DNA from: Patescibacteria group bacterium
Lineage (GTDB): Bacteria; Patescibacteriota; Minisyncoccia; Moranbacterales; UBA2206
Assembly (NCBI GenBank): GCA_030837625.1
Contig: JAUPKF010000004.1
Span: forward strand, 1,075 to 65,074
Length of the DNA stretch: 64,000 bases
Direction of reading: 5' to 3'
Shown here: piece by piece, positions 1 through 64,000 of the stretch
Numbering within the stretch: the first letter of the stretch is position 1
Layout of the letters: every line of letters begins with the position of its first letter
The notes under the pieces: model-generated
Database searches by the model: none
The model's input: the letters and a program-made list of their open reading frames with translations, nothing else
What the model was told of the DNA's origin: nothing
Program-made: the position numbers and the translations under genes

Positions 1-753
1 CTGCGCGGCCAGAAGCTTGATATTGAAAGCCTTGTATTGAACAATCAAGTACGCGAGAAAACCCATGAAAACTGTCATGCCAAAAAGACCATATAACTCA
101 TATCTAAAATCGCCAACATAAGTGGCATAATACCCAGCGGCAAAAAAAGAAATAAGAAACAAGCTTATCCCTATCAAAAGCAATTTTATTTGTTTTCTCA
201 TTGTATCATCTGCCTTCAAATATCTTTGCACAGAAAAAATTATTATCCAGGCTGAAACTAAAATTTCAAAAAAAAGTAAGTAATTTAAAAACATGTCCAT
301 CTCAATGGCCTCACAGGCATCCATAGTAAAGCCTGCTAGATTAATATCCAGTGGCGTAGAAATAACAATTGGCAATAAAAGCAACCCCAGTATGACTTTT
401 TTAAAAAAAGAAATATCTTTTTTGTCAATAAAAACATACACAAAATATAGACTACAGGCGAAAAATAATGCGTTTAACATGCCCAACGGCGCCCAAGAAA
501 CCATCGTCAGCGCGCTGTTGTAATTTGCAACCCACACCACAAGACTCAACATTAGCCACATAGAGAAGGTCAGTGAAAGTCCCAACAATAATTTACTTAT
601 AAGAGATTTGCGATTTTTAAAAAAAACAAAGAAACCAACAAGCAAAGAAACTACTGCGGTTGGTATATGAGAATAGTACACCAATCCCAGTGGAACAGTC
701 TCCGCTATCATTTGATGACACCATTGAATGTTAGTCACTAGGTTGTAGTTCAT
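1..753 (-). CDS. Partial CDS (3' end beyond window edge): polytopic membrane protein with N-terminal multi-TM sensor-like domain
   Basis: Reverse-strand ATG at 751-753 opens a frame with no stop down to position 1. Translation MNYNLVTNIQWCHQMIAETVPLGLVYY... shows about seven hydrophobic helices. Absent from the ORF track because it has no in-window stop. Abuts the stop of the SET gene at 758. Confidence 0.5.
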   Translation of the reverse strand, partial: MNYNLVTNIQWCHQMIAETVPLGLVYYSHIPTAVVSLLVGFFVFFKNRKSLISKLLLGLSLTFSMWLMLSLVVWVANYNSALTMVSWAPLGMLNALFFACSLYFVYVFIDKKDISFFKKVILGLLLLPIVISTPLDINLAGFTMDACEAIEMDMFLNYLLFFEILVSAWIIIFSVQRYLKADDTMRKQIKLLLIGISLFLISFFAAGYYATYVGDFRYELYGLFGMTVFMGFLAYLIVQYKAFNIKLLAAQ

Positions 754-757
754 ATTT

Positions 758-1291
758 TTATTTTTTATTTTTTATTTTATCCTCCAAATACTGTTGAAAG
801 TAACCCCTATACTTTTTTTGTAGCTTTCTTATTTTCCAATCATTATTAGAGACAATCTTTCTGCAATTTTTTTCTCCGCAAGAACATTCAAACTCATAAT
901 CTATCCCCTTCGATGATTGAAACAACACCATCCCATAATCAAAGGTAACCTGTTCGTTTTTTTTGATGTCTCGCATAGCCACTAAGAAAGTTTGCCCTTT
1001 AAACCCTGTATTCGGATTGCAACTATGATTAAAATAGCATGCAACTTCAATATCTGTCTTTCTTTTTATTCCTAAGACTAGATCATCATCAATTTGGACA
1101 GCGTTATCTCTTATGGATTCATGTAACTTCTGTTCTTCCCTGACACTCATAACATAACCGCCAAAAACCGCTACTGATACCCCCTTTTTTATATCATTCT
1201 TTGCAAAGACACCTTTTTCTTTTTTCGCTACCGCTCTAACTTCTACATCTGGGTTAGTCCAAGAAAACGTATTAGAAATTTTATTTGCCAT
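758..1291 (-). CDS. SET-domain protein (putative protein-lysine methyltransferase)
   Basis: 177-aa ORF with the SET signature NHSCNPN followed by Y/F and a Cys-rich post-SET stretch (ECSCGEKNC). Confidence 0.7.
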   Translation of the reverse strand: MANKISNTFSWTNPDVEVRAVAKKEKGVFAKNDIKKGVSVAVFGGYVMSVREEQKLHESIRDNAVQIDDDLVLGIKRKTDIEVACYFNHSCNPNTGFKGQTFLVAMRDIKKNEQVTFDYGMVLFQSSKGIDYEFECSCGEKNCRKIVSNNDWKIRKLQKKYRGYFQQYLEDKIKNKK

Positions 1292-1299
1292 AAAAAAAC

Positions 1300-2070
1300 C
1301 TAATGAATATACTCCTTAATTTTTTCAGGATAATATTGCCAAAAAATACTTCCGTCTTCATCAGTATCGAGCAGTGAAACTATTAATGGTCGAAAACCAA
1401 ACTTTTTCTCTATATCAGAAAATGCTGGAATTATTATTTCTTCCGTAAATTCTCTTTCACCCTTGTCTGACTTAACTAAAAAATTCTCCAAAAGAATCGC
1501 TGAATAAGAACAAATACTAAAAATTTTTAAATATATCTCATGCGGATTGAATCCTGCCTTCTTATAAACTGAAGCATCAAAAGTGCGAAATTTTGGAAAG
1601 TCGCTACTATCAAAAATTCTATGATGGAAAGAAACTAGACCCTCTCCCCATAAAGTTTTAATCTCATTGAGACATTTATTGTCAACCTCTTTAATGGAAA
1701 CTATTTTCTTCTTTGAAACAATTCGAAGATTGTCATCATTATTGAAAAACATCATTTTTCCCAAGTGCAATTTGTCGCGATTCCTGGTACAAAACTTATC
1801 CGCTGTATATTCTATAATGACCAAGTCTAAGCCCATCATACACGCATATTCGTAGGCAATCCCCATTTCAAAATTTGGTGTTGCGATATTTCGAAAAATT
1901 ACCGCTTTGGGCTTATCTTTGAAAATGTCAGGCACATCCCCTCCCAAAAAATTTTCTACCTTTTTCCGAAGCGCCTTGTCATTCCATCTTCGCCAGATTT
2001 CTTTCTTGGCAACAGATAAGGGAGTATACAGCTCCAAAACTTTCTTGCTGATTTCCTCATTGCTTCCCAT
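1300..2070 (-). CDS. Hypothetical protein (256 aa), co-oriented and tightly spaced with the SET gene
   Basis: Long ORF with no recognisable motif. 8-nt gap to the next gene suggests co-transcription. Confidence 0.5.
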   Translation of the reverse strand: MGSNEEISKKVLELYTPLSVAKKEIWRRWNDKALRKKVENFLGGDVPDIFKDKPKAVIFRNIATPNFEMGIAYEYACMMGLDLVIIEYTADKFCTRNRDKLHLGKMMFFNNDDNLRIVSKKKIVSIKEVDNKCLNEIKTLWGEGLVSFHHRIFDSSDFPKFRTFDASVYKKAGFNPHEIYLKIFSICSYSAILLENFLVKSDKGEREFTEEIIIPAFSDIEKKFGFRPLIVSLLDTDEDGSIFWQYYPEKIKEYIH

Positions 2071-2139
2071 AAATTATACCATAAAAAATTAAAATCGCAT
2101 AAAACAACCTAAAAAAAGAACGGCTCCAGCCGCCCCCCT

Positions 2140-2670
2140 TTATTGAATCTGATCAAATATTTTCAAAAATATTTCCACTCCCGAAAACGAGAGCGCCGTC
2201 CAATAGGCATTTGACACAAAGACGCTTCCGATGAAAATCCGCCATTCTTCTTTTTTGAAACCATTAAACTTTTTTACCCCATTTCGCAGATACACCGTCG
2301 TCACAAATGGGTCAAATTTCAAAGACAAGAAAAGAAATTCCGCCCAACGCCCTTTTCTCAAAAACCAAGCCAGCATCTTGCGAATTTTTTTTCTTTCATA
2401 CTTCCCGATATTTTTAATTTCCTCCCTGATTTCTTTTATCGCTTCAATCCCCAGCCAATCTTTTTTCACCAAATCATATATCAAAACGCTGACAAGACAA
2501 GACGCCGCCGAAAGGAGCATCATGACAATCCCGCCCCAAAGAGGACCGCGCTGGTATATAACATAAGGATAGAGCACATAATCAAAAGCCTGGTTGGTAC
2601 CGACAAAAAAAAGATACCCCACTCCCATCGCCTTAAAATCGAATTTTTTGAGAAGTTCAGCTGTAACCAT
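2140..2670 (-). CDS. Hypothetical integral membrane protein
   Basis: 176-aa ORF with several hydrophobic helices (GGIVMMLLSAASCLVSVLIY...). Confidence 0.5.
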   Translation of the reverse strand: MVTAELLKKFDFKAMGVGYLFFVGTNQAFDYVLYPYVIYQRGPLWGGIVMMLLSAASCLVSVLIYDLVKKDWLGIEAIKEIREEIKNIGKYERKKIRKMLAWFLRKGRWAEFLFLSLKFDPFVTTVYLRNGVKKFNGFKKEEWRIFIGSVFVSNAYWTALSFSGVEIFLKIFDQIQ

Positions 2671-2715
2671 AACTGTCTGTTTTAGCAGGTTTCCCGCCTT
2701 TTGTCAAGCATTTTC

Positions 2716-2885
2716 CCCCGACAAAAAAACCGCCCAATGGACGGTTTCGAGAAACGCTAAAGATGAGTCATTACATTTTCCAAACTAAAAAACTCCCCCC
2801 GCTCTGTTTTTGTTTCTCCGGGATCCCCCCGGAATGTTTTTTCGCGCATAAGCATAGAACCAAGTTGCTTATCCCCTATGGCTGT
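2716..2885. repeat. Copy A of a roughly 165-bp structured intergenic repeat (second copy at 7086..7256, about 90% identical)
   Basis: Two near-identical blocks match copy B, 52 nt and 39 nt long: cccccgacaaaaaaaccgcccaatggacggtttcgagaaacgctaaagatga and ttttttcgcgcataagcatagaaccaagttgcttatccc. Overlapping ORFs in the two copies (2757..2951 and 7028..7327) are not conserved at protein level. Confidence 0.85.
2723..2747 (-). terminator. Intrinsic terminator downstream of ispG (inside repeat copy A)
   Basis: Minus strand reads aaaccgtccattgggcggttt followed by a T7 run (stem AAACCG/CGGTTT). Confidence 0.6.
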
Positions 2886-3007
2886 ATTGTAGCATAAAAG
2901 GGGAAAATGAAAAAACCGGCTCATTGAACCGGCAGTTGTAACGTTATACATTTTTACTCAGAGATAGAGCGAAGCGCTTTTTAGAAAGCGGATACGAAGA
3001 CGATAGA

Positions 3008-4060
3008 TCAGCTTTCTTCCGCGAGTCTCTTGATTTCGGAAAAGAAGACCTTTATCATATCCTCCTCATTGCCGGATTGCAGCTTTTCCCCGTATTTAAA
3101 GACTACAGTAGCACCCTTTCCTCCGGCAATGCCAATGTCAGCTTGTTTAGCCTCTCCTGGTCCGTTCACGGAACATCCCATAACAGCGATTTTGAAAGTA
3201 GAGCTTATCGTACTTGTCATTTCCTCCACCATCGAAGCGTACCTTTCAACGTCAAGCTGTTTTCGGGCGCAAGTTGGACAGGATATTAATTCCGGGCCGC
3301 GCTTTCTGATTCCAAGAGCATTAAGAATTCCCCAGCCGACTTTCACTTCTTGCTCGGGAGGGGCAGTGAGGGAAACACGCATAGTAGATCCGATGCCCTC
3401 ACGGAGAAGCACGCCGATGCCAAGGACGTTCTTGATAGTTCCCATGAAGCTAGTTCCGGCATGGGTTACGCCAAGATGAAGAGGGTATCGCACTTTCTCT
3501 GCCAAAAGTCTGTACGCAAGAATCATTTCTTCGACATCGCTGAATTTCACTGATATGGCGATGTTCGAGAAATTCAAGTCTTCCAAGATGCGAACGTGTT
3601 CAAGGCATGATTCCACGGCTGCTTCGGGTGTTGGTCCGTATTTGTTAAGCAGTTCTTTGGCGATTGAACCTGCGTTTACTCCGATACGGATAGGGACATC
3701 CTTATCTCGACACGCGTCAACTACCACTCGTACTTTCTTTTTGCTCCCGATGTTTCCAGGGTTGATTCGCACTTTGTCGACCCCCTGCTTTATGGCCTCG
3801 AGCGCGAGTTTATAATCGAAGTGAATGTCTGCCACCAATGGAATATGGATGCGCTCTTTGATTTTTCCCAGAGCCGTAGCCGCATCCATGTCGGGAATCC
3901 CCGCGCGGACAATTTCACATCCGACTTGTTCCAGGCGTTGAATTTGCTTTATGGTAGAACGCCAGTCGCGAGTGTCTGTGTTGGTCATGGATTGAATTGT
4001 AATGGGCGAGTTTCCGCCCATTATGACATTGCCAACTCGAATACTGAGAGTCTCTTCCAT
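3008..4060 (-). CDS. ispG: 4-hydroxy-3-methylbut-2-enyl diphosphate synthase IspG/GcpE
   Basis: 350 aa with N-terminal VGNVxxGGxSPITIQSMTNT, internal GTSFMG, and a C-terminal CPTCAR...GCSVNGPGE Fe-S Cys triad. Typical bacterial IspG. Confidence 0.9.
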   Translation of the reverse strand: MEETLSIRVGNVIMGGNSPITIQSMTNTDTRDWRSTIKQIQRLEQVGCEIVRAGIPDMDAATALGKIKERIHIPLVADIHFDYKLALEAIKQGVDKVRINPGNIGSKKKVRVVVDACRDKDVPIRIGVNAGSIAKELLNKYGPTPEAAVESCLEHVRILEDLNFSNIAISVKFSDVEEMILAYRLLAEKVRYPLHLGVTHAGTSFMGTIKNVLGIGVLLREGIGSTMRVSLTAPPEQEVKVGWGILNALGIRKRGPELISCPTCARKQLDVERYASMVEEMTSTISSTFKIAVMGCSVNGPGEAKQADIGIAGGKGATVVFKYGEKLQSGNEEDMIKVFFSEIKRLAEES

Positions 4061-4233
4061 AGCATTTCCTTCCGATTGTCGGGATTAATAGTTGATAAAG
4101 AGCGGATACGCAGTAAAAGAGTATCAAGCGGTTCTCTCTGTGTCAATCGCTTATTGTAAATTCATTATAGGGTTGTACATATACGCAATTTTGCTATTTT
4201 TGGCTTTTTCTTGTATATTTTAGTGGAAATATT

Positions 4234-5040
4234 ATGAAACCTATATACATCTTGAAAATTGGGGGAAGTGTGGCCACGTATAAGAATCGACTGGGCATGT
4301 CGACAAGAAAGACGCTCTTAAAAGAGATTGGCCGTTCGATCAAAAAAGCTTTGAGAAAAGACAGTTTTGGTTTGATCTTGATTCACGGCGCCGGAGCCAT
4401 GGGACATCAACTGGCTAAAAAATATAATCTAGCTGAGGGAACCGGCATAAATCCGAAAAAATGGCGCGGAGCATTGATTTCTCGTTTAGTTAATAATAAA
4501 TTGAACGTGGATATCACGGAGATACTAGTAAGTCAGGGACTTCGAATAGCGCCAGTTCATACGGCTACGGCGATTATTCAAAAAAATAAAAAAATAGACC
4601 ACTGCGATTTAGAAATAATCAAAGAAGCCTTGTGCCAAGGATGCATCCCTCTGCTTTATGGCGAAATGGTTTTCGATGTGGAGCTGGGGATGTCGATTTG
4701 TTCTGGCGATGCCATCGCGCCATATTTGGCGGAAAAATTGGGAGCGCAAAAGATTTTTTTTGCTTCTGATATTGACGGGGTGTTTACAAAAGATCCGCAT
4801 GTCTACAAGGGCGCAAGGTTGGTAAAAAAAATTAACCTGAAGGATGTTTCTCGAAAAGCAAGCCTGACTGATTCGCACAACATTGATACTACTGGCGGTC
4901 TTTTGGGAAAAATTCAGAAACTGGATGCTAAATTTGGAAATCGTCTGAAATCGATAGAAATTTTTAATGGATTCCAAAAAGATAATTACGAGAAAATTTT
5001 TGCCGGCAAAGATTTTTCTCATACTGTAATAATTCCATAA
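4234..5040 (+). CDS. Amino-acid-kinase-family protein, most consistent with isopentenyl phosphate kinase
   Basis: 268 aa. Gly-rich N-terminus KIGGSV and HGAGAMGH motif. Size and motifs fit IPK rather than aspartokinase or UMP kinase. Immediately adjacent to ispG. Confidence 0.55.
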   Translation: MKPIYILKIGGSVATYKNRLGMSTRKTLLKEIGRSIKKALRKDSFGLILIHGAGAMGHQLAKKYNLAEGTGINPKKWRGALISRLVNNKLNVDITEILVSQGLRIAPVHTATAIIQKNKKIDHCDLEIIKEALCQGCIPLLYGEMVFDVELGMSICSGDAIAPYLAEKLGAQKIFFASDIDGVFTKDPHVYKGARLVKKINLKDVSRKASLTDSHNIDTTGGLLGKIQKLDAKFGNRLKSIEIFNGFQKDNYEKIFAGKDFSHTVIIP

Positions 5041-5051
5041 AAAAACGGCCG

Positions 5052-5537
5052 CTAGGCCGTTGCGGAAAGCTCGTTGAGCAATTCCGCTAGATGATTGTCG
5101 GTGAAGTGCTTAAGAATGGGCGCAACTTCAACGCGAATGTATTGTTGAAGAAGCTCGTCTATGGTTTTCCAGCCAGCGAACCGAATGTCAACGTCATTAG
5201 GAACGAAAGTTTCATTTGAATTACCAAGATACAAGCCGTATCCGTAAACAGTATAGATGTCGTTTCTACCGGGAATCAATTGGAAGTACGGCGCGGCAAT
5301 GTTAATGATTTTGGCTTCGCTCTTTTTAATGCCGACTTCTTCTGTAAGAAGACGCAGGATTGTTTCTTTGAAACTGCCGTCTTTTTCTTCGAATGTTTCC
5401 AGCGGAAAAGACTTCATTCCTTGAAATTTGTGGTACCGGGGTTTACTCCCAAGCTCTTCTACCGTAAAAAGCTTTAGAGAATCGTTTGCTGTTTTACTAA
5501 ACAGCAAAAAACCGACGCCAAAAATTCTTTCGCCCAT
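5052..5537 (-). CDS. NUDIX hydrolase
   Basis: Nudix box GMKSFPLETFEEKDGSFKETILRLLTEEVGI. Preferred start is the ATG at 5537 (MGERIFG), preceded by GAAGGAG. The ORF track extends the frame to 5600. Confidence 0.7.
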   Translation of the reverse strand: MGERIFGVGFLLFSKTANDSLKLFTVEELGSKPRYHKFQGMKSFPLETFEEKDGSFKETILRLLTEEVGIKKSEAKIINIAAPYFQLIPGRNDIYTVYGYGLYLGNSNETFVPNDVDIRFAGWKTIDELLQQYIRVEVAPILKHFTDNHLAELLNELSATA

Positions 5538-5676
5538 ATCAATCTCCTTCGGAGTACTAGTTGTGAATGTGCTATGTGCCGACAATAATGAGATTATCAC
5601 GACATATGTTTTAGAGCAAGTCTTGTATACTTGTTACCCATAAATACAGTCAGAGTAACATAATAAAATCATTACG

Positions 5677-6156
5677 ATGGAAAAAATCATAATCAAAGTA
5701 GCTTCCTTGGTGGTCAACAAAAAAAATCCAGAAGAAATTCTTCTTATCAAAGAAAAGACCGAAAAAAATGATCTTGCTAAGTGGAACGTATTAAAGGGGA
5801 CGTGCCTCCTCGATAAAGAAACAGTTTTTCAGGCCGCCGAAAGAGAGTGCTTTGAAGAAGCTTCCATAAAAATAAAACTGACGAAATCACTTGGATGCTA
5901 CTTAATAAAAAAACACACTGACGGTTTCAGAATACAATTTAACTTTATAGCCGAAATTGTTTCAGGCGTTCCGCGCGTTCAGGACAAAAAATATCAAGAT
6001 AAACTCAATGAAAACATAACGGAATTACGCTGGTTCAACAAATCTCAAATAAAGAAAATGGGAACGGAAGAATTTGTATCAAAAAGGACAAAGATGGTCT
6101 TAATGGATTGGATAGGAGGAAAGACCTATCCGCTGGAAATGCTCCAACAAATGTAA
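5677..6156 (+). CDS. NUDIX hydrolase
   Basis: Nudix box GTCLLDKETVFQAAERECFEEASI (RExxEE). Confidence 0.7.
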   Translation: MEKIIIKVASLVVNKKNPEEILLIKEKTEKNDLAKWNVLKGTCLLDKETVFQAAERECFEEASIKIKLTKSLGCYLIKKHTDGFRIQFNFIAEIVSGVPRVQDKKYQDKLNENITELRWFNKSQIKKMGTEEFVSKRTKMVLMDWIGGKTYPLEMLQQM

Positions 6157-6230
6157 ACTTAAAAAAAGAAGGAGATCGACCAAGTTTTTGGCCAATCTCC
6201 TTTTTTCTTTCGGCAAAGTTTTGCCGAGTT

Positions 6231-6779
6231 TTATTCTTCCGCTCTCCCCCACTCCTCTTTGAGAAGCCCCAGAACAATTTCGTCCGCGTAGCGGTTGTTT
6301 TTGAAAATCGCTTGTCGCCGCCGGCCTTCGATTTCGAAACCGAGCTTTTTGTGCATCGCGAGGCTTCGCTCGTTGAAATCATACACCGAGGAGCTGATCC
6401 GGCGGAGATTCAACTGGCAGAAAGCGTACTCCATGAGAAGTTTGGCCGCTTCGGTGCCATAGCCTCCGCCCCAAAAGTCTTTTTCCCCGATCGCGATGCC
6501 GAAAGTGGACACGCGGTCTTTCCAATTGATTTGGTGCAAACCGCAATTTCCAATAGGTTTCGATTCATTTTCGCCCGCCTTGATTTCGATCGAAAAAACA
6601 ATGTCATGTTCCGAGAGACTTACTCGCTCAAACCATTTTTCTTCCGCCAATTCCGTAATGGGAAGATAGACCTGTAAGAACTGAATAACTTCTGGATCGT
6701 TGAACCATTTGAGAGCAAGCTGAATATCCTTTTTCTCAATGGCTCGCAACATCACTTTCTCTCCCTGTAACGTAGGCAT
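6231..6779 (-). CDS. GNAT family N-acetyltransferase (RimJ/RimL-like)
   Basis: 182 aa. Acetyl-CoA-binding segment IAIGEKDFWGGGYGTEA and overall RimL-like layout. AAGGAGAG RBS 7 nt upstream. Confidence 0.8.
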   Translation of the reverse strand: MPTLQGEKVMLRAIEKKDIQLALKWFNDPEVIQFLQVYLPITELAEEKWFERVSLSEHDIVFSIEIKAGENESKPIGNCGLHQINWKDRVSTFGIAIGEKDFWGGGYGTEAAKLLMEYAFCQLNLRRISSSVYDFNERSLAMHKKLGFEIEGRRRQAIFKNNRYADEIVLGLLKEEWGRAEE

Positions 6780-6821
6780 AATTTCTCTCCTTCTTCGGAT
6801 AGTTGCGTAAGAACAAACGCT

Positions 6822-6853
6822 GAAAACAAAAGCCCGGCTTTTGTCCAGCCGGG
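6822..6853 (-). terminator. Terminator-like hairpin immediately upstream of the GNAT RBS (possible attenuator)
   Basis: Minus strand reads aagcccggctggacaaaagccgggc followed by TTTTGTTTTC (8-bp stem plus U-run), 40 nt before the GNAT start. Confidence 0.45.
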
Positions 6854-7085
6854 CTTATCCAAAAAAGGTTTGCGCTAAAAATCAGGTCCTATGTGAAGTT
6901 ATGCGCTTTGGGTAATTCCGGCTGAATAAAATGTTTTCGGCCATCGGGGACGCGAAAACACGGCCATTTCCATAAATGGCATTATCAGTCTTATTCAGCT
7001 GGCAATTACGATTACGCATAGTGTTTACTACAAAATCATCCTTGGCATATTTCTAACACCAACCAAGGCATTTGTCAAATTCAAA

Positions 7086-7256
7086 TTCCCCCCGACAAAA
7101 AAACCGCCCAATGGACGGTTTCGAGAAACGCTAAAGATGATTTGTCGTATTTTCCAAACTAAAAAGCTCCCCCCGTTTTGTTTTTGTTTCTCCGGGATCT
7201 CCCCGGAATGTTTTTTCGCGCATAAGCATAGAACCAAGTTGCTTATCCCTCTCATA
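7086..7256. repeat. Copy B of the roughly 165-bp structured intergenic repeat
   Basis: See copy A. Contains the same minus-strand terminator (7096..7121), here downstream of the M23 peptidase gene. Confidence 0.85.
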
Positions 7257-7343
7257 ACTCTACTATAGCATAGAAATAAAAAACGCCAACTTCTCCAAGT
7301 TTGGCGCATGATAGATTCCCCAAACACACAATCAGGCGTTATT

Positions 7344-9026
7344 TTAATCGACCCTCAGCCCTTGCGGAGGAAACAAGACAGATTCCGGCGGGTCAACCAG
7401 AGAAAAAACCATCTCTCGGCAATTATCAGACTGATCCTGATCTTTGGAAAAATCGGCGCAAGCCCTAAGAGTGTGATTGCCAAGAGCCAGGTCAGCGGTC
7501 AAAACATACAAGCTTTCGTGTTTTACCTCGTTATGTTCCAAATTATAAGCGCGCATATTTCCTTCGCCAATGAAACTTCCATTTAGATAAAACTTCATCT
7601 TGACATCTTCGTACGGTTCCCCTCCGGAATTGGTAGCTGTCCCCTCCGCGTAAGGATTTTCGCCTCTGGTGAATTGCGTCCGCCCTCCATCCAAAGTCAA
7701 ATTGATCATATTGAGATTGGGGCGCTTTCGCACCCGGCAGATAATGTTTCCCAGGCAATTGTTATTCTCATTGGATTCAGAAACGTCGCCATTTTTGTCT
7801 GTGCAGGCGTAGAATTGATATTTTTTCGATTCGCTTGGATCGGGATCGGGGGCACCGATTATGAAATGTTCGGTGGCGCTTTCCCCTCTTTCCAATTCTT
7901 CCCCTCGCATATATTCCGACCAATCTTTCAGATCATCGTTGACATGATCCCCTTCAAAACGGTAGAGCTTGACTCTGATTCGGTCAAGACTTGAATCAAC
8001 ATCTTCTCCGGCGTTTTTGGTTTTGGCGATTATATGGAAGTCTTCGTCATGGTAATAGTGAACCTTGTCATTTTCAAATTCAAGGGATTTGACGAAAAGG
8101 TCGGGTTTGTAAGTGAAAGGTTGGTCAGGAGATGTCACATTGCCAACCCCATCGTTGCTTCCTCCGCCATAACCGATGCCTGCTGGAGCTTCTCCGGCAA
8201 TTTCGACGATTTCGGCTTTCGAGTTCACCCTAAACCAAATGTCTTTCATTCCCCAATAGTCCATAAAGCCCTCGGTCACATAATGGGAAACGACGTATTG
8301 GTCGGGATAAATATACACAGCGTCCTGGCAACTGAAAATTTCCATTTGCCGGAAGACATCCGGATATTTGTTTCTCAGTTTCTCGCAACTCACGTCCGAA
8401 TTGGCCGGAAAGTTGTCGTCCAGAAAATTCATTGGATGTGTCCAGCCACATTCACCTCCAGAACCACAAACTCCACGAAACCGATCATCAGTATTAGCGG
8501 CAGGTTCAACGTCTGGCTTCATGCCAAAATGAAGATGTGGCCAGGCATCAGTACAGACACCGTCTCCATTGCCATCGCCGTAATATTGATGAACATTGCC
8601 AATAACCTCCCCCTGTTCAACTATATCTCCGATTTCCAAACCGGATTTTTTGTACATGTGTCCATAAACGGCATAAAAACTTCGGAAATATCCATCATGT
8701 CCTTTGGCAACATGATGCACGAGCATTGCGCCTCCAGTGCTACCGCAGGCACTCCCGTAGTAATTCCGGTCTGGCTTATAATCCACAATAAGCCCATGTG
8801 CCACTGCTTGGACTGAGTAGCCAACTGGTCTCATGTAATCGATGCCAACGTGCCCGGGATAACCGCCATCAGTAACGTAATTTCCCTCTGATGTTGAAGC
8901 ATTACGGTCGCAAGATCCTGCCGGACATTGCCAACCGGTCGAGCATTCTTCGGCAACGGCCATTCCGACAATAATGAACAGAGCAGCCAAGCAAGCCAAT
9001 GATTTCAGCAAACACAGTTTTTTCAT
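7344..9026 (-). CDS. Secreted M23 (LytM-type) metallopeptidase with C-terminal beta-rich domains
   Basis: Signal peptide MKKLCLLKSLACLAALFIIVGMAVA. M23 motifs HVGIDY (HxxxD) and HLHFG (HxH). AAGGAG RBS. Confidence 0.8.
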   Translation of the reverse strand: MKKLCLLKSLACLAALFIIVGMAVAEECSTGWQCPAGSCDRNASTSEGNYVTDGGYPGHVGIDYMRPVGYSVQAVAHGLIVDYKPDRNYYGSACGSTGGAMLVHHVAKGHDGYFRSFYAVYGHMYKKSGLEIGDIVEQGEVIGNVHQYYGDGNGDGVCTDAWPHLHFGMKPDVEPAANTDDRFRGVCGSGGECGWTHPMNFLDDNFPANSDVSCEKLRNKYPDVFRQMEIFSCQDAVYIYPDQYVVSHYVTEGFMDYWGMKDIWFRVNSKAEIVEIAGEAPAGIGYGGGSNDGVGNVTSPDQPFTYKPDLFVKSLEFENDKVHYYHDEDFHIIAKTKNAGEDVDSSLDRIRVKLYRFEGDHVNDDLKDWSEYMRGEELERGESATEHFIIGAPDPDPSESKKYQFYACTDKNGDVSESNENNNCLGNIICRVRKRPNLNMINLTLDGGRTQFTRGENPYAEGTATNSGGEPYEDVKMKFYLNGSFIGEGNMRAYNLEHNEVKHESLYVLTADLALGNHTLRACADFSKDQDQSDNCREMVFSLVDPPESVLFPPQGLRVD

Positions 9027-9141
9027 AGTTAGTCTCCTTAGTCGGTCTAATCTGAAAGTTTTCTTAAATTCAAACCACGGAAAAAACCGCCTGCTTTTAT
9101 AACCTCCTTTCTATTCAGTTTTCAAAGAACAATCACTTACA

Positions 9142-9864
9142 CTAATCTATTATTTTAAAACTCTCCATCATTTTTTTAAAAAAATTGTCTCCGTCATTCA
9201 TTTTCAAATTTAATCCCCGAACATAAAATTTAACAATCTTGCCTTTTAAATCAAAGTAAACATCCTCGTCATCAACAATTGAGGGTTCATCAACAGCTAA
9301 AACTTCTTGTCCGTTTATGATCAAAGTTTCCATTTTGTTAAAAGAGCACCCATTTTTACATTCCCTATTTGGACTATTTTCAGAACAATTGATACAACTT
9401 TCATTATTATGTTTCACCCAATCAATCAACGAAAATCTATCTTTGTTTTTATAAACTGAGATCTCAACAAGGTTTAGTTCTGGCACATCATGAATTCCAC
9501 CTCTTTCTTTTCTATATCTAACTGTATCTGAGTGCCTAATATACACAGAATTATTATTTCCAAATTCTGTATCGACAAAATGGCTATCCGGGTATTTTAT
9601 CTCAAACCCGTTTTTTTCATCCCTGTATACTTTCCATTCCGCGGTTCTCCAATCTTCTGAATTTGGTGGAACTGGTCTATTTGAATTGTTTTCAGTTTCG
9701 TTTTGATGGTCGCTTGCTTCACTAGTAGAGCTTTTTTCAATTTCCTCATTTTGTGAGATTTGGTTATCTGCCTTTTTTTCATTTCTTTCCCAAGCCCAAA
9801 AACCGCCAGCAGCAAGAACCGCTGAAACTAAAACAACTGAGCCAAATATCACTTTTCTATTCAT
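9142..9864 (-). CDS. Hypothetical secreted or membrane-anchored protein
   Basis: 240 aa. N-terminal hydrophobic segment VIFGSVVLVSAVLAAGGFWAW, then a polar region with several Cys. Confidence 0.5.
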   Translation of the reverse strand: MNRKVIFGSVVLVSAVLAAGGFWAWERNEKKADNQISQNEEIEKSSTSEASDHQNETENNSNRPVPPNSEDWRTAEWKVYRDEKNGFEIKYPDSHFVDTEFGNNNSVYIRHSDTVRYRKERGGIHDVPELNLVEISVYKNKDRFSLIDWVKHNNESCINCSENSPNRECKNGCSFNKMETLIINGQEVLAVDEPSIVDDEDVYFDLKGKIVKFYVRGLNLKMNDGDNFFKKMMESFKIID

Positions 9865-9968
9865 CGATTTTTGTTTACTTTTATTTCCTTAGAGCTTACA
9901 TCAGCTGCAATCAAAAGTCAATTTGCCCGCATCCAGCGACACCAGCCCCGAAACAATCTTACTCACCC

Positions 9969-10493
9969 CTATTTCCCCTCCGCTTCCCTGCCATACCATT
10001 CCCTCAATTCCCCAAAAACATCTTCCTCGGCTCCCTCCGGCGTATGTTTGAAAATCGCTTTCGCGTTTTTGCGGCAATATTCGAGTTCGGGAAGATTTTT
10101 GGTTTTTGTATAGTGTTTGAAACTGTCGAGCGTATCCGCCGCTTTCACAATCAGCGTGTCTTTCCCGTTTTGCGCCGAACGCCGGACGAGTTCTTCGATC
10201 CGCTCGTCCGGATCTTCAATCGAGCGATCTTTGGAACAAGCTTTCACCATTTTCAGAATATCTTCACCGAATTCGCTTCGGATCGTTTCTTCGCTCATAT
10301 CGCTGAACTCCAAAGCGTCGTGAAGGACTCCGGCTAGCACGATATCTCGGGAGTGGTTTTTTTCGTAAAGATAAACGCCCACGCGAATATCATGGAACAA
10401 AACCGGCTTTCTCGACCCGATTTCAGAAACGGGAAAGTGTTCCGCCAACAGCCTCATCGCTTTTTCAAATTCAATATCAAGTGGTTTTTGCAT
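9969..10493 (-). CDS. HD-domain phosphohydrolase
   Basis: H...HD...D pattern: LFHDIRVG, AGVLHDALE, VKAADTLDS. Confidence 0.6.
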   Translation of the reverse strand: MQKPLDIEFEKAMRLLAEHFPVSEIGSRKPVLFHDIRVGVYLYEKNHSRDIVLAGVLHDALEFSDMSEETIRSEFGEDILKMVKACSKDRSIEDPDERIEELVRRSAQNGKDTLIVKAADTLDSFKHYTKTKNLPELEYCRKNAKAIFKHTPEGAEEDVFGELREWYGREAEGK

Positions 10494-10547
10494 AAGTTTT
10501 TTCCAATCTTTAATTTTTCAACTTCAGTCATAATATTTTTCACAAAA

Positions 10548-11201
10548 TCACATTTCTCCGTTCCATTCCTTGAAAAATCTGTTCAAATATTGCTCCAAAA
10601 ATTTATGCCTGCCTCTTGCCATCTTCTTGCCGGTTTTGGTATTCATCAAGTTTTTAAGTAAGAGCAATTTTTCATAAAAGTGATTGATGCTTGTGCTGTC
10701 AGCGTTTTTGTATTCCTCAAATGATTTGTGTTTCGTAACTTTGATTACAGGGTTATACATTTCTCTCCCCTTGGCTCCGCCATAAGCGAAAACTCTAGCT
10801 ATTCCGATCGCTCCGATAGCGTCCAATCGATCGGCATCCTGAACCACCATACCCTCCAAAGTTTTTATTTCCGACTTTACTCCCGCGCCCTTAAAGGACA
10901 CGCCTTTAACAATATCGCATACATCCTTAATAATTTCTTCGTCCACTCCTTGCTTTTCTAACCAAACCCTCGAGACTTTTGCTCCAATAGTGTCATCCCC
11001 GTTATGAAATTTAAAATCAGCGATATCATGAAGCAATGCTCCAAGCTCCACAATAAACATATCCGCTTTTTCTTTTTTCCCTATATGCACGGCATTTTTC
11101 CAAACACGATAAACATGCCACCAATCATGGCCTGAGCCTTCACCAGCCATTTTTTCTTTCACAAATTTTTCAGTATCCTTAATTATTTGTTTCTTGTTCA
11201 T
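10548..11201 (-). CDS. HD-superfamily metal-dependent phosphohydrolase
   Basis: GHDWWHVYRV, LLHDIAD, QDADRLDAIGAIGIAR are classic HD hydrolase motifs. Confidence 0.75.
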   Translation of the reverse strand: MNKKQIIKDTEKFVKEKMAGEGSGHDWWHVYRVWKNAVHIGKKEKADMFIVELGALLHDIADFKFHNGDDTIGAKVSRVWLEKQGVDEEIIKDVCDIVKGVSFKGAGVKSEIKTLEGMVVQDADRLDAIGAIGIARVFAYGGAKGREMYNPVIKVTKHKSFEEYKNADSTSINHFYEKLLLLKNLMNTKTGKKMARGRHKFLEQYLNRFFKEWNGEM

Positions 11202-11725
11202 AACAATTTTTGGGCGTCTTTAATAATTTTTACGTTATCTGCTGAATTGTAAAACCGTATATTTTTGATATCCTCCAGACTTATCCACTCTGGCATACCG
11301 GCATACTTTTTCTCGTGCTCATCAAAATTTTCAGTCGACAGCTCGCCGCCGATTCTTTCGCATAAATGGTAAATTAAAATAGAATGGACGAATTTATCTT
11401 TGCTAAAGGGCAATTTAAAAAATGAATTCTCGCAAGACGCCACTTTGCCAATTTTTACTTCCAATCCGGTTTCTTCTTTAACTTCTCTTTTCAGGGCATC
11501 TTCTATGGTTTCTCCCAAATCCACGCCTCCACCAGGAAAATCATATCCGTCCCATTGTTTGGATAATAAAATTTTCCCTTTTTCAATAATAATCCCGTAA
11601 ACTGAAGGACGAAAAGTCAACTTGTCCACTGGCACCTTGAATTCTTTTCCGTTTATATCTGTGCAAATTACTTCTTTTTTTGACATATTCCGCATAATAA
11701 TATCATACCAGCTAAACCGCCACAT
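11198..11725 (-). CDS. NUDIX hydrolase
   Basis: Nudix box GGGVDLGETIEDALKREVKEETGL. Overlaps the downstream HD gene by ATGA, consistent with translational coupling. Confidence 0.75.
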   Translation of the reverse strand: MWRFSWYDIIMRNMSKKEVICTDINGKEFKVPVDKLTFRPSVYGIIIEKGKILLSKQWDGYDFPGGGVDLGETIEDALKREVKEETGLEVKIGKVASCENSFFKLPFSKDKFVHSILIYHLCERIGGELSTENFDEHEKKYAGMPEWISLEDIKNIRFYNSADNVKIIKDAQKLL

Positions 11726-11809
11726 TTCAAATCTCGAATAACTGACAAAAAAACCGCCTCCGGGCGGTTTTGGGAAAAAAAACTATTGGATATTCTCGGC
11801 CGGATCGGG

Positions 11810-12016
11810 TTATTGGCCTTCCCGCCGGAAAAAACTTTTGGTGGTGGCCGCGATCCAGCGCCAGTGAAGAAGCAGATGGATAAAAACCAGCGCCGCGAAC
11901 AAATATCCAGTCACTTCGTGAATATCCCGCTGGCGGTTCAAAATCGAAAAGATGTTCACTACCAGCACAACCAACATCAGAAAATCGATGAAATAATTCA
12001 GCTTTTGTTTGTTCAT
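11810..12016 (-). CDS. Small membrane protein (68 aa)
   Basis: Two hydrophobic helices. 15 nt downstream of the acidic protein gene, same strand. The overlapping plus-strand ORF 11786..12034 looks less protein-like. Confidence 0.4.
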   Translation of the reverse strand: MNKQKLNYFIDFLMLVVLVVNIFSILNRQRDIHEVTGYLFAALVFIHLLLHWRWIAATTKSFFRREGQ

Positions 12017-12030
12017 CTTATTGGAAATAT

Positions 12031-12675
12031 TTAGAGAAATAATTGACTCCTATCCACTGCGCCGTCAAGCCCGGAAGAATCAGTTCCTTCATCATCGCTT
12101 GTATCTTCCAACGTTTCTTCGCCGCTCGCGTTTTCAGCCGTTTCTCCGCTGTCCTCGCTATCCTCCGCGCCGGCACCGGCTTCGCAATCTTCCTCTTCAC
12201 TGTCGCATTCTTCCTCATCCTCCGCTTCGTCGTCGCCCAAAGTATTTTCCTCCAAAACATACTCCGCCGGATCGTTGCACACTATCCCTTCCTCTTCATT
12301 GTCTTCCTCGCAAAGCGTTTCCTCGCAATCTTCGCCAGCCTGGCAGGCAAGCGCCGGGCAATTTTCGCCGGCCGGATCACACAGAGGAATCGCGTAGGCT
12401 TTCTTTTTAATTAATTTGTAGTAACTAATTCTCTCCGCCTCATCCTCCGGGCAATCTTCCCCGTCCTCTTCCGGGTCGCATTCATAAATGAAACATCGCT
12501 CCGCGCTCGGATCGCATTCAGCTTCCGCTTGGATATAGTAATCTTTTAATATGAAATATTTGATGAAAGTCGCCGCCACCGTCAGCGCGATCAGCCCGAA
12601 AAACACCGCGAAAAATATTCTGGATTTTTTGTCTATCTCGCCGGAAATTTTTTCGTTGTTTTTTGCGGTTTCCAT
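12031..12675 (-). CDS. Membrane-anchored, extremely acidic, Cys-rich protein
   Basis: 214 aa. N-terminal TM FFAVFFGLIALTVAATFIKYFIL, then a D/E-rich region with about 16 Cys in CxxxC/CDP/CPED patterns. Confidence 0.6.
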   Translation of the reverse strand: METAKNNEKISGEIDKKSRIFFAVFFGLIALTVAATFIKYFILKDYYIQAEAECDPSAERCFIYECDPEEDGEDCPEDEAERISYYKLIKKKAYAIPLCDPAGENCPALACQAGEDCEETLCEEDNEEEGIVCNDPAEYVLEENTLGDDEAEDEEECDSEEEDCEAGAGAEDSEDSGETAENASGEETLEDTSDDEGTDSSGLDGAVDRSQLFL

Positions 12676-12763
12676 AACCCGTTTGCTTTTATTTTTTTAT
12701 TTTCAGGACTTTTTCCTTACGCCCCAATTATGCCAGAAAAACAAAAACGAAGCAACCCGTCGC

Positions 12764-13198
12764 TTAATCTTCCACCAGATCTTCCGCCGGAAATCTGGTT
12801 CCCCGCTGGATGAAGTTTGTTTCCACGTCGGAAAGCTCGAAAGCTTCCGTGAAGTATTTAATAATATAATCCTTGTTCATTTCGTCGCCGCAGGTATAAA
12901 CGTCGATGCTGACAAATTTTCGGTAAGGAAAAGTGTGGCAGCTTATATGGGACTCGGCAATCATCACGAAGCCGGAATATCCGCCAGAATCTTTGGGGTT
13001 GGCCGCTTCCGCCTTCAAGACTTCCGGACCAAAAATTTTGTGCATTCCGATTTGGTCCGGCAGTTCGAAAAGGCACTTGCGCACCAATTCGCCGTCATTA
13101 AGTTTTTCCGGGTTTCCGCCGTAACCGTCCAATGTTAAGTGCAAGCCGAAGTTGATAGTGTTCATTTCTTCGGCCAAAGGCACGCCTTTTTCGCGCAT
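12764..13198 (-). CDS. speH: S-adenosylmethionine decarboxylase proenzyme (pyruvoyl-dependent, SpeH type)
   Basis: 144 aa with FVMIAESHISCHTFP, matching the AdoMetDC self-cleavage/active-site region (ESH). Confidence 0.8.
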   Translation of the reverse strand: MREKGVPLAEEMNTINFGLHLTLDGYGGNPEKLNDGELVRKCLFELPDQIGMHKIFGPEVLKAEAANPKDSGGYSGFVMIAESHISCHTFPYRKFVSIDVYTCGDEMNKDYIIKYFTEAFELSDVETNFIQRGTRFPAEDLVED

Positions 13199-13549
13199 CT
13201 CTTTTTTCGCTTTCTGTCCCGCCGCGCTTTTTTGGAGAAAAAACGATTCGGGATTTTGTGGGAAATTAACAATTATACGTTTTTTGCTCCCCCGCTAAGG
13301 CGGGGTCGCAAACCGGCGCTACGAATGCCGGACATACGAATACTTAGAAAATCAAAAACCACACCCAACGGAATGTGGCCTATATTCACTAAAAACTTTA
13401 CTGCTAATTTTTCAGAAACTTTGTTAACACTATCCTTTTTCAACGCCTTAACTCTATCTGGCAGAGGTTAGAAAAAGACTAAACACCTCCGCTGATCGGA
13501 AAAATCGATTTCCAATATAATATACACTATCCGCGAAAAAACGCAAGGG

Positions 13550-15052
13550 TCAGTAAGCCTTGGCAAAGATTACTCTTTTCTTGGAAGCGCCTCCGCACAA
13601 GACGCATTTTCCCTCCTCTCCCGGCTGGTCAAAAGGAACACAACGAATCGTCGCCTTGGTACGTTTTTTTATTTCCGCTTCGCATTCCGCCTTGCCGCAC
13701 CAATGCGCCAATAAAAACCCGCCCCGCCCGGTTTTCGCATCCTCCGCCTCTCCTCTTTTCGCTTCCGGAATATGGCTGACAAATTCTTCCCAGGAATTGA
13801 CTGCGTGAGTATTTTCTTTTCTGAATTCCAAAGCTTTTTCAAAAAGATTTTTTTGAATCGCTTCCAATAGCTCCGGAATTCTTTTTTCCGCGTCCGCCAT
13901 AGCGACAGTTTCCTTTTCTCCCGTATCTCGCCTTACCGCGATTATTGAATTCGCTTCCAAATCTTTCGGCCCGATTTCAATCCGCACCGGCACGCCTTTT
14001 TTCTCCCATTCAAAAAACTTCGCTCCGGGACGCGCATCCCGCTTATCCATCTCAACACTCAGCCCGATTTTTTTCAATTCTTCCGCTATTTTATCCGCCG
14101 CTTCAAAAATATTGTTCCTCTCTTCTTCCTTCTCTCCCCAAATAGGCACGATTACTGTCTGAATAGGGGCGATTTTTGGAGGAAGCACCAAGCCTTTGTC
14201 GTCGCTGTGCGCCATAATGAGCGCGCCGATTATCCGGGTGCTTAGCCCCCAACTGGTCTGCCAAGCGTATTGTGATTCCCCTTTCTCATCCAAAAATTTC
14301 ACTTCAAAACTTTTGGCGAAATTTTGCCCCAGCATATGCGAAGTGCCCGCTTGCAAAGCCTTGGTATCTTGCATCATCGCCTCGATACAAGTGGTATAAT
14401 CCGCCCCAGCGAATTTTTCCGATTCGGTCTTGTAACCAACAGCCACCGGAACCGCCAAATATTCTTCCGTGAATTTACGGTATATCTCCAGCATGGCCAA
14501 AGTTTCTTCATCCGCTTCCTTTTTGGTCGCGTGAACGGTATGCCCTTCCTGCCAAAGAAATTCCATCGTTCTTAAGAATGGACGAGTTCGCAATTCCCAA
14601 CGGACCACGTTGCACCATTGATTGATAAGCAAAGGCAAGTCCCGATAAGATTGAATCCATCTGGAAAAAGTGTCGTACATAATCGTTTCCGAAGTTGGCC
14701 GGACAATCAGCGGCTCTTCCAAGGGAGCGTCGGGAATCAATTTCCCGTTTTCTCCCAGCTTCAGCCGATGATGCGTGACAATCGCCACTTCTTTGGCAAA
14801 ACCCTCGGCGTGTTTGGCTTCTTTTTCCAAAAAACTTTTCGGAATGAAAAGCGGAAAGTAAGCGTTCTTCACTCCGGTTTCCTTGAACATCCTGTCCAGT
14901 TCTTTTTGGATATTTTCCCAAATGGCGTACCCATGAGGCCGGATAATCATACAGCCTCTCACCGGCGAACTGTCCGCCAACTGCGCCGCCTCAATCACAT
15001 CCAAATACCACTGCGAATAATTTTCTTCCCTGGAAGTTATTTTTTTAGCCAT
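13550..15052 (-). CDS. proS: Prolyl-tRNA synthetase (archaeal/eukaryotic-type class II)
   Basis: 500 aa. N-terminus [13 protein letters not shown]...[15 protein letters not shown] and a C-terminal Zn-binding Cys cluster CVLCGG are typical of this ProRS subtype. Confidence 0.9.
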
Positions 15053-15228
15053 AAATCCGTAATCTTACCAAATTATTATTTTCTTTATTATACTATAGTT
15101 TCCTTTTCTTCCAAATACCTCTCTTTTCCCCCTCTTTATGGTTTGGATTTTTTAATTTTTAGCGAATTCCTGTTTGAAAATCCCCTCTTTACCCTTCCTT
15201 CCCTTCTCTTTAAGCTTGGATTTTATTT

Positions 15229-15340
15229 TTCAAAGAAACTCTTGTTTGAGAACCTGAATTTTATCCAAAATTTTCGTGCCCAGCCGTCGACCACGAAAAT
15301 TTTGGCGATAAAATTCAGGTTCGAGTTAGTTTCTTTGAAA
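15229..15340. repeat. 112-bp near-perfect inverted repeat (long hairpin) between the ABC exporter stop and the proS start
   Basis: Arms aacctgaattttatccaaaattttcgtg and cacgaaaattttggcgataaaattcaggtt, plus outer ttcaaagaaact/agtttctttgaa. Loop cccagccgtcgacc. Confidence 0.7.
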
Positions 15341-15354
15341 AATAAAACCAAGCT

Positions 15355-17154
15355 CTACTCCACCTCTCCCATCTCCTGCAATTTTATCAGCTTTTGATAT
15401 AGTCCGCCTTTGACCCGCGCCAGTTCGAAATGACTGCCTTCTTCCGCCACTTGGCCTTTTTCCAAAACGATAATTTTATCGGCTTTTTTTATCGTGCTCA
15501 GGCGATGAGCAATGATGATAACCGTGCGGTTTTTGGAAATTTTGTCCATCGCGTCCTGGATAAGCTTTTCGGAATATGAATCCAGACTGGACGTGGCTTC
15601 GTCAAAAATCAAAATCCGGGGGTTGGCCAAAATCGACCGGGCGATTCCCAGCCGTTGTCTTTGCCCGCCGGAAAGCTTGATTCCCCTCTCGCCCACCAGC
15701 GTGTCATAGCCGTCTTTCAATTGGCTGATGAATTCTTCAGCGTTGGCGATGCGCGCCGCCGCCTTGATTTCCGCCAGACTCGCCCCGGGCTTGGCGTAAG
15801 CGATGTTTTCCCGGACGCTAGTGTTGAAAACTTCTACTTCCTGCGGAACGATAGCAATGAAGCGCCGGAAAGAATACAGGTCATATTCTTTGAGATTTTT
15901 TCCGTCCAAAAATATCTCTCCCTTATTCGGATCATAATGCCGGTACACCATCCGGGCCACCGTTGTTTTTCCTCCGCCCGAAGGACCGACCAGCGCCGTC
16001 ACGCATCCGGAATTGATGCGAAAATTGACGCCGTCCAGCGCCTTCACCCGGCTTTCGTTGTAAACAAAATCAACGTTTCGAAACTCAATTTCCCCTTCCA
16101 AAGATTTCGGCTTTATGCCACTGGCGGAATTCTTTATGTCCGATTTCTCCTGCGACAGCTCATACATCTTTTCCACCGCCTCACCTGATTCCATTATCTT
16201 GTCATAAAGCCGGGAAATGCGATAAAGAGAAATTAACGCTTTTTCGGAAATAGTGAATACAAAAACCAGCGTTCCAATGGTCATAGATCCTTTCCAAACT
16301 AAAAATATTCCAAAAAGAAGAATAAAGACGCGGCCGGAATCTATGATAAAGTTTCTTTTTAAATCATACTCGAAAATCCTCCGGAATTCGCGGATAGTGT
16401 CTTCCTTTATGCTTCGAGTAATCTTTTCCAAACCCTTCGTTTCCGCCTTCTCCTGAGTAAACGATTTTACCGTGTTGATGTTTATTATCGACTGCGCCAT
16501 TATTCCCGTAGCCTTGTCTTGATTATCAAACCGTTTTTTTCTGAAAGGATATATCAGTTTGTTTATCCGGAAAGTAAGCGCCACAAAAATAGGCACGAAA
16601 ACGCAGATAATCGCCGCAAAGCGGAAATCGATCCAAAACAGGACTATGCCGGTAAAAATTATCTGAAAAACAGTCGGCACCACCTCCCAAAAAAAGTTCC
16701 CCAGCAGATCTTCCACTTTGAATATTCCCCTTTGCACTTTGGAAATTTTGCTGCCGGTATTTTCTCTTTCGTGATAACTCAAACCGAGAGACATCATCTT
16801 CCCGTGAGAGCTGTTAAAAAGATATTCTTCCACTTCCGCAAGAATCCTAAGAATCCTTTTATTGCCAAGATACCCTAAAAAAGAAAAGGACTGATTGGCT
16901 AAAAACATCAAAGCTATGAGTTGCAACAATTTTCCCAGGTCCTCAATCTTGAAGCTGGTTAGGGTATCGATCATCAACTTCAAAATATACGGCCCGATCA
17001 AGCGGACCATTTGCTCAAACACGATTAACCCCACCAGAAATTTGATCTGTTTGTGCTGGATTGAAATCAAATCCCAAAGTCTCCTCCAAAATCTCCCCGT
17101 ATCAAATCCTTTTTCAATATTCTCTTTTCCCTCCAAGTCTTTTTTCATAAACAC
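15355..17154 (-). CDS. ABC exporter, fused permease/ATPase (MsbA-like)
   Basis: 599 aa. Six-TM N-terminal half, then Walker A GPSGGGKTT, signature LSGGQRQRLGIAR, Walker B ILIFDEATSSLD. Confidence 0.9.
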   Translation of the reverse strand: MFMKKDLEGKENIEKGFDTGRFWRRLWDLISIQHKQIKFLVGLIVFEQMVRLIGPYILKLMIDTLTSFKIEDLGKLLQLIALMFLANQSFSFLGYLGNKRILRILAEVEEYLFNSSHGKMMSLGLSYHERENTGSKISKVQRGIFKVEDLLGNFFWEVVPTVFQIIFTGIVLFWIDFRFAAIICVFVPIFVALTFRINKLIYPFRKKRFDNQDKATGIMAQSIININTVKSFTQEKAETKGLEKITRSIKEDTIREFRRIFEYDLKRNFIIDSGRVFILLFGIFLVWKGSMTIGTLVFVFTISEKALISLYRISRLYDKIMESGEAVEKMYELSQEKSDIKNSASGIKPKSLEGEIEFRNVDFVYNESRVKALDGVNFRINSGCVTALVGPSGGGKTTVARMVYRHYDPNKGEIFLDGKNLKEYDLYSFRRFIAIVPQEVEVFNTSVRENIAYAKPGASLAEIKAAARIANAEEFISQLKDGYDTLVGERGIKLSGGQRQRLGIARSILANPRILIFDEATSSLDSYSEKLIQDAMDKISKNRTVIIIAHRLSTIKKADKIIVLEKGQVAEEGSHFELARVKGGLYQKLIKLQEMGEVE

Positions 17155-17372
17155 ATTCTTAACACAAAAACAAAAGGGCTTTCCCTTTTCCGGTTATGCT
17201 TTTTCTATCATGCACCCGCCCGCCGCATTTACCTTTGATATTAGACATAATACCCTATCGACAGATAATCTGCAATCGGAAAGCAACCGCTTTGTGTATC
17301 GTTAGAAAATGCCGCGAGCGTACCGCAATATCTCCGTAAAAAAAATAAGCAAGCCGACTTTTAACCAGCAGG

Positions 17373-19280
17373 CTAACTGGCCGTCAGACCGGTTGGCGCG
17401 GCTGGCGTAGCAAGATCCAAACCTGACGCGTATGTTTCAGAATGGGCATTATTCGAAAAAACTTTGAAATAGCCCGGATTCAAGGCGTCTTTAGCATACA
17501 CAATGAGCGGGCGGCTTGATTGAGACGCCTTGGGCACAGAAAACGATCTCGTCGAGATTGGCAAAACGTTCTTGGTGTTGTCGTAAGAAATATTCCAATA
17601 AAGAGCGTGATAATTGTCCGGATTAACAGTATAGTCATAAAGCCTTTTTGACGAAATATTATAATCATGTGGAGCAACCAGATTAAAACGCCGATCATCA
17701 ACGCTCCCGCTTAAATAACCTTCATAATACATAAAGTTGGCGTCGTCATGCCTTGACCTCAATCCCATAGCCATTTCTTCCAAAGGACTCAACTCCGGAT
17801 CGCGATTTCCGAAATTCTGTTTTTTGACGAAAGACCGGGCCAAAGAGAGAATAGAATACGCTTCGTAATATCCATCTGTTCCAGTAGGGGAATCCGCGGC
17901 GCCATAAGGATCACAATCCATAAGGCTGGTTTCTTCGTCGCAAGAAGACTGGATCCCTGAAAATCCAGCCGGGTGACTGAGCCAAAAATATTTATCGTCT
18001 CCAGGAGGAAAATTGACATTATTCGGCAGCATAGCAAAGCAATGTGCCAATTCGTGTTGCATAACATTGCTGATTATTTCATAGGGACTGCTGTATCCAG
18101 TCATACTGGTGTCATTAAACAAACCGAAATGCACTTCTGCCAAAACCCTTTTTTCAGCCGATCCAACCGGACTGGCAAATGTCCGATTAAAATATGGTTC
18201 AGGGTAAAGAAAGACATAAATCGCCGGAAAATTCAAACTGCCTGAGTTGTCAGTCTCGAATTGGTCTATGGTCTTAGTGACATAATTGAACCAATCATTT
18301 TCGTTTCTAGAATACGCGCTAACCGTAAAAGGAGCCAAGAAATTTAATTTCAGCGGCAGCCTGTTTTCGGTCAATCGATCCCAATCATTGGCAAAGTTAG
18401 CAGCCAGATAATTGTACCTCTCCTGCTCCATAGCGGAAAGCACGGGATTGTCTCCATTGGCAAAGGGCAAAAGAAAGTAAATATTAGGTTTTTCTCCCCA
18501 AGCGTAGGCTACTTCAGAAAGCTCGTCTGAATCAGAGATACTAACTGAGTAAGCGGTGGGATTTTCAGCGACTGCAACAGCGGGAAAATTTTGGCTGACT
18601 GGAATATTATAGCTGACTGTAATCGTATCCTCTCCTTCATTGCCAGCGCCATCCACAGCTTTCACGGTAATTACATTTTCTCCCGGCTCCAAATTGACAA
18701 AGTTAATCATCCAATTGTCAGTGCCGGAAGCTGTTCCGGATCCACCCACAAAACTGTCATTGCGGTTGTTAAACCACTCCACTCTTGAAACGGTCGTGTT
18801 GTCAAAAGCCGTTCCTTCCAGAGCGATAGGCGAAACAGAAGAAGCAAAAGAAGGCAGATTCGTTGGCGATGTAATCGTGACGGAAGGCAACTGAGTATCA
18901 GCTCCCCCGCAACCATTGTCATTACAAGCAGACAAATCTTGCCCTCCATAGGTGCACAAGGCACACGGATTTTGGTCTACGCAAAGACAGACTTGTCCAG
19001 GACCACAAGATCCTTGCTGCTGTGTGTCATGGCAATGGTTCCGACAAACGTATCCGGGTAACCAACCGATATAATTGCATCTTGGGAAATCCGAACAATC
19101 CGCCATCACGGAAGTACTGCACAAAGCCGAATTGGAAATGCCAACGCACAAACCGCCTGGCGCGCTGGCAGAGCAAGTCGCCGTTTGAGCGCTGGCAACT
19201 GAAGAAAATGCCCAGACAATAAATAGACCGGAAAAAGAAAAAACCATTCCGGATTTTATCCCGCTTGGAAAAAGACGCAT
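17373..19280 (-). CDS. Secreted multidomain protein with HExxH zinc-metallopeptidase motif and Ig-like domain
   Basis: Signal peptide, then a Cys-rich N-terminal module, a bacterial Ig-like segment (VITVKAVDGAGNEGEDTITVSY) and VMQHELAHCF (HExxH). Confidence 0.6.
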   Translation of the reverse strand: MRLFPSGIKSGMVFSFSGLFIVWAFSSVASAQTATCSASAPGGLCVGISNSALCSTSVMADCSDFPRCNYIGWLPGYVCRNHCHDTQQQGSCGPGQVCLCVDQNPCALCTYGGQDLSACNDNGCGGADTQLPSVTITSPTNLPSFASSVSPIALEGTAFDNTTVSRVEWFNNRNDSFVGGSGTASGTDNWMINFVNLEPGENVITVKAVDGAGNEGEDTITVSYNIPVSQNFPAVAVAENPTAYSVSISDSDELSEVAYAWGEKPNIYFLLPFANGDNPVLSAMEQERYNYLAANFANDWDRLTENRLPLKLNFLAPFTVSAYSRNENDWFNYVTKTIDQFETDNSGSLNFPAIYVFLYPEPYFNRTFASPVGSAEKRVLAEVHFGLFNDTSMTGYSSPYEIISNVMQHELAHCFAMLPNNVNFPPGDDKYFWLSHPAGFSGIQSSCDEETSLMDCDPYGAADSPTGTDGYYEAYSILSLARSFVKKQNFGNRDPELSPLEEMAMGLRSRHDDANFMYYEGYLSGSVDDRRFNLVAPHDYNISSKRLYDYTVNPDNYHALYWNISYDNTKNVLPISTRSFSVPKASQSSRPLIVYAKDALNPGYFKVFSNNAHSETYASGLDLATPAAPTGLTAS

Positions 19281-19384
19281 AATTTTATATCAGGTACCGC
19301 TCGACCAATTCCAGCACTGTCGTCATATTTCGTTGGTCCATGTTCCTATGTTATTGAATGAAACTGACTTTGGTTTTTTATTCC

Positions 19385-20194
19385 CTATTGCTGCCTCTTG
19401 TCCTTAATCTTGCCGTCATAATAGTTATAGTTGTTATCGTACGCCTCCCGAGCATTGGCGGCAATAAAGGAAAGCGTTTCGGCCTTGGCTATTTTCCCAC
19501 CATTGTAATACACCGCTTTTGCATCCTTGGCATAGTAGCCATTCAAATGGACAAAAGTGCCAACATCAGCCGAAAGAATTTTCACGTTTTCAAAATACGC
19601 GTAATCTTCATCCTTGGCGTAATTCATTCCCAAGTTCAAAAACGTTTCGGCATCCATACCGGATATCTTTTTCCCGTAATAATACACATTCCGGCTGTCT
19701 TTAGAATAGGGATAAACCGCTGATTGGAAAGTTTTCGGGTCGGCCCCGGCCACTACTCCGATCTTATAAACAGTTTGAAAAGATTTTGCCGTCCCCTGAG
19801 AAGATATTTCCACAAAATAAGCATTGTTTTTATCTCTGGCGTAAAATTCGTCCACCGCCTGGAACGTGGCGGGATCGTAACTATTAGGATGCGATGCCCC
19901 AATTTGGTAGCGTTCCAACCAAATTTTTTTTTGCTCTTCGACTTGGCGCTTTTCTTCGGCTTCCGCTATTTCTGCTGGAGACGGAGCGACAACATCGGGA
20001 ACAATATTCTGAACTGGCATGTTTTCTGCCGGAGCATTTTCAATATTAGCCGGCAAACTTTCTTGAAAAACCAATTCAGCTTTCCCGTCCTTACCCATAA
20101 CCCAATAAATTCCCCCGGCCAAAGTAGTCAGTGACAAGATGACAATAAAGACATTCTTCATCATTTTTGTTTTTGTAATGTTGCCCTGACTCAT
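19385..20194 (-). CDS. Membrane-anchored DKNYY-repeat protein
   Basis: N-terminal TM, then repeated DKNNAYF/DSRNVYYYGKKI/DEDYAYF/DAKAVYYNGGKI units typical of DKNYY repeats. Confidence 0.55.
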   Translation of the reverse strand: MSQGNITKTKMMKNVFIVILSLTTLAGGIYWVMGKDGKAELVFQESLPANIENAPAENMPVQNIVPDVVAPSPAEIAEAEEKRQVEEQKKIWLERYQIGASHPNSYDPATFQAVDEFYARDKNNAYFVEISSQGTAKSFQTVYKIGVVAGADPKTFQSAVYPYSKDSRNVYYYGKKISGMDAETFLNLGMNYAKDEDYAYFENVKILSADVGTFVHLNGYYAKDAKAVYYNGGKIAKAETLSFIAANAREAYDNNYNYYDGKIKDKRQQ

Positions 20195-20321
20195 ACAATT
20201 TTCTCGAATTTTTTTGTCTTACAGAACAACCTACTACATAATAATTTACACCTCTATTCTACCTCAAAAAATGACTTCTGACAAAAATTTTTCCATCCCC
20301 CAGATTGAATCCCAAAAAACG

Positions 20322-20354
20322 CGTCAAATCAAAAACGACTCCTTATGAGTCGTT
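20322..20354 (-). terminator. Bidirectional intrinsic terminator downstream of dnaK
   Basis: aaaaacgactccttatgagtcgttttt: perfect 9-bp stem flanked by an A-run and a T-run. Confidence 0.75.
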
Positions 20355-20372
20355 TTTGATTTACTCCAAGAT

Positions 20373-22304
20373 TTATTTTTTATCTCCATCTTCAGACTTT
20401 TTCGTCTCGGCGTCTTTCACGTCCCCTTCTTTCGGTTGCCCATCCGCCGATGAGGCTTTTTGAAACTCGTCCAATGGATTTGTTCCTTTGCTATCGCTCG
20501 CCGCTTTATATAACTTCTCCCCGATCTTTTGCGCCGCTTGCGACATCTCCTCTGTAGCCTTTTTTATCTCCTCGACCGAATCGCCGTCTTTTACTTTTTT
20601 GAGTTTCTCAATAGCTTCTTCGACCGGCTTCTTTTCTTCGGCCGTAATTTTGTCACCGGCGTCGCGAATGGCTTTTTCCGTGGTAAAGACCAAAGTATCG
20701 GCCATGTTGCGGGTTTCCACCAGTTCTTTTTTCTTTTTGTCTTCCTCTGCGTGCAACTCGGCATCTTTTTTCATCTTTTCCACTTCTTCCTTGGAAAGAC
20801 CGGTGGACGCTTCAATGCGAATGGATTGTTCCTTGCCGGTCGCCTTGTCCTTGGCTTTCACCGACAAAATTCCGTTAGCGTCAATATCAAAAGTCACTTC
20901 CACTTGCGGAATGCCGCGCGGACTTGGCGGAATGCCGTCCAAGATAAATCTTCCCAATGTCTTGTTGTCCGCGGCCATTTCCCGCTCACCTTGCAAAACG
21001 TGAATTTCTACCGACGGCTGGTTGTCGGCGGCGGTAGAAAATATTTGGGATTTTGCCGTCGGCACGGTCGTATTTCTTTCAATAAGAGGAGTGCGCACAC
21101 CGCCCATTGTTTCAATGCCAAGCGTCAGCGGAGTAACATCCAGAAGCAAAACGTCTTTCACATCCCCTTGCAAAACTCCTCCCTGGATCGCCGCCCCAAG
21201 CGCCACCACTTCGTCCGGGTTGACGCTAAGATTAACTTTCTTTCCAAAAAAATCTTCCACGGTTTTCACCACCAGCGGCATCCTTGTCATTCCTCCGACC
21301 ATCACGATTTCATTAATATCTTTAGTTTCCAATTTCGCGTCCGCCAAAGATTTTTTCACCGGCTCAAGAGTCTTAGCAATCAAACCCCCAACCAACTCTT
21401 CCAATTTGGCGCGAGTCAACTTCATTACCAAATGCTTCGGCCCGTTGGCGTCAGTCGTGATGAAGGGCTGATTGATTTCCGTTTCCATAGCCGTGGAAAG
21501 TTCAATCTTGGCTTTTTCCGCCGCTTCTTTGATACGCTGCAACGCCAAAGGATCATTGCCCAAATCCATTCCTTCCTGTTTTTTGAATTCGTCAATTATC
21601 CAACGGATGATCACTTGATCAAAATCATCCCCTCCCAAATGCGTATCGCCGTTGGTAGATTTTACCTCCACCGTATCATCGCCCACTTCCAAAATGGAAA
21701 TATCAAAAGTTCCGCCGCCCAAATCGTAAACAGCTATTTTTTCGTCTTTTTTCTTATTAAACCCGTACGCCAAAGCCGCCGCCGTCGGTTCGTTAATAAT
21801 TCTCTTAACAGTAAGTCCCGCAATCTCGCCGGCTTCCTTGGTAGCTTTTCGCTGGGCGTCGTCAAAATAGGCCGGGACGGTGATAACCGCTTCGGTTATT
21901 TTTTCGCCTAGTTTTTCTTCCGCGTCCGCCTTGAGTTTTCCTAGAATCATCGCTGAAATTTCCTGCGGCGTGTAATCCTTATCCCCCATTTTCACCTTCA
22001 CGCCGCCATTTGATTTTTCAATTTTGTACGGCATCAACTTCAAATCCCTTTGCACTTCCTCATCCTCGAAAGCGCGTCCGATAAGGCGCTTGATGGAATA
22101 CAAAGTATTGCCCGGGTTGGTCACCGCCTGCCTTTTCGCTAAAAGGCCGACCAGTCTTTCACCGGATTTTGCGATCGCCGCCATCGAAGGCGTCGTGCGG
22201 TTGCCTTCCTTGTTTTCGATAATTGACGGACTGCCTCCCTCCACCACCGCCATCGCGGAATTGGTCGTCCCCAAGTCGATGCCTAATATTTTCGCCATAA
22301 TCAT
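20373..22304 (-). CDS. dnaK: Chaperone DnaK (Hsp70)
   Basis: [31 protein letters not shown] and the Hsp70 C-terminal lid. Real start taken at [16 protein letters not shown] (ATG at 22304), since the ORF-track upstream extension reads the intergenic region. Confidence 0.95.
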
Positions 22305-22316
22305 TTTAGTTCTCAA

Positions 22317-22339
22317 GTTTAGACTTTTTAAGTCTAAAC
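22317..22339. promoter_or_regulatory. 10-bp inverted repeat 13 nt upstream of the dnaK start codon (not CIRCE)
   Basis: gtttagactt-ttt-aagtctaaac. Confidence 0.5.
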
Positions 22340-22504
22340 CCAAAACTTTATTAACATTTTTTAAATCTGTCTTAAATCCCAAATTACAAGCACCAAATTC
22401 CAAATAAATCCAAAGTTCCTAATTTTCAAAATTCAAAACCGTTTTGAATTTTGGTTATTGTAACTTATTTGGAATTTGTAATTTTGGATTTGTAATTTTT
22501 TAAA

Positions 22505-23368
22505 TCACTCCACCGTCACTCTCGCCGCCCTAATTACCCTCTCATCAATCCTATACCCTTTCTGCAGTACCTTCTTTACTCTGTTTTCTTTTGTTTCATG
22601 TTTTATGTTTCGTGCTTCATGACTGACCGCTTCCATAACCGACGGATCAAAATCATCCCCCGTCTTTACTACAATTTCCTTCACTCCGTTATCTTCCAAA
22701 ACTTTCTCCAGCTGTTTTTGAATATGCATTATCCCCGTCACCCACGGACTTGATTTCTCGCTTTCCGGAACGTGGCCAGTAGAAGCATAAAAGTTATCCA
22801 ACACCGGCAGAATTTCCAAAATCAAATTCATATTGCCGAACGCGACCAGCTCTTTCTGTGAATCCGCTTGCCGTTTTTTGTAGTTTTCAAAGTCCGCTTG
22901 GCATCTTTTCCAGCCTTCCAAATATTTTTCCGCGTTCATATGCCACACCGCTTTGGCAATGGACTTTTTCATCCAGGATTTATATTCGGCATTTTTTTCA
23001 ATATTTTCCGCCGCTTCCCACGTGTAACCATTATGTTCTTTACTAAGAATGATTTTCCCGCCTGAATATTTCACCAGATAATCGATATATACCGCCTGGT
23101 CATTGGCCGAACTGGCTTTCACAGTGTTAAGCGGCGCCACAATTTCAAACCCGACTTCGCCAAGTTCTTCGCGAATTTCCCTACCCAACGCTTCTTTCAA
23201 ACTTTCCTCCGGATCCAGTTTCCCTCCCGGAAAACTCCACTGCCCGTAATTTTTCACGAAATAGCTGCCCTTGTCTTTCATCTCCAACAGCAAAAACTTG
23301 TCCTGTTTTTCGTCATACATCACCGCCTTTACGACCGCCGACAGTTTGTATTTTTCTTTATTTTCCAT
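22505..23368 (-). CDS. grpE: NUDIX-GrpE fusion protein (nucleotide exchange factor with N-terminal Nudix domain)
   Basis: Residues 1 to about 130 carry Nudix box GGKLDPEESLKEALGREIREELGE. The C-terminal 150 aa carry GrpE motifs ADFENYKKR, LPVLDNF, GDDFDPSVMEAV. Single uninterrupted frame between hrcA and dnaK. Confidence 0.8.
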   Translation of the reverse strand: MENKEKYKLSAVVKAVMYDEKQDKFLLLEMKDKGSYFVKNYGQWSFPGGKLDPEESLKEALGREIREELGEVGFEIVAPLNTVKASSANDQAVYIDYLVKYSGGKIILSKEHNGYTWEAAENIEKNAEYKSWMKKSIAKAVWHMNAEKYLEGWKRCQADFENYKKRQADSQKELVAFGNMNLILEILPVLDNFYASTGHVPESEKSSPWVTGIMHIQKQLEKVLEDNGVKEIVVKTGDDFDPSVMEAVSHEARNIKHETKENRVKKVLQKGYRIDERVIRAARVTVE

Positions 23369-23376
23369 AGGCGTAT

Positions 23377-24114
23377 TTAAAAAATCATAATTATTAGCGC
23401 GACCGTTCCGGTTCCGGCTATCAAAGTTTTTACATAATCCAAAAGCGATTTGTTGCGGGCGTATTTCATTCTTTTTGGCCCGATAATCGCCAAAAGTCCG
23501 CGCTCGCCCTCTTTCGTCCGATACGGCGAGACCACCATGGAGCAGTTAGGTATTTCCTTGATGGGATTTTCTTTCCCGATAAAAATTTTCGTTTCCCCGT
23601 CCCTGACTTTTCCGAGAATCGTTTCCACGTTTTCATCGATATAGTCCAAAATTTCCGCCACTTTACAAAACTCGTCAATCTCGCGAAACTCGGGGTTTTC
23701 CAAAAGTTCCGAAATGCCAAAATCATAGTAATCTTTGTTCGCGCCGGAGATGGCCAAGCCCCCGGAGATGGACGACAACAGCTTGGCGGTGGTTCGGGAG
23801 AGTTTCGTATTTTGCGCTTTGAGCTTGAGAAGTTCAGTTTGCAGTTTTTTTTGATCGCTCAAACTCAATTTTTGATCCGGCATTATTTTCTCCACGAAAA
23901 ACCGGTAGCCTTTGTCGGTGGGAATGCGGCCGGCGGAAGTGTGCGGCTGGTGGAGATACCCCGCTTTTTCCAACTCGTTCATATCGTTCCTAACAGTGGC
24001 CGGACTTATTTTCAAGCCGTATTTTTCCGCCAAAACTTTCGACCCGACCGGAACAGCCGTGTTGGTATATTCTTCAATAACCGCGGATAATATTTTCTTA
24101 TGCCTGGATTCCAT
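23377..24114 (-). CDS. hrcA: Heat-inducible transcription repressor HrcA
   Basis: 245 aa. N-terminal winged helix ILSAVIEEYTNTAVPVGSKVLAEKYGLKISPATVRNDMNELE. CIRCE lies immediately upstream. Confidence 0.9.
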   Translation of the reverse strand: MESRHKKILSAVIEEYTNTAVPVGSKVLAEKYGLKISPATVRNDMNELEKAGYLHQPHTSAGRIPTDKGYRFFVEKIMPDQKLSLSDQKKLQTELLKLKAQNTKLSRTTAKLLSSISGGLAISGANKDYYDFGISELLENPEFREIDEFCKVAEILDYIDENVETILGKVRDGETKIFIGKENPIKEIPNCSMVVSPYRTKEGERGLLAIIGPKRMKYARNKSLLDYVKTLIAGTGTVALIIMIF

Positions 24115-24135
24115 ATTGGCATTATATATCCCCCG

Positions 24136-24162
24136 TTAGCACTCGTCAAGTCCGAGTGCTAA
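24136..24162. promoter_or_regulatory. CIRCE operator (HrcA binding site)
   Basis: TTAGCACTC-gtcaagtcc-GAGTGCTAA, a perfect match to the TTAGCACTC-N9-GAGTGCTAA consensus, 22 nt upstream of the hrcA start. Confidence 0.9.
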
Positions 24163-24260
24163 TTATCATTTTATACTACATTTTTAAGTTGTCAATATTG
24201 TGCATAAAAAAAGCGGCGATGATTCGCCGCGAAAATAGTTTACATTTGAAAAGCAAAGGG

Positions 24261-24689
24261 CTACCCGCGACCGATATGCATGGGACAAGCGTGGTCAGAC
24301 AGTATTTCTTTCGCCTCCCCTACCTGACAACAGTCAGGGCAACACGCTTGACCATTGCTCAGTATTCGCTCGACATCCTCTCTCCTGGGACTTCTATATC
24401 CGGATAAGGGATTGTTGAAGTCAAAATGGTTAACAGCCATCGCGGTCGTACCCCTATGAAGTTCGTCTTCAAGAATACGATACCACCGGTCATCTTCACC
24501 AACAGCAAAGAGGGTTATATATTCCAACCCATTGGTTTCTCGAAGGGGTACAGAAACTATTTCATACTCCTTGCCCTCTATAAATACCCAGAGTCCAGCT
24601 TTGCCTTTGAAAAATTCCTCGTCCAAGAGAAACCCATCGTATCCGGGATCCTGATGCCAGTACAACGACTCCGTGCATTTAACCCTCAT
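24261..24689 (-). CDS. Hypothetical protein with C-terminal Cys cluster
   Basis: 142 aa, ending ...GQACCPDCCQVGEAKEILSDHACPMH. Confidence 0.5.
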   Translation of the reverse strand: MRVKCTESLYWHQDPGYDGFLLDEEFFKGKAGLWVFIEGKEYEIVSVPLRETNGLEYITLFAVGEDDRWYRILEDELHRGTTAMAVNHFDFNNPLSGYRSPRREDVERILSNGQACCPDCCQVGEAKEILSDHACPMHIGRG

Positions 24690-24835
24690 CTTTCACTCCT
24701 TTCCGCGGTTTCTCCGCATTCATCACAATAGTATCTCAAAGCTCCTTCGACATCACCAAGACACTTCATAGCAATGCCGCATTCCGGACACATAACTACT
24801 ACCACCGAAGTATGGGTGCGCTTTTCTATTTCCAT
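24686..24835 (-). CDS. Small zinc-ribbon protein (49 aa), translationally coupled to the downstream gene
   Basis: MEIEKRTHTSVVVVMCPECGIAMKCLGDVEGALRYYCDECGETAERSER with two CxxC pairs. Its TGA stop overlaps the ATG of 24261..24689 (ATGA). Below the ORF-track size cutoff. Confidence 0.4.
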   Translation of the reverse strand: MEIEKRTHTSVVVVMCPECGIAMKCLGDVEGALRYYCDECGETAERSER

Positions 24836-25130
24836 CCCAATTCTCCCCTATTTTTAAACAAGCGAAAGCAATCATTGTTGCCGCCAAAAAAACTGCCTAA
24901 ATCTTATTATCTTATCCCCAAAAAGTCAACCTCCAGCTTGGTTTTATAAAGAAAGTGTCATCCCGAGCGGAGTTTTGATGTAATCATCGAAACGCAGCCG
25001 AGGGATCTGGTAACGATAATCGAAAACTTTACGATTTATAGTAAAATAAACAACAGTCGTTAGCAGATTCCTCGACTTCGCTACGCTTCGCTCGGAATGA
25101 CATTCTAGAAAAAGCTGTTTTAATTTGATA

Positions 25131-25667
25131 TTATTTCACAGTTCGTAAAGCTAAAATTCTCCAAGCTTCTTTTTTACGCGGAACAGAAAGACCTATGGAT
25201 TCCCCGAAAACCCGCTGGATTTTTTCCACCAGCTCCAGAGGGTGTCTTCTAATGAAATTGCCGTAAACGCACATTTTCAAAAGATCGCAAGATTTGTTGG
25301 GCAGGTATTTCAAAACCATCCCGGCCATATAATCCGGCGCGAAAAGGTAGATGGCCTCGACTTTTTTTTCTTTCAAAAAATCACCGACTTTCTTTTGAAG
25401 TTTTTTCAAAAACTTGTTTTCCACGTAAAGCTTCAAGTCCCGATAAACCTCGCCAGAACCGAAAACCCGCCCATGCCCGGATTTCATAAAAAATCCCTCC
25501 CGATCAAGATATCTGGGCTTGGGAATTTTAAACCCGTCCCTTTTCTCTATTCGTCCGTTTTCCGCCAGATAAAATTCCGCCTCCCGAGCTGAAGAAACTA
25601 TAAACAGCGCTTTCTCATTTCTAAATTGTACCAATGGGTATCCTATTTCCATACACTCATAGTACAA
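25131..25667 (-). CDS. Hypothetical protein (178 aa)
   Basis: ORF with no diagnostic motif recognised. Confidence 0.45.
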   Translation of the reverse strand: MYYECMEIGYPLVQFRNEKALFIVSSAREAEFYLAENGRIEKRDGFKIPKPRYLDREGFFMKSGHGRVFGSGEVYRDLKLYVENKFLKKLQKKVGDFLKEKKVEAIYLFAPDYMAGMVLKYLPNKSCDLLKMCVYGNFIRRHPLELVEKIQRVFGESIGLSVPRKKEAWRILALRTVK

Positions 25668-25685
25668 AACAATTCCCGCTTCGTT

Positions 25686-27674
25686 TCAATCTTTGTCTTT
25701 CTTCTTCTTTTTCTTTTTCATTTCCCCGGTTTCTTCGTCAAAAATATATTTGTCCGGATCGATTTTTCCGGTAATGGCAAATTCGTCCACTTTGACTTTC
25801 TGATAAGCCGTGAATTTTTCTTTTGGATAAAGCTCCGCCGCCTTTTCCATAAAAGCGTGCCAGATAGGAGCGGCACTGTAAACTCCGTCCGAACCGGATT
25901 TCATCGGCCGACTGTCGTTGTTTCCCGCCCAGACGCCCGCCGCAATGTCGTTCGTATAGCCGACCGTCCAACCATCTTTATATTCCTGGGTGGTTCCCGT
26001 CTTGGCCGCTACTGGCCGCCCCGACAGCCTCAAGTTTCCGGCATTTCCAAATATGGGTTTTCTGGCTTCGGTATCGGAAAGAATCGAATTTATTCTTCTG
26101 GCAATCTCAACGTCCAGCACCTGCTCATAGCGATTTTTATTTTCAAAAACAATTTGTCCGCCGCCATCAACAATCTTTGCCACCGCCAAAAGAGCGGCTT
26201 TTTTACCGTCATTGGCAAAAACTCCATAAGCGCCGGTCATTTCCAAAAGCTTCACATCTCCCCCGCCCAAAACCAGAGAAAGCCCGAAACGATTTTTGTC
26301 AGTCAGCGTCGTTATTCCCAAGCGTTCGGCCAGCTCGATTGTTTCCGGCACTCCCGCCAGCGACAATGTTTTCACGGCTGGAATGTTGAGCGACATCGAA
26401 AGGGCGCTTCGCATCGTAACCAAGCCGTGAAATTTCCCGTCGTAGTTTTTGGGAATATAGTTTTTGCCCGAACCGTCCCGACCAAAATCGGTGGGAATAT
26501 CCAAGATATATGTTTCCGGCTGGTAACCTTTCTCGAAAGCTTTAGCGTAAGCGAAAGGTTTGAAAGAAGAACCGGGCTGGCGCAAACTGGTCGCCACGTT
26601 CACTTGTCCGTCGATCTTGCCGTCAAAAAAGTCGCGGCTGCCGGCCATCGCCAAAATTTCTCCGGTTTTGGGGTTGACCGCTGCGAGCGACGCGTTTTCG
26701 GCGCCATAAGTTTTTTCGTTATACTCAGCTCCTTTTTTCACGGTTTCCTCCGCCAGCTTTTGCAATTCCCAATCCAACGTCGTAATGATCCTGAGCCCAC
26801 CAGCTTCCAACATTTCCTGGCCGTACTCTTTTTCCAACTGTTCAATAACATAAAAAACAAAGTGTGGAGCGGAAATTTCGATTTTTAACGGTTTTATTTT
26901 GGCAAGAGTTTCCGCTTCCATGGCCGAGCGCGCTTCTTCTTCGCCGGCCAATCCCAATTCCGCCATCCTTCTCAGAACATATTCCTTCCGAGCGATGAGA
27001 TCTTCCTTGTGATTCCCGTGCGGAGAATAATAGGTAGTAGCTTTGGGCAGAGCGGCCAAAAGCGCCGCTTCATCCAGCGTCAAATCCAGAGCTTTTTTTC
27101 CGAAAAACCATTCCGAAGCTTGTCCGATTCCGCAAACGTTGGAACCGTAAGAAATATTATTAAGATAGGCGTCCAAAATTTCATCTTTGGAAAAATTGTT
27201 TTCAATTTTGACCGCCATCAAAACTTCTTTTATTTTCCGCTCAAAAGTTTTCTCCCGGGTGAAAAAAACATTCCGAGCGAGTTGTTGGGTGATAGTCGAA
27301 CCGCCTTGCTCTATTTTTCCGCTCTCGACGTTCGCCCGAGCCGCCCGGACCATAGACGCCGCGTCAAATCCGTTATGATTGTAAAAGTTATCATCCTCCG
27401 CGGCAATGGCCGCCAAGCGAGCGATGTCCGGAATTTGGTCATGCGGCAAAATTTTCCGATTTTCGTTGCCGTGAATTTCATAAAGAATATGCTCCCCGGT
27501 CCGGTCGTATATCGTCGAAGTCTCCGGAAAATCCATCTCTCCGAGAACTTTGGCGTCGGGCGTATCGGCATAAAGAAAAGTCAGTACGCCCAAAAGCGCC
27601 CCGATTGCGATAACAATCGAAGCCGCCAAGACAAGTCCGAAAGATTCCAAGGTTGTAACGACTATTTTTCGCAT
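25686..27674 (-). CDS. Class A penicillin-binding protein (bifunctional transglycosylase/transpeptidase)
   Basis: N-terminal TM. Glycosyltransferase motifs EDDNFYNHNG and GGSTITQQLARN. Transpeptidase SxxK-like region and KTGTT. Confidence 0.9.
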   Translation of the reverse strand: MRKIVVTTLESFGLVLAASIVIAIGALLGVLTFLYADTPDAKVLGEMDFPETSTIYDRTGEHILYEIHGNENRKILPHDQIPDIARLAAIAAEDDNFYNHNGFDAASMVRAARANVESGKIEQGGSTITQQLARNVFFTREKTFERKIKEVLMAVKIENNFSKDEILDAYLNNISYGSNVCGIGQASEWFFGKKALDLTLDEAALLAALPKATTYYSPHGNHKEDLIARKEYVLRRMAELGLAGEEEARSAMEAETLAKIKPLKIEISAPHFVFYVIEQLEKEYGQEMLEAGGLRIITTLDWELQKLAEETVKKGAEYNEKTYGAENASLAAVNPKTGEILAMAGSRDFFDGKIDGQVNVATSLRQPGSSFKPFAYAKAFEKGYQPETYILDIPTDFGRDGSGKNYIPKNYDGKFHGLVTMRSALSMSLNIPAVKTLSLAGVPETIELAERLGITTLTDKNRFGLSLVLGGGDVKLLEMTGAYGVFANDGKKAALLAVAKIVDGGGQIVFENKNRYEQVLDVEIARRINSILSDTEARKPIFGNAGNLRLSGRPVAAKTGTTQEYKDGWTVGYTNDIAAGVWAGNNDSRPMKSGSDGVYSAAPIWHAFMEKAAELYPKEKFTAYQKVKVDEFAITGKIDPDKYIFDEETGEMKKKKKKKDKD

Positions 27675-27821
27675 TTATTCAGACCTCCGAGGTCTGCGGC
27701 CGCAGACCTCGGAGGTCAATTTGATTCGTCTATACTAGTTATAGCAGGTATTGCCGTATTCGTAAAAAATACGCATAAAAAAACAGCTCCGAACTGTTTT
27801 TATTACAAAACATCAATCGCT

Positions 27822-29501
27822 TCATTTCAAAACGCCGGCGTTGGAAAGAGCCATGGAAGCGTGAATGGCGAAAACTTCATAGAATTCCAACTCGTGCGAT
27901 TCCATGCCGGATTTATCCTTAAAACCCAAGAATATAAAACCTTTTAGTTTTTTCTCGGATTTGAGCGGCAAAGCCAGAAAGTATCTCAGTTTTTTATCCG
28001 GATTCGCCCAAGTCAGATCATTTTTTTTGAAATATCCTTTAGTAACCGATTTTTCTCTTATCAAAGTTTTCATCATCTGACATTTTTTTGAAGAAATCTT
28101 GCCCATATTTTTTTTGTTTTTGGCGCTTGCTCCTTCCGCGCACAAGAGCCGAAATTCGCCGCTCTTGTCCCGAAGATAAATCAAACCAATGTCCGCTTCG
28201 GAGAAGCTCATAGCCGAATACAGAATATAAAAAGCCAGCTCTTTTTTCTTTTTTCTTCTCACGTGACGCTCCAGATCCAGAAGGAAGGATATCTTCCTAT
28301 TGATCGTTCCCACATGCCGGTACGACTCAATCAGCCGATCTTCCGATTTTTTTTGACTCTCCCTCATCCGAGTCATGCCGACTCCGAAAGCCAAGTCATT
28401 CGCCAGCTCTTCAAGAAGCTTCACCTCGTCCTTATCAAAAGAATTTATTTCCGCCGAGTAAATTGTCAGCGAGCCGAAAACTTTACCGGAAGATTTCAAC
28501 GGAAGCGCGATGGAACAGCGGTAGCCGCGTTTCAGAGCCTGATCCCTCCAAGGAAGCAAATCCTCGTCCGTTAGAAAGTCTTTCCCTAGAATAGTGCGGC
28601 CTGTCCGGATGGATGTGCCGGTCGGTCCCCGGCCTTTGACGGTTTCATCCGACCAAGAAACGTTGGCGGTTTTGAGATAGCCGTCTTCAAACCCCTTTTG
28701 CGCTATGGCCTTAACGCTTTTATACTCATCCTCTTCGGCGCTTCCCACCCAAGCCATGCGGTATCCCCCCGTTTCCACGATAATCTTGCAAATGCTGTCC
28801 AGAAGTTCCTTTTCATTCTCAATGTGGATAAGCGTATGGTTGCACTGACTCAGCATTTTCAAAGCGCGATTGGCTCTTTCCAGTCCGTCTTGATGACTGA
28901 ATTTGTTGATAGCCGCGCCGATAAGCGGAGTCATTTCCTCCAAAAATTCCACCGTTTCCAGGGGAACTTTGTTTTTTCTCTTGTCGGCGATATGGATCGC
29001 CCCCAGAATTTTTTGATGGTAACGGATGGGAATTATGGAAATCGACATGAAACCGCGGCAAACGCAAACGCCACGGAACCGCTCTTTCTGTTCTTCGGAA
29101 AGGCCTTGCAAAAATTTCAAGGTATTGCCAGAAGAAAACGAGCCGGCTCGCGTCATCGCGACCATATCCTGCGGCTCCGGTTTTCCCGTCACCACCCGAA
29201 TGCAGGCGCAATGGTCTTTTCTCACCGACAGCCAGTTTTCCGATTCCCAAAATTCTTTGTCAAAACCGACGTAGGCTTCGTAAGGAATGCGCCCGTCCTT
29301 GTCCAAAATCCGCAAGCCGACATATTTCGCGCCGGTCCAGGATTGGATAAGTTTCACGACTTCGTCCAAATAGGTTTTTCTGGAAATTTCTTCTCCCAGA
29401 AGCTCCAAAAGACGGTTCTTGGCGCTCACCATCTTCAAAGGCTCATCCGCGCTTTTTTCCTGGTCGCTATTATTTTTTTCCGCTTCCCTCCTCCCAGCCA
29501 T
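27822..29501 (-). CDS. Multi-GAF-domain protein without a recognisable output domain
   Basis: 559 aa with three successive GAF-like modules. No kinase, GGDEF or HTH segment detected. Confidence 0.6.
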   Translation of the reverse strand: MAGRREAEKNNSDQEKSADEPLKMVSAKNRLLELLGEEISRKTYLDEVVKLIQSWTGAKYVGLRILDKDGRIPYEAYVGFDKEFWESENWLSVRKDHCACIRVVTGKPEPQDMVAMTRAGSFSSGNTLKFLQGLSEEQKERFRGVCVCRGFMSISIIPIRYHQKILGAIHIADKRKNKVPLETVEFLEEMTPLIGAAINKFSHQDGLERANRALKMLSQCNHTLIHIENEKELLDSICKIIVETGGYRMAWVGSAEEDEYKSVKAIAQKGFEDGYLKTANVSWSDETVKGRGPTGTSIRTGRTILGKDFLTDEDLLPWRDQALKRGYRCSIALPLKSSGKVFGSLTIYSAEINSFDKDEVKLLEELANDLAFGVGMTRMRESQKKSEDRLIESYRHVGTINRKISFLLDLERHVRRKKKKELAFYILYSAMSFSEADIGLIYLRDKSGEFRLLCAEGASAKNKKNMGKISSKKCQMMKTLIREKSVTKGYFKKNDLTWANPDKKLRYFLALPLKSEKKLKGFIFLGFKDKSGMESHELEFYEVFAIHASMALSNAGVLK

Positions 29502-29862
29502 TGTTTTATATCTTCTAAATTTCTAGTTTAGCTAATACTACCAGTGCCCCCAAATAATGTCAACAAGCATTGACATTTTAAAAAACAGGCTGCCCGCGCC
29601 TGCTTTGAAAAAAGATACCCGATAAATTTGATTATTTTTTCAACTTCTTCACCGTCTTAGGCATCGCTATCGTTTTCGTGACGTCAGCAAAATGATCAGG
29701 AGCCTTTTATTCAGCTTTTTATAGATGAAAACAGAGTTTGACAAATAGCTAAAGTCATTATACCATAGCACTTCAGTTCTTTTCGTTTTAAATAGGCAAC
29801 AACTGGCCAAAAACCATCTGAAATATAACAGAACTTTCACTTGAATTCAGAAGGAGAAAAGC

Positions 29863-30645
29863 ATGGAAGATTGGAAAGAGTTTCCGTTGGGTTATGTCAT
29901 GGAGCCGAAAAAAAAATTCGATCATCTCGGCGTTCACAAGAAATCTTTGAACATTCCTGATATAACGTCGGGACTTTTCGAGGGTGCGCCAAGCGTACGC
30001 TGGGTTACCAACAAGTATGGCCTGGCGCATCAAGTCGGTCAATATTACCCGTCCAACGTTATTGAGGTTTTCGTCTGCCTCAAGGGCTGGGCGCAAATCG
30101 ACATGCATTCCAAGGAGCGCTGTGGCACAATCGTCCTCAACTCCGATGAGAAAATGGGTCTTATCGTTAACTGGGAGATTCACCGTGCCATAACGCTTTC
30201 TTCTGATGGTATGCTGATGATTCTGGCTTCTGATAAGGCTGACCATGACCTGGTCAAAATGCTTCCATTGCCTGTTTCCTGTCGGTGCAAGGAAGTAGGA
30301 CCTGACGGGAAGCCGAGTTCTGACAAAGTCCAGATGATTATGACTGAACTCAAGCAGTCTATCAAGGACTGCTACGGCGATAGAGCGCTCAGCGATTGGA
30401 TATACCGTCTGAAAATCGACGGCGTCACAATCCCCGAAACCTGGCGAGAGCGTTGGGGTAGCTACTTTCACGGCGTGGGCATGGCTCTCTGCAATTTCCC
30501 TGAGTGTAACGACTTCGACGGCAAAACTCATCAGGGATATATCCTCAAAGAGCTGAAAGAGTGCTTGCTTTCCGGAGTTTTCCCCAGCGAAACGCTCCGC
30601 ATCGACGGAAGTTGGTACGTCTTTGCCGACGATAGCCACTGCTAA
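29863..30645 (+). CDS. Hypothetical protein, possibly cupin-like
   Basis: 260 aa. One of only four plus-strand genes. Noticeably higher GC than its neighbours. Own sigma70-like promoter (TTGACA around 29735) and own terminator. Confidence 0.55.
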   Translation: MEDWKEFPLGYVMEPKKKFDHLGVHKKSLNIPDITSGLFEGAPSVRWVTNKYGLAHQVGQYYPSNVIEVFVCLKGWAQIDMHSKERCGTIVLNSDEKMGLIVNWEIHRAITLSSDGMLMILASDKADHDLVKMLPLPVSCRCKEVGPDGKPSSDKVQMIMTELKQSIKDCYGDRALSDWIYRLKIDGVTIPETWRERWGSYFHGVGMALCNFPECNDFDGKTHQGYILKELKECLLSGVFPSETLRIDGSWYVFADDSHC

Positions 30646-30682
30646 ATCAGTTTCAAGAGATAGCAATCCTGCGAAACAAAAA

Positions 30683-30722
30683 CGCCCCGCGCTTCGAAAG
30701 AAGTCGCGGGGCATTTTTATTT
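30683..30722 (+). terminator. Intrinsic terminator of the 29863..30645 gene
   Basis: gccccgcgcttcgaaagaagtcgcggggc followed by atttttatttc. Confidence 0.7.
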
Positions 30723-30775
30723 CTGGAAATTTTTTATGCGGCGAGGTAAGAAATCGATTACTTACCTGGAAATTG

Positions 30776-30847
30776 TTGGGGAGGAGGGATTCGAACCCCC
30801 GCATGATAGGACCAGAACCTATTGCCTTACCGCTTGGCTACTCCCCA
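30776..30847 (-). tRNA. tRNA-Gln (anticodon CTG)
   Basis: Minus strand folds as TGGGGAG-TA-GCC-AAGCGGTAA-GGC-A-ATAGG-TTCTGGT-CCTAT-CATGC-GGGGG-TTCGAAT-CCCTC-CTCCCCA-A. The D-loop GCCAAGCGGTAAGGC is typical of tRNA-Gln. Confidence 0.85.
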
Positions 30848-30968
30848 GGGCAGTATTCGGTATATAGTATATAGTATTTGGCATTTAACATCAAGTTGCC
30901 CATTAAAATACAAAAAAGCACCTTAAATGCTTTCTAAATACTAAATACTAAATACTAGATACAAGCTA

Positions 30969-31877
30969 CTAAATCCTCAAATACTTTCTCATCGCGATGA
31001 TACTACTGAAGATTCCCAAGAATGTTCCGATTGCCAATTGCATGCCAAGAAGCAGGGCGAAATTTTTGAGATAAAAACTAAATAAGTTCTCCGGCAATAC
31101 CACCGACGGAAAATATTGGGCGGTAAAGCGGACGGAAAGAAACAGAAGCCCCATTGAGATAACGGAAGCAATCGCGCCGTAAATAATCCCTTCGAAGATA
31201 AACGGCAGACGGATGAAAGTATTGGAAGCGCCAACCAGACGCATCACTTCTATTTCCTGGCGATGAGTGTAGATGGTGATTCGGATGGTATTGAAAATAA
31301 TCAAGATGGAGATTCCCGCCAAAAGCACCGCCAATATCGATCCTATTTTTTTGATTTCCGCCACTATCCGGTTCAACTTTTCAATTATCTCCTTGTTCTT
31401 CCCATAATTCACCCGGCTAATATCTTCCTTGAAAGACGCCTCCGCCAAATAGGCAGACACGGATTCATATTGGTCCGGGCTTTTAGCTTTCACCACTAAA
31501 GAAGCCAGAAGCGGGTTTTCACCCAATTCCTCCAAAGATTTGACGATTGCCGGCTCATTAACGTTGTTGCTTTTGAAATCCTCCAGGGCTTTTTCTTTGG
31601 AAACATATTCAACCGACGCCACTTCCGAATAACTCTCCAGATCGATCTTCGCTTTCGAAATATTTTCCTCGGAAACATCGGATTTGAAATATATGCTGAC
31701 ATTGACTCTCTCCTGGACGTTTCTCAAAATGTTACTGCCGGTTTCGGTGATCACAAAGAGAACGCTGATGGTAAACAGCGAAAAAATCATCACGCTCACC
31801 GCCGCGACAGAAAGCCAGCCATTCCGCCAAAAATTTCTAAAACTCTCCCTAATTGTCCTGCCTAAAACTAAAAACAT
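30969..31877 (-). CDS. ftsX: Cell-division ABC transporter permease FtsX
   Basis: 302 aa. N-terminal TM, large periplasmic loop, three C-terminal TMs. Follows ftsE. Confidence 0.85.
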   Translation of the reverse strand: MFLVLGRTIRESFRNFWRNGWLSVAAVSVMIFSLFTISVLFVITETGSNILRNVQERVNVSIYFKSDVSEENISKAKIDLESYSEVASVEYVSKEKALEDFKSNNVNEPAIVKSLEELGENPLLASLVVKAKSPDQYESVSAYLAEASFKEDISRVNYGKNKEIIEKLNRIVAEIKKIGSILAVLLAGISILIIFNTIRITIYTHRQEIEVMRLVGASNTFIRLPFIFEGIIYGAIASVISMGLLFLSVRFTAQYFPSVVLPENLFSFYLKNFALLLGMQLAIGTFLGIFSSIIAMRKYLRI

Positions 31878-31894
31878 AAATATTCCCGATGCGA

Positions 31895-32010
31895 ATCAAC
31901 GAATTATATCCGAATCTACAAATAGCGCTCGCTCGTACCTTCCTTCGGAAACTGCCTCAATATTATTCGTAAATTCGCATTCATTCGTTGATTCGAATCG
32001 GTTTTTTAAC
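31895..32010. repeat. ATTCG-type palindromic intergenic element (ftsE-ftsX spacer)
   Basis: Terminal inverted repeats gatgcgaatcaacgaatta and attcgttgattcgaatcg. Inner atccgaatctacaaata and attattcgtaaattcgc match other copies. Confidence 0.6.
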
Positions 32011-32803
32011 ACATTTTATATTTCCCTCTGGCGTCGTCGCAAACGACGCGTCCGCGCTCCAAAACAATCACCCTTTTGGCCGCCTTATTGACAACTTCCC
32101 GGTCATGACTAGCTAAAATAACGGTTGTTCCCAATTTATTGATCTTGAGAAGCAGTTTCACAATTTCAAGCGACGCTACTGGATCCAAATTCCCCGTCGG
32201 TTCGTCCGCGATAATCACGATGGGCTTGTGGATGAGCGCCCGCGCCATAACCACTTTCTGTTGTTCCCCGCCGGAAAGTTCATGCGGATATTTTTCCATC
32301 TTGTCGGAAAGGCCGACGATGTCCAAAATTTGCGGCACGTCTTCCATAATTTCATCCGTCGGCGCGCCGGAAACTTCCATAGCGTAAGCCACGTTCTCAA
32401 AAGCGGTTTTTTTCGGCAAAAGTTTGAAATCCTGAAAAACCGTTCCAATTCTTCTTCGATGAAACGGCAACTTCCTCCGACTGATGCCGGAAAGCGGCTT
32501 ACCTTCGAAATACACTTCCCCTCCAGTCGGCATTTCTTCGGCATAGATAAGCTTGAGAAAGGTTGATTTTCCCGCTCCGCTGGCTCCGACAATCGACACG
32601 AACTCGCCTTCCTGAATTTCCAGACTGATATCTTCCAGCGCCGCAAAATCGCTGCCGAAAACCTTTTTGACATTGTCAAACTTGATAATCACTCCGTCAT
32701 CTATCTTTCTCTCTTCCATTTCCGCCGCCTCGACCATTTCGTCCGTTCCTGATTCCATTTGATTAATATTTTCTTCGTCTAATATTTCTTCTCGCTTTTC
32801 CAT
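32006..32803 (-). CDS. ftsE: Cell-division ATP-binding protein FtsE, with acidic N-terminal extension
   Basis: Walker A GASGAGKST, signature LSGGEQQKVVMARAL, Walker B IIADEPTGNLD. Adjacent to ftsX. Confidence 0.9.
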   Translation of the reverse strand: MEKREEILDEENINQMESGTDEMVEAAEMEERKIDDGVIIKFDNVKKVFGSDFAALEDISLEIQEGEFVSIVGASGAGKSTFLKLIYAEEMPTGGEVYFEGKPLSGISRRKLPFHRRRIGTVFQDFKLLPKKTAFENVAYAMEVSGAPTDEIMEDVPQILDIVGLSDKMEKYPHELSGGEQQKVVMARALIHKPIVIIADEPTGNLDPVASLEIVKLLLKINKLGTTVILASHDREVVNKAAKRVIVLERGRVVCDDARGKYKMC

Positions 32804-32847
32804 GAAAAAATTTGTTTTCTAAAATATCGCACTGTTTAAATTATACA

Positions 32848-33949
32848 CTATTTCTTAATATACCTCAAGTAGCTTTCCGCAAAACTATTAATATCTCCAT
32901 TCAAAACTCCTTCCGTGTCGGATGTTTCGTATTTCGTCCGATGGTCTTTCACCATTTTATATGGATGAATAACATACGACCTTATTTGACTGCCCCATTC
33001 GGCGCTAACCGCCTCCCCGCGCAACTTTTTCTTTTCCGCTTCCTGCTCTTCCAAATATTTCCGGTGCAGTTTGGCTTTCAAAATTTTCATCGCCTGTTCC
33101 TTGTTTTGCATCTGACTCCGCTCGTTTTGGCAGCTGGCGACTGTGTTGGTCGGGATATGAGTTATCCGCACGGCGCTGTCGGTCGTGTTAACGCTTTGTC
33201 CGCCGGCGCCCGATGAACGGAAAACGTCCACCCGGATATCCTGCGGCCGAATCTCCACTTCTTTCAAGTCTTCTATGACCGGCAAAACTTCCACTAAAGC
33301 AAAAGATGTCTGGCGAAGATTGTCGGAATTGAATGGGGAAAGCCGCACTAGCCGATGCACCCCTGCTTCACTTTTTAAGTTTCCATAAGAATACGCGCCA
33401 GACACTTCCATTGTCACGTTCTTTATCCCAGCTTCCTGCCCCCGCGACTCGTCCACCACTCGCGCTTTGAAATTATTTTTTTCCGCGAAGCGCAAATACA
33501 TCCGCATCAGCATCTCCGCCCAATCCTGCGCGTCCGCTCCTCCGGCTCCCGAATAAATGGAAAGGATAACATCATTGCGGTCATACTCGCCGTCGAAAAG
33601 AGTCTTGAATTCCAAGTCATTCACAACCTTTTCTATAATGCCAACTTCTTTTTCAAGCTCGCCCGCCGAAGCCTTGGCGAAGGCAGGGTCGCCCTCCGCC
33701 ATCTCCGCCATTTCCGCCGCGTCCGCCAATTTTTTTTCGATATCTTTGATTTCCGCGATTTCCTTTTTGAGCTCTTCCATTTCTTGCATTACTCCGCCGG
33801 CCTTTTTTGGATCATCCCAAAAATCAGCTTCCGCGGCTTCCCGCGTCAAGTCCGCAATTTTCCGCGCCTTACTAGGAAAGTCAAAGATAGTCCCGAATGG
33901 TCGGGATTTTAGATTTCAATTCTCTTATCTTTTCTTGAAGCTCTTTCAT
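32848..33949 (-). CDS. prfB: Peptide chain release factor 2, with programmed +1 ribosomal frameshift
   Basis: GGQ motif (GAGGQSVNTT) and RF2-specific SPF (SPFNSDN). The upstream frame MKELQEKIRELKSKIPTIRDYL ends at the canonical CTT TGA C shift site (plus 33880..33886). A +1 shift joins the 333-aa ORF. Confidence 0.85.
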
Positions 33950-34104
33950 AATAAATAAACCGATTGCTTTAAAACAAAATTAAAATCAAAATGTAAATTT
34001 CAAAAATCAAAATGACAAATCAAAATATAAAATGTTTTTATAATTTTAAATTTTACATTGTCATTTTTATTTTTGATTTTTGATTTTTTCATTGATAAAA
34101 ACAG

Positions 34105-34854
34105 CTATTCTAAAACCAAAAGGCTCGCCATCACTCCCACTCCCGCGACAAACGCCAGAATCTGCCCGATGGTTTTTTTGATGGCCGTGTGTTTGTGAAG
34201 TTCAGGAATGAGGTCGGTACCGGCGATGTAGATAAAACCTCCGGCCGCGAAAGGCACGAGAATTTTGGCCATATTTTCCGAATTGAAACTCAAAAGCAAA
34301 ACCAGCATCGCGCCCAAAACCGCCGAAAGAGCCGTCAAGAAATTATACAGCAAAGCTTTGGATCTGGAAAATCCGCCGTAAATCAAAGAGCTGAAATCTC
34401 CGATCTCCTGGGGAATTTCGTGGAAAACCACCGCCACGGTCGTGGCCACGCCGACGGGAAAAGAAATGATGTAGCCGGCGGCAATAATCAGTCCGTCGAT
34501 AAAATTATGAATAACGTCGCCGAAAAGTATCACGTAGGAAAAGGGATGTGGATGGTCTTCGCACGGCTCCTCGTGGCAATGCCGCCAACGAATGGCTTTT
34601 TCCAAGATGAAGAACAGGAGAATTCCGCTAATAAGCAAGAAGGAAACCGTCGTAGGATTATTTTCCTCATAAGCTTCCGGGATGAGATGCAAAAAAGCGT
34701 CCCCCATCAGCGTCCCGGCCGCGAAACTCACCAGATAAATCAGCCAGCGGAAAAGTTTTTTCTGGTCGAAAGACAGCGTAAAAACTCCGACCAAGGAAAT
34801 CAGACTGACTGCGACAACAGAGACAATTGTATAAAACCAGACGCTTGCCATCAT
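34105..34854 (-). CDS. ZIP-family zinc/iron permease (ZupT-like)
   Basis: 249 aa, eight TMs, His-rich loop HCHEEPCEDHPHP, motifs HNFIDGLIIAAGY and HEIPQEIGDF. Confidence 0.85.
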   Translation of the reverse strand: MMASVWFYTIVSVVAVSLISLVGVFTLSFDQKKLFRWLIYLVSFAAGTLMGDAFLHLIPEAYEENNPTTVSFLLISGILLFFILEKAIRWRHCHEEPCEDHPHPFSYVILFGDVIHNFIDGLIIAAGYIISFPVGVATTVAVVFHEIPQEIGDFSSLIYGGFSRSKALLYNFLTALSAVLGAMLVLLLSFNSENMAKILVPFAAGGFIYIAGTDLIPELHKHTAIKKTIGQILAFVAGVGVMASLLVLE

Positions 34855-34875
34855 CTTCTTCGTTAAAACATTGTT

Positions 34876-35859
34876 TTATCCTACAAGACCACTGACTACT
34901 TTTTCCAAGGCTTGGGATGAATATTGAGGATACTCTCTTTCAATCTTGTCCAATCCATTCCTGGAAAGTAAGAGAATATTTTTCAATTCAGGACTCGCCA
35001 CAGAAAGGACGCGAGAGTCTCGATAGCGAAAGAAAGAAACTATGTATGGTTTAAGTTCAGCTGATTCTTGAAAAATATTTTCCGCTTGGGAATGGGTAAA
35101 GTTGGCAGCATATTTCTCCACTTCTGAAAGCGCCTGAATAAACACATCCTCAAATCCTGCATCCTCTCCTTTTCTACTGCTATGTTTTTCAAAAGATACA
35201 CTGTCCTTTTTGCTCTTACTCTTTCTTTTGAAACCAATATCGAAAGTAAACAATCTTCCAAAAATAACCACCAAAGCCAGCGCCACAAGAATCGCCGCTG
35301 CCGCATATGTCCAGGGAGCATAAAATTTCCAAAGATATATTATTTTATAGTAAAACGCCTGCCAGATATTGGCTGGGATAACGGTGAAATATAGTTTGGC
35401 GGCGGCGGCAATTCCGATTACCGCTCCTTCGGAGTTTTCACTTGTCTTGGCCGGACTGGCTTCCACATAAGCAAAATATTTCCCTGGTTCCAGCTTAACC
35501 GGAAGACGGAGCGTAACTTGAACGACTTGAGTTTCTCCGGGGCCCAAATCAAATTCCCGCGGGCCAAATTCGAACCATTCCTTTTGCGGACGATGTTCCG
35601 GCACTCCCTCATGATATTGAATGCCAACTGAATAGGCGGAAGCCTCGTCCCCCGTATTCCGGACGGTGAGAGATGGCATAGAATATATTCCTCCGGGTTT
35701 TAAATCTTCATTGAGTTCAATCTTAGCCGTTCCCACCCCCACTCCGATCTTAGCGAAAGAAATTTTAGCAAAAAAAATTCCCCAAACAAAAAAAGCGGCA
35801 AAAACAACGAAAGAAATTAATGACCGCTTGTTCATAAATTTTCCATTTCTCAAAATCAA
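34876..35859 (-). CDS. Bitopic membrane protein: signal/anchor, beta-sandwich-like ectodomain, TM, cytoplasmic tail
   Basis: 327 aa. N-terminal hydrophobic segment, beta-rich 150-aa domain, central TM YAAAAILVALALVVIFG, then a 130-aa polar tail. Confidence 0.5.
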   Translation of the reverse strand: MILRNGKFMNKRSLISFVVFAAFFVWGIFFAKISFAKIGVGVGTAKIELNEDLKPGGIYSMPSLTVRNTGDEASAYSVGIQYHEGVPEHRPQKEWFEFGPREFDLGPGETQVVQVTLRLPVKLEPGKYFAYVEASPAKTSENSEGAVIGIAAAAKLYFTVIPANIWQAFYYKIIYLWKFYAPWTYAAAAILVALALVVIFGRLFTFDIGFKRKSKSKKDSVSFEKHSSRKGEDAGFEDVFIQALSEVEKYAANFTHSQAENIFQESAELKPYIVSFFRYRDSRVLSVASPELKNILLLSRNGLDKIEREYPQYSSQALEKVVSGLVG

Positions 35860-35861
35860 AT

Positions 35862-36452
35862 CTATTGATAGTAAACCGCCTGAACAGTAACTGTGGCCGT
35901 TTGTTGGGTATAGGTGGCGGTTGTTGTCGGAGTTCCGATTTCCAAATCAAAAACTTGGTTTCCAGTATCAGCCACGTCGTTGGATAATTGTTGGTAGTTG
36001 GTTGTAAGCGCCGTCCAGCTCGGCGTAGTATCGCAAGTAGTGGTGCAAAATTTATGGGTATAATTTTCCGCTCCGGCCGTTCCGGCAAGTGTCCACGCGG
36101 CTGTGTTGAAGCCGCGGACATTGAAGTCCTCCGTTACGTTTCCATCATTGTCAGCCGTTTGAGAGTCGTTCACTCCGGAAGAAGTTGTGTCTTCCGTAGT
36201 GCTCGTCGCAATTGTTCCATAGGAAACCGCTCCATCGGTAACCGCCACGGAAATACTTTGCGCCGTTACTGTCGCCGTCACATCCCCTGTCTGCGCCGCC
36301 CTTACTGAAACAGCCATAAAAATGGCCGCCACGACACAAACGCCGATCTTTAGAAAATAATTTTTCATTATTTTGCTTTTTGTTTTCCCTTGAATAAATC
36401 CCTTTTTGTATAATTCTATCATATTAGAAATAATACACAAGGCAACAAGCAA
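35862..36452 (-). CDS. Small secreted protein sharing a C-terminal domain with the 983-aa surface protein
   Basis: Signal peptide with AxA site (SVRA-AQ). The last 130 aa are colinear with the C-terminus of 36479..39430 through NDGNVTEDFNV / NDGNVAENFNI, GTAG, QVFDLEIGTP / QDFDLKIGTP, TATVTVQAV. Confidence 0.6.
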   Translation of the reverse strand: MLVALCIISNMIELYKKGFIQGKTKSKIMKNYFLKIGVCVVAAIFMAVSVRAAQTGDVTATVTAQSISVAVTDGAVSYGTIATSTTEDTTSSGVNDSQTADNDGNVTEDFNVRGFNTAAWTLAGTAGAENYTHKFCTTTCDTTPSWTALTTNYQQLSNDVADTGNQVFDLEIGTPTTTATYTQQTATVTVQAVYYQ

Positions 36453-36478
36453 ATAAATTATCCACAGTCAGGAAATAT

Positions 36479-45865: not shown

Positions 45866-46966
45866 CTATTCAGCCAGTTCTTTTTCAACCATTTCCTTCA
45901 GCTTATCCGCGTCAACCGCGCCGGACTCGAAGTTTTCTCCCGCGAAAATCGCCGGGGTGCCGGAAATTCCGAAATCAGCCGCTTCTTTTTTGTCCGCGTC
46001 GATTTTAGCCTGGTATTTCTTGCCGTCGAGACACTCGTTGAATTTTCCGGTTTCCAGCCGCAAATTTCCGGCATAAGTTTTAAAAAGGGAAGTATTCGTC
46101 GCCTTACTCCAATCATTCTGTTTGTCATAAAGAATATCGGCGTATTCCCAAAATTTCCCTTGTTCCTGGGCGCAAGCCGCCGCCAAGGCCGCTCCGTTAG
46201 CTTGCGGATGGATGCTGTCCAAAGGAAATTCCTTAAAAGCGAACTGGGCTTTTTCGGAATACTGATTCATCACGTCGCGCAGGGATTTGTAGAAAACTTT
46301 GCAATAAGGGCACTGAAAGTCAGAGAAAACCACAATTTTCGCCTTGGCGTCTTTATTCCCGAAAACCGCGTCTCCCTCTCTAATTTCCGGAACAGCCAAG
46401 TATTTTCCGGTCGGAATACCTAACTCCTGCGTTTTCAAAACAAACTTTCCGTCTTTTTCTTCAAAAAGAGGTTGGGCTTGGGCATAGAAATCTGTTTTGG
46501 CAATATCATCCGAAAAAACAAAAGCTGGCAAAGATTTCAAGCCGAATTTTTCTTCCAACATCTTGCCCTCTTCGGAATCAAACGCCACCTTTTCTGCCGC
46601 CACGGTCGGAAGCACCCGCCGCATCCAAACCAAAACCTCGCTCACATCGCACTTCTCGCAAGCGTCATCATTGATGATTTTCACCGAAACAGCCGGCTCG
46701 CTATAAGCCACCCAAGTCTTTCCGTCAGCTTCAAAAACATCCGACTTGTTGAGATTCTTGGCGGAATATCCGCTGCCTTTTATAAGTTGCGCGACATCGA
46801 CAAACAAGCTGCCGATAAAAAGACCGGCCAAAAGTATGGCGACCGATGTTAAGTTTTTGATTTTTTTATTGTCAGATTCGCAATTGCAGTCACTTCCGCA
46901 TTCGCAATCCTCATCATGCTTTGGCGCCCCACTTTCATTTTGCTCGACTTTGTTGGTTTCTTCCAT
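45866..46966 (-). CDS. Membrane-anchored DsbA-like thiol:disulfide oxidoreductase
   Basis: N-terminal Cys-rich tail plus TM, then a thioredoxin fold with active site CPYC (FSDFQCPYCKVF). Confidence 0.75.
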   Translation of the reverse strand: MEETNKVEQNESGAPKHDEDCECGSDCNCESDNKKIKNLTSVAILLAGLFIGSLFVDVAQLIKGSGYSAKNLNKSDVFEADGKTWVAYSEPAVSVKIINDDACEKCDVSEVLVWMRRVLPTVAAEKVAFDSEEGKMLEEKFGLKSLPAFVFSDDIAKTDFYAQAQPLFEEKDGKFVLKTQELGIPTGKYLAVPEIREGDAVFGNKDAKAKIVVFSDFQCPYCKVFYKSLRDVMNQYSEKAQFAFKEFPLDSIHPQANGAALAAACAQEQGKFWEYADILYDKQNDWSKATNTSLFKTYAGNLRLETGKFNECLDGKKYQAKIDADKKEAADFGISGTPAIFAGENFESGAVDADKLKEMVEKELAE

Positions 46967-47189
46967 AAAAGTTATCGGTTCTTTTGCCCCTCCGCAAAAT
47001 TTCCGAAAAAAATATTTATATGTTTATAAGGACTTACGCGTTTGCCTCGGAACGTCGAGTCCATGAAGGCTCAAGATAAGATAGATATTTCTAGAACTGC
47101 GCAATATTGGAGTATGCGACTGTAGAAAACAAACCTTCGGCCGGAATCACGAGACGAGACGAGACAGACGCGTAAGTCCGCTAAAAAAA

Positions 47190-47564
47190 TTATTCTTGTA
47201 CGGCTGGCGCTTCTTCATTCAAATCTTCGACATTCTCTTCGCTTTGCTTTTGCGCTTCGGCGTTCTTTTCGATCACCTCCGCTTGCAATTTATTAATATC
47301 ATAATCCTGCCGCGCGATTTTCATTTTATAATCGTCATATCCGATCACCAAACGCTTGGCGGCTTCGTTTTTAACAGCCACTCCGATCAAAATTCCCAAA
47401 ATCAAAAACAAAACCAACTCAACATAAAAATCCATCTTTCTTTTTTTTCGAGGAGCCTTTTCGGTTTCCTCGACAACTTCAAAAGTTTCCCCCTCCAGAA
47501 TTTTATTCTCCTCGTCCATAGTTATTATATATGCTAAAAAATTTTTAAAAGCATTGATTCGCAT
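47190..47564 (-). CDS. Small membrane/coiled-coil protein
   Basis: 124-aa ORF. TM FYVELVLFLILGILIGVAV. Possible alternative start at MDEENK (47519). Confidence 0.45.
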   Translation of the reverse strand: MRINAFKNFLAYIITMDEENKILEGETFEVVEETEKAPRKKRKMDFYVELVLFLILGILIGVAVKNEAAKRLVIGYDDYKMKIARQDYDINKLQAEVIEKNAEAQKQSEENVEDLNEEAPAVQE

Positions 47565-47639
47565 GTCCCGCGTTCGTAGTACGGGTTCGCGATCCGCCTT
47601 AGGCGGAAAGCGAATAACTGGATTCTACCACACTAAAAA

Positions 47640-47668
47640 AACCCGCACAACTTGCGGGATTTGGGAAA
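47640..47668 (-). terminator. Intrinsic terminator (second of a tandem pair) downstream of the 47840..48259 gene
   Basis: Minus strand cccgcaagttgtgcggg followed by TTTTTTTAG. Confidence 0.7.
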
Positions 47669-47697
47669 TGTGGGGTAATAAAAAAAGGCACGGAAGC

Positions 47698-47725
47698 CTG
47701 TGAAGGCAAAAGTTTTATTCCTGCG
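47698..47725 (-). terminator. Intrinsic terminator (first of a tandem pair)
   Basis: Minus strand cacaggcttccgtg followed by CCTTTTTTTTATT. Confidence 0.55.
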
Positions 47726-47839
47726 CCAGAACGAGCTCATTCTGAACGCAAGAATTCAACTTTTCCGTACCTGTAGGTCTCGAAGCGGGCGCGCCTACGC
47801 GTCAACCCTTGCGCTCCACTCGACCGAGGAGTTGGCGAA

Positions 47840-48259
47840 CTAATACTCATCCCCGCAATGCGGACACTCCTCGAATCCACAGGAGCATTTCTGTCCAGTA
47901 TTTATGGATTTCACACTCTCTCCGCAACGTTCCTTGTCCAGCCCCAGTATGCGAATCTCCTCCGCAGTGAGTTTCTTCAGCGCCCTTTCTCGAACACTCT
48001 CGATGGTCTTTGCTTCATCGTCAAGTCGGATTTCTTTGCCAATAAGGTAGCCGGTTTTCCCATCTCGAGTAAGAACGAAAACGGGCTCCACATAGCCATC
48101 TGCCCCAAAGAAGCCTTTGCCGCGACCCTTTTCTGTAGCAAGATCCTTATCCGTAAAGTATCCAGCTACCTCTGATCCGGTTTCTCCTGTGGACAAAGAA
48201 AGCTCAAACCACATTTCAACACGACATCCTGCCAAATCTTCGCTGAGCATTATTTCCAT
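47840..48259 (-). CDS. Hypothetical protein with C-terminal zinc ribbon
   Basis: 139 aa ending CSCGFEECPHCGDEY. AAAGGAGAA RBS. Higher GC than neighbours. Confidence 0.55.
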   Translation of the reverse strand: MEIMLSEDLAGCRVEMWFELSLSTGETGSEVAGYFTDKDLATEKGRGKGFFGADGYVEPVFVLTRDGKTGYLIGKEIRLDDEAKTIESVRERALKKLTAEEIRILGLDKERCGESVKSINTGQKCSCGFEECPHCGDEY

Positions 48260-48263
48260 TTTT

Positions 48264-48464
48264 TCATTCTCCTTTTAGATGTTTCAGCATTTTATCCGTA
48301 TCGATACGGACAGTTCTACCTTTAGGCTCCTCGCTTTTGGCAACGACCCCCTCGCATTCATTAAACGCCTGGCGAAGCCGCGAAGGATCCGTCACGCCAA
48401 AGCAAGACCCTTTGTTTCCGACTAGTTTCCTCAAACAGCGTATAATATCTTCCAAAGTAAGCAT
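48264..48464 (-). CDS. Small Cys-rich protein (66 aa; ORF-track frame extends to 48620)
   Basis: Preferred start MLTLEDIIRCL..., preceded by AAGGGGGC. CxGxTD...NECEG pattern. 4 nt upstream of the next gene. Confidence 0.4.
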   Translation of the reverse strand: MLTLEDIIRCLRKLVGNKGSCFGVTDPSRLRQAFNECEGVVAKSEEPKGRTVRIDTDKMLKHLKGE

Positions 48465-48642
48465 ATTGCCCCCTTCTCTGCAACATCTTAGTAAATATTC
48501 AAAATAAAAAGAGCAGCCCTCCTTATCGCAAAGGCTCCTCCCGCCCATACGTGATGCTACTTTACAGACATCCGCCTCAAAAATCAAGTCTTTTAAGAAA
48601 CACCTGCAAACACAATCCAATCAAAAACCGTCTTTGATTCAT

Positions 48643-49173
48643 TTACTTCGCCTTCTTATCTTTCTCTATAATGTCTTTTAATTTGAAAGGGGACATTGTC
48701 AGCACGAAAAGATCGGCAAATATATTGGCTGAATTCAGAATTTTTTTATCCCTCGGAATAACTTGCCAATGGATATGTCTGACTGAAGCTCCCGCGTTTT
48801 TGCCTAGGTTAAGTCCGACATTGAAATCATTGGTGTTAAACATTTCTCCAAGCTTTTTAAGCGTTCCTTCCAGCACTTCAAAAAATTCTCCTCTTTCCTC
48901 TAGATTCAAATCGCGTACGGATTCCACGTGTCTTCGGGTAATAATCATAAGATTGCCATCCATATATGGATATCTATTTACAATCACCGCCCAATTCTTT
49001 CCTCCCAACGATTTACATTCTTGGGATTTCAAATTCGACAAGTCGCAAAACGGACATTTTTTCGTTTGAGTGATTTTTTTCCTATAGGACAACCGCCCCG
49101 TTTCCAAAACTTTAATTTTCATGTTTTTAAAAGTCAGCCCCGCGGAATGTGTTTCTTTTTTAGCGAGTCGCAA
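48643..49173 (-). CDS. HIT-family (histidine triad) nucleotide hydrolase/transferase
   Basis: Histidine triad HIHWQVIP. N-terminal CPFC. Confidence 0.7.
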   Translation of the reverse strand: MRLAKKETHSAGLTFKNMKIKVLETGRLSYRKKITQTKKCPFCDLSNLKSQECKSLGGKNWAVIVNRYPYMDGNLMIITRRHVESVRDLNLEERGEFFEVLEGTLKKLGEMFNTNDFNVGLNLGKNAGASVRHIHWQVIPRDKKILNSANIFADLFVLTMSPFKLKDIIEKDKKAK

Positions 49174-49282
49174 TACCCTGCGCCATTTACCGAGATGGTT
49201 TTAATCTTAGAGGTACGTAATCAATTACGTAATCGGTTACTTACCCCTCCATCCTACCCCAAAACCGTCCGTTTGACAAAAA

Positions 49283-49310
49283 ACAGCCCGCCTCGGACTG
49301 TTTCTTCGCA
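49283..49310 (-). terminator. Intrinsic terminator of the Fic gene
   Basis: Minus strand acagtccgaggcgggctgt followed by TTTTTTG. Confidence 0.65.
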
Positions 49311-49411
49311 CGGGGCTATGGATACGACCCGTAACAATATTTTGGAAAATTGGGATAGGGTTGAGGTGAGATTAGAGCGTGCAAGGGTATTGATAAAAAT
49401 TCCATAGCTTT

Positions 49412-50401
49412 TTATTTCCGCATTCTTTTGCGACTATCTAGATATCTTTTTAATGCATCTTTGGAAGAAAGCCAATTGCGCCCTTCTTTATGCGCCTCCA
49501 ACCTTCCAATGCGTGCCAATTTATTCAAATATTTTTCTGTAAATTTTGATTCCTTAGCCAAATCAGCGAGCGGAATAAATTTTTCATTGCCCTTCTTGCT
49601 TGGCATTAAAATTTTCAGATAGATATCCAGCGTTCTTTCCACTGCTCGGGCAATGAAATTCACAAAATCAGCATACTCGCCTTTATCAGCTGCTGACAAT
49701 GTTTGGTAATATCTTTTGCGATCATTTTTTAGAACAATCACCAACGGAAATCCTGCCTGCATCAGGATTATATTCATAACCAAGCGCGATGTTCTACCGT
49801 TGCCATCGAAAAATGGATGGATGTATACTAATTTGTGATGCAAAATGCCAGCCAGCTCAACTGGATGCATTTTTTTCTTATTATCCCCCACCCAATCAAT
49901 CAGGTTTCGCATAAGCCTCGGGATTTCTAGCGCTTCCGGCGGCTTGTTATCCGCGCCGCCAATAATCACACCGCTATTTCTATATCTTCCCGCCCACTCC
50001 TTATCAATATTCTGTTGCACTATTTGATTAAGTGATCGGATCAAGCTTTCCGAAAAAGTATTTTTTTTATCCTTTTCAATTAAGTCATAAAGATATTCCA
50101 AGGCTTCCTGGTGATTCTTAGCCTCTAGATGATCTTTGAGCGGTTTGCCCTTGATAGTCATTCCCTCATTTATTACCAGATAGGTTTCCTTAAGTGTCAA
50201 ACTATTACCCTCAATTGCATTGGAGTTATAGGTCATTTCAATTTCAAATTGCTCCTTGAGTTTGGCAACTGCCGACACTGGCAATGGACGAAAAGAATTG
50301 AGCAAGGCCAATTTATCATCGATCCTTTTTTGAATGTTTTTGTCTAAATATTGCATATATTTCTTAAGGTGGTTTAGGTTGATATTTACAGTATACCGCA
50401 T
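49412..50401 (-). CDS. Fic/Doc family protein (putative AMPylase)
   Basis: Canonical Fic motif HPFFDGNGRTSRL. 329 aa with a C-terminal winged-helix-like tail. Confidence 0.85.
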   Translation of the reverse strand: MRYTVNINLNHLKKYMQYLDKNIQKRIDDKLALLNSFRPLPVSAVAKLKEQFEIEMTYNSNAIEGNSLTLKETYLVINEGMTIKGKPLKDHLEAKNHQEALEYLYDLIEKDKKNTFSESLIRSLNQIVQQNIDKEWAGRYRNSGVIIGGADNKPPEALEIPRLMRNLIDWVGDNKKKMHPVELAGILHHKLVYIHPFFDGNGRTSRLVMNIILMQAGFPLVIVLKNDRKRYYQTLSAADKGEYADFVNFIARAVERTLDIYLKILMPSKKGNEKFIPLADLAKESKFTEKYLNKLARIGRLEAHKEGRNWLSSKDALKRYLDSRKRMRK

Positions 50402-50484
50402 TAAGAAAATCTGTCAATCGAACACGCGATTTTGCTTTAGCAGAAAGCAAAACAGCCTCCGTCGAGGAGACTGCTTCAAGTATG

Positions 50485-50556
50485 CACGGGATGCAGGAAT
50501 CGAACCTGCGTCGCCGGTTTTGGAGACCGGCATAATAGCCACTATACGAATCCCGC
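50485..50556 (-). tRNA. tRNA-Trp (anticodon CCA)
   Basis: Minus strand GCGGGAT...CCGGT-CTCCAAA-ACCGG...GCAGG-TTCGATT-CCTGC-ATCCCGT. The D-stem is weak (3 bp). Confidence 0.75.
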
Positions 50557-50733
50557 CCGCCGCATTTCCTTTTGATATTAAATCAATAATACTTTGTCGA
50601 TAGATAATCCATAATCGGGGAGTAATAACTTCATATATCGTTAGGAAATGCCGCGGGCACGCCCATATTATCAAAAATGCAGGCACGCCCGAAATCCATA
50701 AATTAGGCAAACTTTTTTGCCTTATGAACTTTC

Positions 50734-50889
50734 CTACTTCACCTCTTTATGATTTACATGCTTTTTGCATTTCTTGCAAAACTTTTTCATTTCCAGCTTT
50801 TCCTTGAGCTTTTTCTTATTTCTGGATGTGAAATAATTGGTAGTCTTGCAAACTTCGCACCTCATTTTGACTAGATTTTCTCGCGCCAT
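50734..50889 (-). CDS. rpmG: 50S ribosomal protein L33
   Basis: 51 aa [51 protein letters not shown] with the CxxC...CxxC zinc ribbon. Below the ORF-track size cutoff. The tRNA-Trp then rpmG arrangement is conserved. Confidence 0.8.
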
Positions 50890-50904
50890 AACAAAATAGT
50901 ATCA

Positions 50905-51004
50905 GGTATTATGTATAAAGTATAAAGTATCGCTCAAAAGCAATCTCCATACAACTCCATACATTATACTTTCTACATTATACTTTATACTTTATACTTT
51001 ATAC
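50905..51004. repeat. AT-rich heptamer-array inverted repeat between rpmG and tRNA-Thr(GGT)
   Basis: Left arm tgtataaagtataaagtat, right arm atactttatactttatactttatact (four copies of atacttt). The arms are reverse complements. Confidence 0.7.
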
Positions 51005-51011
51005 TTGCCTG

Positions 51012-51084
51012 AGCCGTTGTCCGGAATCGAACCGGAGACCTACTCCTTACCATGGAGTTGCTCTACCAGCTGAGCTACAACGGC
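51012..51084 (-). tRNA. tRNA-Thr (anticodon GGT)
   Basis: GCCGTTG-TA-GCTC-AGCTGGTA-GAGC-A-ACTCC-ATGGTAA-GGAGT-AGGTC-TCCGG-TTCGATT-CCGGA-CAACGGC-T. Confidence 0.85.
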
Positions 51085-51187
51085 CTGCCAGATTTGCTCA
51101 CTTCATTATCTAGTTCCAACCATTCGAATTAAATAAACCCGAATTATTGGTTAATACTGTTTAAAAAAAATAAGCAAATCATGCAGG

Positions 51188-51270
51188 TGGGCCGGGCAGG
51201 ATTCGAACCTGCGAAGCCTTACGACGGCTGATTTACAGTCAGCTGCGATTGACCACTCCGCCACCGACCC
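51188..51270 (-). tRNA. tRNA-Tyr (anticodon GTA)
   Basis: GGGTCGG...GCTGA-CTGTAAA-TCAGC plus a 14-nt variable arm, T-arm GCAGG-TTCGAAT-CCTGC, acceptor CCGGCCC. Confidence 0.85.
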
Positions 51271-51381
51271 AACTTCATGCAACATAAAGCATGAAACATA
51301 AAACACAATTCCGATTCTATATTAACATTCTTCTTACAAAAAAACACTCCAGCGTTTCCACATCGCATGATTAACAAATCC

Positions 51382-51581
51382 GAGCCGGCTGTCAGACTTG
51401 AACTGACGACCTTCATTCACCCCGCACCACTTGCCGATGAGCCGAAGATCGGACTTGAACCGATAACCTTCACTTTACAAAAGTGTTGCTCTACCATTGA
51501 GCTACTTCGGCAAATGGTGCGGGGCAAGCAAAAGTGTTGCTCCCTGCCTGCCGGCAGGCAGGTACCACTGAGCTAAGCCGG
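51382..51581 (-). other. Split or interrupted tRNA-Thr-like gene enclosing tRNA-Thr(TGT)
   Basis: Minus strand 51581 to 51511 reads GCCGGCT-TA-GCTC-AGTGGTA-[cctgcctgccggcaggcagg]-GAGC-A-ACACT-TTTG..., a tRNA 5' half with a 20-nt perfect palindrome in the D-loop. Minus strand 51411 to 51382 reads AGGTC-GTCAG-TTCAAGT-CTGAC-AGCCGGC-T, a matching T-arm and 3' acceptor. A 10-bp helix CCCCGCACCA/TGGTGCGGGG flanks the embedded tRNA. Confidence 0.45.
51439..51510 (-). tRNA. tRNA-Thr (anticodon TGT), nested inside a split tRNA-like locus
   Basis: GCCGAAG-TA-GCTC-AATGGTA-GAGC-A-ACACT-TTTGTAA-AGTGA-AGGTT-ATCGG-TTCAAGT-CCGAT-CTTCGGC-T, with one A-A mismatch at the base of the anticodon stem. Confidence 0.75.
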
Positions 51582-51595
51582 CAGCATGAGAAATA

Positions 51596-52294
51596 TTATC
51601 TCCCCAACATCCTCTCCAGCTTTCGCATCCGGCTTCTCGCCCCGATGTTTCCGGGAGAAAGTTTCATCACCTGCTTGTAACATTCCTTGGAATGATCGTA
51701 ATTGCCGATTTCAAAATAATATTCCCCCAGCCTCTCATAAGCTTCCACGTCTTTCGGATTGGCCGCAATTCTTTCGATAAGAATTTTCTCCAATTGGCCT
51801 TTCATTTCCGCTTTTGGCATAACAACTTCTTCGCTTAATGTCGGCCGTATAAACCTTCCCTCTAAATCCATTTCCGAACCTTTGTTCCTGTCCTCCGTTT
51901 CGTCATTTGCTTTCTCCAGTCCATAATTTCTGACTTTTTCCAAAAGATTATCTTCTTGGCTGCTTCCTTCTTTTTTAGCTGTTTCTTCCGCGATTTCTTT
52001 TCTTCTTTTTTTTCTTAATACTTCATTCCAAGCGGAAAAAATGTTTCCCAATCCTACAAACCCCGATCGCAATTTTCCAATTATTTTTTCTAAAACAGCC
52101 AGCATTTTTCGCTTAAATCCAATCCGACCTAAAAATGAAACGCGTCCTCCAGCCGACTGGCGGGATGTTTCATTTTCAAAAGTTTCCGTTCTTTCAACTA
52201 TCCGCGCCACATCCGGAGCCTTTTTTATCAAAAACAATATTATTCCAACAAGACTGAGAACTACTAAAACCGGTGGTATTAATGAGTACGCCAT
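51596..52294 (-). CDS. Membrane-anchored TPR-repeat protein
   Basis: N-terminal TM. C-terminal TPR-like helices (AYERLGEYYFEIGNYDHSKECYKQVMKLSP). Confidence 0.55.
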   Translation of the reverse strand: MAYSLIPPVLVVLSLVGIILFLIKKAPDVARIVERTETFENETSRQSAGGRVSFLGRIGFKRKMLAVLEKIIGKLRSGFVGLGNIFSAWNEVLRKKRRKEIAEETAKKEGSSQEDNLLEKVRNYGLEKANDETEDRNKGSEMDLEGRFIRPTLSEEVVMPKAEMKGQLEKILIERIAANPKDVEAYERLGEYYFEIGNYDHSKECYKQVMKLSPGNIGARSRMRKLERMLGR

Positions 52295-52300
52295 AGCTTA

Positions 52301-53074
52301 TTATCTGATATCCTCTTTTTTTATAATTATGTATTCTCCCTTTTCAGTCTTGATTTTTATAGTCTGGCTGACCGCGTTAATTTCTACTACCGTCCCTCTG
52401 CCTTCCCGAGTCCCGACTACGCTATACATCTCCGGCATTCCCTCCATCATCTGTTTATACTGTTGGGCTTCATAAGCCAAACAACACATCAGTCTCCCAC
52501 ACAGCCCCGATATTCTCTCCGTCCCCCGGTGAGCGATTTGCTGAACTCTTGCCATATCGGTGGTAATGCTTTGGAGACTTCCACTAAAGTTGCTGCAGCA
52601 AAGAGACCTTCCGCAAACTCCATATCCGCCCAATTTTCTCGCCTCGTCTCGCGAACCAATTTGCTGCATACGAACCGCTTTTTTCAAATCACGGGAAAGA
52701 TCCTTTACCAATTCCCGGAAATCAATCCGCCCGTCAGCTGTGAATGTAAAAATTACCTGTTTACCATCAAGACTGATTCTGGCATCCACCATTTTCATTT
52801 CAAGATCATGTTTCTTAACAGCTTCTTTGCATTTTTCAATCAACTCTTCTTTATATTTTTCATTCTCAAAAAACACTTCCTTATCTTTGGTTGTAGCCAC
52901 TCTCAAAATTTCTCCGGAGATATCATCCTTTGAAGAAACTCTGGTTTCTTCTACCACTCCCAATTCGCTGGCATACGGCGTAACCGCAACCACCTTATCT
53001 CCCTTACCGACTTCCAAATTGCTGGAATAAATTCCAGGATCTTCCCAAGAATATAACCTAACTAAAACTTTCAT
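52301..53074 (-). CDS. PSP1 C-terminal domain protein (RicT/YaaT-like)
   Basis: Conserved Cys pattern GVCGRSLCC...CGRLMCCL characteristic of RicT/YaaT. Confidence 0.8.
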   Translation of the reverse strand: MKVLVRLYSWEDPGIYSSNLEVGKGDKVVAVTPYASELGVVEETRVSSKDDISGEILRVATTKDKEVFFENEKYKEELIEKCKEAVKKHDLEMKMVDARISLDGKQVIFTFTADGRIDFRELVKDLSRDLKKAVRMQQIGSRDEARKLGGYGVCGRSLCCSNFSGSLQSITTDMARVQQIAHRGTERISGLCGRLMCCLAYEAQQYKQMMEGMPEMYSVVGTREGRGTVVEINAVSQTIKIKTEKGEYIIIKKEDIR

Positions 53075-53179
53075 AAATAATTACTCGCTAAAGTAGAACT
53101 AATTTAAGCGAATAGAAGCGAATTTGCTAAAAATAATTAGCTCGCATTCGCTTTCGTTCGCTCGGCTTTCGCGAGTCTG

Positions 53180-53761
53180 TTACAGTTCCATTCTTGAAAA
53201 TCCTCCAACCTGGATATTCTCTCCAATCTTGGCAATTTTTTCCGCGATCAAGTCGGCAATCGTTTGGTCGGGATTTTTCACATAAGCCTGCGTCATAAGA
53301 GAAACTTCCGCCCTATATTTCCTCTCTTTCCCTTCCATTATTTTTGCTATAATTTCTTTCGGCTTTTCTCCCTCCTGGGACACTTGCGCCATCCAAATTT
53401 CCCTTTCCTTTTCCAATTCTTTTTCGGAAACATCTTCCGGTTTTAGATACTTCGGATTCATAGCGGTAATATGCATGGCAATATCTCGCGCCAATGACTT
53501 GAACTCTTCGTTCCTAGCCACAAAATCCGTCTCACAAAGAAGTTTCACCATCGCCCCCACCCTTTCATTGGAATGAACATATGCCGTCACCATTCCTTCA
53601 CTGGCAGTTCTTTCAGACTTTTTAATAGCTTTTTCTTTGCCTCTTTTTCTCAGTATTTCAATGGCTTTGGCCTCATCGCCGGAAGCCTCTTCCAACGCTT
53701 TTTTCACCTCCACGATACCCGCTCCGGTTTGCTCTCTTATTTTTTTTATCTTATCTAACAT
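53180..53761 (-). CDS. tsf: Elongation factor Ts (short form)
   Basis: N-terminal UBA-like KIKKIREQTGAGIVEVKKALEE, then the dimerisation core. Confidence 0.9.
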   Translation of the reverse strand: MLDKIKKIREQTGAGIVEVKKALEEASGDEAKAIEILRKRGKEKAIKKSERTASEGMVTAYVHSNERVGAMVKLLCETDFVARNEEFKSLARDIAMHITAMNPKYLKPEDVSEKELEKEREIWMAQVSQEGEKPKEIIAKIMEGKERKYRAEVSLMTQAYVKNPDQTIADLIAEKIAKIGENIQVGGFSRMEL

Positions 53762-53779
53762 AGGGTTAAATCAAAAAGT

Positions 53780-54646
53780 TTATTTTTCTTTATTTGTTTC
53801 CGGTTTTGCCGTTTCGGCCGCAACTCTGCTTTTTCCTTCCAATACCGCTTTTGCTATATACGACAACATTATCTTCAAAGAAGAAACGGCATCATCATTG
53901 GCCGGAATCGGATAATCTACGCCTTTGAGATCAGCGTTAGAATCAACCAAGGCGACCACCGGTATCCCCCGGCTGGCGGCCTCCTTTATAGCCAACGAAT
54001 CTTCGATTGTTCCGGCTACGAATACCGCGCCCGGAAGCTTTCTCATTTCCTTGATTCCTCCCATTTTCTTTTCCAGTCTTTCCAGTTCCTGAGCTATCTT
54101 CATTTTCTCAAACTTGGTATATTTGGCAAACTCTCCCTTTTCCATCTTCTCCTGACTCTCCCGCAAAAATCTTGCTCTCTCTGAAAGAACTTTGAAATTG
54201 GTAAACGTTCCTCCCAGCCATCTCTCCTTCACATAGGGCTCCTTGCAAACTTTAGCTGCCGCTTCCACTAAATCTTTAGCTTGCTTTTTCGTCCCCACAA
54301 AAAGGATCTCCTCGCCCCCAGCCGCTTTCTCCGAAATAAATTCCATCGCTTCCTTCAGTTTCTCTACGGTCTTTTGAAGATCGATTATGCTGATGTTCTT
54401 TCTGACAGCGTAGATATATTCGTCCATCCGGGGATTTTTTCGAGACTTGCTGTGTCCGAAATGGACCCCGCTTTTAAACATATCCTCGATATTAACTGCC
54501 AACTTTGAAAAATCAAGATTGGCAAAATAGTCCTCGTGAACCGTCACGGAACTCTTCACGGAATTGCTTTCCGCCTGTGTCTTCTTTTCTTCCATTGTTT
54601 TTCCTTTAATTATTATTTCGCCTTTTTCCGCCTTACCAGCGGACAA
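53780..54646 (-). CDS. rpsB: 30S ribosomal protein S2 (with N-terminal extension)
   Basis: GVHFGH, DLQKT, IPVVALVDSN motifs. 45-aa N-terminal extension. Confidence 0.9.
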   Translation of the reverse strand: MSAGKAEKGEIIIKGKTMEEKKTQAESNSVKSSVTVHEDYFANLDFSKLAVNIEDMFKSGVHFGHSKSRKNPRMDEYIYAVRKNISIIDLQKTVEKLKEAMEFISEKAAGGEEILFVGTKKQAKDLVEAAAKVCKEPYVKERWLGGTFTNFKVLSERARFLRESQEKMEKGEFAKYTKFEKMKIAQELERLEKKMGGIKEMRKLPGAVFVAGTIEDSLAIKEAASRGIPVVALVDSNADLKGVDYPIPANDDAVSSLKIMLSYIAKAVLEGKSRVAAETAKPETNKEK

Positions 54647-54817
54647 GCGGCGAACCGCTACTTCTCATTTCCGGCTTTTTGATCCCTTTTTTCGAAAGGA
54701 CAGGACAAAGCCTGAAAAGTATGTGTTTTTCGTACCTGTTCAATATATCAATCTTTCCGCCCCTTGTCAATTTCCCTTCTCTATGCTAGATTGGTTTAGT
54801 ATACAAGCCATAAATTA

Positions 54818-54868
54818 AAGAATTCGTAATTCGTACATTCGTACCAATTCGTAATTCGTAAGAGAATT
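54818..54868. repeat. ATTCG-type short repeat array (aattcgta x4) between rpsB and rpmE
   Basis: aattcgtaattcgtacattcgtaccaattcgtaattcgtaa. Confidence 0.6.
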
Positions 54869-54870
54869 CC

Positions 54871-55167
54871 ATGAAAAAAAATACCCATCCCAAATATTAT
54901 TCCACCGCTAAGATAGCCTGCGCTTGCGGGAACGTCATTGAGGCTGGTTCAACCGTGCCGGAAATGAAAGTGGAAATCTGCTCGTCTTGCCATCCATTCT
55001 ACACCGGCAAGAAGAAACTTTTGGATGTCACCGGAAGAGTTGACCGATTCAAGAAAATGGCCGAGAAAGCTACCGAGAAGAAAACCGCCGTTTCCAAGAA
55101 GAAAGCGCGCGTCAGAAAGCCCAAGGCTGAAACGAAGAAAGTTGTTTCCAAGAAAAAGAAAAAGTGA
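54871..55167 (+). CDS. rpmE: 50S ribosomal protein L31 (with Lys-rich C-terminal tail)
   Basis: [21 protein letters not shown]...[10 protein letters not shown] zinc ribbon. C-terminal K-rich extension. Confidence 0.85.
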
Positions 55168-55227
55168 CGACGAAGTCGTCATCCTGAGGATGTTTCGCTT
55201 TTGCGAAACAGACGAAGGATCTATCGT

Positions 55228-55258
55228 CGACATAAAAAAGACAGGCCTATAGCCTGTC
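55228..55258. terminator. Bidirectional intrinsic terminator after rpmE
   Basis: aaaaaagacaggctatagcctgtcttttttg. Confidence 0.8.
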
Positions 55259-55308
55259 TTTTTTGTCATAATCAGTATCGTGTATGATATTCCTCCACTT
55301 CTGAAAAT

Positions 55309-55764
55309 TTATCGCTTCGCCCACTGCGGCGCTCGGCGGGCTTTTAGAAGTCCGGGTTTTTTGCGTTCCACCACTCTGGCGTCTCGCGTCAGAAATCCCC
55401 GATCACGAAGAGCTTTACGCAAAGTTTCATCGAATTTAACCAGGGCTCGCGCGATCCCTAATCGGATGGCTTCCGCCTGGGCATTAATTCCGCCTCCCGC
55501 AACGTGGACCGAAACATCAAACTTTCCTTCTTGCCCGGCAGAAACAATCGGCGACTTTACCGCGTCGCGCAACCGAAACAACGGGAAGTATTCGTCCATC
55601 TTTTTATCATTTACCAAAATTCCCTTGTCCAGCTTCTCGACCGGGTATATCCTCACCTGCGCCACGGCAGTTTTTCTCCGCCCGACAGCGCAGTAATATT
55701 TTTCGGCTTTTACTGTTTCTTCAGCAGTTTCTTTTGGTTCAGGCTTGATTTTCTTTGTAACCAT
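55309..55764 (-). CDS. rpsI: 30S ribosomal protein S9
   Basis: GGGINAQAEAIRLGIARAL...KARRAPQWAKR C-terminus. Confidence 0.9.
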   Translation of the reverse strand: MVTKKIKPEPKETAEETVKAEKYYCAVGRRKTAVAQVRIYPVEKLDKGILVNDKKMDEYFPLFRLRDAVKSPIVSAGQEGKFDVSVHVAGGGINAQAEAIRLGIARALVKFDETLRKALRDRGFLTRDARVVERKKPGLLKARRAPQWAKR

Positions 55765-55774
55765 ACGTATAAAT

Positions 55775-55950
55775 TTCTAATTCACCTAATTTCTAATTCA
55801 CCTAATAAAATTCAATAATTTCTAATAGCAAAATAAAATGTTAAATACCCAATTAAACTTTTTTGAATTTGGCATTAAAAATTTTATTTGACCTTGCTTA
55901 TTTTGGAATTTTATTAGGTGAATTAGGTAATTAGACAATTAGGTGAATTT
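55775..55950. repeat. Long-range inverted repeat in the rplM-rpsI spacer
   Basis: Two direct copies of tttctaattcacctaat at 55775..55815 and two inverted copies (attaggtgaatt) at 55905..55950, enclosing about 90 AT-rich nt. Confidence 0.65.
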
Positions 55951-56355
55951 TCAATGCGTCACTTCTATCTTATGTTGATGATTATTATCCTTATATATCA
56001 GTAGCCTTTTGATCATTCTGTCCCGTAGCTTGTTTTTAGGAAGCATCCCCCAAACCGCGTCGCGAATAACTTTCTCCGACTCGCTTTCCATTCTGTCTCC
56101 CAGTTTTTTGGTGCTTATCCCGCCGGGATATCCGCTAAACTTGTGGTAAAGTTTTCCCTCCATTTTATTGCCAGTTATTCGAAACTTGTCAGAATTGATA
56201 ACTACCGCGAAATCACCGCCGTCGATATGCGGCGCGAAGTCCACCTTATTTTTCCCGCGAAGAACCGAGGCGATTTCCGTCGCCAGTCTTCCCGGGGATT
56301 TGTCCTCGGCGTCAAACAAATGATATTTTCTATTAATTTGGTTTACTTTAGACAT
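55951..56355 (-). CDS. rplM: 50S ribosomal protein L13
   Basis: 134 aa, typical L13 sequence (PGRLATEIASVLRGK...). Confidence 0.9.
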   Translation of the reverse strand: MSKVNQINRKYHLFDAEDKSPGRLATEIASVLRGKNKVDFAPHIDGGDFAVVINSDKFRITGNKMEGKLYHKFSGYPGGISTKKLGDRMESESEKVIRDAVWGMLPKNKLRDRMIKRLLIYKDNNHQHKIEVTH

Positions 56356-56511
56356 ATCGTAGTTATTAAGGGTTTTCGTATTTCGCTTTTTTCGCCCGCC
56401 TGCTTCGAAATGACAATTGGTTGCTTAGTGCCGACACGATTAGCTAATTCAGCTCGTGAGTTATTATTAACACCAGTTAGTATCGAAGCATTTCGGGCAG
56501 GTATTTCGTAA

Positions 56512-56874
56512 CTATACGAATTCAATTACCGCTTTCTTCGCGCCATCGCTTTTGCGAGGCGCCAGTTTTATTATTCTGGCGTAGCCGCTACCCCTCTTTT
56601 CAAACTTAGCCAAAAACTCTCCAGTTATTTTCTTGACAGCCATAGCAGGAATGAACGTCCGCAAATTCCTGACAATCGCCAGCTTCTTTTTTTCATCTCC
56701 GGTCTTTTTAGCCTTATTTATGATTCTATCAATCTTCCTTCTTAGTTCCTTGGCTTTTGCCTCCGTGGTCTCTATCTTTTCGTGCATAATCAAACTGCCC
56801 AGCATTGTCCGGAATAAAGCCTTCCTTTGGTCCTTGTCTCGACTCAATTTTCTGTCGCTTCGTAAGTGTTTCAT
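56512..56874 (-). CDS. rplQ: 50S ribosomal protein L17
   Basis: MKHLRSDRKLSRDKDQRKALFRTM..., an L17 N-terminus. Confidence 0.9.
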   Translation of the reverse strand: MKHLRSDRKLSRDKDQRKALFRTMLGSLIMHEKIETTEAKAKELRRKIDRIINKAKKTGDEKKKLAIVRNLRTFIPAMAVKKITGEFLAKFEKRGSGYARIIKLAPRKSDGAKKAVIEFV

Positions 56875-56884
56875 TTCTTTTTGG

Positions 56885-57889
56885 TTACTCCGCTTTCTTC
56901 AAATTAACGCCAAAGTCACCGATTGCCTTCTTAATTTCTTTAATGCCCTTAGCTCCCATTCCTTCCAATCCGCCCAACTGTTCTTCAGTCAGCTTCAGGA
57001 TGTCTCCGACCTTGGAAATATTGCCTTTCTCTAAAACATTCAATGTCCTGGTAGACAAGCTCTTCAGTTCAGCTATTTCAACTTTCTTTGGATCCATCTC
57101 GACTTTCTTACCTTCTTCTTTCTCTTCAACTTTATCCTCGACAATTTCCTCCTTAAGCGCTTTTTCCTTTCCAGCCGCCTGGACATCCTTCAAAACGGAA
57201 AATTGATCCACCAAAATACCGACTGCCTTCGAAAAAGCTTCCTCTGGATCTATGCTTCCATCAGTCATAATTTCTAAATTTATCTTTTCAAAATCAGTCC
57301 TTTTCCCCACGCGCATATTGGAAATAGCATAGTTGACTCTTTTTATGGGAGTATAAATCGCATCCATTGCAATCACGCCAACTTCTTTTTTCTCCCTGTT
57401 TTGCTGTTCCACAGGAACATAACCGATACCTCCCGCCACTTCCATTTCCATCTCAATCTCTCCCTTGGCGCCAGTGATAGTAGCAATGTGGGCTTCTTTA
57501 TTAACCACTTCGACATCTGAAGAGCATTCGATCATTCCCGCATTAATTTTCTTCTCTCCTTTAATCTTAAGCTGAACCCTTACCGATTCATCCTTATGAA
57601 GACGAAATCGAACCTGCTTCAAATTCAAAATTATCTGGATCACGTCTTCTAGAACATTAGGGATGGTAGAAAACTCATGCTTAACACCCTTGATGCTCAC
57701 TGACGTTATAGCCGCTCCGGAAAGCGAAGAAAGCAACACCCTTCTTAGCGCATTTCCCAATGTTGTCCCGTATCCAGGATAACACCCTTCTATCTCAAAG
57801 TTTCCCGTTTTATCATCAATCATCTTAAACTTTGGTTTTTGAGGAAGTGTAATTTGCATAAATTTCACGTAACACGTATCACGTAACAT
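56885..57889 (-). CDS. rpoA: DNA-directed RNA polymerase alpha subunit
   Basis: 334 aa. N-terminal dimerisation domain. C-terminal alpha-CTD (LEELELSVRS-like ELKSLSTRTLNVLEKGNI). Confidence 0.9.
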   Translation of the reverse strand: MLRDTCYVKFMQITLPQKPKFKMIDDKTGNFEIEGCYPGYGTTLGNALRRVLLSSLSGAAITSVSIKGVKHEFSTIPNVLEDVIQIILNLKQVRFRLHKDESVRVQLKIKGEKKINAGMIECSSDVEVVNKEAHIATITGAKGEIEMEMEVAGGIGYVPVEQQNREKKEVGVIAMDAIYTPIKRVNYAISNMRVGKRTDFEKINLEIMTDGSIDPEEAFSKAVGILVDQFSVLKDVQAAGKEKALKEEIVEDKVEEKEEGKKVEMDPKKVEIAELKSLSTRTLNVLEKGNISKVGDILKLTEEQLGGLEGMGAKGIKEIKKAIGDFGVNLKKAE

Positions 57890-57950
57890 GGAACAAGAAA
57901 TCCCGTGTTATGTGTTATGTGCTGTGTGTTATGTGTTATGTATTTACCTA
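57862..57950. repeat. Heptamer-array hairpin element (rpoA-rpsD spacer); paralog at 59205..59282
   Basis: cacgtaacacgtatcacgtaacatggaacaa ... tgttatgtgttatgtgctgtgtgttatgtgttatgt. The 5' arm pairs with the tgttatg x5 arm using G-U wobbles. Confidence 0.7.
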
Positions 57951-58576
57951 GAATAATATTCCACTACGATTTGCGGATCAGCATTAACACCCATCTGCGC
58001 CCTTTCGGGGCGGTTATTTATAGTCGCTTCCAAACTCTTTGCGTCAAAACCGATCCAAGCCGGAAAATCTTTCTTATTCCTAAGAGCCTGGGCTGTATTT
58101 TTAAAATAGTTTTTCTCTTTTTTGTAAGAGTCTTGGGAAATTTTCTGTCCAATTTTTACTTCGTATGAAGGAATGGTCACTTTTTTCCCGTTGACGCTTA
58201 TCAGACCGTGATTCACTAGCTGTCTGGCTTGAGAGCGAGAACTGGCAAATCCAATCCGGTACACCACGTTGTCCAATCGCATCTCCAGTCTCTCTAAAAG
58301 AAGATCTCCGGTAATTCCCTTTTTCTTTTTTACTTCATCAAAATGCCTTCGAAACTGGGCTTCCAAAACGCCATAAATCCTCTTAATTTTTTGTTTGACA
58401 GAAAGTTGCGTCCCGTATTCGCTAAGACCGCGCTTCATTTTTTTTCCGTGGACTCCCGGAGCATAAGCACGCTTAACTACTCCGCATTTTGGAGTATAGC
58501 AACGGTCGCCTTTGAGAAAAAGCTTTTCTCCGGCTCTCCGGCATTTTCTACATTTTGGATCAATATCTCGTGCCAT
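57944..58576 (-). CDS. rpsD: 30S ribosomal protein S4
   Basis: MARDIDPKCRKCRRAGEKLFLKGDRCYTPKC zinc-finger N-terminus. ATG at 58576. The ORF-track extension to 58588 begins on a non-ATG codon. Confidence 0.9.
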   Translation of the reverse strand: MARDIDPKCRKCRRAGEKLFLKGDRCYTPKCGVVKRAYAPGVHGKKMKRGLSEYGTQLSVKQKIKRIYGVLEAQFRRHFDEVKKKKGITGDLLLERLEMRLDNVVYRIGFASSRSQARQLVNHGLISVNGKKVTIPSYEVKIGQKISQDSYKKEKNYFKNTAQALRNKKDFPAWIGFDAKSLEATINNRPERAQMGVNADPQIVVEYYSR

Positions 58577-58588
58577 AATTATATACAC

Positions 58589-58685
58589 CGATCCGAATCT
58601 ACGAATATATCCGAATTCACGAATTTCTTATTCGCGTAATTCGTAGATTCGTAGATTCGAATGTCATTCGTAGATTCGCATCGCG
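58589..58685. repeat. ATTCG-type palindromic intergenic element (rpsK-rpsD spacer)
   Basis: ccgatccgaatctacgaatatatccgaattcacgaatttcttattcgcgtaattcgtagattcgtagattcgaatgtcattcgtagattcgc. Its ends are inverted copies of each other. Confidence 0.65.
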
Positions 58686-59210
58686 TTATACTCTTCGGGG
58701 TTTTTTGGGCCGGCATCCATTATGTGGAATCGGCGTTATGTCTTTTATCAAATTTAAATCAAAACCATTATTGGCTAGGGCCCTAATGGAAGCCTCTCTG
58801 CCGGAACCGACTCCTTTCACAAAAACATCCAACTCCCGCACTCCATATTTCCTAACTTTTTCACTCACATTCGCCACTACCTGAGTCGCGGCATAAGGAG
58901 TAGCCTTTTTAGCTCCCTTAAATCCAAGCAACCCCGAAGTAGCCCACCCCAAAACTCCACCGCTCAAGTCCGTTATACTGACAGAGGTGTTATTGTAAGT
59001 GCATTTTACCATCGCTTTTCCCTTAAGCACTTGCCTCTTAGCTTTCTTTATTTTTTTAATTTTCTCGGCTTCCACTTCGGTTTTTTCTTTCAAATCAACA
59101 GCGATGTCTCCCTTTCCCACTTCCACTTTCAAATCCCCAGCCTTCTCCGCCGTCTTCTGCTTTTCTTCTATTTTAATCTTCTTATCTTCCTCCATGTCAT
59201 CACGCAACAC
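58686..59210 (-). CDS. rpsK: 30S ribosomal protein S11 (with K/E-rich N-terminal extension)
   Basis: Conserved core ...GLLGFKGAKKATPYAAT... ending in the C-terminal RRV. 45-aa extension. Confidence 0.9.
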   Translation of the reverse strand: MLRDDMEEDKKIKIEEKQKTAEKAGDLKVEVGKGDIAVDLKEKTEVEAEKIKKIKKAKRQVLKGKAMVKCTYNNTSVSITDLSGGVLGWATSGLLGFKGAKKATPYAATQVVANVSEKVRKYGVRELDVFVKGVGSGREASIRALANNGFDLNLIKDITPIPHNGCRPKKPRRV

Positions 59211-59282
59211 GTATCACGTAACATGGAACAAAATACGAATCCGATGTTATGTGTTATGTGTTATGTGTTATGTGATTTAGGT
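59205..59282. repeat. Heptamer-array hairpin element (rpsM-rpsK spacer), copy 2
   Basis: catcacgcaacacgtatcacgtaacatggaacaa ... tgttatgtgttatgtgttatgtgttatgtga. Confidence 0.7.
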
Positions 59283-59663
59283 TTTTTCCGTCTTGACTCT
59301 TCCCGAACCCATCGTTCGCCTGACATTTCCCCGAACAGTCCGGTTGTTTGTCTTGGTCCTTTGTCCTCTCGTCGGAAGACCCCTTTGATGCCGAACTCCG
59401 CGATAGCAGCCAATTTCTTTCAGCCGCTTCACATTATCTCTGACGATATGTTTGAGTTCGCCTTCAACCTTCACTGTTTTTTCTATATAACTTCTAATTT
59501 CATTTTGTTCTTCTTCGGACAAATCTTTGGTTCTTTTGAGTTTGGAAATCTTCAATTCGTCCAAAATTTTGGACGCGGTTGTCTGCCCTATGCCATAAAT
59601 ATAGGTCAAAGATATTTCTATTCTTTTTTCGTCCGGAATATTAACTCCTGATATTCTTAACAT
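59277..59663 (-). CDS. rpsM: 30S ribosomal protein S13
   Basis: [26 protein letters not shown]... Confidence 0.9.
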
Positions 59664-59752
59664 ATTTTACCGATTCGAATCTTCGAATACATTCGAATTC
59701 ACGAATCTACAAATTATTCGTATGGGCGCATTCGTAGCGCGCTATTCGCATG
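59664..59752. repeat. ATTCG-type palindromic intergenic element (rpmJ-rpsM spacer)
   Basis: ccgattcgaatcttcgaatacattcgaattcacgaatctacaaattattcgtatgggcgcattcgtagcgcgctattcgcatgc. Shares gaattcacgaat and ctacaaat...ttattcgta with other copies. Confidence 0.65.
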
Positions 59753-59866
59753 CTATCCTTGGCGTTGCTTGTGCTTTGGATTGGAACAAATCACGTAAAG
59801 TTTTCCTTTACGCTTGACTGTCTTGCACTTATCACAAATCTTTTTCACTGACGCTCTCACTTTCAT
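59753..59866 (-). CDS. rpmJ: 50S ribosomal protein L36
   Basis: [37 protein letters not shown], 37 aa, below the ORF-track size cutoff. Confidence 0.85.
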
Positions 59867-59870
59867 ATTT

Positions 59871-60107
59871 TTATAGTCTTTTGGTTATTCTTCCCTTAGT
59901 CAAATCATACGGACTCATTTCTACCAAAACTTTGTCGCCTGGAATTAGTCTTATATAATTAACCCTCATTCTGCCGGAAATATGAGCTAAAATCTCATGT
60001 CCATTGCTTAACTTAACCTTAAAAGTCGTGCTTGGCAAGGTTTCCATCACTTCGCCTTCTAATTTTACCAGCTCTTTATCGTTAGCCATAGGCGGATTTT
60101 TTTCCAA
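59871..60107 (-). CDS. infA: Translation initiation factor IF-1
   Basis: S1-like OB fold ...[57 protein letters not shown]... Confidence 0.9.
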
Positions 60108-60285
60108 ACTAAAACGCTGAGAGAAATAAGTCCAAATTCCGGAAAAACTTTCCCTCTACTAAAAGCTTTATTGTGTTTTTCAATGTCTTAGACTATCTTA
60201 ACTCGTATGTCATTCTCTGTCAACCCCGTTAGAGATATTCTCGCTAGGAGCCCTCTCTTCAGAGACACCAAGCGCAACATTATCA

Positions 60286-62322
60286 TCAATCTCTAACGGG
60301 GTCAAGCACCACTTCTACCCGCCTCTCATAAGACGGAATTCTATTAGAAAAGAAGTTTGGCCAGTACATAACCTCGACTTTCTCAATATCTGGATAAGTG
60401 CTCAGATACTCTTCCAAATCAGCGTTGTTTTTGCCAAGGATATTTTTTTTCAAATTATTCAGATCTATGCTAGCGGAAATTTCTCCAGTGCCACCCACTT
60501 TTATGTCTAAGGAACCAGTCTTGAAATCGGGACTGGATTTGCCGTATGTCAGCCTAATAGAGCCTATATCAATCTTCGACTCCCCATTTCCTGATTTTTC
60601 GATCAAACGATTGACCATATTCTTCAAATCGCTTTCCTTGAAAATAATTATTTGAGCTTTCGACTGGATTGAAATTTCGAAATTATCGGTTACCTCTCCC
60701 ACTGAATTAGAGATTTTGTAAGTTGGCTCTTCGACGAACAAAGCGTCGTCCAAGATAACCGCATCCTGCCCGACATCTTCTTTGATTTTTTGCTTCAACG
60801 CCCCGTTGAACTCCGCCAAAATTTTTTTCTTGGCAGTGTCGATATCCTCTTGAGAAACCGAGCTGGCTTCCTGTCCGTCACCGCCTCCTCCGGACATAGC
60901 CTTAGCCGAAACGGCGTAAAATTTGACATACTTGTCTGCCCCGCTATCTTTGAACCCGGGAATAGAAAACTTCCCCGGACCGATATTATAGGATTGACCC
61001 GCTTCGTCCGCAACCACGTCAGCCTCGATAACTCCCGGCTTTGTTTCCTCTCCGACTTTGGTTGTTCCTGGAACCGTTACTCCCGCCGCCAAACGGAACA
61101 ATTTCCCGTCCTCACTGACGAATCTCGTGGTAGCCACAAGCGGCTGGGGACTTGAGCCAAATTCATTGTAAATAGTTATTGTCCCTCTGGCTTTTTGTCC
61201 GGAAACAGAACTCTTTCCGCTAGAGCCATACTTCTTTGAAACTTCATGTTCAATTGCCAACAACTTTGAAGGAATGGCTTCTTTCTCATAATCAACTTCC
61301 GAATAACTTGGATCGCCTTTTATGAGAGTATCTATCGACTTTGTCTTCTCCTTGACCGATATAGACACTGTGGCCTTTGGAATGAAAAGATAGCCAGCCA
61401 CAGCCAGAAGCGCTACAACAAACATCGCCCCAAAAGCCAAAAACAAGCGGTTAAAACTGCCGGAAATTTTTTCGCTGCCAAAAACATTTTTTTCTTTTTT
61501 CTGGATTGGCGCCGACTTTCCCTCTGAATTTCCGAAAACTCCATCATACAAGGTGGGATATCCGCCGGCAGCAGAGTCTGCACTATTGCGCGATTTAGTT
61601 CCGCTAAAAAAGTTTTCTATCTTCTTGTCTTCCGGTAAAGAAGCGGCCTCTCTTCCTGCTGATATTTGGTTGCCTACTGATAGTCGCTGAGTTCCGCCAC
61701 CGCCGAAAACATCCATAGCCGTAACTCTTTTAAGCATCCCTCCCGAAGATTTTTCACCTCTCCCGAGTCCAAGCGTCCGGGGTGTCCTATTGACATCACT
61801 GTCCGTCCCCAATACTAGCTCCCGGTTAACTATCCTCTCCTGACCCCTTTCATTTTCAGTTTTGTCAATGGGAGATTTGTCCGACTCTCTACCTATCTCA
61901 GGAGTCTCCGATTCTCCGGTAAAATAGTTATCAGATCCCATTTTCTCTATCCTTTCTTTTATTCCCTTTTTGTCTTCAATGTTTTCGGAAATATCCGAAA
62001 CGTTTTTTTTCAATTCTGATCCCGTTTCAACTCCCTCCTTGCCGGGAAGCATCTCTTCATCAGAAATATCATCAAGTTTTTGCTGGACCAAAATTCCGGC
62101 TTTTTCAATAAGAAGCTTGCCTAACTTGTCTTGCGTCACGATCATAAGCTGAAGTCCGAGGATTTCCGCCTCTTTCTTGAGAACTCGCAAATTTATTATA
62201 CTCTGAATAAGCAACGCTCGCTTAGGCACTACCATGATTATCTCCTCTGCTCGGGATTTCCTCAACCGCTCCACAATAGAAGTTATCTCCTCGTCAATGT
62301 CGATGTAAAATGTTTGATGCAT
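60286..62322 (-). CDS. Large bitopic hypothetical protein (cytoplasmic N-domain, one TM, Gly/Ser-rich extracytoplasmic C-domain)
   Basis: Preferred start MHQTFYIDIDEEITSIVERLRKS (ATG 62322). The ORF-track extension to 62370 starts on GTG within the repeat element. TM LFLAFGAMFVVALLAVAGYLFI. Sits between ftsA and infA. Confidence 0.55.
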   Translation of the reverse strand: MHQTFYIDIDEEITSIVERLRKSRAEEIIMVVPKRALLIQSIINLRVLKKEAEILGLQLMIVTQDKLGKLLIEKAGILVQQKLDDISDEEMLPGKEGVETGSELKKNVSDISENIEDKKGIKERIEKMGSDNYFTGESETPEIGRESDKSPIDKTENERGQERIVNRELVLGTDSDVNRTPRTLGLGRGEKSSGGMLKRVTAMDVFGGGGTQRLSVGNQISAGREAASLPEDKKIENFFSGTKSRNSADSAAGGYPTLYDGVFGNSEGKSAPIQKKEKNVFGSEKISGSFNRLFLAFGAMFVVALLAVAGYLFIPKATVSISVKEKTKSIDTLIKGDPSYSEVDYEKEAIPSKLLAIEHEVSKKYGSSGKSSVSGQKARGTITIYNEFGSSPQPLVATTRFVSEDGKLFRLAAGVTVPGTTKVGEETKPGVIEADVVADEAGQSYNIGPGKFSIPGFKDSGADKYVKFYAVSAKAMSGGGGDGQEASSVSQEDIDTAKKKILAEFNGALKQKIKEDVGQDAVILDDALFVEEPTYKISNSVGEVTDNFEISIQSKAQIIIFKESDLKNMVNRLIEKSGNGESKIDIGSIRLTYGKSSPDFKTGSLDIKVGGTGEISASIDLNNLKKNILGKNNADLEEYLSTYPDIEKVEVMYWPNFFSNRIPSYERRVEVVLDPVRD

Positions 62323-62334
62323 AAATTTAAACGA

Positions 62335-62420
62335 ATTTTTACGAATTATAAACGAATTTGCGCGAATCACGAATTCGTGCTTCGTGAAAATTCGTTTCCT
62401 ATTCGTATTTATTCGTCTAT
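62335..62420. repeat. ATTCG-type palindromic element centred on CACGAATTCGTG (ftsA to downstream gene spacer)
   Basis: aaacgaatttttacgaattataaacgaatttgcgcgaatcacgaattcgtgcttcgtgaaaattcgtttcctattcgtatttattcgtc. The left arm has acgaatt repeats and the right arm has aattcgt repeats. Confidence 0.65.
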
Positions 62421-62421
62421 C

Positions 62422-63690
62422 TCATTTCTGTATCATCTTCACCGCTCTTCGCAAAATTCCAGCCATAACTTTTTCTTCGCCCACAAAATCCAAAGCCAGA
62501 TTGGCCAATCCCATCGGGGTAATATCCTGTGGATCGCGGAGATTCTTAGTTTCATCGATAATATTAGCCACATCCCGCGGTTGAAGAAAACTAACCTCCG
62601 GTTCTTTGGCAAAAGGCAAATTTTTTCTCCAAGACTGCCCCAACAAAGATTTTTTTATTCCCGGAAGGCCCGAGCCTCCGCCACAAAGAAAAAATCGATA
62701 GGGAAGCAAATCCGTTTCGGCAAACTCAGCCAGAGAAAGCTCCACGGCCGAAAGCCAAACTCCGCAATCGTCCGCCAGCATTCCTTCGATTTTCATAGCG
62801 ACATCCCTGCCCAATTTGCCTTCGGAATATTTTATTTTCAAAATCTCCGCTTCTTCAAAACTTATCCCCAGTTCCCGCGCCAATCTTTTAGTGAAAGCTC
62901 TTCCTCCCAGCGCGAACATCTTCGTTCCTTCTAGCCCTCCATTTCTTACCACTGCAATGTCAGTTGTTCCCCCGCCAATATCAATAAACACTGCGCTGAA
63001 ATCAGCGATATCATCGACTCCCATCGACCGTGCCACCGCATACGGTTCCGCGGCAATATTCAAAAGTTCCAGCCCCAATTCCTTGGCAATCGTTTCCAGC
63101 GCCCCCAAATGGACTAGAGGCGCGTAAGCGTTGAAAATGGAAATGGAAACATCTCGCCCTTGGAATCCGACCGGATTATTAACTTTATATCCGTCAATCC
63201 GCACATCCACAATGGCGGCATTGATAAGTTTCACTTCAATCTCGCTGTGTCCCGTTTCCCAAGCCAGCTGCTGGCGAATCCGGTCGAAGGCTTTCCACTG
63301 AACCTTTTGGATTATGTTTTTAAGTTCCGGCAAATCAATCCTAATTTCCGGCTTGATTCTTTCGTAATGCACTGTGGTAGTGGTCCCCTTAACCAATTCT
63401 CCCGCTATCCCCACCACCGCTTTCTCCGCTTTCTTCGCTCCGGCCATCGCTTTAGCTTTCTCAATCGCCAACCGACAATTTTTAATTACACCGGAAATAT
63501 CAGAAACAGCGCCGCTGTGCATGTCAGACAAGCTCTGTCGCGCCCTGCCAACCCCTTTCACTACCCCCACTCCTGCTTCCGCGTCAATCCGAAAAACCAA
63601 AGCCTTGACCACTTCGGTTCCAATATCCAACGACAAAATATAGTCATTGGAAATATTCCTCGCGCCTAAAATTTTGGAAAGAAATCCCAT
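62422..63690 (-). CDS. ftsA: Cell division protein FtsA
   Basis: Actin-like ATPase motifs LSLDIGTEVVKALVF, VFIDIGGGTTDIAVV. 422 aa. Confidence 0.9.
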   Translation of the reverse strand: MGFLSKILGARNISNDYILSLDIGTEVVKALVFRIDAEAGVGVVKGVGRARQSLSDMHSGAVSDISGVIKNCRLAIEKAKAMAGAKKAEKAVVGIAGELVKGTTTTVHYERIKPEIRIDLPELKNIIQKVQWKAFDRIRQQLAWETGHSEIEVKLINAAIVDVRIDGYKVNNPVGFQGRDVSISIFNAYAPLVHLGALETIAKELGLELLNIAAEPYAVARSMGVDDIADFSAVFIDIGGGTTDIAVVRNGGLEGTKMFALGGRAFTKRLARELGISFEEAEILKIKYSEGKLGRDVAMKIEGMLADDCGVWLSAVELSLAEFAETDLLPYRFFLCGGGSGLPGIKKSLLGQSWRKNLPFAKEPEVSFLQPRDVANIIDETKNLRDPQDITPMGLANLALDFVGEEKVMAGILRRAVKMIQK

Positions 63691-63783
63691 CGAGTTTTAT
63701 TTAATTATACCATAAAAATAAAAAGAAGCCACGGCGCGATATTGCCATGACTAGTCGCAGTTTCATATTATACATTTCGTGTT

Positions 63784-64000
63784 TTACGGCGCCACTTCTT
63801 TCCACTGGCAATTGTTTGAACCGGGGCATACGGCATTGCCGCAACTGTCATTATAGTTTTCACCCTGACAATGATTTCCCGCCGACGACAAGTCACATAG
63901 GCAAGTGGACGAATCAGCAACATTGACCGTAAAACTATCCGACAAGCCCAAATATTCAGCGCTAACGGTTTCCTCTCCTTCCGCCACAGCTGTCATTGTT
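63784..64000 (-). CDS. Partial CDS (5' end beyond window): Cys-rich C-terminal fragment
   Basis: The frame is open to the window edge. Cys-rich tail ...CLCDLSSAGNHCQGENYNDSCGNAVCPGSNNCQWKEVAP. Confidence 0.4.
   Translation of the reverse strand, partial: TMTAVAEGEETVSAEYLGLSDSFTVNVADSSTCLCDLSSAGNHCQGENYNDSCGNAVCPGSNNCQWKEVAP

Follow-up and report, generated by a model that had tools for sequence, protein, structure and literature searches.

Two copies of a candidate small-RNA gene bracket the ispG block in the 64-kb stretch of DNA analysed here (the window), which comes from an uncultured Patescibacteria genome. The explanation that we favour, with a probability of about 0.5, is that insertion of the ispG block duplicated this gene and left the duplication as a recombination scar. 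On the minus strand, which is the gene strand, each copy is arranged like a small, self-contained transcription unit, with a promoter-like site of the extended -10 type, a stretch of some 157 nt in which two perfect hairpins lie, and a canonical intrinsic terminator. The product of each unit is most likely a non-coding small RNA. The two copies most likely mark the place at which recombination brought the ispG block into the chromosome, since a flanking duplication of like kind, though of quite different sequences, is present in two related genomes. The features are as follows.

2679-2707, minus strand: promoter-like site of the 176-aa gene, TTGACA-N17 (ending TGC)-TAAAAC, read from the sequence
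2712-2875, minus strand: high-identity core of repeat copy 1, flanked by ispG and the 176-aa gene; covariance model match 198 bits
2723-2747, minus strand: intrinsic terminator of copy 1, a 9-bp hairpin (2727-2747) and U7 (2723-2729), from folds
2723-2879, minus strand: predicted transcript of copy 1, about 157 nt, with its start some 7 nt past the -10 and its end at the U-run, placed by promoter and terminator positions
2767-2774 (copy 2, 7141-7148), minus strand: hypervariable patch with 6 of 11 mismatches, five of them transitions; predicted loop of the consensus fold
2817-2833 (copy 2, 7191-7207), minus strand: hairpin 2, UCCGGG/CCCGGA with a 5-nt loop, from folds
2848-2872 (copy 2, 7222-7246), minus strand: hairpin 1, AUAAGCA/UGCUUAU with an 11-nt loop, from folds; identical between copies
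2886-2894, minus strand: upstream of copy 1, an extended -10 promoter-like site, TGCTACAAT, in the context TTTTATGCTACAAT; called with TG by the promoter scan (2913>2886)
2915-2933, minus strand: intrinsic terminator of ispG itself, upstream of copy 1, from terminator scan and fold
2897-7085: bracketed block, six features by Pfam and coordinates
3008-4060, minus strand: ispG (Pfam)
4234-5040, plus strand: IPK-like kinase (Pfam)
5052-5600, minus strand: NUDIX (Pfam)
5677-6156, plus strand: NUDIX (Pfam)
6231-6779, minus strand: GNAT (Pfam)
6822-7060, minus strand: structured leader
7050-7078, minus strand: copy 2 equivalent of the downstream promoter-like site, TTGACA-N17 (ending TGT)-TAGAAA, read from the sequence
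7086-7249, minus strand: high-identity core of repeat copy 2, flanked by the M23 peptidase gene on one side and the structured leader/GNAT gene on the other; covariance model match 205 bits
7097-7121, minus strand: intrinsic terminator of copy 2, from folds
7097-7255, minus strand: predicted transcript of copy 2, about 159 nt, placed in the same way
7262-7270, minus strand: upstream of copy 2, an extended -10 promoter-like site, TGCTATAGT; called with TG by the promoter scan (7289>7262)
7278-7307, minus strand: the M23 peptidase gene's own terminator, a bulged hairpin with U6, upstream of copy 2, from fold

A repeat search of the window aligned 2712-2875 with 7086-7249 as a direct repeat of 164 nt with 93% ungapped identity and a spacing of 4374, and blastn extended this to 187-190 nt at 90% identity, reaching 2899 and 7275 (E ~6e-69), which bears out the two-copy repeat of about 90% identity described in the initial annotation. 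The copies are 94% identical within the core but only 50-59% identical just outside it (Fisher p = 1e-5 and 7e-8). Neither terminal inverted repeats nor target-site duplications were found at the two copies. The BLASTN copy-number check that had been proposed gave two copies in the 64-kb window (blastn word 7, and likewise a covariance model built from both copies) and no match in genome collections; nor was a match found in metagenome, viral, phage, plasmid or protein collections. The proposed Rfam covariance search assigned the repeat unit to no known RNA family; weak matches to leader families include Phe_leader at 21 bits against a threshold of 55 bits.

Both promoter sites match the TTTTATGGTATAAT extended -10 type of this genome. 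The 9.7 kb of minus-strand intergenic DNA contain 12 sites of this type, the 54 kb of coding DNA also 12, and plus-strand intergenic DNA one. Such sites are thus about 5.6-fold denser in the intergenic DNA of the gene strand, with 12 sites there against one on the opposite strand. As to the promoter-like sites downstream of the units (2679-2707 and 7050-7078), the pattern TTTTTGTC-N8-30-TTGACAAA is present only at the two copies, with 0 expected. At the 3' end, the minus-strand hairpin and U-run reported for each copy were confirmed: AAACCGUCC-AUU-GGGCGGUUU with its U-run has -13.0 kcal/mol and a pairing probability of 0.92-0.97 in folds, and it is perfect on the minus strand only, the plus strand having a C.A mismatch and -8.0 kcal/mol. 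The simple terminator scan omits this hairpin because its rule extends the stem into pairing between the A-tract and the T-run. That these terminators serve ispG and the M23 peptidase gene, as had been claimed, is wrong. Both genes have terminators of their own upstream of the repeat (2933>2915 and 7307>7278), and therefore the repeat's terminator ends a separate unit.

The two other hairpins that had been described are also there, namely, the 7-bp ATAAGCA-N11-TGCTTAT at 2848-2872 and 7222-7246 and, in the plus-strand reading, ccggg(N5)cccgg with T6 (in full TCCGGG-N5-CCCGGA then T6) at 2817-2833 and 7191-7207. In hairpin 2 the sole difference between the copies lies in the loop (2826). The unit of about 157 nt also has a G/U-rich domain with the variable loop. 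Mismatches between the copies are not uniformly distributed (permutation p = 3e-4) and 10 of the 11 are transitions; the core differs at 10 of 161 nt, all of them outside the 44 positions that form stems (p = 0.04). One core difference turns U.G into C-G. No compensatory pairs were found in the two-sequence alignment, and covariation gives no signal because just two sequences exist. The whole unit folds no better than shuffled sequences (z = -0.8 to -1.4), and complementarity to targets, cognate or otherwise, was not above background. Among the three roles suggested initially for the repeat, namely, a small RNA gene, a transcriptional insulator and the terminal repeat of a mobilisable unit, the small RNA gene is the best supported, by the orphan extended -10, the two hairpins, the terminator and the substitutions that avoid stems.

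Why there are two copies is suggested by a new result, the recurrence of a bracket around the NUDIX-IPK-ispG block in relatives. The NUDIX182/IPK/ispG core is syntenic with three related loci, L084, L086 and L087. In L084 the block is bracketed by a direct repeat of 218 nt at 97% identity (8251-8468 and 11739-11956), which is the 3'-terminal 218 nt of an ORF for a histidine kinase, and in L086 by one of 109 nt at 92% (1638-1746 and 5082-5190), which consists of the promoter, the 5'UTR and about 11 codons of an AbrB/MazE-like ORF. The bracketing repeats of L084, L086 and the window are mutually unrelated in sequence, those of the relatives being copied from local flanks, and the chromosomal context of the block differs among the three. 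L087, the fourth clade contig (4 kb), has no bracket around the block. Among some 70 ispG loci of the outgroup that are 3 kb or longer, a bracketing repeat was found in one only (76 nt, 80%), and the comparison with three of four clade loci gives a binomial p of ~1e-5. The spacer from ispG to the next gene is 115-198 nt in relatives without the unit and 337 nt in the window. Against a scar, the genes at the edges of the block vary between genomes. All eight differences between the L084 copies are at codon position 3 (p ~1.5e-4), and therefore these copies look like alleles of two lineages.

These findings bear on two earlier arguments. The suggestion of a terminal repeat of a mobilisable unit holds in so far as the block seems to have changed place or been inserted and two relatives have such a bracket too, but the repeats are not the intrinsic ends of an element: since they differ between genomes and copy local flanking DNA, they are better described as insertion scars. 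Taken by itself, the inference of RNA- or DNA-level conservation from 90% identity and the lack of a conserved ORF is weak, because the duplicated flanks in the relatives reach 97% and 92% and one of them is a gene fragment without a start.

If the copies are scars, the conserved unit may have served as a one-sided homology anchor for inserting or replacing the ispG/IPK/NUDIX block, either by Campbell-type integration of a circular intermediate or by homology-facilitated illegitimate recombination (HFIR, as defined in PMC3240628) with DNA of a related lineage; either route would leave the anchor on each side of the block. Natural competence has been reported for Patescibacteria (PMC10633639). 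The same topology could also arise by tandem duplication with a subsequent deletion. Neither an empty site nor a donor arrangement for the insertion was observed.

The same unit anatomy would be expected of sibling small RNAs, that is, an older in-situ duplication whose 94% identity is held by selection, with a variable loop giving copy-specific targets and a coincidental or regulatory placement on either side of the ispG block. Precedents for such pairs are PrrF1/PrrF2 and OmrA/OmrB (PMC4211561), the core is far more alike than its immediate flanks, and the variable patch lies in a predicted loop. We consider this unlikely, because it leaves unexplained why the same block is bracketed by non-RNA sequences in two relatives, and also because target complementarity is at background and no orthologues were found. 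A slightly less probable product is a hydrophilic 32-aa peptide, MLMREKTFRGDPGETKT(E/K)RGE(F/L)FSLEN(VMT/TTN)HL, encoded on the minus strand, possibly besides an RNA role. The initial annotation, which held that overlapping ORFs are not conserved as protein, needs a correction here. Both copies keep two small ORFs intact, one of 32 codons (minus strand) and one of 43-44 codons (plus strand), but neither has a signature of coding constraint (pN/pS 0.54 and 0.57). The 32-codon ORF has the same start and stop in both copies, with the stop 10 nt ahead of the terminator, and L084 has an analogous three-copy promoter-to-terminator unit with some coding signal (a 29-30-codon ORF with pN/pS of 0.32-0.38, a third-position excess and a 3-nt indel that keeps the frame). 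In the window, by contrast, the differences are distributed 3/3/4 over the codon positions, the AUG lies within the 3' arm of the perfect 7-bp hairpin, a Shine-Dalgarno sequence at a useful distance is absent, and the small-ORF products have no homologue among 5.8 billion proteins, nor does the peptide have a Pfam match.

That the repeat is a functionless duplicated spacer or a dispersed MITE/REP-like element, with motifs that resemble a promoter and a terminator by chance, is improbable. Its high identity has sharp boundaries, Logan assemblies break inside it, and non-functional flank fragments persist at 92-97% in relatives; yet it lacks terminal inverted repeats and target-site duplications, even a covariance model finds no third copy in 64 kb, public assemblies have no spurious ORF calls through other copies, each copy lies at the same distance from a consensus promoter, and the stems are free of substitutions. 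Quite improbable is a cis-acting leader or attenuator, in which the transcript of the unit would pass a regulated terminator into the 176-aa gene (copy 1) or the structured leader and GNAT (copy 2). The terminator is 42-66 nt upstream of the next start. The downstream -10 hexamers, TAAAAC and TAGAAA, end without the final T, so that transcription may continue into the next gene; the promoter scan did not call them. Against this, each downstream site combines a perfect TTGACA with a 17-nt spacer and a TGn extension, the genes that follow the two copies are not related to each other, no competing antiterminator was found (the alternatives are weaker by about 12 kcal/mol and are not the same in the two copies), and the weak Rfam matches to leader families, Phe_leader among them, cover the terminator hairpin and are far under threshold. 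A type I toxin-antitoxin module, with the plus-strand ORF of 43-44 aa as toxin and the minus-strand RNA as a fully overlapping antisense antitoxin, is very improbable. In its favour, the repeats are duplicated units in intergenic DNA, and the variable patch, which overlaps the start region of the ORF at codons 2-4, would prevent cross-talk between copies. The intact ORF has a basic cluster after a hydrophobic window and barely passes a coarse filter that asks for 10 or more hydrophobic residues out of 15 (PMC2887945), but that window has Pro, Gly, Ser and Glu with a Kyte-Doolittle maximum of just 1.4. In addition, no plus-strand promoter was found, the plus-strand hairpin and T6 fall inside the ORF, its pN/pS is 0.57, and no homologue of it was found.

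Small intergenic repeats that carry promoters or terminators include Correia/NEMIS, ERIC, BOX and RUP, which are marked by terminal inverted repeats, by copy numbers of tens to hundreds, or by both. The window repeat is like them in being about 100-200 bp and intergenic, with stem-loops and a possible effect on neighbouring transcription, and unlike them in having two known copies only and neither TIRs nor TSDs. Direct repeats also bracket genomic islands at gene 3' ends (att repeats) and attC-flanked integron cassettes, and as in genomic islands the L084 repeat is a gene 3' end that would be restored by the incoming copy. Unlike these, the ispG block has no integrase or other recombinase in or beside it and carries housekeeping-type isoprenoid genes, and its repeats share no sequence between genomes and have no attC-like structure.

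The sibling sRNAs PrrF1/PrrF2 of Pseudomonas aeruginosa are 95% identical, and OmrA/OmrB of E. coli have near-identical ends and a different centre (PMC4211561). As in these pairs, the window has two nearby, highly similar intergenic units, each with a predicted promoter and Rho-independent terminator, and as in OmrA/OmrB a conserved scaffold is combined with a variable patch. Unlike them, the window copies are 4.4 kb apart with five genes between and not in tandem, and how they came to be two seems to be connected with a move of the block between them. Regarding the favoured explanation, a recombination scar, transformation is known to generate duplications with bordering repeats (PMC3784515), and a block flanked by direct repeats that copy the local target resembles the outcome of a Campbell-type single crossover or of HFIR (PMC3240628). 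The variable repeat length (109-218 nt), the block without a recombinase gene and the copies that differ as alleles would (8 of 8 third-codon positions in L084) are likewise as in one-sided integration. The difference from the cited experiments is that here, where the event is one that we infer, the same three-gene core appears scarred in three genomes at three different sites.

A repeat search of the window confirmed that the repeat exists as two direct copies, 2712-2875 (copy 1) and 7086-7249 (copy 2), which are 164 nt long, start 4374 nt apart, and are 93% identical without gaps. The initial annotation had put the identity at about 90% and this was borne out by a blastn match that reaches about 190 nt at 90%. 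Both blastn with a word size of 7 and a covariance model built from both copies gave a copy number of two in the 64-kb window. Between the copies lies a block of genes, namely, ispG, an IPK-like kinase gene, two NUDIX genes, and a GNAT gene, and nearly all of the window genes are carried on the minus strand. The ispG protein (QG620_294) is annotated as 'hypothetical protein', and the 176-aa gene product had no Pfam match. The features are as follows.

Features of the two copies and their surroundings
2712-2875, copy 1: intergenic, between ispG (3008-4060, minus) and the 176-aa gene (2140-2670, minus)
7086-7249, copy 2: intergenic, between the M23/CARDB peptidase gene (7344-9026, minus) and the region 5' of the GNAT gene (6231-6779, minus)
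2933>2915, minus: own intrinsic terminator of ispG, preceding copy 1
7307>7278, minus: own intrinsic terminator of the M23 peptidase gene, preceding copy 2
2886-2894, minus: extended -10 promoter-like site of copy 1, TTTTATGCTACAAT
7262-7270, minus: extended -10 promoter-like site of copy 2, TTTCTATGCTATAGT
Core, minus: hairpin 1, AUAAGCA-N11-UGCUUAU
Core, minus: hairpin 2, UCCGGG-N5-CCCGGA
Core, minus: A-rich linker, in the same core as hairpins 1 and 2
Core, minus: G-run able to pair with a GUUUCUC segment, then a loop containing a variable patch
Core, minus, 3' end: GC-rich 9-bp hairpin, then U7

It had been claimed that the terminator in the repeat serves ispG and the M23 peptidase gene. 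This is wrong because each of these genes has its own intrinsic terminator 5' of the repeat. The usual promoter type of this genome is TTTTATGGTATAAT, which is found 3-16 nt 5' of several start codons, and when TGnTAnnnT sites with at least five of six matches to TATAAT were counted, intergenic DNA had 12 on the minus strand (9.7 kb) and one on the plus strand, and coding DNA (54 kb) had 12. The high-identity core starts about 7 nt 3' of the extended -10 site and the identity, 94% within the core, is only 50-59% over the 27-28 aligned columns that flank it on each side (Fisher p = 1e-5 and 7e-8), the similarity left in the flanks being what two consensus-type promoters of this genome share anyway. 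The terminator hairpin is fully paired on the minus strand (one pair being U.G; -13.0 kcal/mol), whereas a C.A mismatch interrupts it on the plus strand (-8.0 kcal/mol), and this gives direct information on the strand. In both copies TTGACA is found 8-11 nt past the core, followed by a 17-nt spacer ending in TGn and then by TAAAAC or TAGAAA, and these sites are plausible as a promoter for the next unit. Since the neighbours' own terminators on the 5' side are followed by a promoter, the core, a terminator, and the next promoter, the repeat reads as an orphan unit of about 157 nt that runs from promoter to terminator, and this predicted unit is inserted between two other transcription units. 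Its layout is that of a small RNA gene, intergenic and with a promoter and a Rho-independent terminator of its own that are distinct from the signals of its neighbours.

Several other features of the window were observed. Perfect extended -10 boxes close to start codons are found, for example, at 2073-2081, 41213-41221, and 63704-63712, and because these boxes are so near the start codons several genes would have leaderless or near-leaderless mRNAs; other window genes have clear AAGGAG Shine-Dalgarno sequences. Good extended -10 sites at 29757-29765 and 59003-59011 on the minus strand are 256 and 415 nt 5' of the next gene on the same strand and could belong to further non-coding transcripts or long leaders. 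Degenerate repeats of the ACGAAT/ATTCGT type abound in spacers near 30805-30968, 31878-32005, 57890-57943, 58589-59030, 59652-59870, and 62371-62421, and short tandem repeats are found 3' of 57944-58588 (CACATAA-like units) and 3' of 30969-31877 (TATTTAG, three times). The 239-nt region that separates copy 2 from the GNAT gene (6822-7060, minus) folds at -76.7 kcal/mol against -55.8 +/- 4.5 kcal/mol for shuffles (z = -4.65, none of 200 shuffles folding as well), with a long closing stem, 6900-6929 paired to 6991-7020, around two hairpins, and then come an intrinsic terminator (6856>6830) and the GNAT Shine-Dalgarno sequence. A 45-codon ORF overlaps this region and no Rfam family matched it, the best scores being 22.8 bits for SdsR_RyeB and 22.2 bits for Thr_leader. 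The region resembles a leader of the riboswitch type or a further small RNA.

The two copies of the repeat differ at 11 of the 164 nt and 10 of these mismatches are transitions. Six of the 11 cluster in the variable patch at 2767-2774 (permutation p = 3e-4). The 161-nt core has 10 differences, all outside the 44 nt of the three robust stems (p = 0.04), and one of them converts U.G to C-G. Folding of the whole unit as a single sequence was no better than that of shuffles on either strand (z = -0.8 to -1.5), and there were no compensatory pairs, covariation being impossible with two sequences only. A rival explanation is that the unit acts in cis as a leader. The pairing probability of the terminator is 0.92-0.97, no antiterminator that competes with it is evident, and with its 3' arm blocked the alternative structures are about 12 kcal/mol weaker and are unlike between the copies. 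This speaks against a riboswitch or transcription attenuator, which would call for such a competing structure. Another rival is that the two copies are sibling small RNAs that are both under selection. Duplex energies against the 65 translation-initiation regions of the 64-kb window were no better than those of shuffles, and pairing of the variable patch with cognate and non-cognate neighbours was at background. In copy 2 only, the patch (7141-7148, RNA ...ACGACAAAUC...) is complementary over 7 nt (CGACAAA / UUUGUCG) to 7093-7099, the sequence directly 3' of the terminator U-run, and this could come from templated (quasi-palindrome) mutation, or read-through transcripts could pair in this alternative way. 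At the patch position copy 1 carries the palindrome TGAGTCA instead.

A 32-codon ORF on the minus strand and a 43-44-codon ORF on the plus strand overlap the unit. The initial annotation had described the ORFs as not conserved as protein, which stands in that coding constraint is absent (pN/pS 0.54 and 0.57) but not in that both frames are intact in both copies. The differences in the minus-strand ORF are spread 3/3/4 over the codon positions, and for both ORFs there was no homologue among 5.8 billion proteins and no Pfam match. If the plus-strand ORF coded for a toxin, the unit would be a type I toxin-antitoxin module, for which an antisense unit is plausible. Type I toxins have been filtered by at least 10 hydrophobic residues in 15 (PMC2887945), and the plus-strand ORF has exactly 10 of 15 in a stretch that includes Pro, Gly, Ser, and Glu, with a Kyte-Doolittle maximum of 1.4. 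Against such a module, no promoter was found for the plus-strand ORF and the terminator-like hairpin with T6 on the plus strand falls within it. By analogy, the unit could also be the gene for a 32-aa micro-protein because L084, the ispG contig of a relative, carries a three-copy family, D1, in which each copy has a 29-30-codon ORF, MQDFRQ(K)NIDQIGLLLVQSPETVCEFCVLN, with an in-frame 3-nt indel and pN/pS of 0.32-0.38. The D1 copies (L084 2952-3090, 3842-3980, and 5096-5234; 78-92% identical) are promoter-to-terminator units of about 140 nt in consecutive spacers 5' of the 217-aa, p176-like, and p256-like genes, and the ORF stop is 12 nt 5' of the terminator. There was no RNA covariation in this family and D1 is probably an unannotated micro-protein family. 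Homology of the unit with D1 is not claimed since the likeness is limited to the terminator and TTGACAAA, with a local alignment score of 25 against a shuffle maximum of 24.

The unit matched no known RNA family in Rfam release 15 at gathering thresholds, and the best permissive matches cover the terminator hairpin and score far lower (for example, Phe_leader, 21.4 bits against a threshold of 55). Exact 19-25-mers of the three invariant blocks had no match in species-representative genomes, JGI metagenomes, or IMG/VR, and blastn against phage and plasmid collections gave chance 24-nt matches only. The covariance model did not find the unit in 11 related loci, and blastn did not find it in the loci of the relatives. 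Contigs of this organism are present in the runs SRR24011131 and SRR24011133. In independent Logan assemblies of two runs the flanking genes were present at 100% identity and the contigs end about 30-40 nt into the repeat, as a k=31 graph would be expected to do at a repeat. A further rival is inert DNA or DNA of a repeat family. Two copies are present in 64 kb. The repeat was also translated in all six frames and the joined product compared with 5.8 billion proteins, so that spurious ORFs called in further copies would show up; there was no match. Comparison of the copy ends revealed no target-site duplications and no inverted repeat linking them, which speaks against a MITE, an IS-derived element, and a REP-like repeat. 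The identity of the intergenic copies had also been taken as proof of conservation at the RNA or DNA level, an argument that is weak by itself; for genome scans the caution is that highly similar intergenic copies alone do not show function at the RNA or DNA level. The most likely explanation of the unit is that it is a small RNA gene, as predicted from sequence: its promoter and terminator are on the correct strand, substitutions spare the stems, and there is no coding signature.

The nearest ispG relatives among 5.8 billion proteins are 68-71% identical to that of the window (P0002-P0006) and the following tier is at 65% or lower. In the relatives' contigs L084/L085, L086, and L087 the core NUDIX(182-aa-like)-IPK(opposite strand)-ispG is syntenic, the IPK being 60-62% and the NUDIX protein 47-50% identical to those of the window. 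The spacer from ispG to the next gene is 115-198 nt in these relatives, with a terminator and a promoter only, whereas that of the window measures 337 nt. The 176-aa, 256-aa, and SET genes of the window are downstream of the block, but their homologues in L084 are upstream of it, and since the flanking genes are on opposite sides copy 1 would lie at a rearrangement junction. Direct repeats bracket the same block in each relative with enough flank, that is, in three of the four clade contigs with the window included. The L084 bracket (8251-8468 and 11739-11956, spacing 3488) is 218 nt long with 97% identity and the L086 bracket (1638-1746 and 5082-5190, spacing 3444) is 109 nt long with 92%; the repeats of L084, L086, and the window are mutually unrelated in sequence. 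As a control, some 70 further ispG loci at least 3 kb long, four other CPR genomes included, were each compared with themselves, and only one had a bracketing repeat (76 nt, 80%). At this rate of about 1 in 70, three of four clade contigs correspond to a binomial p of about 1e-5. The next-tier relatives (ispG 63-64% identical) had no bracket, other gene contexts, and no ispG-IPK linkage. A 51-nt repeat flanking ispG in L006, from a Berkelbacteria MAG, was rejected as a bracket since it is really the 5' leader common to two genes. These 90% identical leaders (5801-5851 and 8003-8053) of two minus-strand genes on either side of ispG consist of a CCUCCCC...GGGGAGG hairpin, a ribosome-binding site, and a start codon, and could regulate both genes in common. 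L090, which comes from a CPR relative further away, has a perfect tandem duplication of 110 nt (2482-2701) adjoining a gene with a weak Pfam match to Y1 transposase (IS200/IS605-type).

In the window, L084, and L086 the bracketing repeats are local target sequence, and their sources are a small unit, the 3' end of a kinase gene, and the 5' end of a small gene, respectively. The left copy in L084 is the final 218 nt of a histidine-kinase ORF (6631-8469) and the right copy is a start-less kinase fragment 3' of the block, followed by the apparent native kinase terminator. The right copy in L086 covers about the first 11 codons of an AbrB/MazE-like ORF together with its promoter and a 5'UTR with a hairpin, and the left copy is a truncated duplicate. 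Because of three A>G changes the two L086 copies prefer different 5'UTR hairpins; the ORF 3' of the right copy (L086 5140-5310) carries an in-frame TAA (...LAKIGK*SVGVTLPIEDVRELGW...) and may be a pseudogene or reflect a sequencing error. The block thus stands in three chromosomal contexts, M23|p176 (window), HisK|GNAT (L084), and Macro|AbrB-like (L086). All eight differences between the L084 copies are at third-codon positions, six being synonymous, one E>D in the boundary codon, and one TAA>TAG, for which the chance expectation is (1/3)^8 = 1.5e-4. Decay in place would have added first- and second-position changes, so the L084 copies diverged under coding constraint, and they look like alleles from two lineages set side by side by recombination. 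In the window the differences avoid the stems, which is only suggestive of alleles.

Integration of the block through a single homology region would leave an allele of the anchor on both sides of it, either by a Campbell-type crossover with a circular intermediate or by homology-facilitated illegitimate recombination, as defined in PMC3240628. The anchor could be any local sequence conserved enough between donor and recipient, such as a kinase domain or a leader, or the small unit in the case of the window, and this would also explain why the high-identity borders coincide with those of the presumed functional element. Transformation produces duplications bordered by repeats (PMC3784515) and cultivated Patescibacteria are naturally competent (PMC10633639). 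The composition of the block was not distinguishable from that of its flanks, and the site without the block was not found in the collections searched, which contain no close enough relatives. Against an integrase-mediated island or integron cassette, no recombinase gene was found by Pfam among the window genes at 758-9864 or in the gene lists of L084 and L086, and the repeats have no sequence in common between the genomes. The most likely explanation of the two-copy state is that it is a scar left when the ispG block was inserted and is not itself selected. We give a probability of about 0.5 to the combined reading, a small RNA gene whose duplication is an insertion scar. That the NUDIX-IPK-ispG block is a recombinase-less mobile metabolic cassette, leaving 109-218 bp landing-pad duplications with the unit as a lineage-specific regulatory RNA pad, is unlikely; if it were so, the block would relocate or spread between lineages and the duplications would be unusually long.

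What most deserves to be pursued is that the bracket recurs around one metabolic block in three Patescibacteria genomes, and this may outweigh the unit. It would mean that isoprenoid-precursor genes (ispG, isopentenyl-phosphate kinase, and NUDIX) were inserted at three sites in three related ultrasmall bacteria, and the anchor duplication would be a sequence-level signature of recombination-driven exchange of gene blocks that can be searched for across MAGs. No description of small RNAs or intergenic repeat families of Patescibacteria was found in the literature searched and, given its clear layout, the unit is a concrete candidate for testing in metatranscriptomes. Both aspects of the combined reading are known in kind, the one as sibling small-RNA-like units and the other as anchor duplications.

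Follow-up and report, generated by a model that had tools for sequence, protein, structure and literature searches.

The hrcA-grpE-dnaK operon in the 64,000 nucleotide stretch of Patescibacteria DNA analysed here (the window) encodes a complete GrpE, with a full-length stalk helix, bundle helices and beta-wing, and structure prediction mounts a Nudix hydrolase domain rigidly at the N-terminal tip of its stalk. The fusion protein is probably a bifunctional GrpE dimer under HrcA/CIRCE control that carries a Nudix enzyme of the MutT/NudI/NudG/RppH/Ap4A-hydrolase type at the stalk tip, the logic of the arrangement being co-regulation and scaffolding.

The fusion open reading frame

The fusion protein and its parts are encoded as follows.

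22505–23368, minus strand: Nudix-GrpE fusion ORF, 287 aa plus stop, ATG start
22979–23344, minus strand: Nudix hydrolase domain core, aa 9–130 (Pfam, AF2, Foldseek and profile match)
23156–23224, minus strand: Nudix box, aa 49–71, GKLDPEESLKEALGREIREELGE (translation and alignment conservation)
22835–22978, minus strand: single continuous 48-residue helix, aa 131–178 (AF2, BLASTP and phmmer)
22691–22831, minus strand: GrpE short helices, aa 180–226, the four-helix-bundle part of the dimer (AF2)
22508–22684, minus strand: GrpE C-terminal beta-wing, aa 229–287, which binds the DnaK nucleotide-binding domain (AF2 and alignments to 4ANI, 3A6M, 8GB3 and 1DKG)

No internal stop is present in the fusion ORF in the ORF listing of the window, and its ATG lies 8 nt beyond the stop codon of hrcA. 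The product is 100% identical to P0001, which carries the NCBI name 'MAG: molecular chaperone GrpE [Patescibacteria group bacterium]'. The first-pass annotation had described a single-frame protein of 287 residues with a Nudix box in its N-terminal part and GrpE at its C-terminal end, and this description holds. Within the one ORF, both Pfam domains score above their cutoffs, NUDIX (PF00293) at aa 11–137 (E 8.7e-13, 48.9 bits, cutoff 21.1) and GrpE (PF01025) at aa 137–286 (E 1.8e-36, 125.7 bits, cutoff 25.8), the latter match spanning profile positions 20–163 of 165. The Nudix box is read directly from the translation of its coordinates.

Distribution and origin of the fusion

Family-specific HMMs identified Nudix-GrpE in at least 185 distinct proteins, all from Patescibacteria. 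PF01025 and PF00293 occur together in 118 of the best 120 clusters at 90% identity, and about 70 of the best 150 representatives at 50% identity, from 1.84 billion proteins, are fused. GrpE homologue architectures in related lineages were surveyed at the locus level in 40 GTDB species-level grpE loci; 20 of these, all from Patescibacteria, carry Nudix-GrpE and 18 are unfused. The fusion is kept down to approximately 40% identity, and it occurs in lineages named Moranbacteria and Magasanikbacteria. That the architecture is not standard for GrpE, as had been supposed at first, is consistent with a 2025 review in which the disordered N-terminus, stalk, short helices and beta-wing are described as conserved across kingdoms, with no mention of fusions (PMC12987570). 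A literature search found no description of a Nudix-GrpE, tandem-Nudix or nucleotidyltransferase-fold GrpE fusion. One paper in which the terms GrpE, Nudix and CPR occur together (PMC7159879) is unrelated to the fusion.

The fused genomes are nearly monophyletic in a tree of DnaK and HrcA (neighbour joining, no support values), with one plain pair, L033 and L038, nested inside the fused clade. This near-monophyly suggests a single main origin. The neighbour-joining tree of the GrpE domain only is poorly resolved, and four fused sequences are scattered among plain ones. On the sequence comparisons, Nudix-GrpE is taken to be a vertically inherited fusion of one Patescibacteria (CPR) clade. A read-through fusion of neighbouring genes is unsupported, since the 18 unfused loci have no Nudix gene within approximately 5 kb of grpE. 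Sister lineages carry two further N-terminal fusions of GrpE, one with a tandem Nudix and one with a nucleotidyltransferase-fold domain (P0296–P0305 and P0185, with loci L025 and L032). The nucleotidyltransferase-like extension has no significant match among PDB sequences or in NCBIfam.

It is extremely improbable that the fusion is an artefact or a mis-annotation, in which a frameshift or chimera has joined two genes or a start at Met144 gives an ordinary GrpE. The annotated ATG has no obvious Shine-Dalgarno sequence before it, which would be in keeping with such an explanation, and hrcA and dnaK in the operon are also without one. Against a frameshift or sequencing error, the single-frame architecture recurs in the at least 185 proteins, from independent assemblies, and in 20 species-level genomes. 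Composition is uniform over the Nudix/GrpE junction, with GC and GC3 of 43.3% and 50.0% in one half of the ORF and 44.2% and 51.0% in the other, and a window average of 43.8%. An assembly or frameshift artefact was ruled out by the many independent fused proteins and species and by this even composition. Translation from the internal Met144 had been raised in the first-pass annotation as a possible refutation of the fusion. Among 92 homologues the aligned residue is Met in just 2 and Leu in 59 (conservation alignment, sequences 40–58% identical to the query), which rules out a conserved internal start at this position. Starting there would also cost the protein the upper end of its stalk. Conservation of the N-terminal Met in the alignment is 90% or more, and the position of the ATG so close behind hrcA would suit translational coupling.

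The GrpE half

The AF2 model of the single chain (mean pLDDT 89) has helices at residues 131–178, 180–198 and 208–226 and strands over residues 229–286 (DSSP). The N-terminal third of the first helix belongs to the Nudix fold as its C-terminal helix, and from residue 146 the helix is the GrpE stalk, the coiled-coil 'thermosensor' helix. As modelled, the mounting of the Nudix domain is rigid, because its C-terminal helix runs unbroken into the stalk. In phmmer, residues 148–286 of the query align with residues 57–192 of E. coli GrpE, query residue 131 corresponding approximately to E. coli residue 40, and in BLASTP an unfused sister GrpE is 62% identical from query residue 146 to the C-terminus. 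It had been claimed that the long paired helix of GrpE was largely replaced by the Nudix domain. This is contradicted by the continuous helix of the model and by both alignments, and replacement of the stalk is ruled out. Since the sister homology starts at residue 146, after a 51-residue acidic tail, it is the disordered tail that the Nudix domain replaces. In the model there are approximately 8 residues ahead of the first Nudix strand, residues 9–130 are folded, and a disordered tail with a DnaK-binding motif is absent.

The remainder of the half is that of an ordinary GrpE. The solved GrpEs 4ANI, 3A6M, 8GB3 and 1DKG are matched at E 1e-13 to 2e-7, the short helices are the most conserved part of the family (mean pairwise identity 0.67), and G271 and Y272 are invariant in the alignment. 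The spacing from W117, in the Nudix domain, to W153, in the stalk, is 35–40 residues in 112 of 113 sequences.

Both the tail and the stalk end have reported roles in the DnaK cycle. The IIM motif of the GrpE tail binds the substrate groove of DnaK (PMC12915176). The substrate-binding domain of DnaK docks at the N-terminal end of the stalk, and in M. tuberculosis GrpE the N-terminal tail has been reported to be essential for substrate release (PMC10803776).

The Nudix half

The Nudix box fits GX5EX7REUXEEXGU except at the last hydrophobic position. G49, E55, E64, E67 and E68 are invariant in the 92 homologues, as is W117, while R63 and E111 are each kept in 91 and G70 in 85. The dN/dS of the Nudix half, in comparison with L011, is 0.06. 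These sequence data indicate that the Nudix metal-binding and catalytic residues are under strong purifying selection, and a divalent-cation-dependent pyrophosphohydrolase activity is predicted from the invariant catalytic residues and the low dN/dS. The AF2 model of the domain is a Nudix alpha/beta/alpha sandwich with pLDDT above 90. Foldseek with this model gave 509 PDB matches at E≤1e-3, of which the top 50 are all Nudix enzymes; the best is 3grn (E 1e-10, TM 0.79), which is also matched by the Nudix-domain profile at E 5e-23. Mean pairwise identity is 0.36 in the Nudix half versus 0.50–0.67 in the GrpE parts. The same Nudix subfamily is also found free-standing, as single and tandem Nudix proteins.

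MutT-like proteins, NudI, BdRppH, NudG-like CTPases, MutT2 and Ap4A/Ap6A hydrolases match about equally well by Foldseek and profile, and sequence, profile, fold and subfamily motifs discriminate no more finely than 'small NTP/NpnN/RNA pyrophosphohydrolase'. The free-standing sequences that come nearest carry the annotation (d)NTP pyrophosphohydrolase or 8-oxo-dGTP diphosphatase, but these matches are weak (E about 1e-5) and come from a single-sequence search with the Nudix half in which the word index yielded few candidates. The match of the profile to E. coli MutT (E 6.5e-10) is weaker than those to NudI, RppH and NUDT2. Several Nudix subfamilies are marked by residues following the box: a Tyr at +16–18 in ApnA hydrolases, a Pro at +15–16 in ADP-ribose pyrophosphatases and the SQPWPFPxS array in NADH pyrophosphatases. 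All three markers are missing here, positions 86–89 being variable without a conserved Tyr or Pro and the SQPWPFP array being absent.

Operon and heat-shock control

The features flanking the fusion ORF are as follows.

24168–24195, minus strand: sigma-70-like promoter, TTGACA-16-TAAAAT (consensus scan only, 11/12 matches)
24136–24162, no strand assigned: CIRCE operator, predicted HrcA binding site, TTAGCACTC-N9-GAGTGCTAA (perfect inverted repeat)
23377–24114, minus strand: hrcA, short form, 245 aa (Pfam)
22299–22504, minus strand: AT-rich grpE-dnaK spacer with nested inverted repeats (MFE -53.4 kcal/mol, z = -6.0)
20373–22298, minus strand: dnaK, start at 22298 or at a second ATG at 22292 (HSP70, E 4.9e-255)
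20325–20363, minus strand: terminator-like hairpin and T run that closes the operon after dnaK (scan)

The canonical CIRCE/hrcA-grpE-dnaK operon recognised in the first-pass annotation is present in full, with a perfect CIRCE followed by a Pfam-confirmed hrcA (HrcA C-terminal domain, E 6.7e-23; HrcA_DNA-bdg, E 6e-5), the fusion ORF and then dnaK. The CIRCE has 0 mismatches, was matched 0 times in 100 shuffles and is directly downstream (6 nt) of the -10 element. A terminator of the preceding gene is located at 24213–24230, upstream of the promoter. No G+C-rich terminator was found in the grpE-dnaK spacer. Among the relatives, hrcA is upstream in 38 of the 40 GTDB species loci and an exact CIRCE is found upstream of hrcA in 24 of the 40, with the hrcA-grpE-dnaK order conserved in fused and unfused relatives alike. 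Because the operon has a perfect CIRCE and hrcA, it is likely that the fusion protein is produced as part of the heat-shock response.

Proposed function and alternatives

Judging from its sequence, the fusion protein would be the exchange factor for DnaK in these organisms. In a parallel GrpE dimer, the two Nudix domains would be neighbours at the stalk end, which, by analogy with solved DnaK-GrpE complexes, would adjoin the DnaK substrate-binding domain, far from the nucleotide cleft. Most likely, attachment to GrpE has brought a nucleotide-cleaning or alarmone-degrading activity under stress control and made it dimeric. Candidate targets would be damaged (d)NTPs, or NpnN such as Ap4A. Ap4A rises on heat shock. 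It has also been reported to cross-link to DnaK, GroEL and ClpB, and it is a substrate of Nudix enzymes (PMC10148737). The Nudix activity would not chemically drive nucleotide exchange. Since the tail is lost, DnaK would either go without tail-mediated release of its substrate or have the Nudix domain perform it. Against this explanation, a separate gene in the operon would satisfy co-regulation alone, and for this reason co-regulation does not explain why the joined architecture, a linker of fixed length and the absence of the tail have all been conserved.

Alternatively, the Nudix domain may be a working part of the chaperone cycle. Such direct mechanistic coupling is rather unlikely, and could take three forms: the Nudix domain may stand in for the lost tail and itself contact the DnaK substrate-binding domain; it may break down inhibitory nucleotides (Ap4A, damaged ATP or ADP) taken off DnaK by GrpE, possibly biasing re-loading towards ATP in energy-poor cells; or it may be a nucleotide sensor that tunes GrpE. 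The Nudix domain is exactly at the tail exit, next to where the DnaK substrate-binding domain docks, and is joined through a tightly constrained linker of 35–40 residues rather than a flexible tether. The tail that is reported to be essential for substrate release in M. tuberculosis GrpE is gone, and still the gene is kept as the GrpE of its operon; sister lineages have put a tandem Nudix or a nucleotidyltransferase fold at the same spot, and the cross-linking of Ap4A to DnaK is also in keeping with coupling. However, approximately 25–30 helical residues (about 40 Å) would lie between the Nudix domain and the stretch of stalk that touches the nucleotide-binding domain. With the Nudix domain at the far end of the stalk and the nucleotide cleft of DnaK further away still, channelling from this cleft is unlikely. 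No position in the DnaK substrate-binding domain separates fused from plain lineages, and the occurrence of free-standing members shows that the Nudix subfamily has a life independent of GrpE. Three positions in the DnaK nucleotide-binding domain (97, 98 and 247) do co-vary with the fusion state, and the plain pair L033/L038 follows this pattern too, but these could reflect phylogenetic signal. Co-variation of DnaK with the fusion state was set aside as too weak, with three columns that are all in the nucleotide-binding domain, and confounded by phylogeny.

The fusion may also be a neutral 'Rosetta-stone' joining, made by chance in a streamlined genome, of two halves that are individually needed but share no regulatory logic or physical cooperation. 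Small genomes often contain domain fusions, the Nudix half has evolved more quickly than the GrpE parts, and about half of the related species have a plain GrpE. Chance joining is nevertheless improbable: no unfused relative has a Nudix gene adjoining grpE that might be the source of a read-through, the join is a precise helix-to-helix splice of constrained length, the fusion has survived divergence to approximately 40% identity and is present in lineages named Moranbacteria and Magasanikbacteria, and a second enzyme family has used the same site independently. It is also conceivable, but doubtful, that the stalk tip serves as a modular attachment site for enzymes that modify nucleotides (Nudix, tandem Nudix and ANT/MenT-like nucleotidyltransferase) and that act on DnaK, its nucleotide or its clients. 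The chaperone might then be switched by a cycle of nucleotidylation and removal, or by local destruction of Ap4A or ADP. If true, bacteria would have their own parallel to the control of Hsp70 by enzymes, as in the AMPylation of BiP by FICD.

GrpE is among the best-studied co-chaperones. Papers from 2024–2026 give its tail a key role in the release of substrate from DnaK (PMC12915176, PMC10803776). A large natural family in which the tail is replaced by a conserved and, from its sequence, apparently active enzyme is a ready-made natural experiment, which could reveal whether GrpE can do without its tail and whether Hsp70 cycles can be wired to nucleotide or alarmone metabolism. Genome-reduced CPR bacteria depend on salvaged nucleotides, and the fusion bears on how they link stress responses to the upkeep of the nucleotide pool. 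Should the coupling be regulatory only, this would be a tidy but modest case of domain fusion.

Comparison with known systems

The small Nudix pyrophosphohydrolases compared were the MutT-related 3GRN of M. mazei, NudI (6DT3, 3OGA), BdRppH (3EES), the NudG-like CTPases 2RRK and 3GWY, MutT2 (5ZRC) and the Ap4A/Ap6A hydrolases 3I7U, 3U53 and 1VC8. The query shares with these a complete Nudix box and the alpha/beta/alpha fold (TM 0.65–0.82, normalised to the target), but identity is only 19–29% and no specificity motif is recognised. None of these enzymes is joined to a co-chaperone, unlike the query protein.

The nucleotidyltransferase-fold GrpEs have the same operon as Nudix-GrpE and likewise have a folded nucleotide-handling enzyme at the position of the tail, right before the YLxGWKR start of the GrpE homology. 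Their extra domain resembles ANT(2'')-Ia and the MenT1 toxin, with an hGS...DxD motif and a fold unlike that of Nudix, and they are much rarer, at approximately 11 clusters.

The canonical GrpEs of E. coli (1DKG), G. kaustophilus (4ANI), T. thermophilus (3A6M) and M. tuberculosis (8GB3) have in common with the query the stalk helix, the short bundle helices and the beta-wing, the motifs ADFENYKKR, LPVLDNF and the KGYxxxxRVIRxAxV end, and an hrcA-grpE-dnaK operon behind CIRCE. Where these have a disordered tail of approximately 33–44 residues, the query has a folded 130-residue enzyme, the last helix of which is continuous with the stalk. The unfused GrpE of sister Moranbacteria (e.g. L016, 196 aa) is encoded in the same operon with CIRCE, yet has a 51-residue acidic, Lys/Glu-rich, Pro-containing tail in the place occupied by the Nudix domain in the query.

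The Nudix-GrpE gene and its operon

The fusion gene is listed among the ORFs of the window as one ATG-started reading frame, with Pfam NUDIX on aa 11-137 (E 8.7e-13) and Pfam GrpE on aa 137-286 (E 1.8e-36, profile positions 20-163 of 165). More than 20 NCBIfam GrpE equivalog models match the protein, each on the C-terminal 140-170 residues only, and an NCBIfam Nudix hydrolase model matches aa 11-125. The Nudix box described in the first-pass annotation is encoded by 23156-23224(-) and translates as GKLDPEESLKEALGREIREELGE. The single-frame protein and the CIRCE/hrcA-grpE-dnaK operon described there are likewise as found, the operon lying on the minus strand behind a perfect CIRCE.

Features of the operon (window coordinates, strand, description)
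24230-24213, - (operon strand), terminator of the upstream gene
24195-24168, -, promoter TTGACA-16-TAAAAT, consensus match
24136-24162, CIRCE, perfect, 0 expected by chance
23377-24114, -, hrcA, 8-nt gap to the fusion ORF
22505..23368, -, Nudix-GrpE fusion ORF, 287 aa
22299-22504, -, grpE-dnaK spacer, 206 nt
20373-22298, -, dnaK
20363-20325, - (operon strand), terminator 3' of dnaK

A second promoter-like site, TTGACG-17-TATAAT at 24121-24149(-), has 11/12 consensus matches. Its -35 element falls within the loop and right arm of CIRCE, and the site could serve as an alternative or tandem promoter that HrcA blocks. For the AT-rich grpE-dnaK spacer, folding gives a hairpin that is long and nested (MFE -53.4 kcal/mol, z = -6.0 vs shuffles); imperfect inverted repeats of 25 nt and a perfect hairpin of 13 bp are present. 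The spacer contains no G+C-rich terminator, the motif is found nowhere else in the 64-kb window, and spacer length across relatives ranges from 23 nt to 2.7 kb. The spacer might act in mRNA processing or stability and thereby set the ratio of grpE to dnaK. The HrcA of the window is 245 aa long and ends in a hydrophobic stretch, LIAGTGTVALIIMIF; the HrcA C-termini read in a few related loci are hydrophobic too. HrcA in model bacteria is about 340 aa, and the window protein could be a membrane-associated or truncated form.

Distribution of the fusion

The exact protein is present in NCBI as P0001, 'molecular chaperone GrpE [Patescibacteria group bacterium]'. The first-pass annotation had proposed a survey of GrpE architectures in related lineages. 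Both Pfam domains are present in 118 of the 120 best 90%-identity clusters, at lengths of ~280-300 aa and identities to the query down to 41%, and the named members are Moranbacteria, Pacebacteria, Parcubacteria or Patescibacteria. A profile of 92 fused sequences, searched against 1.84 billion 50%-identity representatives, returned ~70 fused clusters among the best 150 matches. The more divergent of these are named Candidatus Magasanikbacteria or Patescibacteria, and none of the named matches that are fused lies outside the CPR. In the one-genome-per-species data there are 40 loci with close GrpE relatives, 20 fused, 18 with a plain GrpE of ~170-210 aa and 2 with a different N-terminal extension. 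The gene is preceded by hrcA in 38 of them and followed by dnaK wherever the contig permits.

Since the fusion recurs in so many independent proteins and loci, and GC and GC3 are constant across the domain junction, an assembly or frameshift artefact joining two genes, which had been raised as a possible refutation, is excluded. The other objection raised, that translation starts at an internal Met to give a separate short GrpE, finds no support in the homologues. The column of Met144 is Leu in 59 and Ile in 18 of the 92 aligned sequences and Met in only 2, and the N-terminal Met of the fusion is at least 90% conserved.

Nine loci (L005, L008, L012, L015, L020, L022, L024, L026 and L030) come from GTDB species records titled 'uncultured Bdellovibrionales bacterium'. 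They carry a Moranbacteria-type hrcA-grpE-dnaK operon, and in the seven that reach dnaK the DnaK is 80-88% identical to that of the window. These titles look like mislabelled taxonomy.

In a neighbour-joining tree of concatenated DnaK and HrcA, without support values, the fused genomes form one group that includes one nested pair of plain genomes; a tree of the GrpE domain only, also without support values, is noisier. No Nudix gene adjoins grpE in the unfused relatives. The simplest reading is a single old fusion, inherited vertically and occasionally lost.

Conservation of the two halves

Residues G48, G49, E55, E64, E67, E68 and W117 are invariant among the 92 fused sequences, which are 40-58% identical to the query, and R63 and E111 are kept in 91 and G70 in 85 of them. 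Together they make up the full Nudix set of metal-binding and catalytic residues. The dN/dS of the Nudix half is 0.06 at dS ~1.2 between the window and L011, its 86%-identical relative. Mean pairwise identity is 0.36 in the Nudix half, 0.52 in the stalk, 0.67 in the bundle and 0.50 in the beta-wing. The Nudix half is thus the most divergent part by alignment, yet its predicted active site is frozen. In the GrpE half the invariant motifs ADFEN, PxxDNF and GY...R..R.V.V are kept, and residues 146-287 are 62% identical to unfused sister GrpEs. From these sequences both halves look functional.

The segment replaced by the Nudix domain

In an AlphaFold2 model built on the 92-sequence alignment (mean pLDDT 89.2), aa 9-125 form an alpha/beta/alpha Nudix domain and aa 131-178 a single unbroken helix of 48 residues, followed by helices at aa 180-198 and 208-226 and a beta domain at aa 229-286. 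By phmmer, query 148-286 aligns to E. coli GrpE 57-192 and query 118-286 to G. kaustophilus GrpE 47-211. By these alignments residue 131 of the helix would match roughly residue 40 of E. coli GrpE, where the stalk of the E. coli protein begins. Homology with a plain sister GrpE begins at query residue 146; ahead of this point the sister has 51 acidic, Lys/Glu-rich, Pro-containing residues, whereas the fusion has the Nudix domain. The first-pass annotation held that the thermosensor helix was largely replaced by the Nudix domain. Given the continuous helix and the alignments this is wrong: the stalk is intact, and the part missing from the fused GrpE is the disordered N-terminal tail.

Because sister homology starts only at 146, Pfam NUDIX reaches aa 137 and the structural alignment with 3GRN spans 132-135 columns, residues 131-145 are modelled as the C-terminal helix of the Nudix fold, spliced helix-to-helix to the stalk. 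In 112 of 113 sequences the invariant W117 of the Nudix domain and W153 of GrpE are 35-40 residues apart, and the junction is without a flexible tether.

Removal of the 42-residue GrpE tail blocks GrpE-stimulated substrate release (PMC10803776). In NMR work the E. coli GrpE tails bind DnaK in its canonical substrate groove, using an IIM motif described as highly conserved among bacteria (PMC12915176). The Nudix domain replaces the tail and thus sits at the place from where the tail would extend to the substrate-binding domain of DnaK. Judged from helix length, ~25-30 helical residues would separate the Nudix domain from the stalk section in contact with the DnaK nucleotide-binding domain; the nucleotide cleft would be more distant again.

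Other N-terminal modules on GrpE

Tandem Nudix-Nudix-GrpE proteins of ~447-450 aa also exist (P0145, P0148, P0149, P0291 and P0292), P0148 being found on 8 contigs, the longest 391 kb. Close relatives of these tandem variants are free-standing Nudix-Nudix proteins. A different domain of ~150 aa, with an hGS...DxD signature directly ahead of the YLxGWKR start of GrpE, is present at L025 (3171-4148(+)), L032 (~4450-5417(+)) and in ~11 clusters (P0296-P0305, P0185). It has many free-standing Patescibacteria homologues of 160-172 aa, named 'nucleotidyltransferase family protein', with no Pfam family above threshold. Its AF2 model (pLDDT 89.8) matches ANT(2'')-Ia, an aminoglycoside nucleotidyltransferase, in Foldseek (E 1e-3, TM 0.57), and also the MenT1 toxin and CCA-adding enzymes. 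This domain and the Nudix domain share one point of attachment on GrpE, so neighbouring lineages have placed two unrelated nucleotide-handling folds at a single site. This recurrence is the strongest sign that the position itself matters, and is only a hint of it. In the 288-aa P0273, GrpE is preceded by ~130 residues without a match to either module or to Pfam; they may represent another type of module.

Type of Nudix enzyme

By sequence, profile and fold the fused domain groups with small single-domain pyrophosphohydrolases. It matches the M. mazei MutT-related protein 3GRN (profile E 5e-23; Foldseek E 1e-10, TM 0.79), NudI, Bdellovibrio RppH, NudG-like CTPases and MutT2, as well as Ap4A hydrolases (human, Aquifex) and the Thermus Ap6A hydrolase. 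All score similarly, and the subfamily markers of ApnA hydrolases, ADP-ribose pyrophosphatases and NADH pyrophosphatases are absent from the domain; therefore no single substrate is picked out. The nearest free-standing database sequences, weak matches at E ~1e-5, are annotated (d)NTP pyrophosphohydrolase or 8-oxo-dGTP diphosphatase. The subfamily also occurs unfused, in four tandem Nudix-Nudix proteins without GrpE (P0240, P0259, P0260 and P0290).

There are at least 3 Nudix domains in the 64-kb window. The closest paralogue of the fused domain there is a free-standing gene at 11198-11725(-), 175 aa with a full Nudix box (58.9 bits vs the fused-domain HMM). It shares 4 nt with the start of an HD-domain gene at 10548-11201(-) (217 aa, motifs read by eye), and the two, 10548-11725(-), look like a nucleotide house-cleaning pair. 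A Nudix-like ORF at 5677-6156(+) (159 aa, Pfam NUDIX E 9e-11) has a slightly degenerate box; in its divergent neighbour, a 182-aa ORF at 5052-5600(-), a Nudix-box-like stretch was seen by eye.

Possible function

The fusion protein is predicted to have two roles in these organisms, as their DnaK nucleotide-exchange factor and as an active Nudix pyrophosphohydrolase, and its expression would be under HrcA/CIRCE control. A parallel GrpE dimer would hold two copies of the enzyme side by side at the tip of the stalk. The likeliest rationale is that GrpE carries an activity coupled to stress, which would serve nucleotide housekeeping or remove an alarmone. Ap4A, favoured by the data over neither damaged NTPs nor RNA 5' ends, is an attractive candidate substrate: its level goes up on heat shock, it forms cross-links with DnaK, GroEL and ClpB, and Nudix enzymes degrade it (PMC10148737).

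A less likely but serious rival reading is that the Nudix domain takes a direct part in the DnaK cycle, whether by replacing the tail, by clearing inhibitory nucleotides released by GrpE or by acting on DnaK itself. Only three DnaK alignment columns are fusion-specific (97, 98 and 247), all in the nucleotide-binding domain, with N97/G98/G247 in fused vs G/E/S in plain lineages. The plain pair nested in the fused clade (L033 and L038) has plain-type residues at 97 and 247 and the non-fused N and S at 98. No column of the substrate-binding domain separates fused from plain lineages.

Comparison with known GrpE proteins

No description of a Nudix-GrpE protein was found by full-text literature searches or in the current GrpE review (PMC12987570). 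Databases do contain such sequences, named simply 'GrpE' or given two automatic labels. That 2025 review gives an architecture conserved across kingdoms, of disordered N-terminus, stalk, short helical domain and beta-wing, and does not mention fusions, in keeping with the suggestion in the first-pass annotation that this is not a standard GrpE. Both domains and the operon are ordinary. What is unusual is the combination of domains, its conservation, the replacement of a functionally important tail and the swapping of modules at its position.

Follow-up and report, generated by a model that had tools for sequence, protein, structure and literature searches.

This 64,000-nt stretch of Patescibacteria DNA (the window) has five ATTCG-rich spacers that resemble copies, lacking the gene, of a selfish DNA element about which little is known. 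The reading that we favor, with a probability of about 0.6, is that they are MITE/REPIN-like and derive from a mobile palindrome that is associated with a nuclease and widespread in CPR/Patescibacteria. An earlier note had described five spacers built of ATTCG words, and all are present where it placed them, offset by only a few bases; its observation is confirmed and its interpretation partly supported, and it did not anticipate that the family is phylum-wide rather than genome-specific. The elements, with flanking genes identified by Pfam, are as follows.

E1, 31886-32001, no strand assigned: 116-nt gene-less palindromic element in the ftsE/ftsX spacer (ftsE stop, 32006-32008; ftsX start, 31875-31877).
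E2, 54820-54868, + strand: solo arm of five ATTCGTA words in a single orientation, in the spacer of the divergent genes rpsB and rpmE.
E3, 58588-58683, no strand assigned: 96-nt gene-less palindromic element spanning the rpsK/rpsD gap, between the rpsK stop (58686-58688) and the rpsD start (58574-58576).
E4, 59670-59752, no strand assigned: 83-nt degenerate palindrome in the rpmJ/rpsM spacer (rpmJ stop, 59753-59755; rpsM start, 59661-59663).
E5, 62328-62419, no strand assigned: 92-nt palindrome in the spacer that separates ftsA (stop, 62422-62424) from the downstream gene for a 678-aa protein (ATG, 62320-62322).
Probable sixth member, about 53100-53170, no strand assigned: degenerate GCGAAT/ATTCGC palindrome (word cluster at 53109-53150) between ORFs 52301-53074 and 53180-53761.

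E1 to E5 are dense arrays of CGAAT/ATTCG words. The window has five clusters of at least five such words where Markov simulations give 0.017, 42 of its 166 words fall in 0.68% of its length, and ATTCGTA occurs 23 times (9.1 expected; none of 100 shuffles reaches 23). E1 has the arms CCGATGCGAATCAACGAAT... and ...ATTCGTTGATTCGAATCGG, with a word-free central loop of about 40 nt between them, E5 forms repeat pair I6 with 46-nt arms, and E3 takes part in repeat pairs D20, I9, and I13. The left arm of E4 is intact and its right arm is degenerate and includes the 37-nt module CATGCGAATAGCGCGCTACGAATGCGCCCATACGAAT (reverse complement); the 37-aa rpmJ gene lies between infA and E4. Terminal inverted repeats, which the earlier note attributed to the elements generally, are strong only in E1, E3, and E5; E4 is degenerate and E2 one-directional. 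The perfect palindrome that it saw at the center of one copy is CACGAATTCGTG (62368-62379), in E5, the location of copies between ftsE and ftsX and between rpsK and rpsD is upheld by Pfam matches of the flanking genes, and the longer segments common to copies are evident in pairs at 84 to 89% identity: 58587-58624 with 59669-59706 (89% over 38 nt), 31887-31923 with the reverse complement of 58647-58683 (86%), and 31965-32002 with the reverse complement of 59669-59706 (84%). At least six further word families are present in the same window besides ATTCG, and several word-built palindrome families coexist.

The arm is a conserved 37-nt module, (C/G)CGAT-N-CGAAT-CWW-CGAAT-..CAT-N-CGAAT-YNN-CGAAT, the palindromes have conserved termini (ATTCGTAGATTCG(Y)ATCG), and their polarity is fixed, with the CGAAT arm first and then ATTCG in 56 cases and the opposite in none. 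A strict four-word pattern has four matches in the window and none in shuffles, and in GTDB species-representative genomes it matches more than 101 stretches, mostly CPR (at least 61 of the first 80 are labelled CPR/Patescibacteria), where a hand estimate puts the chance expectation at about 0.1. The same leader, word order, and spacing are found in genomes of 30 to 67% GC and in many CPR classes, and stretches of 40 nt match at 95 to 97% identity across genomes that share no more than 78% identity in their coding DNA. Half elements are common; the solo arm E2 is 97.6% identical over 41 nt to positions 4784-4824 of L006, where the gene context is different.

Elsewhere the same arms enclose a gene for a 126- to 135-aa PD-(D/E)XK nuclease (PF13366/TIGR04256, "GxxExxY") in 10 of 10 close cases. 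A CGAAT and an ATTCG arm flank it in L092, L045, L091, L070, and L059 (E = 1e-21 to 1e-22) and also in all five close homologues whose selection rested on protein similarity only (L186, L190, L191, L195, and L196), and the window arms, E1 included, align column for column with those flanking the gene in L091 and L045. The window itself contains no GxxExxY gene, and a cognate nuclease in this organism is putative; the gene is seen between the same arms in full-length relatives. The 737 kb chosen for their CGAAT words contain seven nuclease homologues and the S4-selected loci none, and 19 of 22 GxxExxY genes are bracketed by inverted arms, above the 99th percentile of a random-position control. 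The words are specific to nuclease clades: a second clade (L017, L198, L201, and L203) is bracketed by GAACCACTGATT...AATCAGTGGTTC in four of four cases, the L085 gene is bracketed by TACAGAT/ATCTGTA, and homologues from viral contigs, Bacteroides, Bernardetia, and Treponema each have inverted words of their own. The catalytic E...D...ExK residues are invariant, and a confident structure model (pLDDT 88.6) matches solely PD-(D/E)XK nuclease folds, including a weak match to I-Bth0305I. No PF13366 protein is known to cleave DNA, to be mobile, or to transpose. The family was listed as of unknown function in a 2012 survey (PMC3424549).

Comparison with relatives shows filled, empty, and replaced sites. 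The ftsE>ftsX spacer is 13 to 19 nt in L182 and L184 versus 128 nt in the window, where it consists of AAAA, the element, and GAATATTT, with clean ends, and L082 has an empty rpsK>rpsD spacer of 5 nt. The 37-nt module of E4 is 92 to 97% conserved in L082 and L004, and L082 has it twice, in two adjacent spacers. In the congener L102, with 81% nucleotide identity to the window, all five of these spacers hold word palindromes that are not homologous to those of the window, those at the E3 and E5 spacers being built of ACAGAAT words. Across the window, L102, and L103 the same spacers stay occupied while their sequence changes. Identity is higher within than between loci (median 0.75 versus 0.62, p = 2.6e-5). 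A MITE/REP-like nature, as first proposed, accords with the multiple copies, the defined 37-nt inverted arms, the filled and empty sites, and the greater likeness of copies within than between genomes; far from being confined to this stretch, the family has many more copies, and the rpmJ>rpsM copy is kept in close relatives. The suggested search for target-site duplications gave none at filled versus empty sites, and no transposase was found.

In the favored reading, a full-length member is about 0.5 kb, with a 37-nt left arm (a CGAT leader and then four TACGAAT-type words at 8/10-11/8-nt spacing), the nuclease gene, with start and stop codons falling inside arm words, and an inverted right arm; the window copies keep the arms, in E2 only one, with the nuclease gene lost or never present. 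The nuclease, presumably active, may recognize its cognate words or palindrome, and the break would be mended on the template of another copy, much as in homing or gene conversion. Such repair would account for the lack of target-site duplications, the likeness of copies within a genome, the overwriting of one family by another at one spacer, and the sharing of arms among distant CPR lineages. The elements may be tolerated through their occupation of stop-to-start gaps of co-transcribed housekeeping operons, where folding of the arms would bring the stop codon and the following start codon to within a few nucleotides of one stem base. Alternatively, the nuclease gene might itself be parasitic and home into pre-existing palindromes, but this would not explain how the palindromes arose and spread.

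The tight stop/start geometry, the enrichment beside translation and division genes, and the kept occupancy in the window, L102, and L103 are also predicted by a host function. One rival reading is that the elements are functional intercistronic RNA hairpins, selected as parts of polycistronic mRNAs and with the nuclease gene an occasional passenger, which we consider unlikely. They would act either in translational coupling, with a terminating ribosome melting the stem base and exposing the next start codon, or as RNase III processing or stability signals. In keeping with this, the elements span from the upstream stop codon to about 6 to 17 nt before the next ATG (stem start a median of 2 nt after the stop, stem end a median of 6 nt before the ATG), these genomes have few Shine-Dalgarno-like motifs, and the elements are enriched beside ribosomal-protein, translation/IF, RpoA, and cell-division (dcw) genes. 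Predicted RNA folds are strong for E1 (-47.8 kcal/mol, z = -6.2), E3 (z = -6.3), and E5 (z = -6.1); that of E4 is not better than shuffles (z = -0.6), and E2 has no significant fold and no inverted partner arm. However, the words are invariant while the spacers between them vary without compensation (double changes in 2 of 28 pairs), the sense strand has no fold-energy advantage (17 versus 28, p = 0.12), no G·U bias (wobble and mismatch variants of the words occur about equally, 8 versus 6), and no terminator-like tail, and the orientations of flanking genes (tandem, convergent, or divergent) are those of the background, by crude gene calls. The empty spacers of close relatives and the frequency of half elements also argue against it, and neither the 56:0 polarity nor words fixed across the phylum are needed for a generic hairpin. 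The structured RNA spacers that the earlier note envisaged thus find no support in covariation, G·U strand asymmetry, or the terminator scan.

A still more doubtful explanation is that the elements are arrays of operators through which a DNA-binding regulator or nucleoid protein conserved in CPR controls growth-related operons, with the tandem, 8-bp-spaced TACGAAT words as cooperative sites similar to MetJ boxes or omega-repressor heptads. The conservation of the 5- to 7-nt word and its spacing while spacers drift, the fixed polarity of both arrays, and the adjoining translation and division genes in many lineages are compatible with this, as is E2, which ends 12 nt upstream of the rpmE ATG (54871) and is downstream of a promoter-like site (54764-54792) and therefore probably in the 5' UTR. 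But the congener has wholly different words in the same spacers, and with the other word families of the window a genome of about 1 Mb would need numerous regulators; most copies are intra-operon, after a stop codon and away from promoters, sites are empty in relatives, and the sole protein found in physical association with the words is the nuclease whose gene they enclose. Of the protein-binding array first suggested, what stands is that the words are probably recognized by the nuclease. Locally generated low-complexity DNA, arising by replication slippage and hairpin-templated correction with no dedicated enzyme and with CGAAT recurring by chance or mutational bias, could yield the many word families and the variation in unit number between orthologous copies (L054 has four more CGAATCTG units than L014) but is highly improbable given the uniform arm across base compositions and CPR classes, the near-identical 40-nt stretches, the clean boundaries against empty sites, and the association of arms with nuclease clades.

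The favored reading, a mobile palindrome with a nuclease partner, has parallels in several known systems. Bacterial MITEs such as Correia/NEMIS of Neisseria, ERIC/IRU, BOX, and RUP are non-coding, intergenic, co-transcribed elements of about 50 to 150 bp with inverted ends; they form hairpins, can be modular (as in BOX), and are present or absent between relatives. The elements here are alike in size, inverted ends, lack of a gene, intergenic position, presumed transcription, hairpins, modularity, and patchy presence, but whereas Correia duplicates TA, they have no target-site duplication and no DDE transposase partner, their same-ended partner encodes a PD-(D/E)XK nuclease, they are inserted precisely in stop-to-start gaps, and family replaces family at one site. 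Free-standing homing endonuclease genes (phage T4 seg/mob, intronless homing) are small, wedged co-oriented between conserved genes, and patchy among relatives, with no target duplication, and break repair would co-convert their flanks; I-Ssp6803I is a PD-(D/E)XK homing endonuclease, so this fold can serve homing. The small, co-oriented, patchy nuclease genes without target duplication are similar, although cleavage specificity and homing are putative here, and homing genes are not normally bracketed by 30- to 40-nt inverted word arrays and are not known to leave abundant gene-less palindromes, both of which are seen here.

TIGR arrays (TIGR-Tas), also short interspaced repeats common in CPR genomes and some with palindromic stems, have 5 to 15 units of 36 nt, each with two alternating 8- to 12-nt repeats, 9-nt spacers, and box C/D motifs, beside a tas (Nop-domain) gene (PMC12045711; 10.64898/2026.09.09.750476). 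In contrast, the elements here consist of one 5- to 7-nt word with 3- to 6-nt spacers in two inverted arms and are scattered in housekeeping operons with no tas gene nearby. The REP/REPIN and RAYT systems of Escherichia, Pseudomonas, and Stenotrophomonas are extragenic palindrome doublets with hairpins of about 70 to 120 nt, in many copies, often intra-operon, and in several classes per genome that differ between related strains, with the RAYT gene flanked by inverted REPs (PMC3686654). Hairpin palindromes, many copies, several classes, and an enzyme gene bracketed by inverted repeats are common to both. However, the enzyme is a Y1/HUH RAYT there and a 126-aa PD-(D/E)XK nuclease (PF13366) here, whose reading frame begins and stops within the arms; REPs have a GT(A/G)G head and a GC-rich stem rather than AT-rich arrays of 5- to 7-nt words, and they are species-specific, whereas here one arm sequence is common to a whole phylum.

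Five gene spacers of the window carry dense arrays of the short words CGAAT and ATTCG, as an earlier note on this DNA had proposed. There are five clusters of at least five words where 0.017 are expected, ATTCGTA occurs 23 times against 9.1 expected (no shuffle gives so high a count), and 42 of the 166 CGAAT/ATTCG words sit in 0.68% of the length. The 64 kb contain five to six copies of the family, and the five elements are as follows.

E1, 31886-32001, ftsE/ftsX spacer: strong palindrome, fold z about -6
E2, 54820-54868, rpsB/rpmE spacer: five words, all in one direction
E3, 58588-58683, rpsK/rpsD spacer: strong palindrome, fold z about -6
E4, 59670-59752, rpmJ/rpsM spacer: degenerate
E5, 62328-62419, spacer between ftsA and p694 (a 678-aa protein called as a 694-aa ORF): strong palindrome, fold z about -6

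Of the terminal inverted repeats ascribed to these elements, those of E1, E3, and E5 form strong palindromes, those of E4 are degenerate, and the unidirectional E2 has none. The longer segments thought to be common to the copies are arms of 37 to 38 nt in E1, E3, and E4, with 84 to 89% identity in either orientation, and Pfam confirms the identity of the neighboring genes (ftsE/ftsX, rpsB/rpmE, rpsK/rpsD, infA, rpsM, and ftsA, which is next to the gene of a large unknown protein); rpmJ, of 37 aa, is situated between infA and E4. With inverted arms of 37 nt, lengths of 83 to 116 nt, no coding capacity, and multiple copies, the elements have the structural features of MITEs. No intrinsic terminator is called on the minus (sense) strand of E1 to E5, and the plus strand has a partial call inside E5 only; in a search of Rfam 15, ribosomal-protein leaders included, only tRNAs reach the gathering score in the window, and at E values up to 5 the elements give only chance miRNA-like matches.

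A second palindrome family, with CACATAAC words in the left arm and GTTACGTG words in the right, has two paralogous copies, and at least five further word-built inverted-repeat families lie in gene spacers (an ATACAT type, an A/T-rich TTTTGA/AAATTT type, TAATTCACCTAAT, AGTATATAG/AAATACT, and a TTTCG type), together with two long single hairpins. The further families and hairpins are listed by group.

57860-57943, second palindrome family, rpsD-rpoA spacer
59199-59276, second palindrome family, rpsM-rpsK spacer
43411-43446, 44435-44467, 44826-44876, and 50887-51005, further spacer repeats
22404-22504, 33988-34093, and 45143-45225, further spacer repeats
55777-55942, further spacer repeat
30860-30965, further spacer repeat
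56360-56511, further spacer repeat
15240-15350, further spacer repeat
27679-27716, further spacer repeat

In total, word-built palindromes occupy about 20 spacers of the window, some of them inside ribosomal-protein operons. ORF calls run over into elements at rpsD, rpsK, rpoA, and the 694-aa ORF; the mechanical calls of rpoA and rpsK are over-extended because the second family fills the spacers, the genes in fact starting close to 57859 and 59198. Also present are a CIRCE-like inverted repeat, TTAGCACTC-N9-GAGTGCTAA, at about 24128-24154, upstream of an ORF (23377-24114) that is probably hrcA by synteny with a compared locus (L182); a direct repeat of 164 nt with 93% identity (2712-2875 and 7086-7249, 4.4 kb apart); and one of 73 nt with 75% identity (17247-17319 and 50586-50658) in distant spacers or small ORFs.

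The window elements are members of a defined, phylum-wide family with 37-nt inverted arms. A strict four-word pattern at the spacing seen in the window, CGAATCWWCGAATN{5,6}CGAATNNNCGAAT, fits four of the window's arms and nothing in shuffles, and it matches more than 101 stretches of species-representative genomes, a collection outside which the source genome lies; by a hand estimate, about 0.1 matches are expected by chance in 596 Gb. Among the first 80 matches listed, at least 61 are labeled CPR/Patescibacteria, from many classes, and 11 have other phylum labels, as recorded; the CPR classes among the matches listed include Saccharibacteria, Moran-, Falkow-, Doudna-, Nomura-, Uhr-, Wolfe-, Roizman-, and Gracilibacteria, and Microgenomates. 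Viral contigs gave no matches to this pattern. The 101 loci taken from the matches listed range from 30 to 67% GC and contain 142 word clusters, and with the window they have 56 palindromes in which the CGAAT arm comes first and none with the opposite polarity; loci selected by CGAAT are biased toward the arm architecture used as the query.

Of these clusters, 65% overlap crude ORF calls by less than 20%, in DNA that is 86% coding. An ATG-initiated ORF reading away from the cluster begins within 60 nt in 69% of cases, with the distance from last word to ATG peaking at 7 to 17 nt. Where there is an upstream gene on the same strand, the predicted stem opens a median of 2 nt past the stop codon and closes a median of 6 nt ahead of the next ATG. 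The downstream genes code for ribosomal proteins (S11, S13, S19, S8, S5, S14, S6, S18, L20, L35, L15, L10, and L13), RpoA, IF3, trigger factor, aminoacyl-tRNA synthetases, CTP synthase, and the cell-division proteins MraZ, MraW, FtsA, and MurG; a single regulon is rejected, as these housekeeping genes are diverse and more than one family is involved. One locus has five near-identical copies within its S10/spc operon (L022) and another has two copies around rpmI (L005), and in five of six loci with an infA-rplQ operon (L001, L004, L016, L082, and L087) arrays lie in or beside it, in spacers that differ from genome to genome. By crude gene calls, the flanking genes are tandem, convergent, or divergent as often as in the background, and this, with the lack of sense-strand terminator calls, argues against a terminator or promoter role. 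In the window and the 101 loci, a short AT-rich linker comes before the start codon, and Shine-Dalgarno-like motifs are scarce in the 25 nt upstream of starts (15% in the background versus 6% for array-adjacent genes, near chance). In several genes of the window, a TGnTATAAT-like box lies within a few nucleotides of the ATG.

In an alignment of 13 copies (from several Doudnabacteria loci and one Nomurabacteria locus) the words are invariant and their spacing is kept; the inter-word spacers vary without covariation, with double changes in 2 of 28 pairs. Folding of the transcribed strand is no better than that of its complement (17 versus 28; p = 0.12), and sense-strand word variants that keep pairing through G·U are not in excess of those that break it (8 versus 6). 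Selection on a sense-strand RNA is rejected, since fold energies, G·U counts, and wobble-versus-mismatch variants do not favor the transcribed strand, and the proposal that the elements are structured RNA spacers draws no support from compensatory covariation, which is near zero, or from the comparison of strands. The ends are well defined: elements end ...ATTCGTAGATTCG(Y)ATCG(G/C), after which a short AT-rich linker often leads to the ATG, and the mirror-image end, (C/G)CGATNCGAATCTAC, comes after the upstream stop. In 67 of 181 ends, GTAG stands before the last word, as part of a repeated 8-nt unit. Invariant words, non-covarying spacers, the lack of a strand advantage, and defined ends together indicate that a specific sequence with polarity is constrained, not base pairing as such.

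The window elements behave as insertions. The ftsE-ftsX spacer is 128 nt in the window, where it reads AAAA, CCGAT...ATCGG, and GAATATTT, versus 13 to 19 nt in Moranbacteria-type relatives with empty sites (L182 and L184), and rpsK-rpsD is filled in the window and empty (5 nt) in another relative, L082, so that both spacers are polymorphic for insertion between related genomes, as MITE sites are. The target-site duplications that the earlier note suggested looking for are absent both at E1, compared with L182 and L184, and at E3, compared with L082. Conservation in relatives, also in question there, is seen at rpmJ-rpsM, where L004 and L082 keep a copy with a 37-nt module 92 to 97% identical; L082 carries the module twice, after infA and after rpmJ.

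A congener, L102 (81% nucleotide identity with the window over 7.3 kb; S4 95% identical), has the same five spacers all filled, by non-homologous palindromes (2153-6728, compared with window 57860-62421). Its ftsA-p694, rpmJ-rpsM, and rpsK-rpsD spacers have ACAGAAT/ATTCTGT words where the window has CGAAT, and its rpsM-rpsK and rpsD-rpoA spacers have a CGAAT/ATTTG element where the window has the second family. The partition of the five spacers into two families is thus kept in the congener despite the replacement of sequence; in L103, ftsA-p694 and rpsK-rpsD are again paired with yet another word, and in L108, rpsM-rpsK and rpsD-rpoA are paired with a further one. More distant, Shine-Dalgarno-using genomes have short, plain spacers. 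Copies are more alike within a locus than between loci (identity 0.75 versus 0.62; p = 2.6e-5), and behavior in relatives is that of a repeat family, with insertion polymorphism, homogenization within genomes, and overwriting. The MITE/REP-like reading first given to these elements is therefore broadly right, in view of the multicopy inverted arms, the filled and empty sites, and the within-genome homogenization.

Elsewhere, the arms of the window enclose a nuclease gene. A search for arm pairs with more than a loop between them found two loci (L092 and L045) in which the ORF between them codes for a PD-(D/E)XK nuclease of 126 to 135 aa (PF13366/TIGR04256, "GxxExxY protein"; E = 1e-21 to 1e-22). 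By tblastn there are seven GxxExxY homologues in 737 kb chosen for CGAAT arrays, five of them flanked by CGAAT and ATTCG arms, and none in the 64-kb window or in the loci selected by S4. The termini at L091, CCGATTCGAATC...GATTCGAATCGG, are those of E1 and E4, the termini at L045, GCGATGCGAAT...ATTCGCATCGC, are that of the E3 end, and the arms of the window can be aligned with those of both loci in every column; these and other partners with window-type arms, including L092 and L186, code for a predicted PD-(D/E)XK nuclease. Gene and arms overlap, with the start codon inside the last left-arm words and the C terminus, ...RI(H/D)S*, encoded by right-arm words of the ATTCATTCGTAG type.

In five close homologues for which protein similarity was the sole criterion of choice, the nuclease gene has CGAAT/CAAAT words on its upstream side and ATTCG/ATTTG words on its downstream side, and in each case it lies between co-oriented operon genes:

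L186, nuclease gene between ruvA and fpg
L190, nuclease gene between a T4SS ATPase and a glycosyltransferase gene
L191, L195, and L196, nuclease genes between wzm and wzt

Other nuclease ORFs are wedged between radA and the gene of an FAD protein, and between ade and that of a mannose-1-P guanylyltransferase. The spacers around the nuclease ORFs are 16 to 60 nt, and the ORFs are co-oriented with their conserved neighbors, without obvious promoter space. At L195, 29 to 31 nt of the wzt 5' end (ATGTTAAACTCAGCAATTGAAATAAAAA) occurs twice, before the GxxExxY ORF (about 1470-1500) and after the right arm (about 1919-1950), which resembles a footprint left by insertion or recombination. In L198 to L200 (1932-2315), the GxxExxY gene is directly followed by a PF05635 gene (23S_rRNA_IVP/bAvd four-helix bundle), another small family tied to intervening-sequence-like insertions.

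Arm words differ between nuclease clades. Beside the CGAAT-armed clade A, a nuclease with 58% identity (L085) is flanked by TACAGAT...ATCTGTA, and a second CPR clade, B (about 30% identical; word CACTGATT), has (TC)TGAACCACTGATTA...TAATCAGTGGTTCAGA flanks in four of four genomes (L017, L198, L201, and L203). Three homologues on IMG/VR contigs have inverted words of their own (TGAAACGAAT, GATGAACC, and a 48-nt pair). The arrangement of arms and nuclease extends beyond CPR, as inverted word arms bracket GxxExxY genes of cultured non-CPR bacteria, each wedged between co-oriented housekeeping genes:

L210, Treponema saccharophilum, 431-891: 16-nt inverted pair, CACGGATTCG
L211, Bacteroides finegoldii plasmid NZ_OY725952.1, 431-902: CACAGAGGA/TCCTCTGTG arms, 30 nt at 90%
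L212, Bernardetia, 454-904: CACAGAGA arms

No flanking inverted words were found at a Persicobacter GxxExxY gene. Across 22 genes, 19 have flanking inverted repeats above the 99th percentile of 1,500 random positions with the same geometry, with a median score of 22 versus 8.5 ± 1.8 at random positions.

Assignment of the protein to the PD-(D/E)XK nucleases comes from the PF13366 match (E = 1e-22) and from the core catalytic residues, E...D...(D/E)xK; in 30 sequences from both CPR clades, E37, Y40, D69, and K81 never vary, and E79 is nearly invariant (90% or more). A confident AlphaFold model (pLDDT 88.6) matches PD-(D/E)XK nucleases exclusively in Foldseek, although weakly, among them Cas4 SSO0001 (E = 2e-3), lambda exonuclease, tRNA-splicing endonuclease, I-Bth0305I, and Hjc, and a sequence search of solved structures found no close relative. 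PF13366 has been described as of unknown function, with "multiple transfers" (PMC3424549). A literature search of incomplete coverage, which leaves an earlier description possible, found no paper on REP-like elements in CPR or on a connection of GxxExxY proteins with repeats.

We tentatively propose, with a probability of about 0.45, that GxxExxY (PF13366) proteins are the enzymes of an undescribed class of compact selfish elements, in which a nuclease gene for about 126 aa lies within 30- to 40-nt inverted arms of a clade-specific word. Such elements would spread without target duplication into the stop-to-start gaps of conserved operons, shed gene-less palindromes in abundance, and drive a concerted, species-specific turnover of spacers, CPR ribosomal-protein spacers being largely their footprint; Bacteroidota, Spirochaetota, and viral contigs would be included. 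We infer that the gene-less palindromes are forms of the nuclease-bearing element that are "empty" or have lost their interior, that the nuclease recognizes the words or the palindrome, and that copying is by break repair. Break-repair copying would account for the absent target duplication, for concerted evolution within genomes, for replacement at spacers that stay fixed, and for the near identity of arms from distantly related lineages. Hairpin formation would account for the tolerance of elements that separate a stop codon from the next start.

The data fit equally well with a nuclease gene that is itself a homing parasite of the palindromes, a reading that leaves the origin of the palindromes outside it. 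The palindromes may instead serve the host as a coupling or processing hairpin, which their stop-to-start geometry and bias to operons would suit; relatives with empty sites, the lack of covariation and of a strand bias, gene orientations like those of the background, the frequency of half elements, and a word polarity that is fixed all speak against such a function. Alternative Shine-Dalgarno/anti-SD pairing, mimicry of the tRNA T-loop (TTCGAAT), DNA uptake sequences, GANTC methylation sites, and MazF-type cleavage words were set aside, as each leaves the 37-nt arm, the polarity, and the link to the nuclease unexplained.

Small size, streamlining, and a scarcity of repeats are the usual description of CPR/Patescibacteria genomes; here word-built palindromes fill about 20 spacers of one 64-kb window, and one family of them is shared across the phylum. 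The elements explain length differences between genes that are otherwise contiguous, and they likely cause assembly breaks and over-extended ORF calls in CPR metagenome-assembled genomes. The tie between repeat and nuclease gives PF13366/TIGR04256 a concrete, testable role; if confirmed, this tie would stand beside the REPIN-RAYT relationship as a second one with a different mechanism, and it could yield small nucleases with short, clade-specific recognition words.

Among known systems, TIGR arrays are rejected, as their two alternating 8- to 12-nt repeats, 9-nt spacers, box C/D motifs, and adjacent tas gene differ from the architecture of E1 to E5, and no Nop-domain gene is among the neighbors. 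The nuclease ORFs are placed similarly to free-standing homing endonuclease genes. The window elements resemble MITEs in structure but have no target duplication and no known transposase. They are like REPs and REPINs in being short, multicopy, extragenic palindromes with inverted doublets that form a long hairpin. REPs have a GT(A/G)G head and a GC-rich stem; here GTAG stands before the last word at some ends, within the 8-nt unit, and the arms are AT-rich word arrays instead of one GC-rich stem. The closest analogy is REPIN-RAYT, in which palindromic doublets fall into several classes per genome, the classes differ between relatives, and the enzyme gene is repeat-flanked (PMC3686654). RAYT, however, is a Y1/HUH, IS200/IS605-like enzyme, whereas the gene between the arms here codes for a PD-(D/E)XK nuclease, and no Y1 transposase is among the top families of 87 flanking ORFs or the approximately 36 domain-annotated of the first 48. 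The elements are thus not members of REPIN-RAYT, from which they differ in enzyme class, arm architecture, and phylum-wide sharing.

What the first reader, a model, noticed from the sequence alone, without database searches (positions are those of the whole stretch)
51382..51581. Nested tRNA locus: complete tRNA-Thr(TGT) embedded in a split tRNA-Thr-like gene with a palindromic D-loop insertion
On the minus strand, a tRNA 5' half (acceptor GCCGGCT, D-arm, anticodon stem ACACT-TTTG) is separated from its matching 3' half (AGGTC-GTCAG-TTCAAGT-CTGAC-AGCCGGC-T) by about 110 nt. That insert contains an intact tRNA-Thr(TGT) and is flanked by a perfect 10-bp helix, CCCCGCACCA ... TGGTGCGGGG. The outer 5' half also carries a 20-nt perfect palindrome (cctgcctgccggcaggcagg) inserted into its D-loop.

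This is not a normal tandem tRNA array. It could be a decaying duplicated tRNA, an intron- or intervening-sequence-bearing tRNA processed at the 10-bp helix, or the scar of an insertion.
Basis: seen in the sequence. Interest (0 to 1): 0.7.

Follow-up and report, generated by a model that had tools for sequence, protein, structure and literature searches.

The report
tRNA gene nested inside tRNA gene
A working threonine tRNA gene sits inside the anticodon loop of a second, disabled threonine tRNA gene, and the same nesting recurs at this locus in many related ultra-small (CPR) bacteria, which points to an apparently undescribed way of overwriting tRNA genes.

Summary
On the minus strand, 51582-51383 is a 200-nt unit. 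A tRNA-Thr(UGU)-like gene is split after anticodon nt 35 by a 109-nt insert that holds a complete tRNA-Thr(UGU) (51511-51440) between complementary arms.

The arms give a 10-bp perfect helix, or 13-21 bp when extended. A 20-nt perfect palindrome sits in the outer D-loop.

The genome is a Candidatus Moranbacteria (CPR) bacterium. It is not a one-off:
- Among synteny-sampled relatives, 5 more carry a nest at the same site and 6-7 carry a plain gene.
- A metagenome pattern scan found 11 further distinct nests.
- There are two arm families, multi-layer nests, and analogous nests in tRNA-Thr(GGU).
- The inner tRNA always has the same anticodon as the gene it splits.

The inner gene is the working one. 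It is 70/72 identical to a relative's plain gene. In the window the outer copy is disabled.

Best reading: recurrent, site-specific "insert plus replacement tRNA" cassettes, probably spread by recombination through the conserved tRNA halves, with the outer copy left as a relic. The insertion mechanism is unknown. A spliced functional outer tRNA is not supported. No description was found in the searchable literature, but Castelle et al. [quoted passage not shown]

The parts
51563..51582 (-). Outer tRNA-Thr-like gene, 5' part: acceptor strand GCCGGCT, TA, D-stem GCTC, D-loop AGTGGTA
   Evidence: The pattern is found only here and at the inner tRNA; chance expectation 0.00.
51543..51562 (.). 20-nt perfect GC-rich palindrome CCTGCCTGCC|GGCAGGCAGG inserted at the 3' end of the outer D-loop
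   Evidence: unique in the window, 0.00 expected. The same palindrome sits in D- or T-loops of tRNA relics in L017, L018, L020 and L067.
51529..51542 (-). Outer gene: D-stem 3' strand GAGC, A, anticodon-stem 5' strand ACACT, and loop TTTG up to anticodon nt 35
   Evidence: It is identical to the matching stretch of the inner tRNA, including the lineage-specific ACACT.
51512..51528 (-). Left arm plus 3-nt leader of the insert (CTTGCCCCGCACCA TTT), arm family 2
   Evidence: It pairs with 51420-51433. Homologous arms occur in L017, L067, L138, L155 and L023.
51440..51511 (-). Inner, complete tRNA-Thr(UGU): the functional gene
   Evidence: ARAGORN. Rfam 71.9 bits. It is 70/72 identical to the plain gene of L156, and the 2 differences form one compensatory pair.
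51420..51439 (-). Trailer plus right arm of the insert (CATCGGCAAG TGGTGCGGGG)
   Evidence: The 10-bp perfect helix is 51524-51515 with 51429-51420. The MFE 21-bp helix is 51527-51507 with 51437-51417.
51383..51419 (-). Outer gene, 3' part: degenerate loop and stem remnant TGAATGA, variable loop AGGTC, T-arm GTCAG-TTCAAGT-CTGAC, acceptor strand AGCCGGC, discriminator T
   Evidence: the only orphan T-arm in the window; acceptor pairs 7/7 with 51582-51576. From AGGTC onward it is 26/30 identical to the relic in L001 (read from the alignment printed).

Best explanation
WHAT IT IS. The unit is a tRNA-Thr(UGU) gene cut in two inside its anticodon loop. The cut lies between nt 35 and 36, although the boundary can be slid by one G. 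The cutting agent is a roughly 109-nt cassette made of two complementary arms and a complete replacement tRNA-Thr(UGU).
- The inner tRNA is the cell's working tRNA-Thr(UGU).
- The outer halves are a disabled copy. It has lost one base of its anticodon stem and has taken a second small insertion, the 20-nt GC palindrome in the D-loop.

EXPRESSION (inferred). The region is transcribed with the Thr-Tyr-Thr tRNA cluster downstream of the PSP1 and TPR genes. The arms form a 13-21-bp leader-trailer stem. RNase P and RNase Z, possibly after RNase III cuts the stem, release the inner tRNA. The outer halves are by-products.

ORIGIN.
- Shown: this is one case of a recurrent process in Moranbacteria and other CPR bacteria. 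Cassettes of two arm families carry a tRNA of the same isoacceptor as the gene they split. They occupy the same site in different resident genes, pile up as nested layers, and leave 5'-only or 3'-only relics.
- Inferred: once formed, a nested allele spreads between genomes by homologous recombination or gene conversion. The conserved tRNA halves serve as homology arms. That would explain why the cargo always matches the host isoacceptor, and why the family-2 junction defect travels with the cassette into different outer genes.
- Inferred: gene conversion between inner and outer copies keeps them partly alike.
- Speculative: endonuclease genes seen in the same tRNA cluster in relatives may stimulate these events.
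- Unknown: what first creates a cassette, and what the GC-rich arms and palindromes are.
For: ANATOMY.

TAXON AND SYNTENY.

PRESENCE/ABSENCE AT THE ORTHOLOGOUS LOCUS.
- Nested in the window, L001, L011, L017, L155 and L157.
- Plain in L018/L020, L019, L152, L153, L154 and L156.
- All synteny-found nests have the insert after TTTTG or before TAA.

PATTERN SCAN. 13 of 120 metagenome stretches (11 distinct) are nests. None of 11 viral stretches is.

THE HALVES COME FROM ONE GENE. The outer acceptor halves pair 7/7 in 8 of 12 nests, and their sequences differ between genomes.

MOBILITY-LIKE COMBINATORICS.
- Family-2 arms with an A-type cargo sit inside three different outer genes: window GCCGGCT, L138 GCCGCCT and L155 GCCGACT.
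- The A-type gene is itself the interrupted outer gene in L011 (family-1 arms) and L017 (family-2 arms). In L011 it is 99% identical to the plain genes of L018 and L019.
- Multi-layer nests occur in L099, L067 and L001.

SAME ARCHITECTURE IN tRNA-Thr(GGU). Family-1-like arms at position 31|32 in L156 and L023, and a D-loop-site nest in L155.

THE INNER GENE IS THE VERTICALLY EXPECTED TYPE. It is 70/72 identical to the L156 plain gene.

THE OUTER COPY IS DISABLED. There is a D-loop palindrome and a 1-nt loss in the anticodon stem. With the palindrome kept, ARAGORN gives no isotype. Family-2 relatives share the defect TAAAT-AGGT.

GENE CONVERSION. The window's inner and outer copies share the otherwise unseen ACACT stem and the TTCAAGT T-loop.

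ENDONUCLEASE-TYPE GENES IN THE CLUSTER IN RELATIVES.
- PF11645 PDDEXK_5 in L152 (E 1.8e-30).
- An HTH protein with weak LAGLIDADG-like fold matches in L011, L053, L152 and L155.
Against: - No enzyme or mechanism for the insertion was identified. No endonuclease, integrase or transposase gene was found next to the window's nest.
- The arms of both families were seen only at Thr nests, not dispersed. A classical multi-copy mobile element is therefore not shown.
- The arms show compensatory changes: pair 1 C-G to T-A, pair 5 G-C to A-T, and inner parts that differ yet stay complementary. This means that pairing itself is selected or regenerated, and the model does not explain why.
- From the variable loop onward, the outer 3' relic is 26/30 identical between the window and L001, about as conserved as the functional tRNAs there (86-87%). 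The difference includes a compensatory T-stem pair, while the spacers are unalignable. That could mean the outer scaffold has a function.
- In thermodynamic folding the window's stem competes with the inner acceptor stem. The predicted acceptor pairing is 0.00 with the native arms and 0.68 with shuffled arms.
- There are no expression data.
- The metagenome sample was chosen by a pattern that fixes the 5' junction, so it cannot speak to site specificity.
Confidence: 0.6

Rival explanations
1. True intervening sequence. The outer gene is also functional. The arm helix directs excision of the insert, the outer halves are ligated, and the unit yields two tRNA-Thr(UGU) molecules from one transcript. 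This would be a new, protein-dependent kind of bacterial tRNA intron whose intron is itself a tRNA.
For: - In L011, L119, L118 and L067, joining the outer halves (removing the insert) gives a sequence that ARAGORN calls tRNA-Thr(UGU). For L011, L119 and L118 the joined gene reads as intact or nearly so; L067 carries the family-2 TAAAT-AGGT defect.
- The L156 Thr(GGU) outer gene is nearly perfect.
- The junctions sit exactly at the base of a helix, across a 4x3 internal loop next to the anticodon stem.
- The boundary can be slid so that the 5' exon ends in U and the insert ends in G.
- Group I introns at 35/36 are spliced in Patescibacteria tRNAs (PMC13011429).
- Castelle et al. [quoted passage not shown]
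Against: - The window's outer gene lacks a base of the anticodon stem and carries a 20-nt hairpin in the D-loop.
- All family-2 nests lack 3 nt of that stem, yet it is these nests that have the best-conserved helices.
- The outer halves are mismatched in L001, L053 and L099.
- There is no ribozyme: no Rfam match other than tRNA at E<=10, and only 37 nt of the insert are non-tRNA.
- There is no bulge-helix-bulge.
- Bacteria are not known to have a tRNA splicing endonuclease.
Confidence: 0.08
2. The outer halves plus arms are retained because they do something as RNA. They would act as a structured clamp or processing scaffold: the acceptor and T helices close the unit and the arms form an RNase III-type stem. 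This would define the precursor ends, stabilise the inner pre-tRNA, or regulate its maturation. The hairpins in the D- and T-loops would be selected to stop the scaffold from behaving as a tRNA.
For: - The helices are kept while the loops are destroyed. The acceptor pairs 7/7 in 8 of 12 nests, and the T-stems are paired in nearly all.
- T-loops are replaced by stable hairpins in L032 and L099. Palindromes sit in the D- or T-loops of the window, L017, L067 and L099.
- The arms show compensatory changes.
- The relic is as conserved as functional tRNAs between the window and L001, including a compensatory T-stem pair.
- Leader-trailer stems reach about 35 bp in L155.
Against: - In-silico folding gives no benefit. 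The native arms do not raise the predicted cloverleaf pairing of the inner tRNA relative to shuffled or deleted arms, and in the window they lower it.
- Roughly half of related genomes do without any outer scaffold.
- The outer 5' or 3' halves are missing or mismatched in several nests (L001, L023, L053, L099).
- The similarity between relic and inner gene can be explained by gene conversion, given the shared ACACT and TTCAAGT in the window.
Confidence: 0.17
3. Purely local history. A single ancient duplication or rearrangement of the resident gene occurred in an ancestor. It was followed by vertical descent, decay, deletions and gene conversion, with no horizontal or repeated insertion.
For: - All nests lie at the same chromosomal locus, the Thr-Tyr-Thr cluster.
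- The window and L001 seem to share an orthologous 3' relic.
- Inner and outer copies share central sequence in several genomes.
Against: - The A-type gene is outer in L011 and L017 but inner in the window, L138 and L155. Deletions alone cannot convert one arrangement into the other.
- There are two unrelated arm families, and nests at three different sites in Thr(GGU).
- Up to three layers occur (L099).
- Cargo and outer genes differ by 8-35% with fully compensated stems, yet the outer genes are often still intact. That is not expected after a long divergence of a dead copy.
Confidence: 0.1

Closest known systems
Group I introns in the anticodon loop of Patescibacteria tRNA genes (position 35/36 in tRNA-Asn, Asp and Tyr; PMC13011429), and the 'divergent group I' introns of tRNA-Thr(GGU) (Castelle et al. 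2018, as cited in bioRxiv 10.1101/2025.07.03.662931)
   Same: - Same phylum and same kind of host gene.
- Same insertion region, the anticodon loop at or beside 35/36.
- Presence/absence polymorphism between relatives.
- Missed by standard tRNA finders.
   Different: - No ribozyme. The insert is 109 nt, of which 72 are a tRNA, against an average of about 257 nt.
- No Rfam match.
- The disrupted gene is rescued by a replacement copy rather than by splicing.
- The outer gene is often defective.
[quoted passage not shown] 2018, known here only through the one-sentence summary in bioRxiv 10.1101/2025.07.03.662931)
   Same: Small structured insertions in CPR tRNA genes. This category may overlap with the nests or with the 20-nt hairpin insertions.
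   Different: It could not be checked, because the paper is not in the library. The summary does not mention an embedded tRNA.
Archaeal disrupted tRNA genes (BHB introns, multi-intron tRNAs, Nanoarchaeum split tRNAs with GC-rich complementary leaders)
   Same: A tRNA interrupted in or near the anticodon loop, with a GC-rich helix bringing the two halves together.
   Different: - The organism is bacterial.
- The junctions face each other across a 4x3 internal loop instead of a 3-4-3 bulge-helix-bulge.
- No splicing endonuclease is known in bacteria.
- The outer tRNA is defective in many cases.
- The insert is itself a tRNA.
RNase III-excised intervening sequences of bacterial 23S/16S rRNA, and rRNA operon processing stems
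   Same: A long leader-trailer helix (13-21 bp here, up to about 35 bp in L155) flanks a structural RNA and could be cut by RNase III without religation.
   Different: In rRNA the fragmented host RNA stays functional. A tRNA cut in its anticodon loop would not.
Genomic islands and phages that integrate into tRNA genes and restore them with an element-borne tRNA segment
   Same: An insertion into a tRNA gene, often at the anticodon loop, is tolerated because the insert brings replacement tRNA sequence. Displaced tRNA fragments remain as relics.
   Different: - The insert is about 110-175 nt and has no integrase.
- It brings a whole tRNA, not the 3' part.
- There is no direct-repeat att core.
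- Both a 5' and a 3' relic remain.
Intronless homing by free-standing endonucleases in tRNA clusters (phage T4 SegB; PMC2330249, PMC13096335)
   Same: - Endonuclease-type genes lie among the tRNA genes in relatives.
- There is allele replacement of tRNA-gene segments.
- Flanking markers co-convert.
   Different: - No endonuclease gene lies beside the window's nest.
- Cleavage is untested.
- SegB systems do not produce nested genes.

Membership tests
Group I intron in a tRNA anticodon loop | Insertion within the anticodon loop | tested here: met
   The insert follows ACACT-TTTG, i.e. nt 35|36, or 34|35 if slid by one G.
Group I intron in a tRNA anticodon loop | Conserved ribozyme core (P3-P9), typically 200 nt or more, detectable with RF00028 or related models | tested here: not met
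   cmscan at E<=10 on 51300-51700 finds only the tRNA and noise. The insert is 109 nt and 72 of them are a tRNA.
Group I intron in a tRNA anticodon loop | Removing the insert restores an intact tRNA | tested here: not met
   In the window the outer anticodon-stem 3' strand is one base short and the D-loop holds a 20-nt hairpin. The feature is met for L011, L118 and L119.
Group I intron in a tRNA anticodon loop | 5' exon ends in U and the intron ends in G | tested here: inconclusive
   It is satisfied only if the boundary is slid by one G (TTT|G...G|G). It cannot be satisfied for the Thr(GGU) nest of L156.
Archaeal-type BHB intron / split tRNA | Bulge-helix-bulge (3-nt bulge, 4 bp, 3-nt bulge) at the two junctions | tested here: not met
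   The junctions lie opposite each other, with a 4x3 internal loop and then a continuous 13-21-bp helix.
Archaeal-type BHB intron / split tRNA | Splicing endonuclease (EndA) and ligase in the genome | not testable with these tools
   Only 64 kb of the genome is available. The organism is a CPR bacterium.
RNase III-processed intervening sequence / processing stem | Extended double-stranded stem formed by the sequences flanking the excised part | tested here: met
   13 bp by RNAduplex and 21 bp in the MFE fold. The whole-unit fold has z -5.9 and the arm duplex z -4.1. Stems are 13-35 bp in family-2 relatives.
RNase III-processed intervening sequence / processing stem | Cleavage by RNase III in vivo, with the host RNA functional as fragments | not testable with these tools
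   No RNA data are available.
Integrase-mediated island in a tRNA gene | Integrase gene and a large element between att sites | tested here: not met
   The insert is 109 nt. The 10 neighbouring ORFs scanned give TPR, PSP1, L33, Fic, HIT and a DsbA-like thioredoxin, and four have no Pfam match; none is an integrase.
Integrase-mediated island in a tRNA gene | Direct repeat of the tRNA 3' segment (att core) at both ends | tested here: not met
   There is no duplicated core at the junctions (TTTTG|C...G|TGA). The outer 3' half differs from the inner 3' half in the T-stem and the acceptor.
MITE / REP-like dispersed palindromic repeat | Terminal inverted repeats | tested here: met
   The arms are complementary. 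The solo 20-nt palindrome resembles a family-1 left arm joined to a right arm.
MITE / REP-like dispersed palindromic repeat | Many dispersed copies per genome and a target-site duplication | tested here: not met
   There is one palindrome and one arm pair in 64 kb. In 229 kb of CPR loci the arms occur only at Thr nests. No duplication is seen at the junctions.
Intronless homing by a free-standing endonuclease | Endonuclease gene adjacent to the converted locus | tested here: not met
   There is none in the window (tblastn; Pfam). It is present in relatives: PDDEXK_5 in L152, and an HTH/LAGLIDADG-like family in L011, L053, L152 and L155.
Intronless homing by a free-standing endonuclease | Presence/absence polymorphism with co-conversion of flanking sequence | tested here: inconclusive
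   The polymorphism is shown. The family-2 junction defect TAAAT-AGGT accompanies the cassette into four different outer genes. That fits co-conversion but does not prove it.

The most novel reading that the evidence does not exclude
The nests are the footprint of a previously unrecognised selfish or semi-selfish system in CPR bacteria. It would consist of ORF-less, hairpin-armed cassettes that insert into single-stranded loops of tRNA-Thr genes and survive because they carry a complete replacement tRNA of the same isoacceptor. Because the cargo recreates the target, invasion can repeat, which would give Russian-doll nests. The 20-nt GC palindromes in D- and T-loops of relics would be empty versions of the same element. 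The system would be driven in trans by an unidentified nuclease or recombinase, with the endonuclease-like genes scattered in the same tRNA clusters as candidates.
Probability: 0.3. Interest if true: 0.85.

Novelty: new variant of a known kind. Interest (0 to 1): 0.66.

Why it matters
**Annotation.** Nests and hairpin-bearing relics are invisible to tRNA finders. They can be mis-scored as introns, pseudogenes or missing tRNAs when CPR genome completeness is assessed.

**Genome evolution.** An essential single-copy tRNA gene in a minimal genome is being overwritten repeatedly. The result is layered relics, hypervariable acceptor and T stems, and conserved GC-rich arms. This is a tractable record of gene replacement, and possibly of a new kind of mobile cassette that carries its own antidote.

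**RNA biology.** The long leader-trailer stems around a tRNA, together with the loop-specific hairpin insertions, suggest processing or quality-control rules in CPR bacteria that have not been described.

**If only debris.** If it turns out to be only debris of recombination, it is still a useful caveat for intron surveys in this phylum.

Tried and rejected
1. Intron-aware ARAGORN on the native sequence. It finds only the inner tRNA. At a very low threshold it gives a spurious tRNA-Ala reading that merely reuses the outer acceptor and T arm.
2. Choosing a splice junction by ARAGORN on all joined constructs. Almost every junction is accepted, so this does not discriminate.
3. Exact-protein look-ups of the window's own TPR, L33 and PSP1 proteins. 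None is on record.
4. The genome-contig scan with PSP1 gave only 5 loci.
5. The "insulator" idea, that the arms help the inner tRNA fold in the presence of the outer halves. Base-pair probabilities with native, shuffled or deleted arms give no consistent benefit, and in the window the effect is the opposite.
6. Phage or plasmid origin.
   - The viral-contig pattern scan found no nests.
   - blastn against INPHARED and PLSDB matches only the inner tRNA.
7. Group I identity of the roughly 210-nt insert in Thr(GGU) of L152. No Rfam hit at E<=1. This agrees with the published remark that these "divergent group I" introns escape RF00028.
8. Identity of the 196-aa HTH protein family.
   - Pfam, NCBIfam and PDB sequence searches were uninformative.
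   - Foldseek found nothing significant.
9. A MAFFT alignment of the family-2 arms for formal pair counting misplaced the L155 bulge. The pairs were read from RNAduplex output instead.
10. Six literature searches found no description of a tRNA nested in a tRNA in bacteria. Castelle et al. 2018 could not be read.
Full report
**1. The observation**

The unit runs from 51582 to 51383, which is one base off the stated coordinates.

| Segment | Coordinates | Sequence |
|---|---|---|
| Outer 5' part | 51582-51563 | GCCGGCT TA GCTC AGTGGTA |
| D-loop palindrome | 51562-51543 | CCTGCCTGCCGGCAGGCAGG |
| Outer, up to nt 35 | 51542-51529 | GAGC A ACACT TTTG |
| Left arm and leader | 51528-51512 | CTTGCCCCGCACCATTT |
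| Inner tRNA-Thr(UGU) | 51511-51440 | complete tRNA |
| Trailer and right arm | 51439-51420 | CATCGGCAAGTGGTGCGGGG |
| Outer 3' part | 51419-51383 | TGAATGA AGGTC GTCAG TTCAAGT CTGAC AGCCGGC T |

- ARAGORN and Rfam see only the inner tRNA, at 71.9 bits.
- The outer 5' motif and the palindrome each have a chance expectation of 0.00 in the window.
- The outer T-arm is the only credible orphan T-arm in 64 kb.
- The outer acceptor strands pair 7/7.
- The arms give a 10-bp perfect helix. RNAduplex extends it to 13 bp, at -24.2 kcal/mol against -12.4 for shuffles, with 0 of 500 shuffles as good.
- The MFE fold extends it to 21 bp. The whole unit has z = -5.9.
- With the palindrome and the insert deleted, the joined halves are called a tRNA.
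- One correction: the outer anticodon-stem 3' strand is one base short (A-TGA against AGTGA).

**2. Context**

- The neighbours are PSP1/RicT, a TPR protein, then Thr(UGU), Tyr, Thr(GGU), L33 and Trp.
- PSP1 homologues place the genome in Candidatus Moranbacteria, within CPR/Patescibacteria. The closest is RIFOXYA12_FULL_44_15 at 92% identity.
- The nesting is not an assembly artefact. The equivalent nests in relatives are identical in independent assemblies from NCBI, ENA, JGI and Logan.

**3. Relatives at the same locus**

The locus was fetched through PSP1 synteny, without reference to the tRNA sequence.

- Nested Thr(UGU): L001, L011, L017, L155 and L157.
- Plain single gene: L018/L020, L019, L152, L153, L154 and L156.
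- No tandem pair was seen.
- In every nest the insert lies at the same place, after ...TTTTG and before TAA....
Thirteen of them (11 distinct) have a complete tRNA-Thr(UGU) 12-66 nt downstream of the junction, usually followed by the matching 3' half. None of 11 viral stretches does.
- Rfam shows that these contigs carry the same Thr-Tyr cluster.

**4. Anatomy of the family**

Two arm families exist.

| | Left arm | Right arm | What follows |
|---|---|---|---|
| Family 1 | CCYGCCYGCC, often CCTGCCCGCCAGTCGCC | GGCRGGCRGG | An intact TAAACAGT |
| Family 2 (includes the window) | CGCCAGYYCCRCAC; CTTGCCCCGCAC in the window | GTGYGGGR | TAAAT-AGGT, i.e. 3 nt of the outer anticodon stem missing; TGAATGA-AGGT in the window |

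- Family-2 arms pair very well, with z from -4.1 to -5.6. Stems are 13 bp in the window, 19 in L017, 21 in L138, 13 in L067 and about 35 with loops in L155.
- They pair through compensatory changes. Pair 1 is C-G or T-A, pair 5 is G-C or A-T, and the inner parts are unrelated in sequence yet complementary.
- The outer acceptor halves pair 7/7 in 8 of 12 nests. Their sequences differ between genomes, so each pair of halves comes from one real gene.
- The 20-nt palindrome of the window looks like a family-1 left arm fused to a right arm. The same palindrome, with 0-3 changes, sits in four other places:
  - the T-loop of the outer relic of L017;
  - the D-loop of a broken tRNA-Tyr copy in L017;
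  - the T-loop of a second-layer relic in L067;
  - the T-loop of displaced Thr(GGU) 3' halves in L017, L018 and L020.
- Other relics have their T-loop replaced by a GC hairpin (L032, L099) or carry a long D-loop hairpin (L099).

**5. Which copy works**

- The window's inner tRNA is 70/72 identical to the plain gene of L156. The two differences form one compensatory pair. It is 90% identical to the plain genes of L018 and L019.
- In the window the outer copy is disabled by the D-loop hairpin and the stem defect. With the palindrome kept, ARAGORN assigns no isotype.
- In some other genomes (L011, L118, L119) the outer gene would be intact or nearly so if the insert were removed. The L011 outer gene is 99% identical to the plain genes of L018 and L019, so there a resident gene was interrupted recently.

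**6. Evidence for repeated, cassette-like events**

- **a. Same cassette, different hosts.** The same arm family with a similar A-type cargo lies inside three different outer genes: window GCCGGCT, L138 GCCGCCT and L155 GCCGACT.
- **b. Same gene as host.** The A-type gene is itself the interrupted outer gene in L011 (family 1, cargo GCCGACT) and in L017 (family 2, cargo GCCGTCC).
- **c. Layering.**
  - L099 shows three successive 5' fragments.
  - L067 shows two 3' halves.
  - L001 pairs an A-type 5' fragment with a B-type 3' half. It can be derived from a window-like ancestor by one more invasion and two deletions between repeats.
- **d. Other tRNA-Thr genes.** Thr(GGU) genes carry analogous nests. 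L156 and L023 have family-1-like arms at 31|32, and L155 has a nest at a D-loop site.
- **e. Matching cargo.** The cargo always has the same anticodon as the gene it splits.
- **f. Arms confined to nests.** The arms of both families occur only at these nests in 229 kb of CPR sequence plus the window.

Recombination between a nested allele and a plain allele in alternative registers would also yield the observed "5' fragment plus complete gene" arrangement (L023, and L154 for GGU). It would likewise yield "complete gene plus 3' fragment" (L018 for GGU). This is inference.

**7. Most likely working**

Shown:
- An essential single-copy tRNA gene is interrupted at a fixed site by a short insert that carries a replacement.
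- The replacement is the conserved, canonical tRNA.
- The outer copy is variably degraded.
- The arms are selected, or regenerated, to pair.

Inferred:
- The inner tRNA is released from a cluster transcript by RNase P and RNase Z. The arm stem is a plausible RNase III site.
- Nested alleles move between genomes by homologous recombination through the conserved halves. This explains the isoacceptor matching and the travel of the family-2 junction defect into different outer genes.
- Inner-to-outer gene conversion explains why the window's two copies share the otherwise unseen ACACT stem and the TTCAAGT T-loop.
- Gene conversion may also explain why the 3' relic is 26/30 identical between the window and L001 from AGGTC onward, while the spacers are unalignable.

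Speculative:
- Endonuclease genes in the cluster drive the turnover. L152 has a PF11645 PD-(D/E)XK gene right after Thr(UGU).
- Neither gene is in the window.

**8. What does not fit**

- The relic's conservation and the preservation of helices while loops are destroyed could mean that the outer scaffold has an RNA-level role.
- My only test of such a role was negative. The test asked whether the arms insulate the folding of the inner tRNA. In the window the stem actually competes with the inner acceptor stem.
- The origin of the GC-rich (CCYG)n/(CRGG)n arms and palindromes is unexplained. So is their restriction to loops of tRNA genes.

**9. Comparison with known systems**

- **Group I intron.** Not one. 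There is no core, it is too short, and there is no Rfam hit.
- **BHB intron.** Not one, given the junction geometry and a bacterial host.
- **Integrase island.** Not one. It is 109 nt, has no integrase and has no att repeat.
- **Classical MITE or REP.** Not shown. It is single copy and has no target duplication.
- **Closest analogy.** It works most like an island that repairs the tRNA gene it disrupts, taken to the extreme of carrying a whole tRNA. Its stem resembles rRNA processing stems and IVS.
- **Literature.** Group I introns at 35/36 in Patescibacteria tRNAs are published (PMC13011429), as are "divergent group I" introns in Thr(GGU). Castelle et al. [quoted passage not shown] I could not read that paper, so some overlap with prior description cannot be excluded. 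Six full-text searches found no report of a tRNA nested in a bacterial tRNA.

**10. Verdict**

- The finding is one instance of a recurrent and apparently undescribed architecture in CPR bacteria.
- I rate it a new variant of a known kind (disrupted tRNA genes, and insertions that restore their target), with interest 0.66.
- The most novel reading still open is a self-rescuing cassette that targets tRNA loops. I give it a probability of about 0.3.

Noticed in passing
window 41923-41955 (+), just upstream of tRNA-Thr(CGU) 41956-42029: A double GC hairpin, TCGCCTCACCGGCGA CCTGCCGAAGAGGCAG, abuts the 5' end of tRNA-Thr(CGU). Almost the same module (TCGCCTCATCGGCGACCTGCCGAAGAGGCAGG) lies in L154 4310-4341, between an old Thr(GGU) 5' fragment and a new complete Thr(GGU). 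It may be another junction module of the same process.
   Followed up: partly
L011 6650-6925; L152 5199-5475: tRNA-Thr(GGU) is interrupted right after the anticodon (ATGGTAA|) by a 210-220-nt insert. ARAGORN misses these genes, and Rfam group I gives no hit at E<=1. This matches the published 'divergent group I' introns of CPR Thr(GGU) (cited in bioRxiv 10.1101/2025.07.03.662931 and PMC13011429).
   Followed up: partly
L152 4022-4420: A free-standing PF11645 PD-(D/E)XK endonuclease gene (E 1.8e-30) lies between a plain tRNA-Thr(UGU) and tRNA-Tyr. This is the Pfam family reported for endonucleases encoded in cyanobacterial tRNA-fMet group I introns (PMC13011429).
   Followed up: partly
[not shown]
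   Followed up: partly
L017 about 5570-5680; L067 about 5540-5620: Broken tRNA-Tyr copies lie just upstream of the intact tRNA-Tyr. One has a D-loop palindrome or a T-arm replaced by a GC hairpin, and the acceptor 3' strand is lost. The overwriting therefore also affects tRNA-Tyr.
   Followed up: no
L017 5927-5975; L018 5432-5485; L020 about 1415-1465: The intact tRNA-Thr(GGU) has a new T-stem (CGCAG/CTGCG). It is followed within 8-13 nt by the displaced old 3' half (T-stem CCGGA, as in the window and L019), which carries the 22-nt palindrome CCCTGCCTGCCGGCAGGCAGGG in place of its T-loop.
   Followed up: partly
L154 3982-4089: An inverted repeat, CTTGCCTGCCAAATTTTT ... AAAAATTAGGCAGG, encloses about 75 nt of AT-rich non-tRNA sequence directly against the 5' end of a plain tRNA-Thr(UGU). 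The arm-like repeats can therefore bound something other than a tRNA.
   Followed up: no
window 27682-27717: A 36-nt perfect GC-rich palindrome, GACCTCCGAGGTCTGCGGCCGCAGACCTCGGAGGTC, lies in an intergenic-looking stretch. It is unrelated in sequence to the tRNA-associated palindrome.
   Followed up: no
window 42322-42351: A 30-nt near-perfect palindrome, TCCGCCATAGGCGGA|TCCGCCTATGGCGGA, lies about 300 nt downstream of tRNA-Thr(CGU). Its context was not examined.
   Followed up: no
window 49412-50401 (-): A Fic/DOC-domain gene sits immediately downstream of tRNA-Trp. The closest relative, L001, has a CTP_transf_like gene there instead. This may be another insertion next to a tRNA gene.
   Followed up: no
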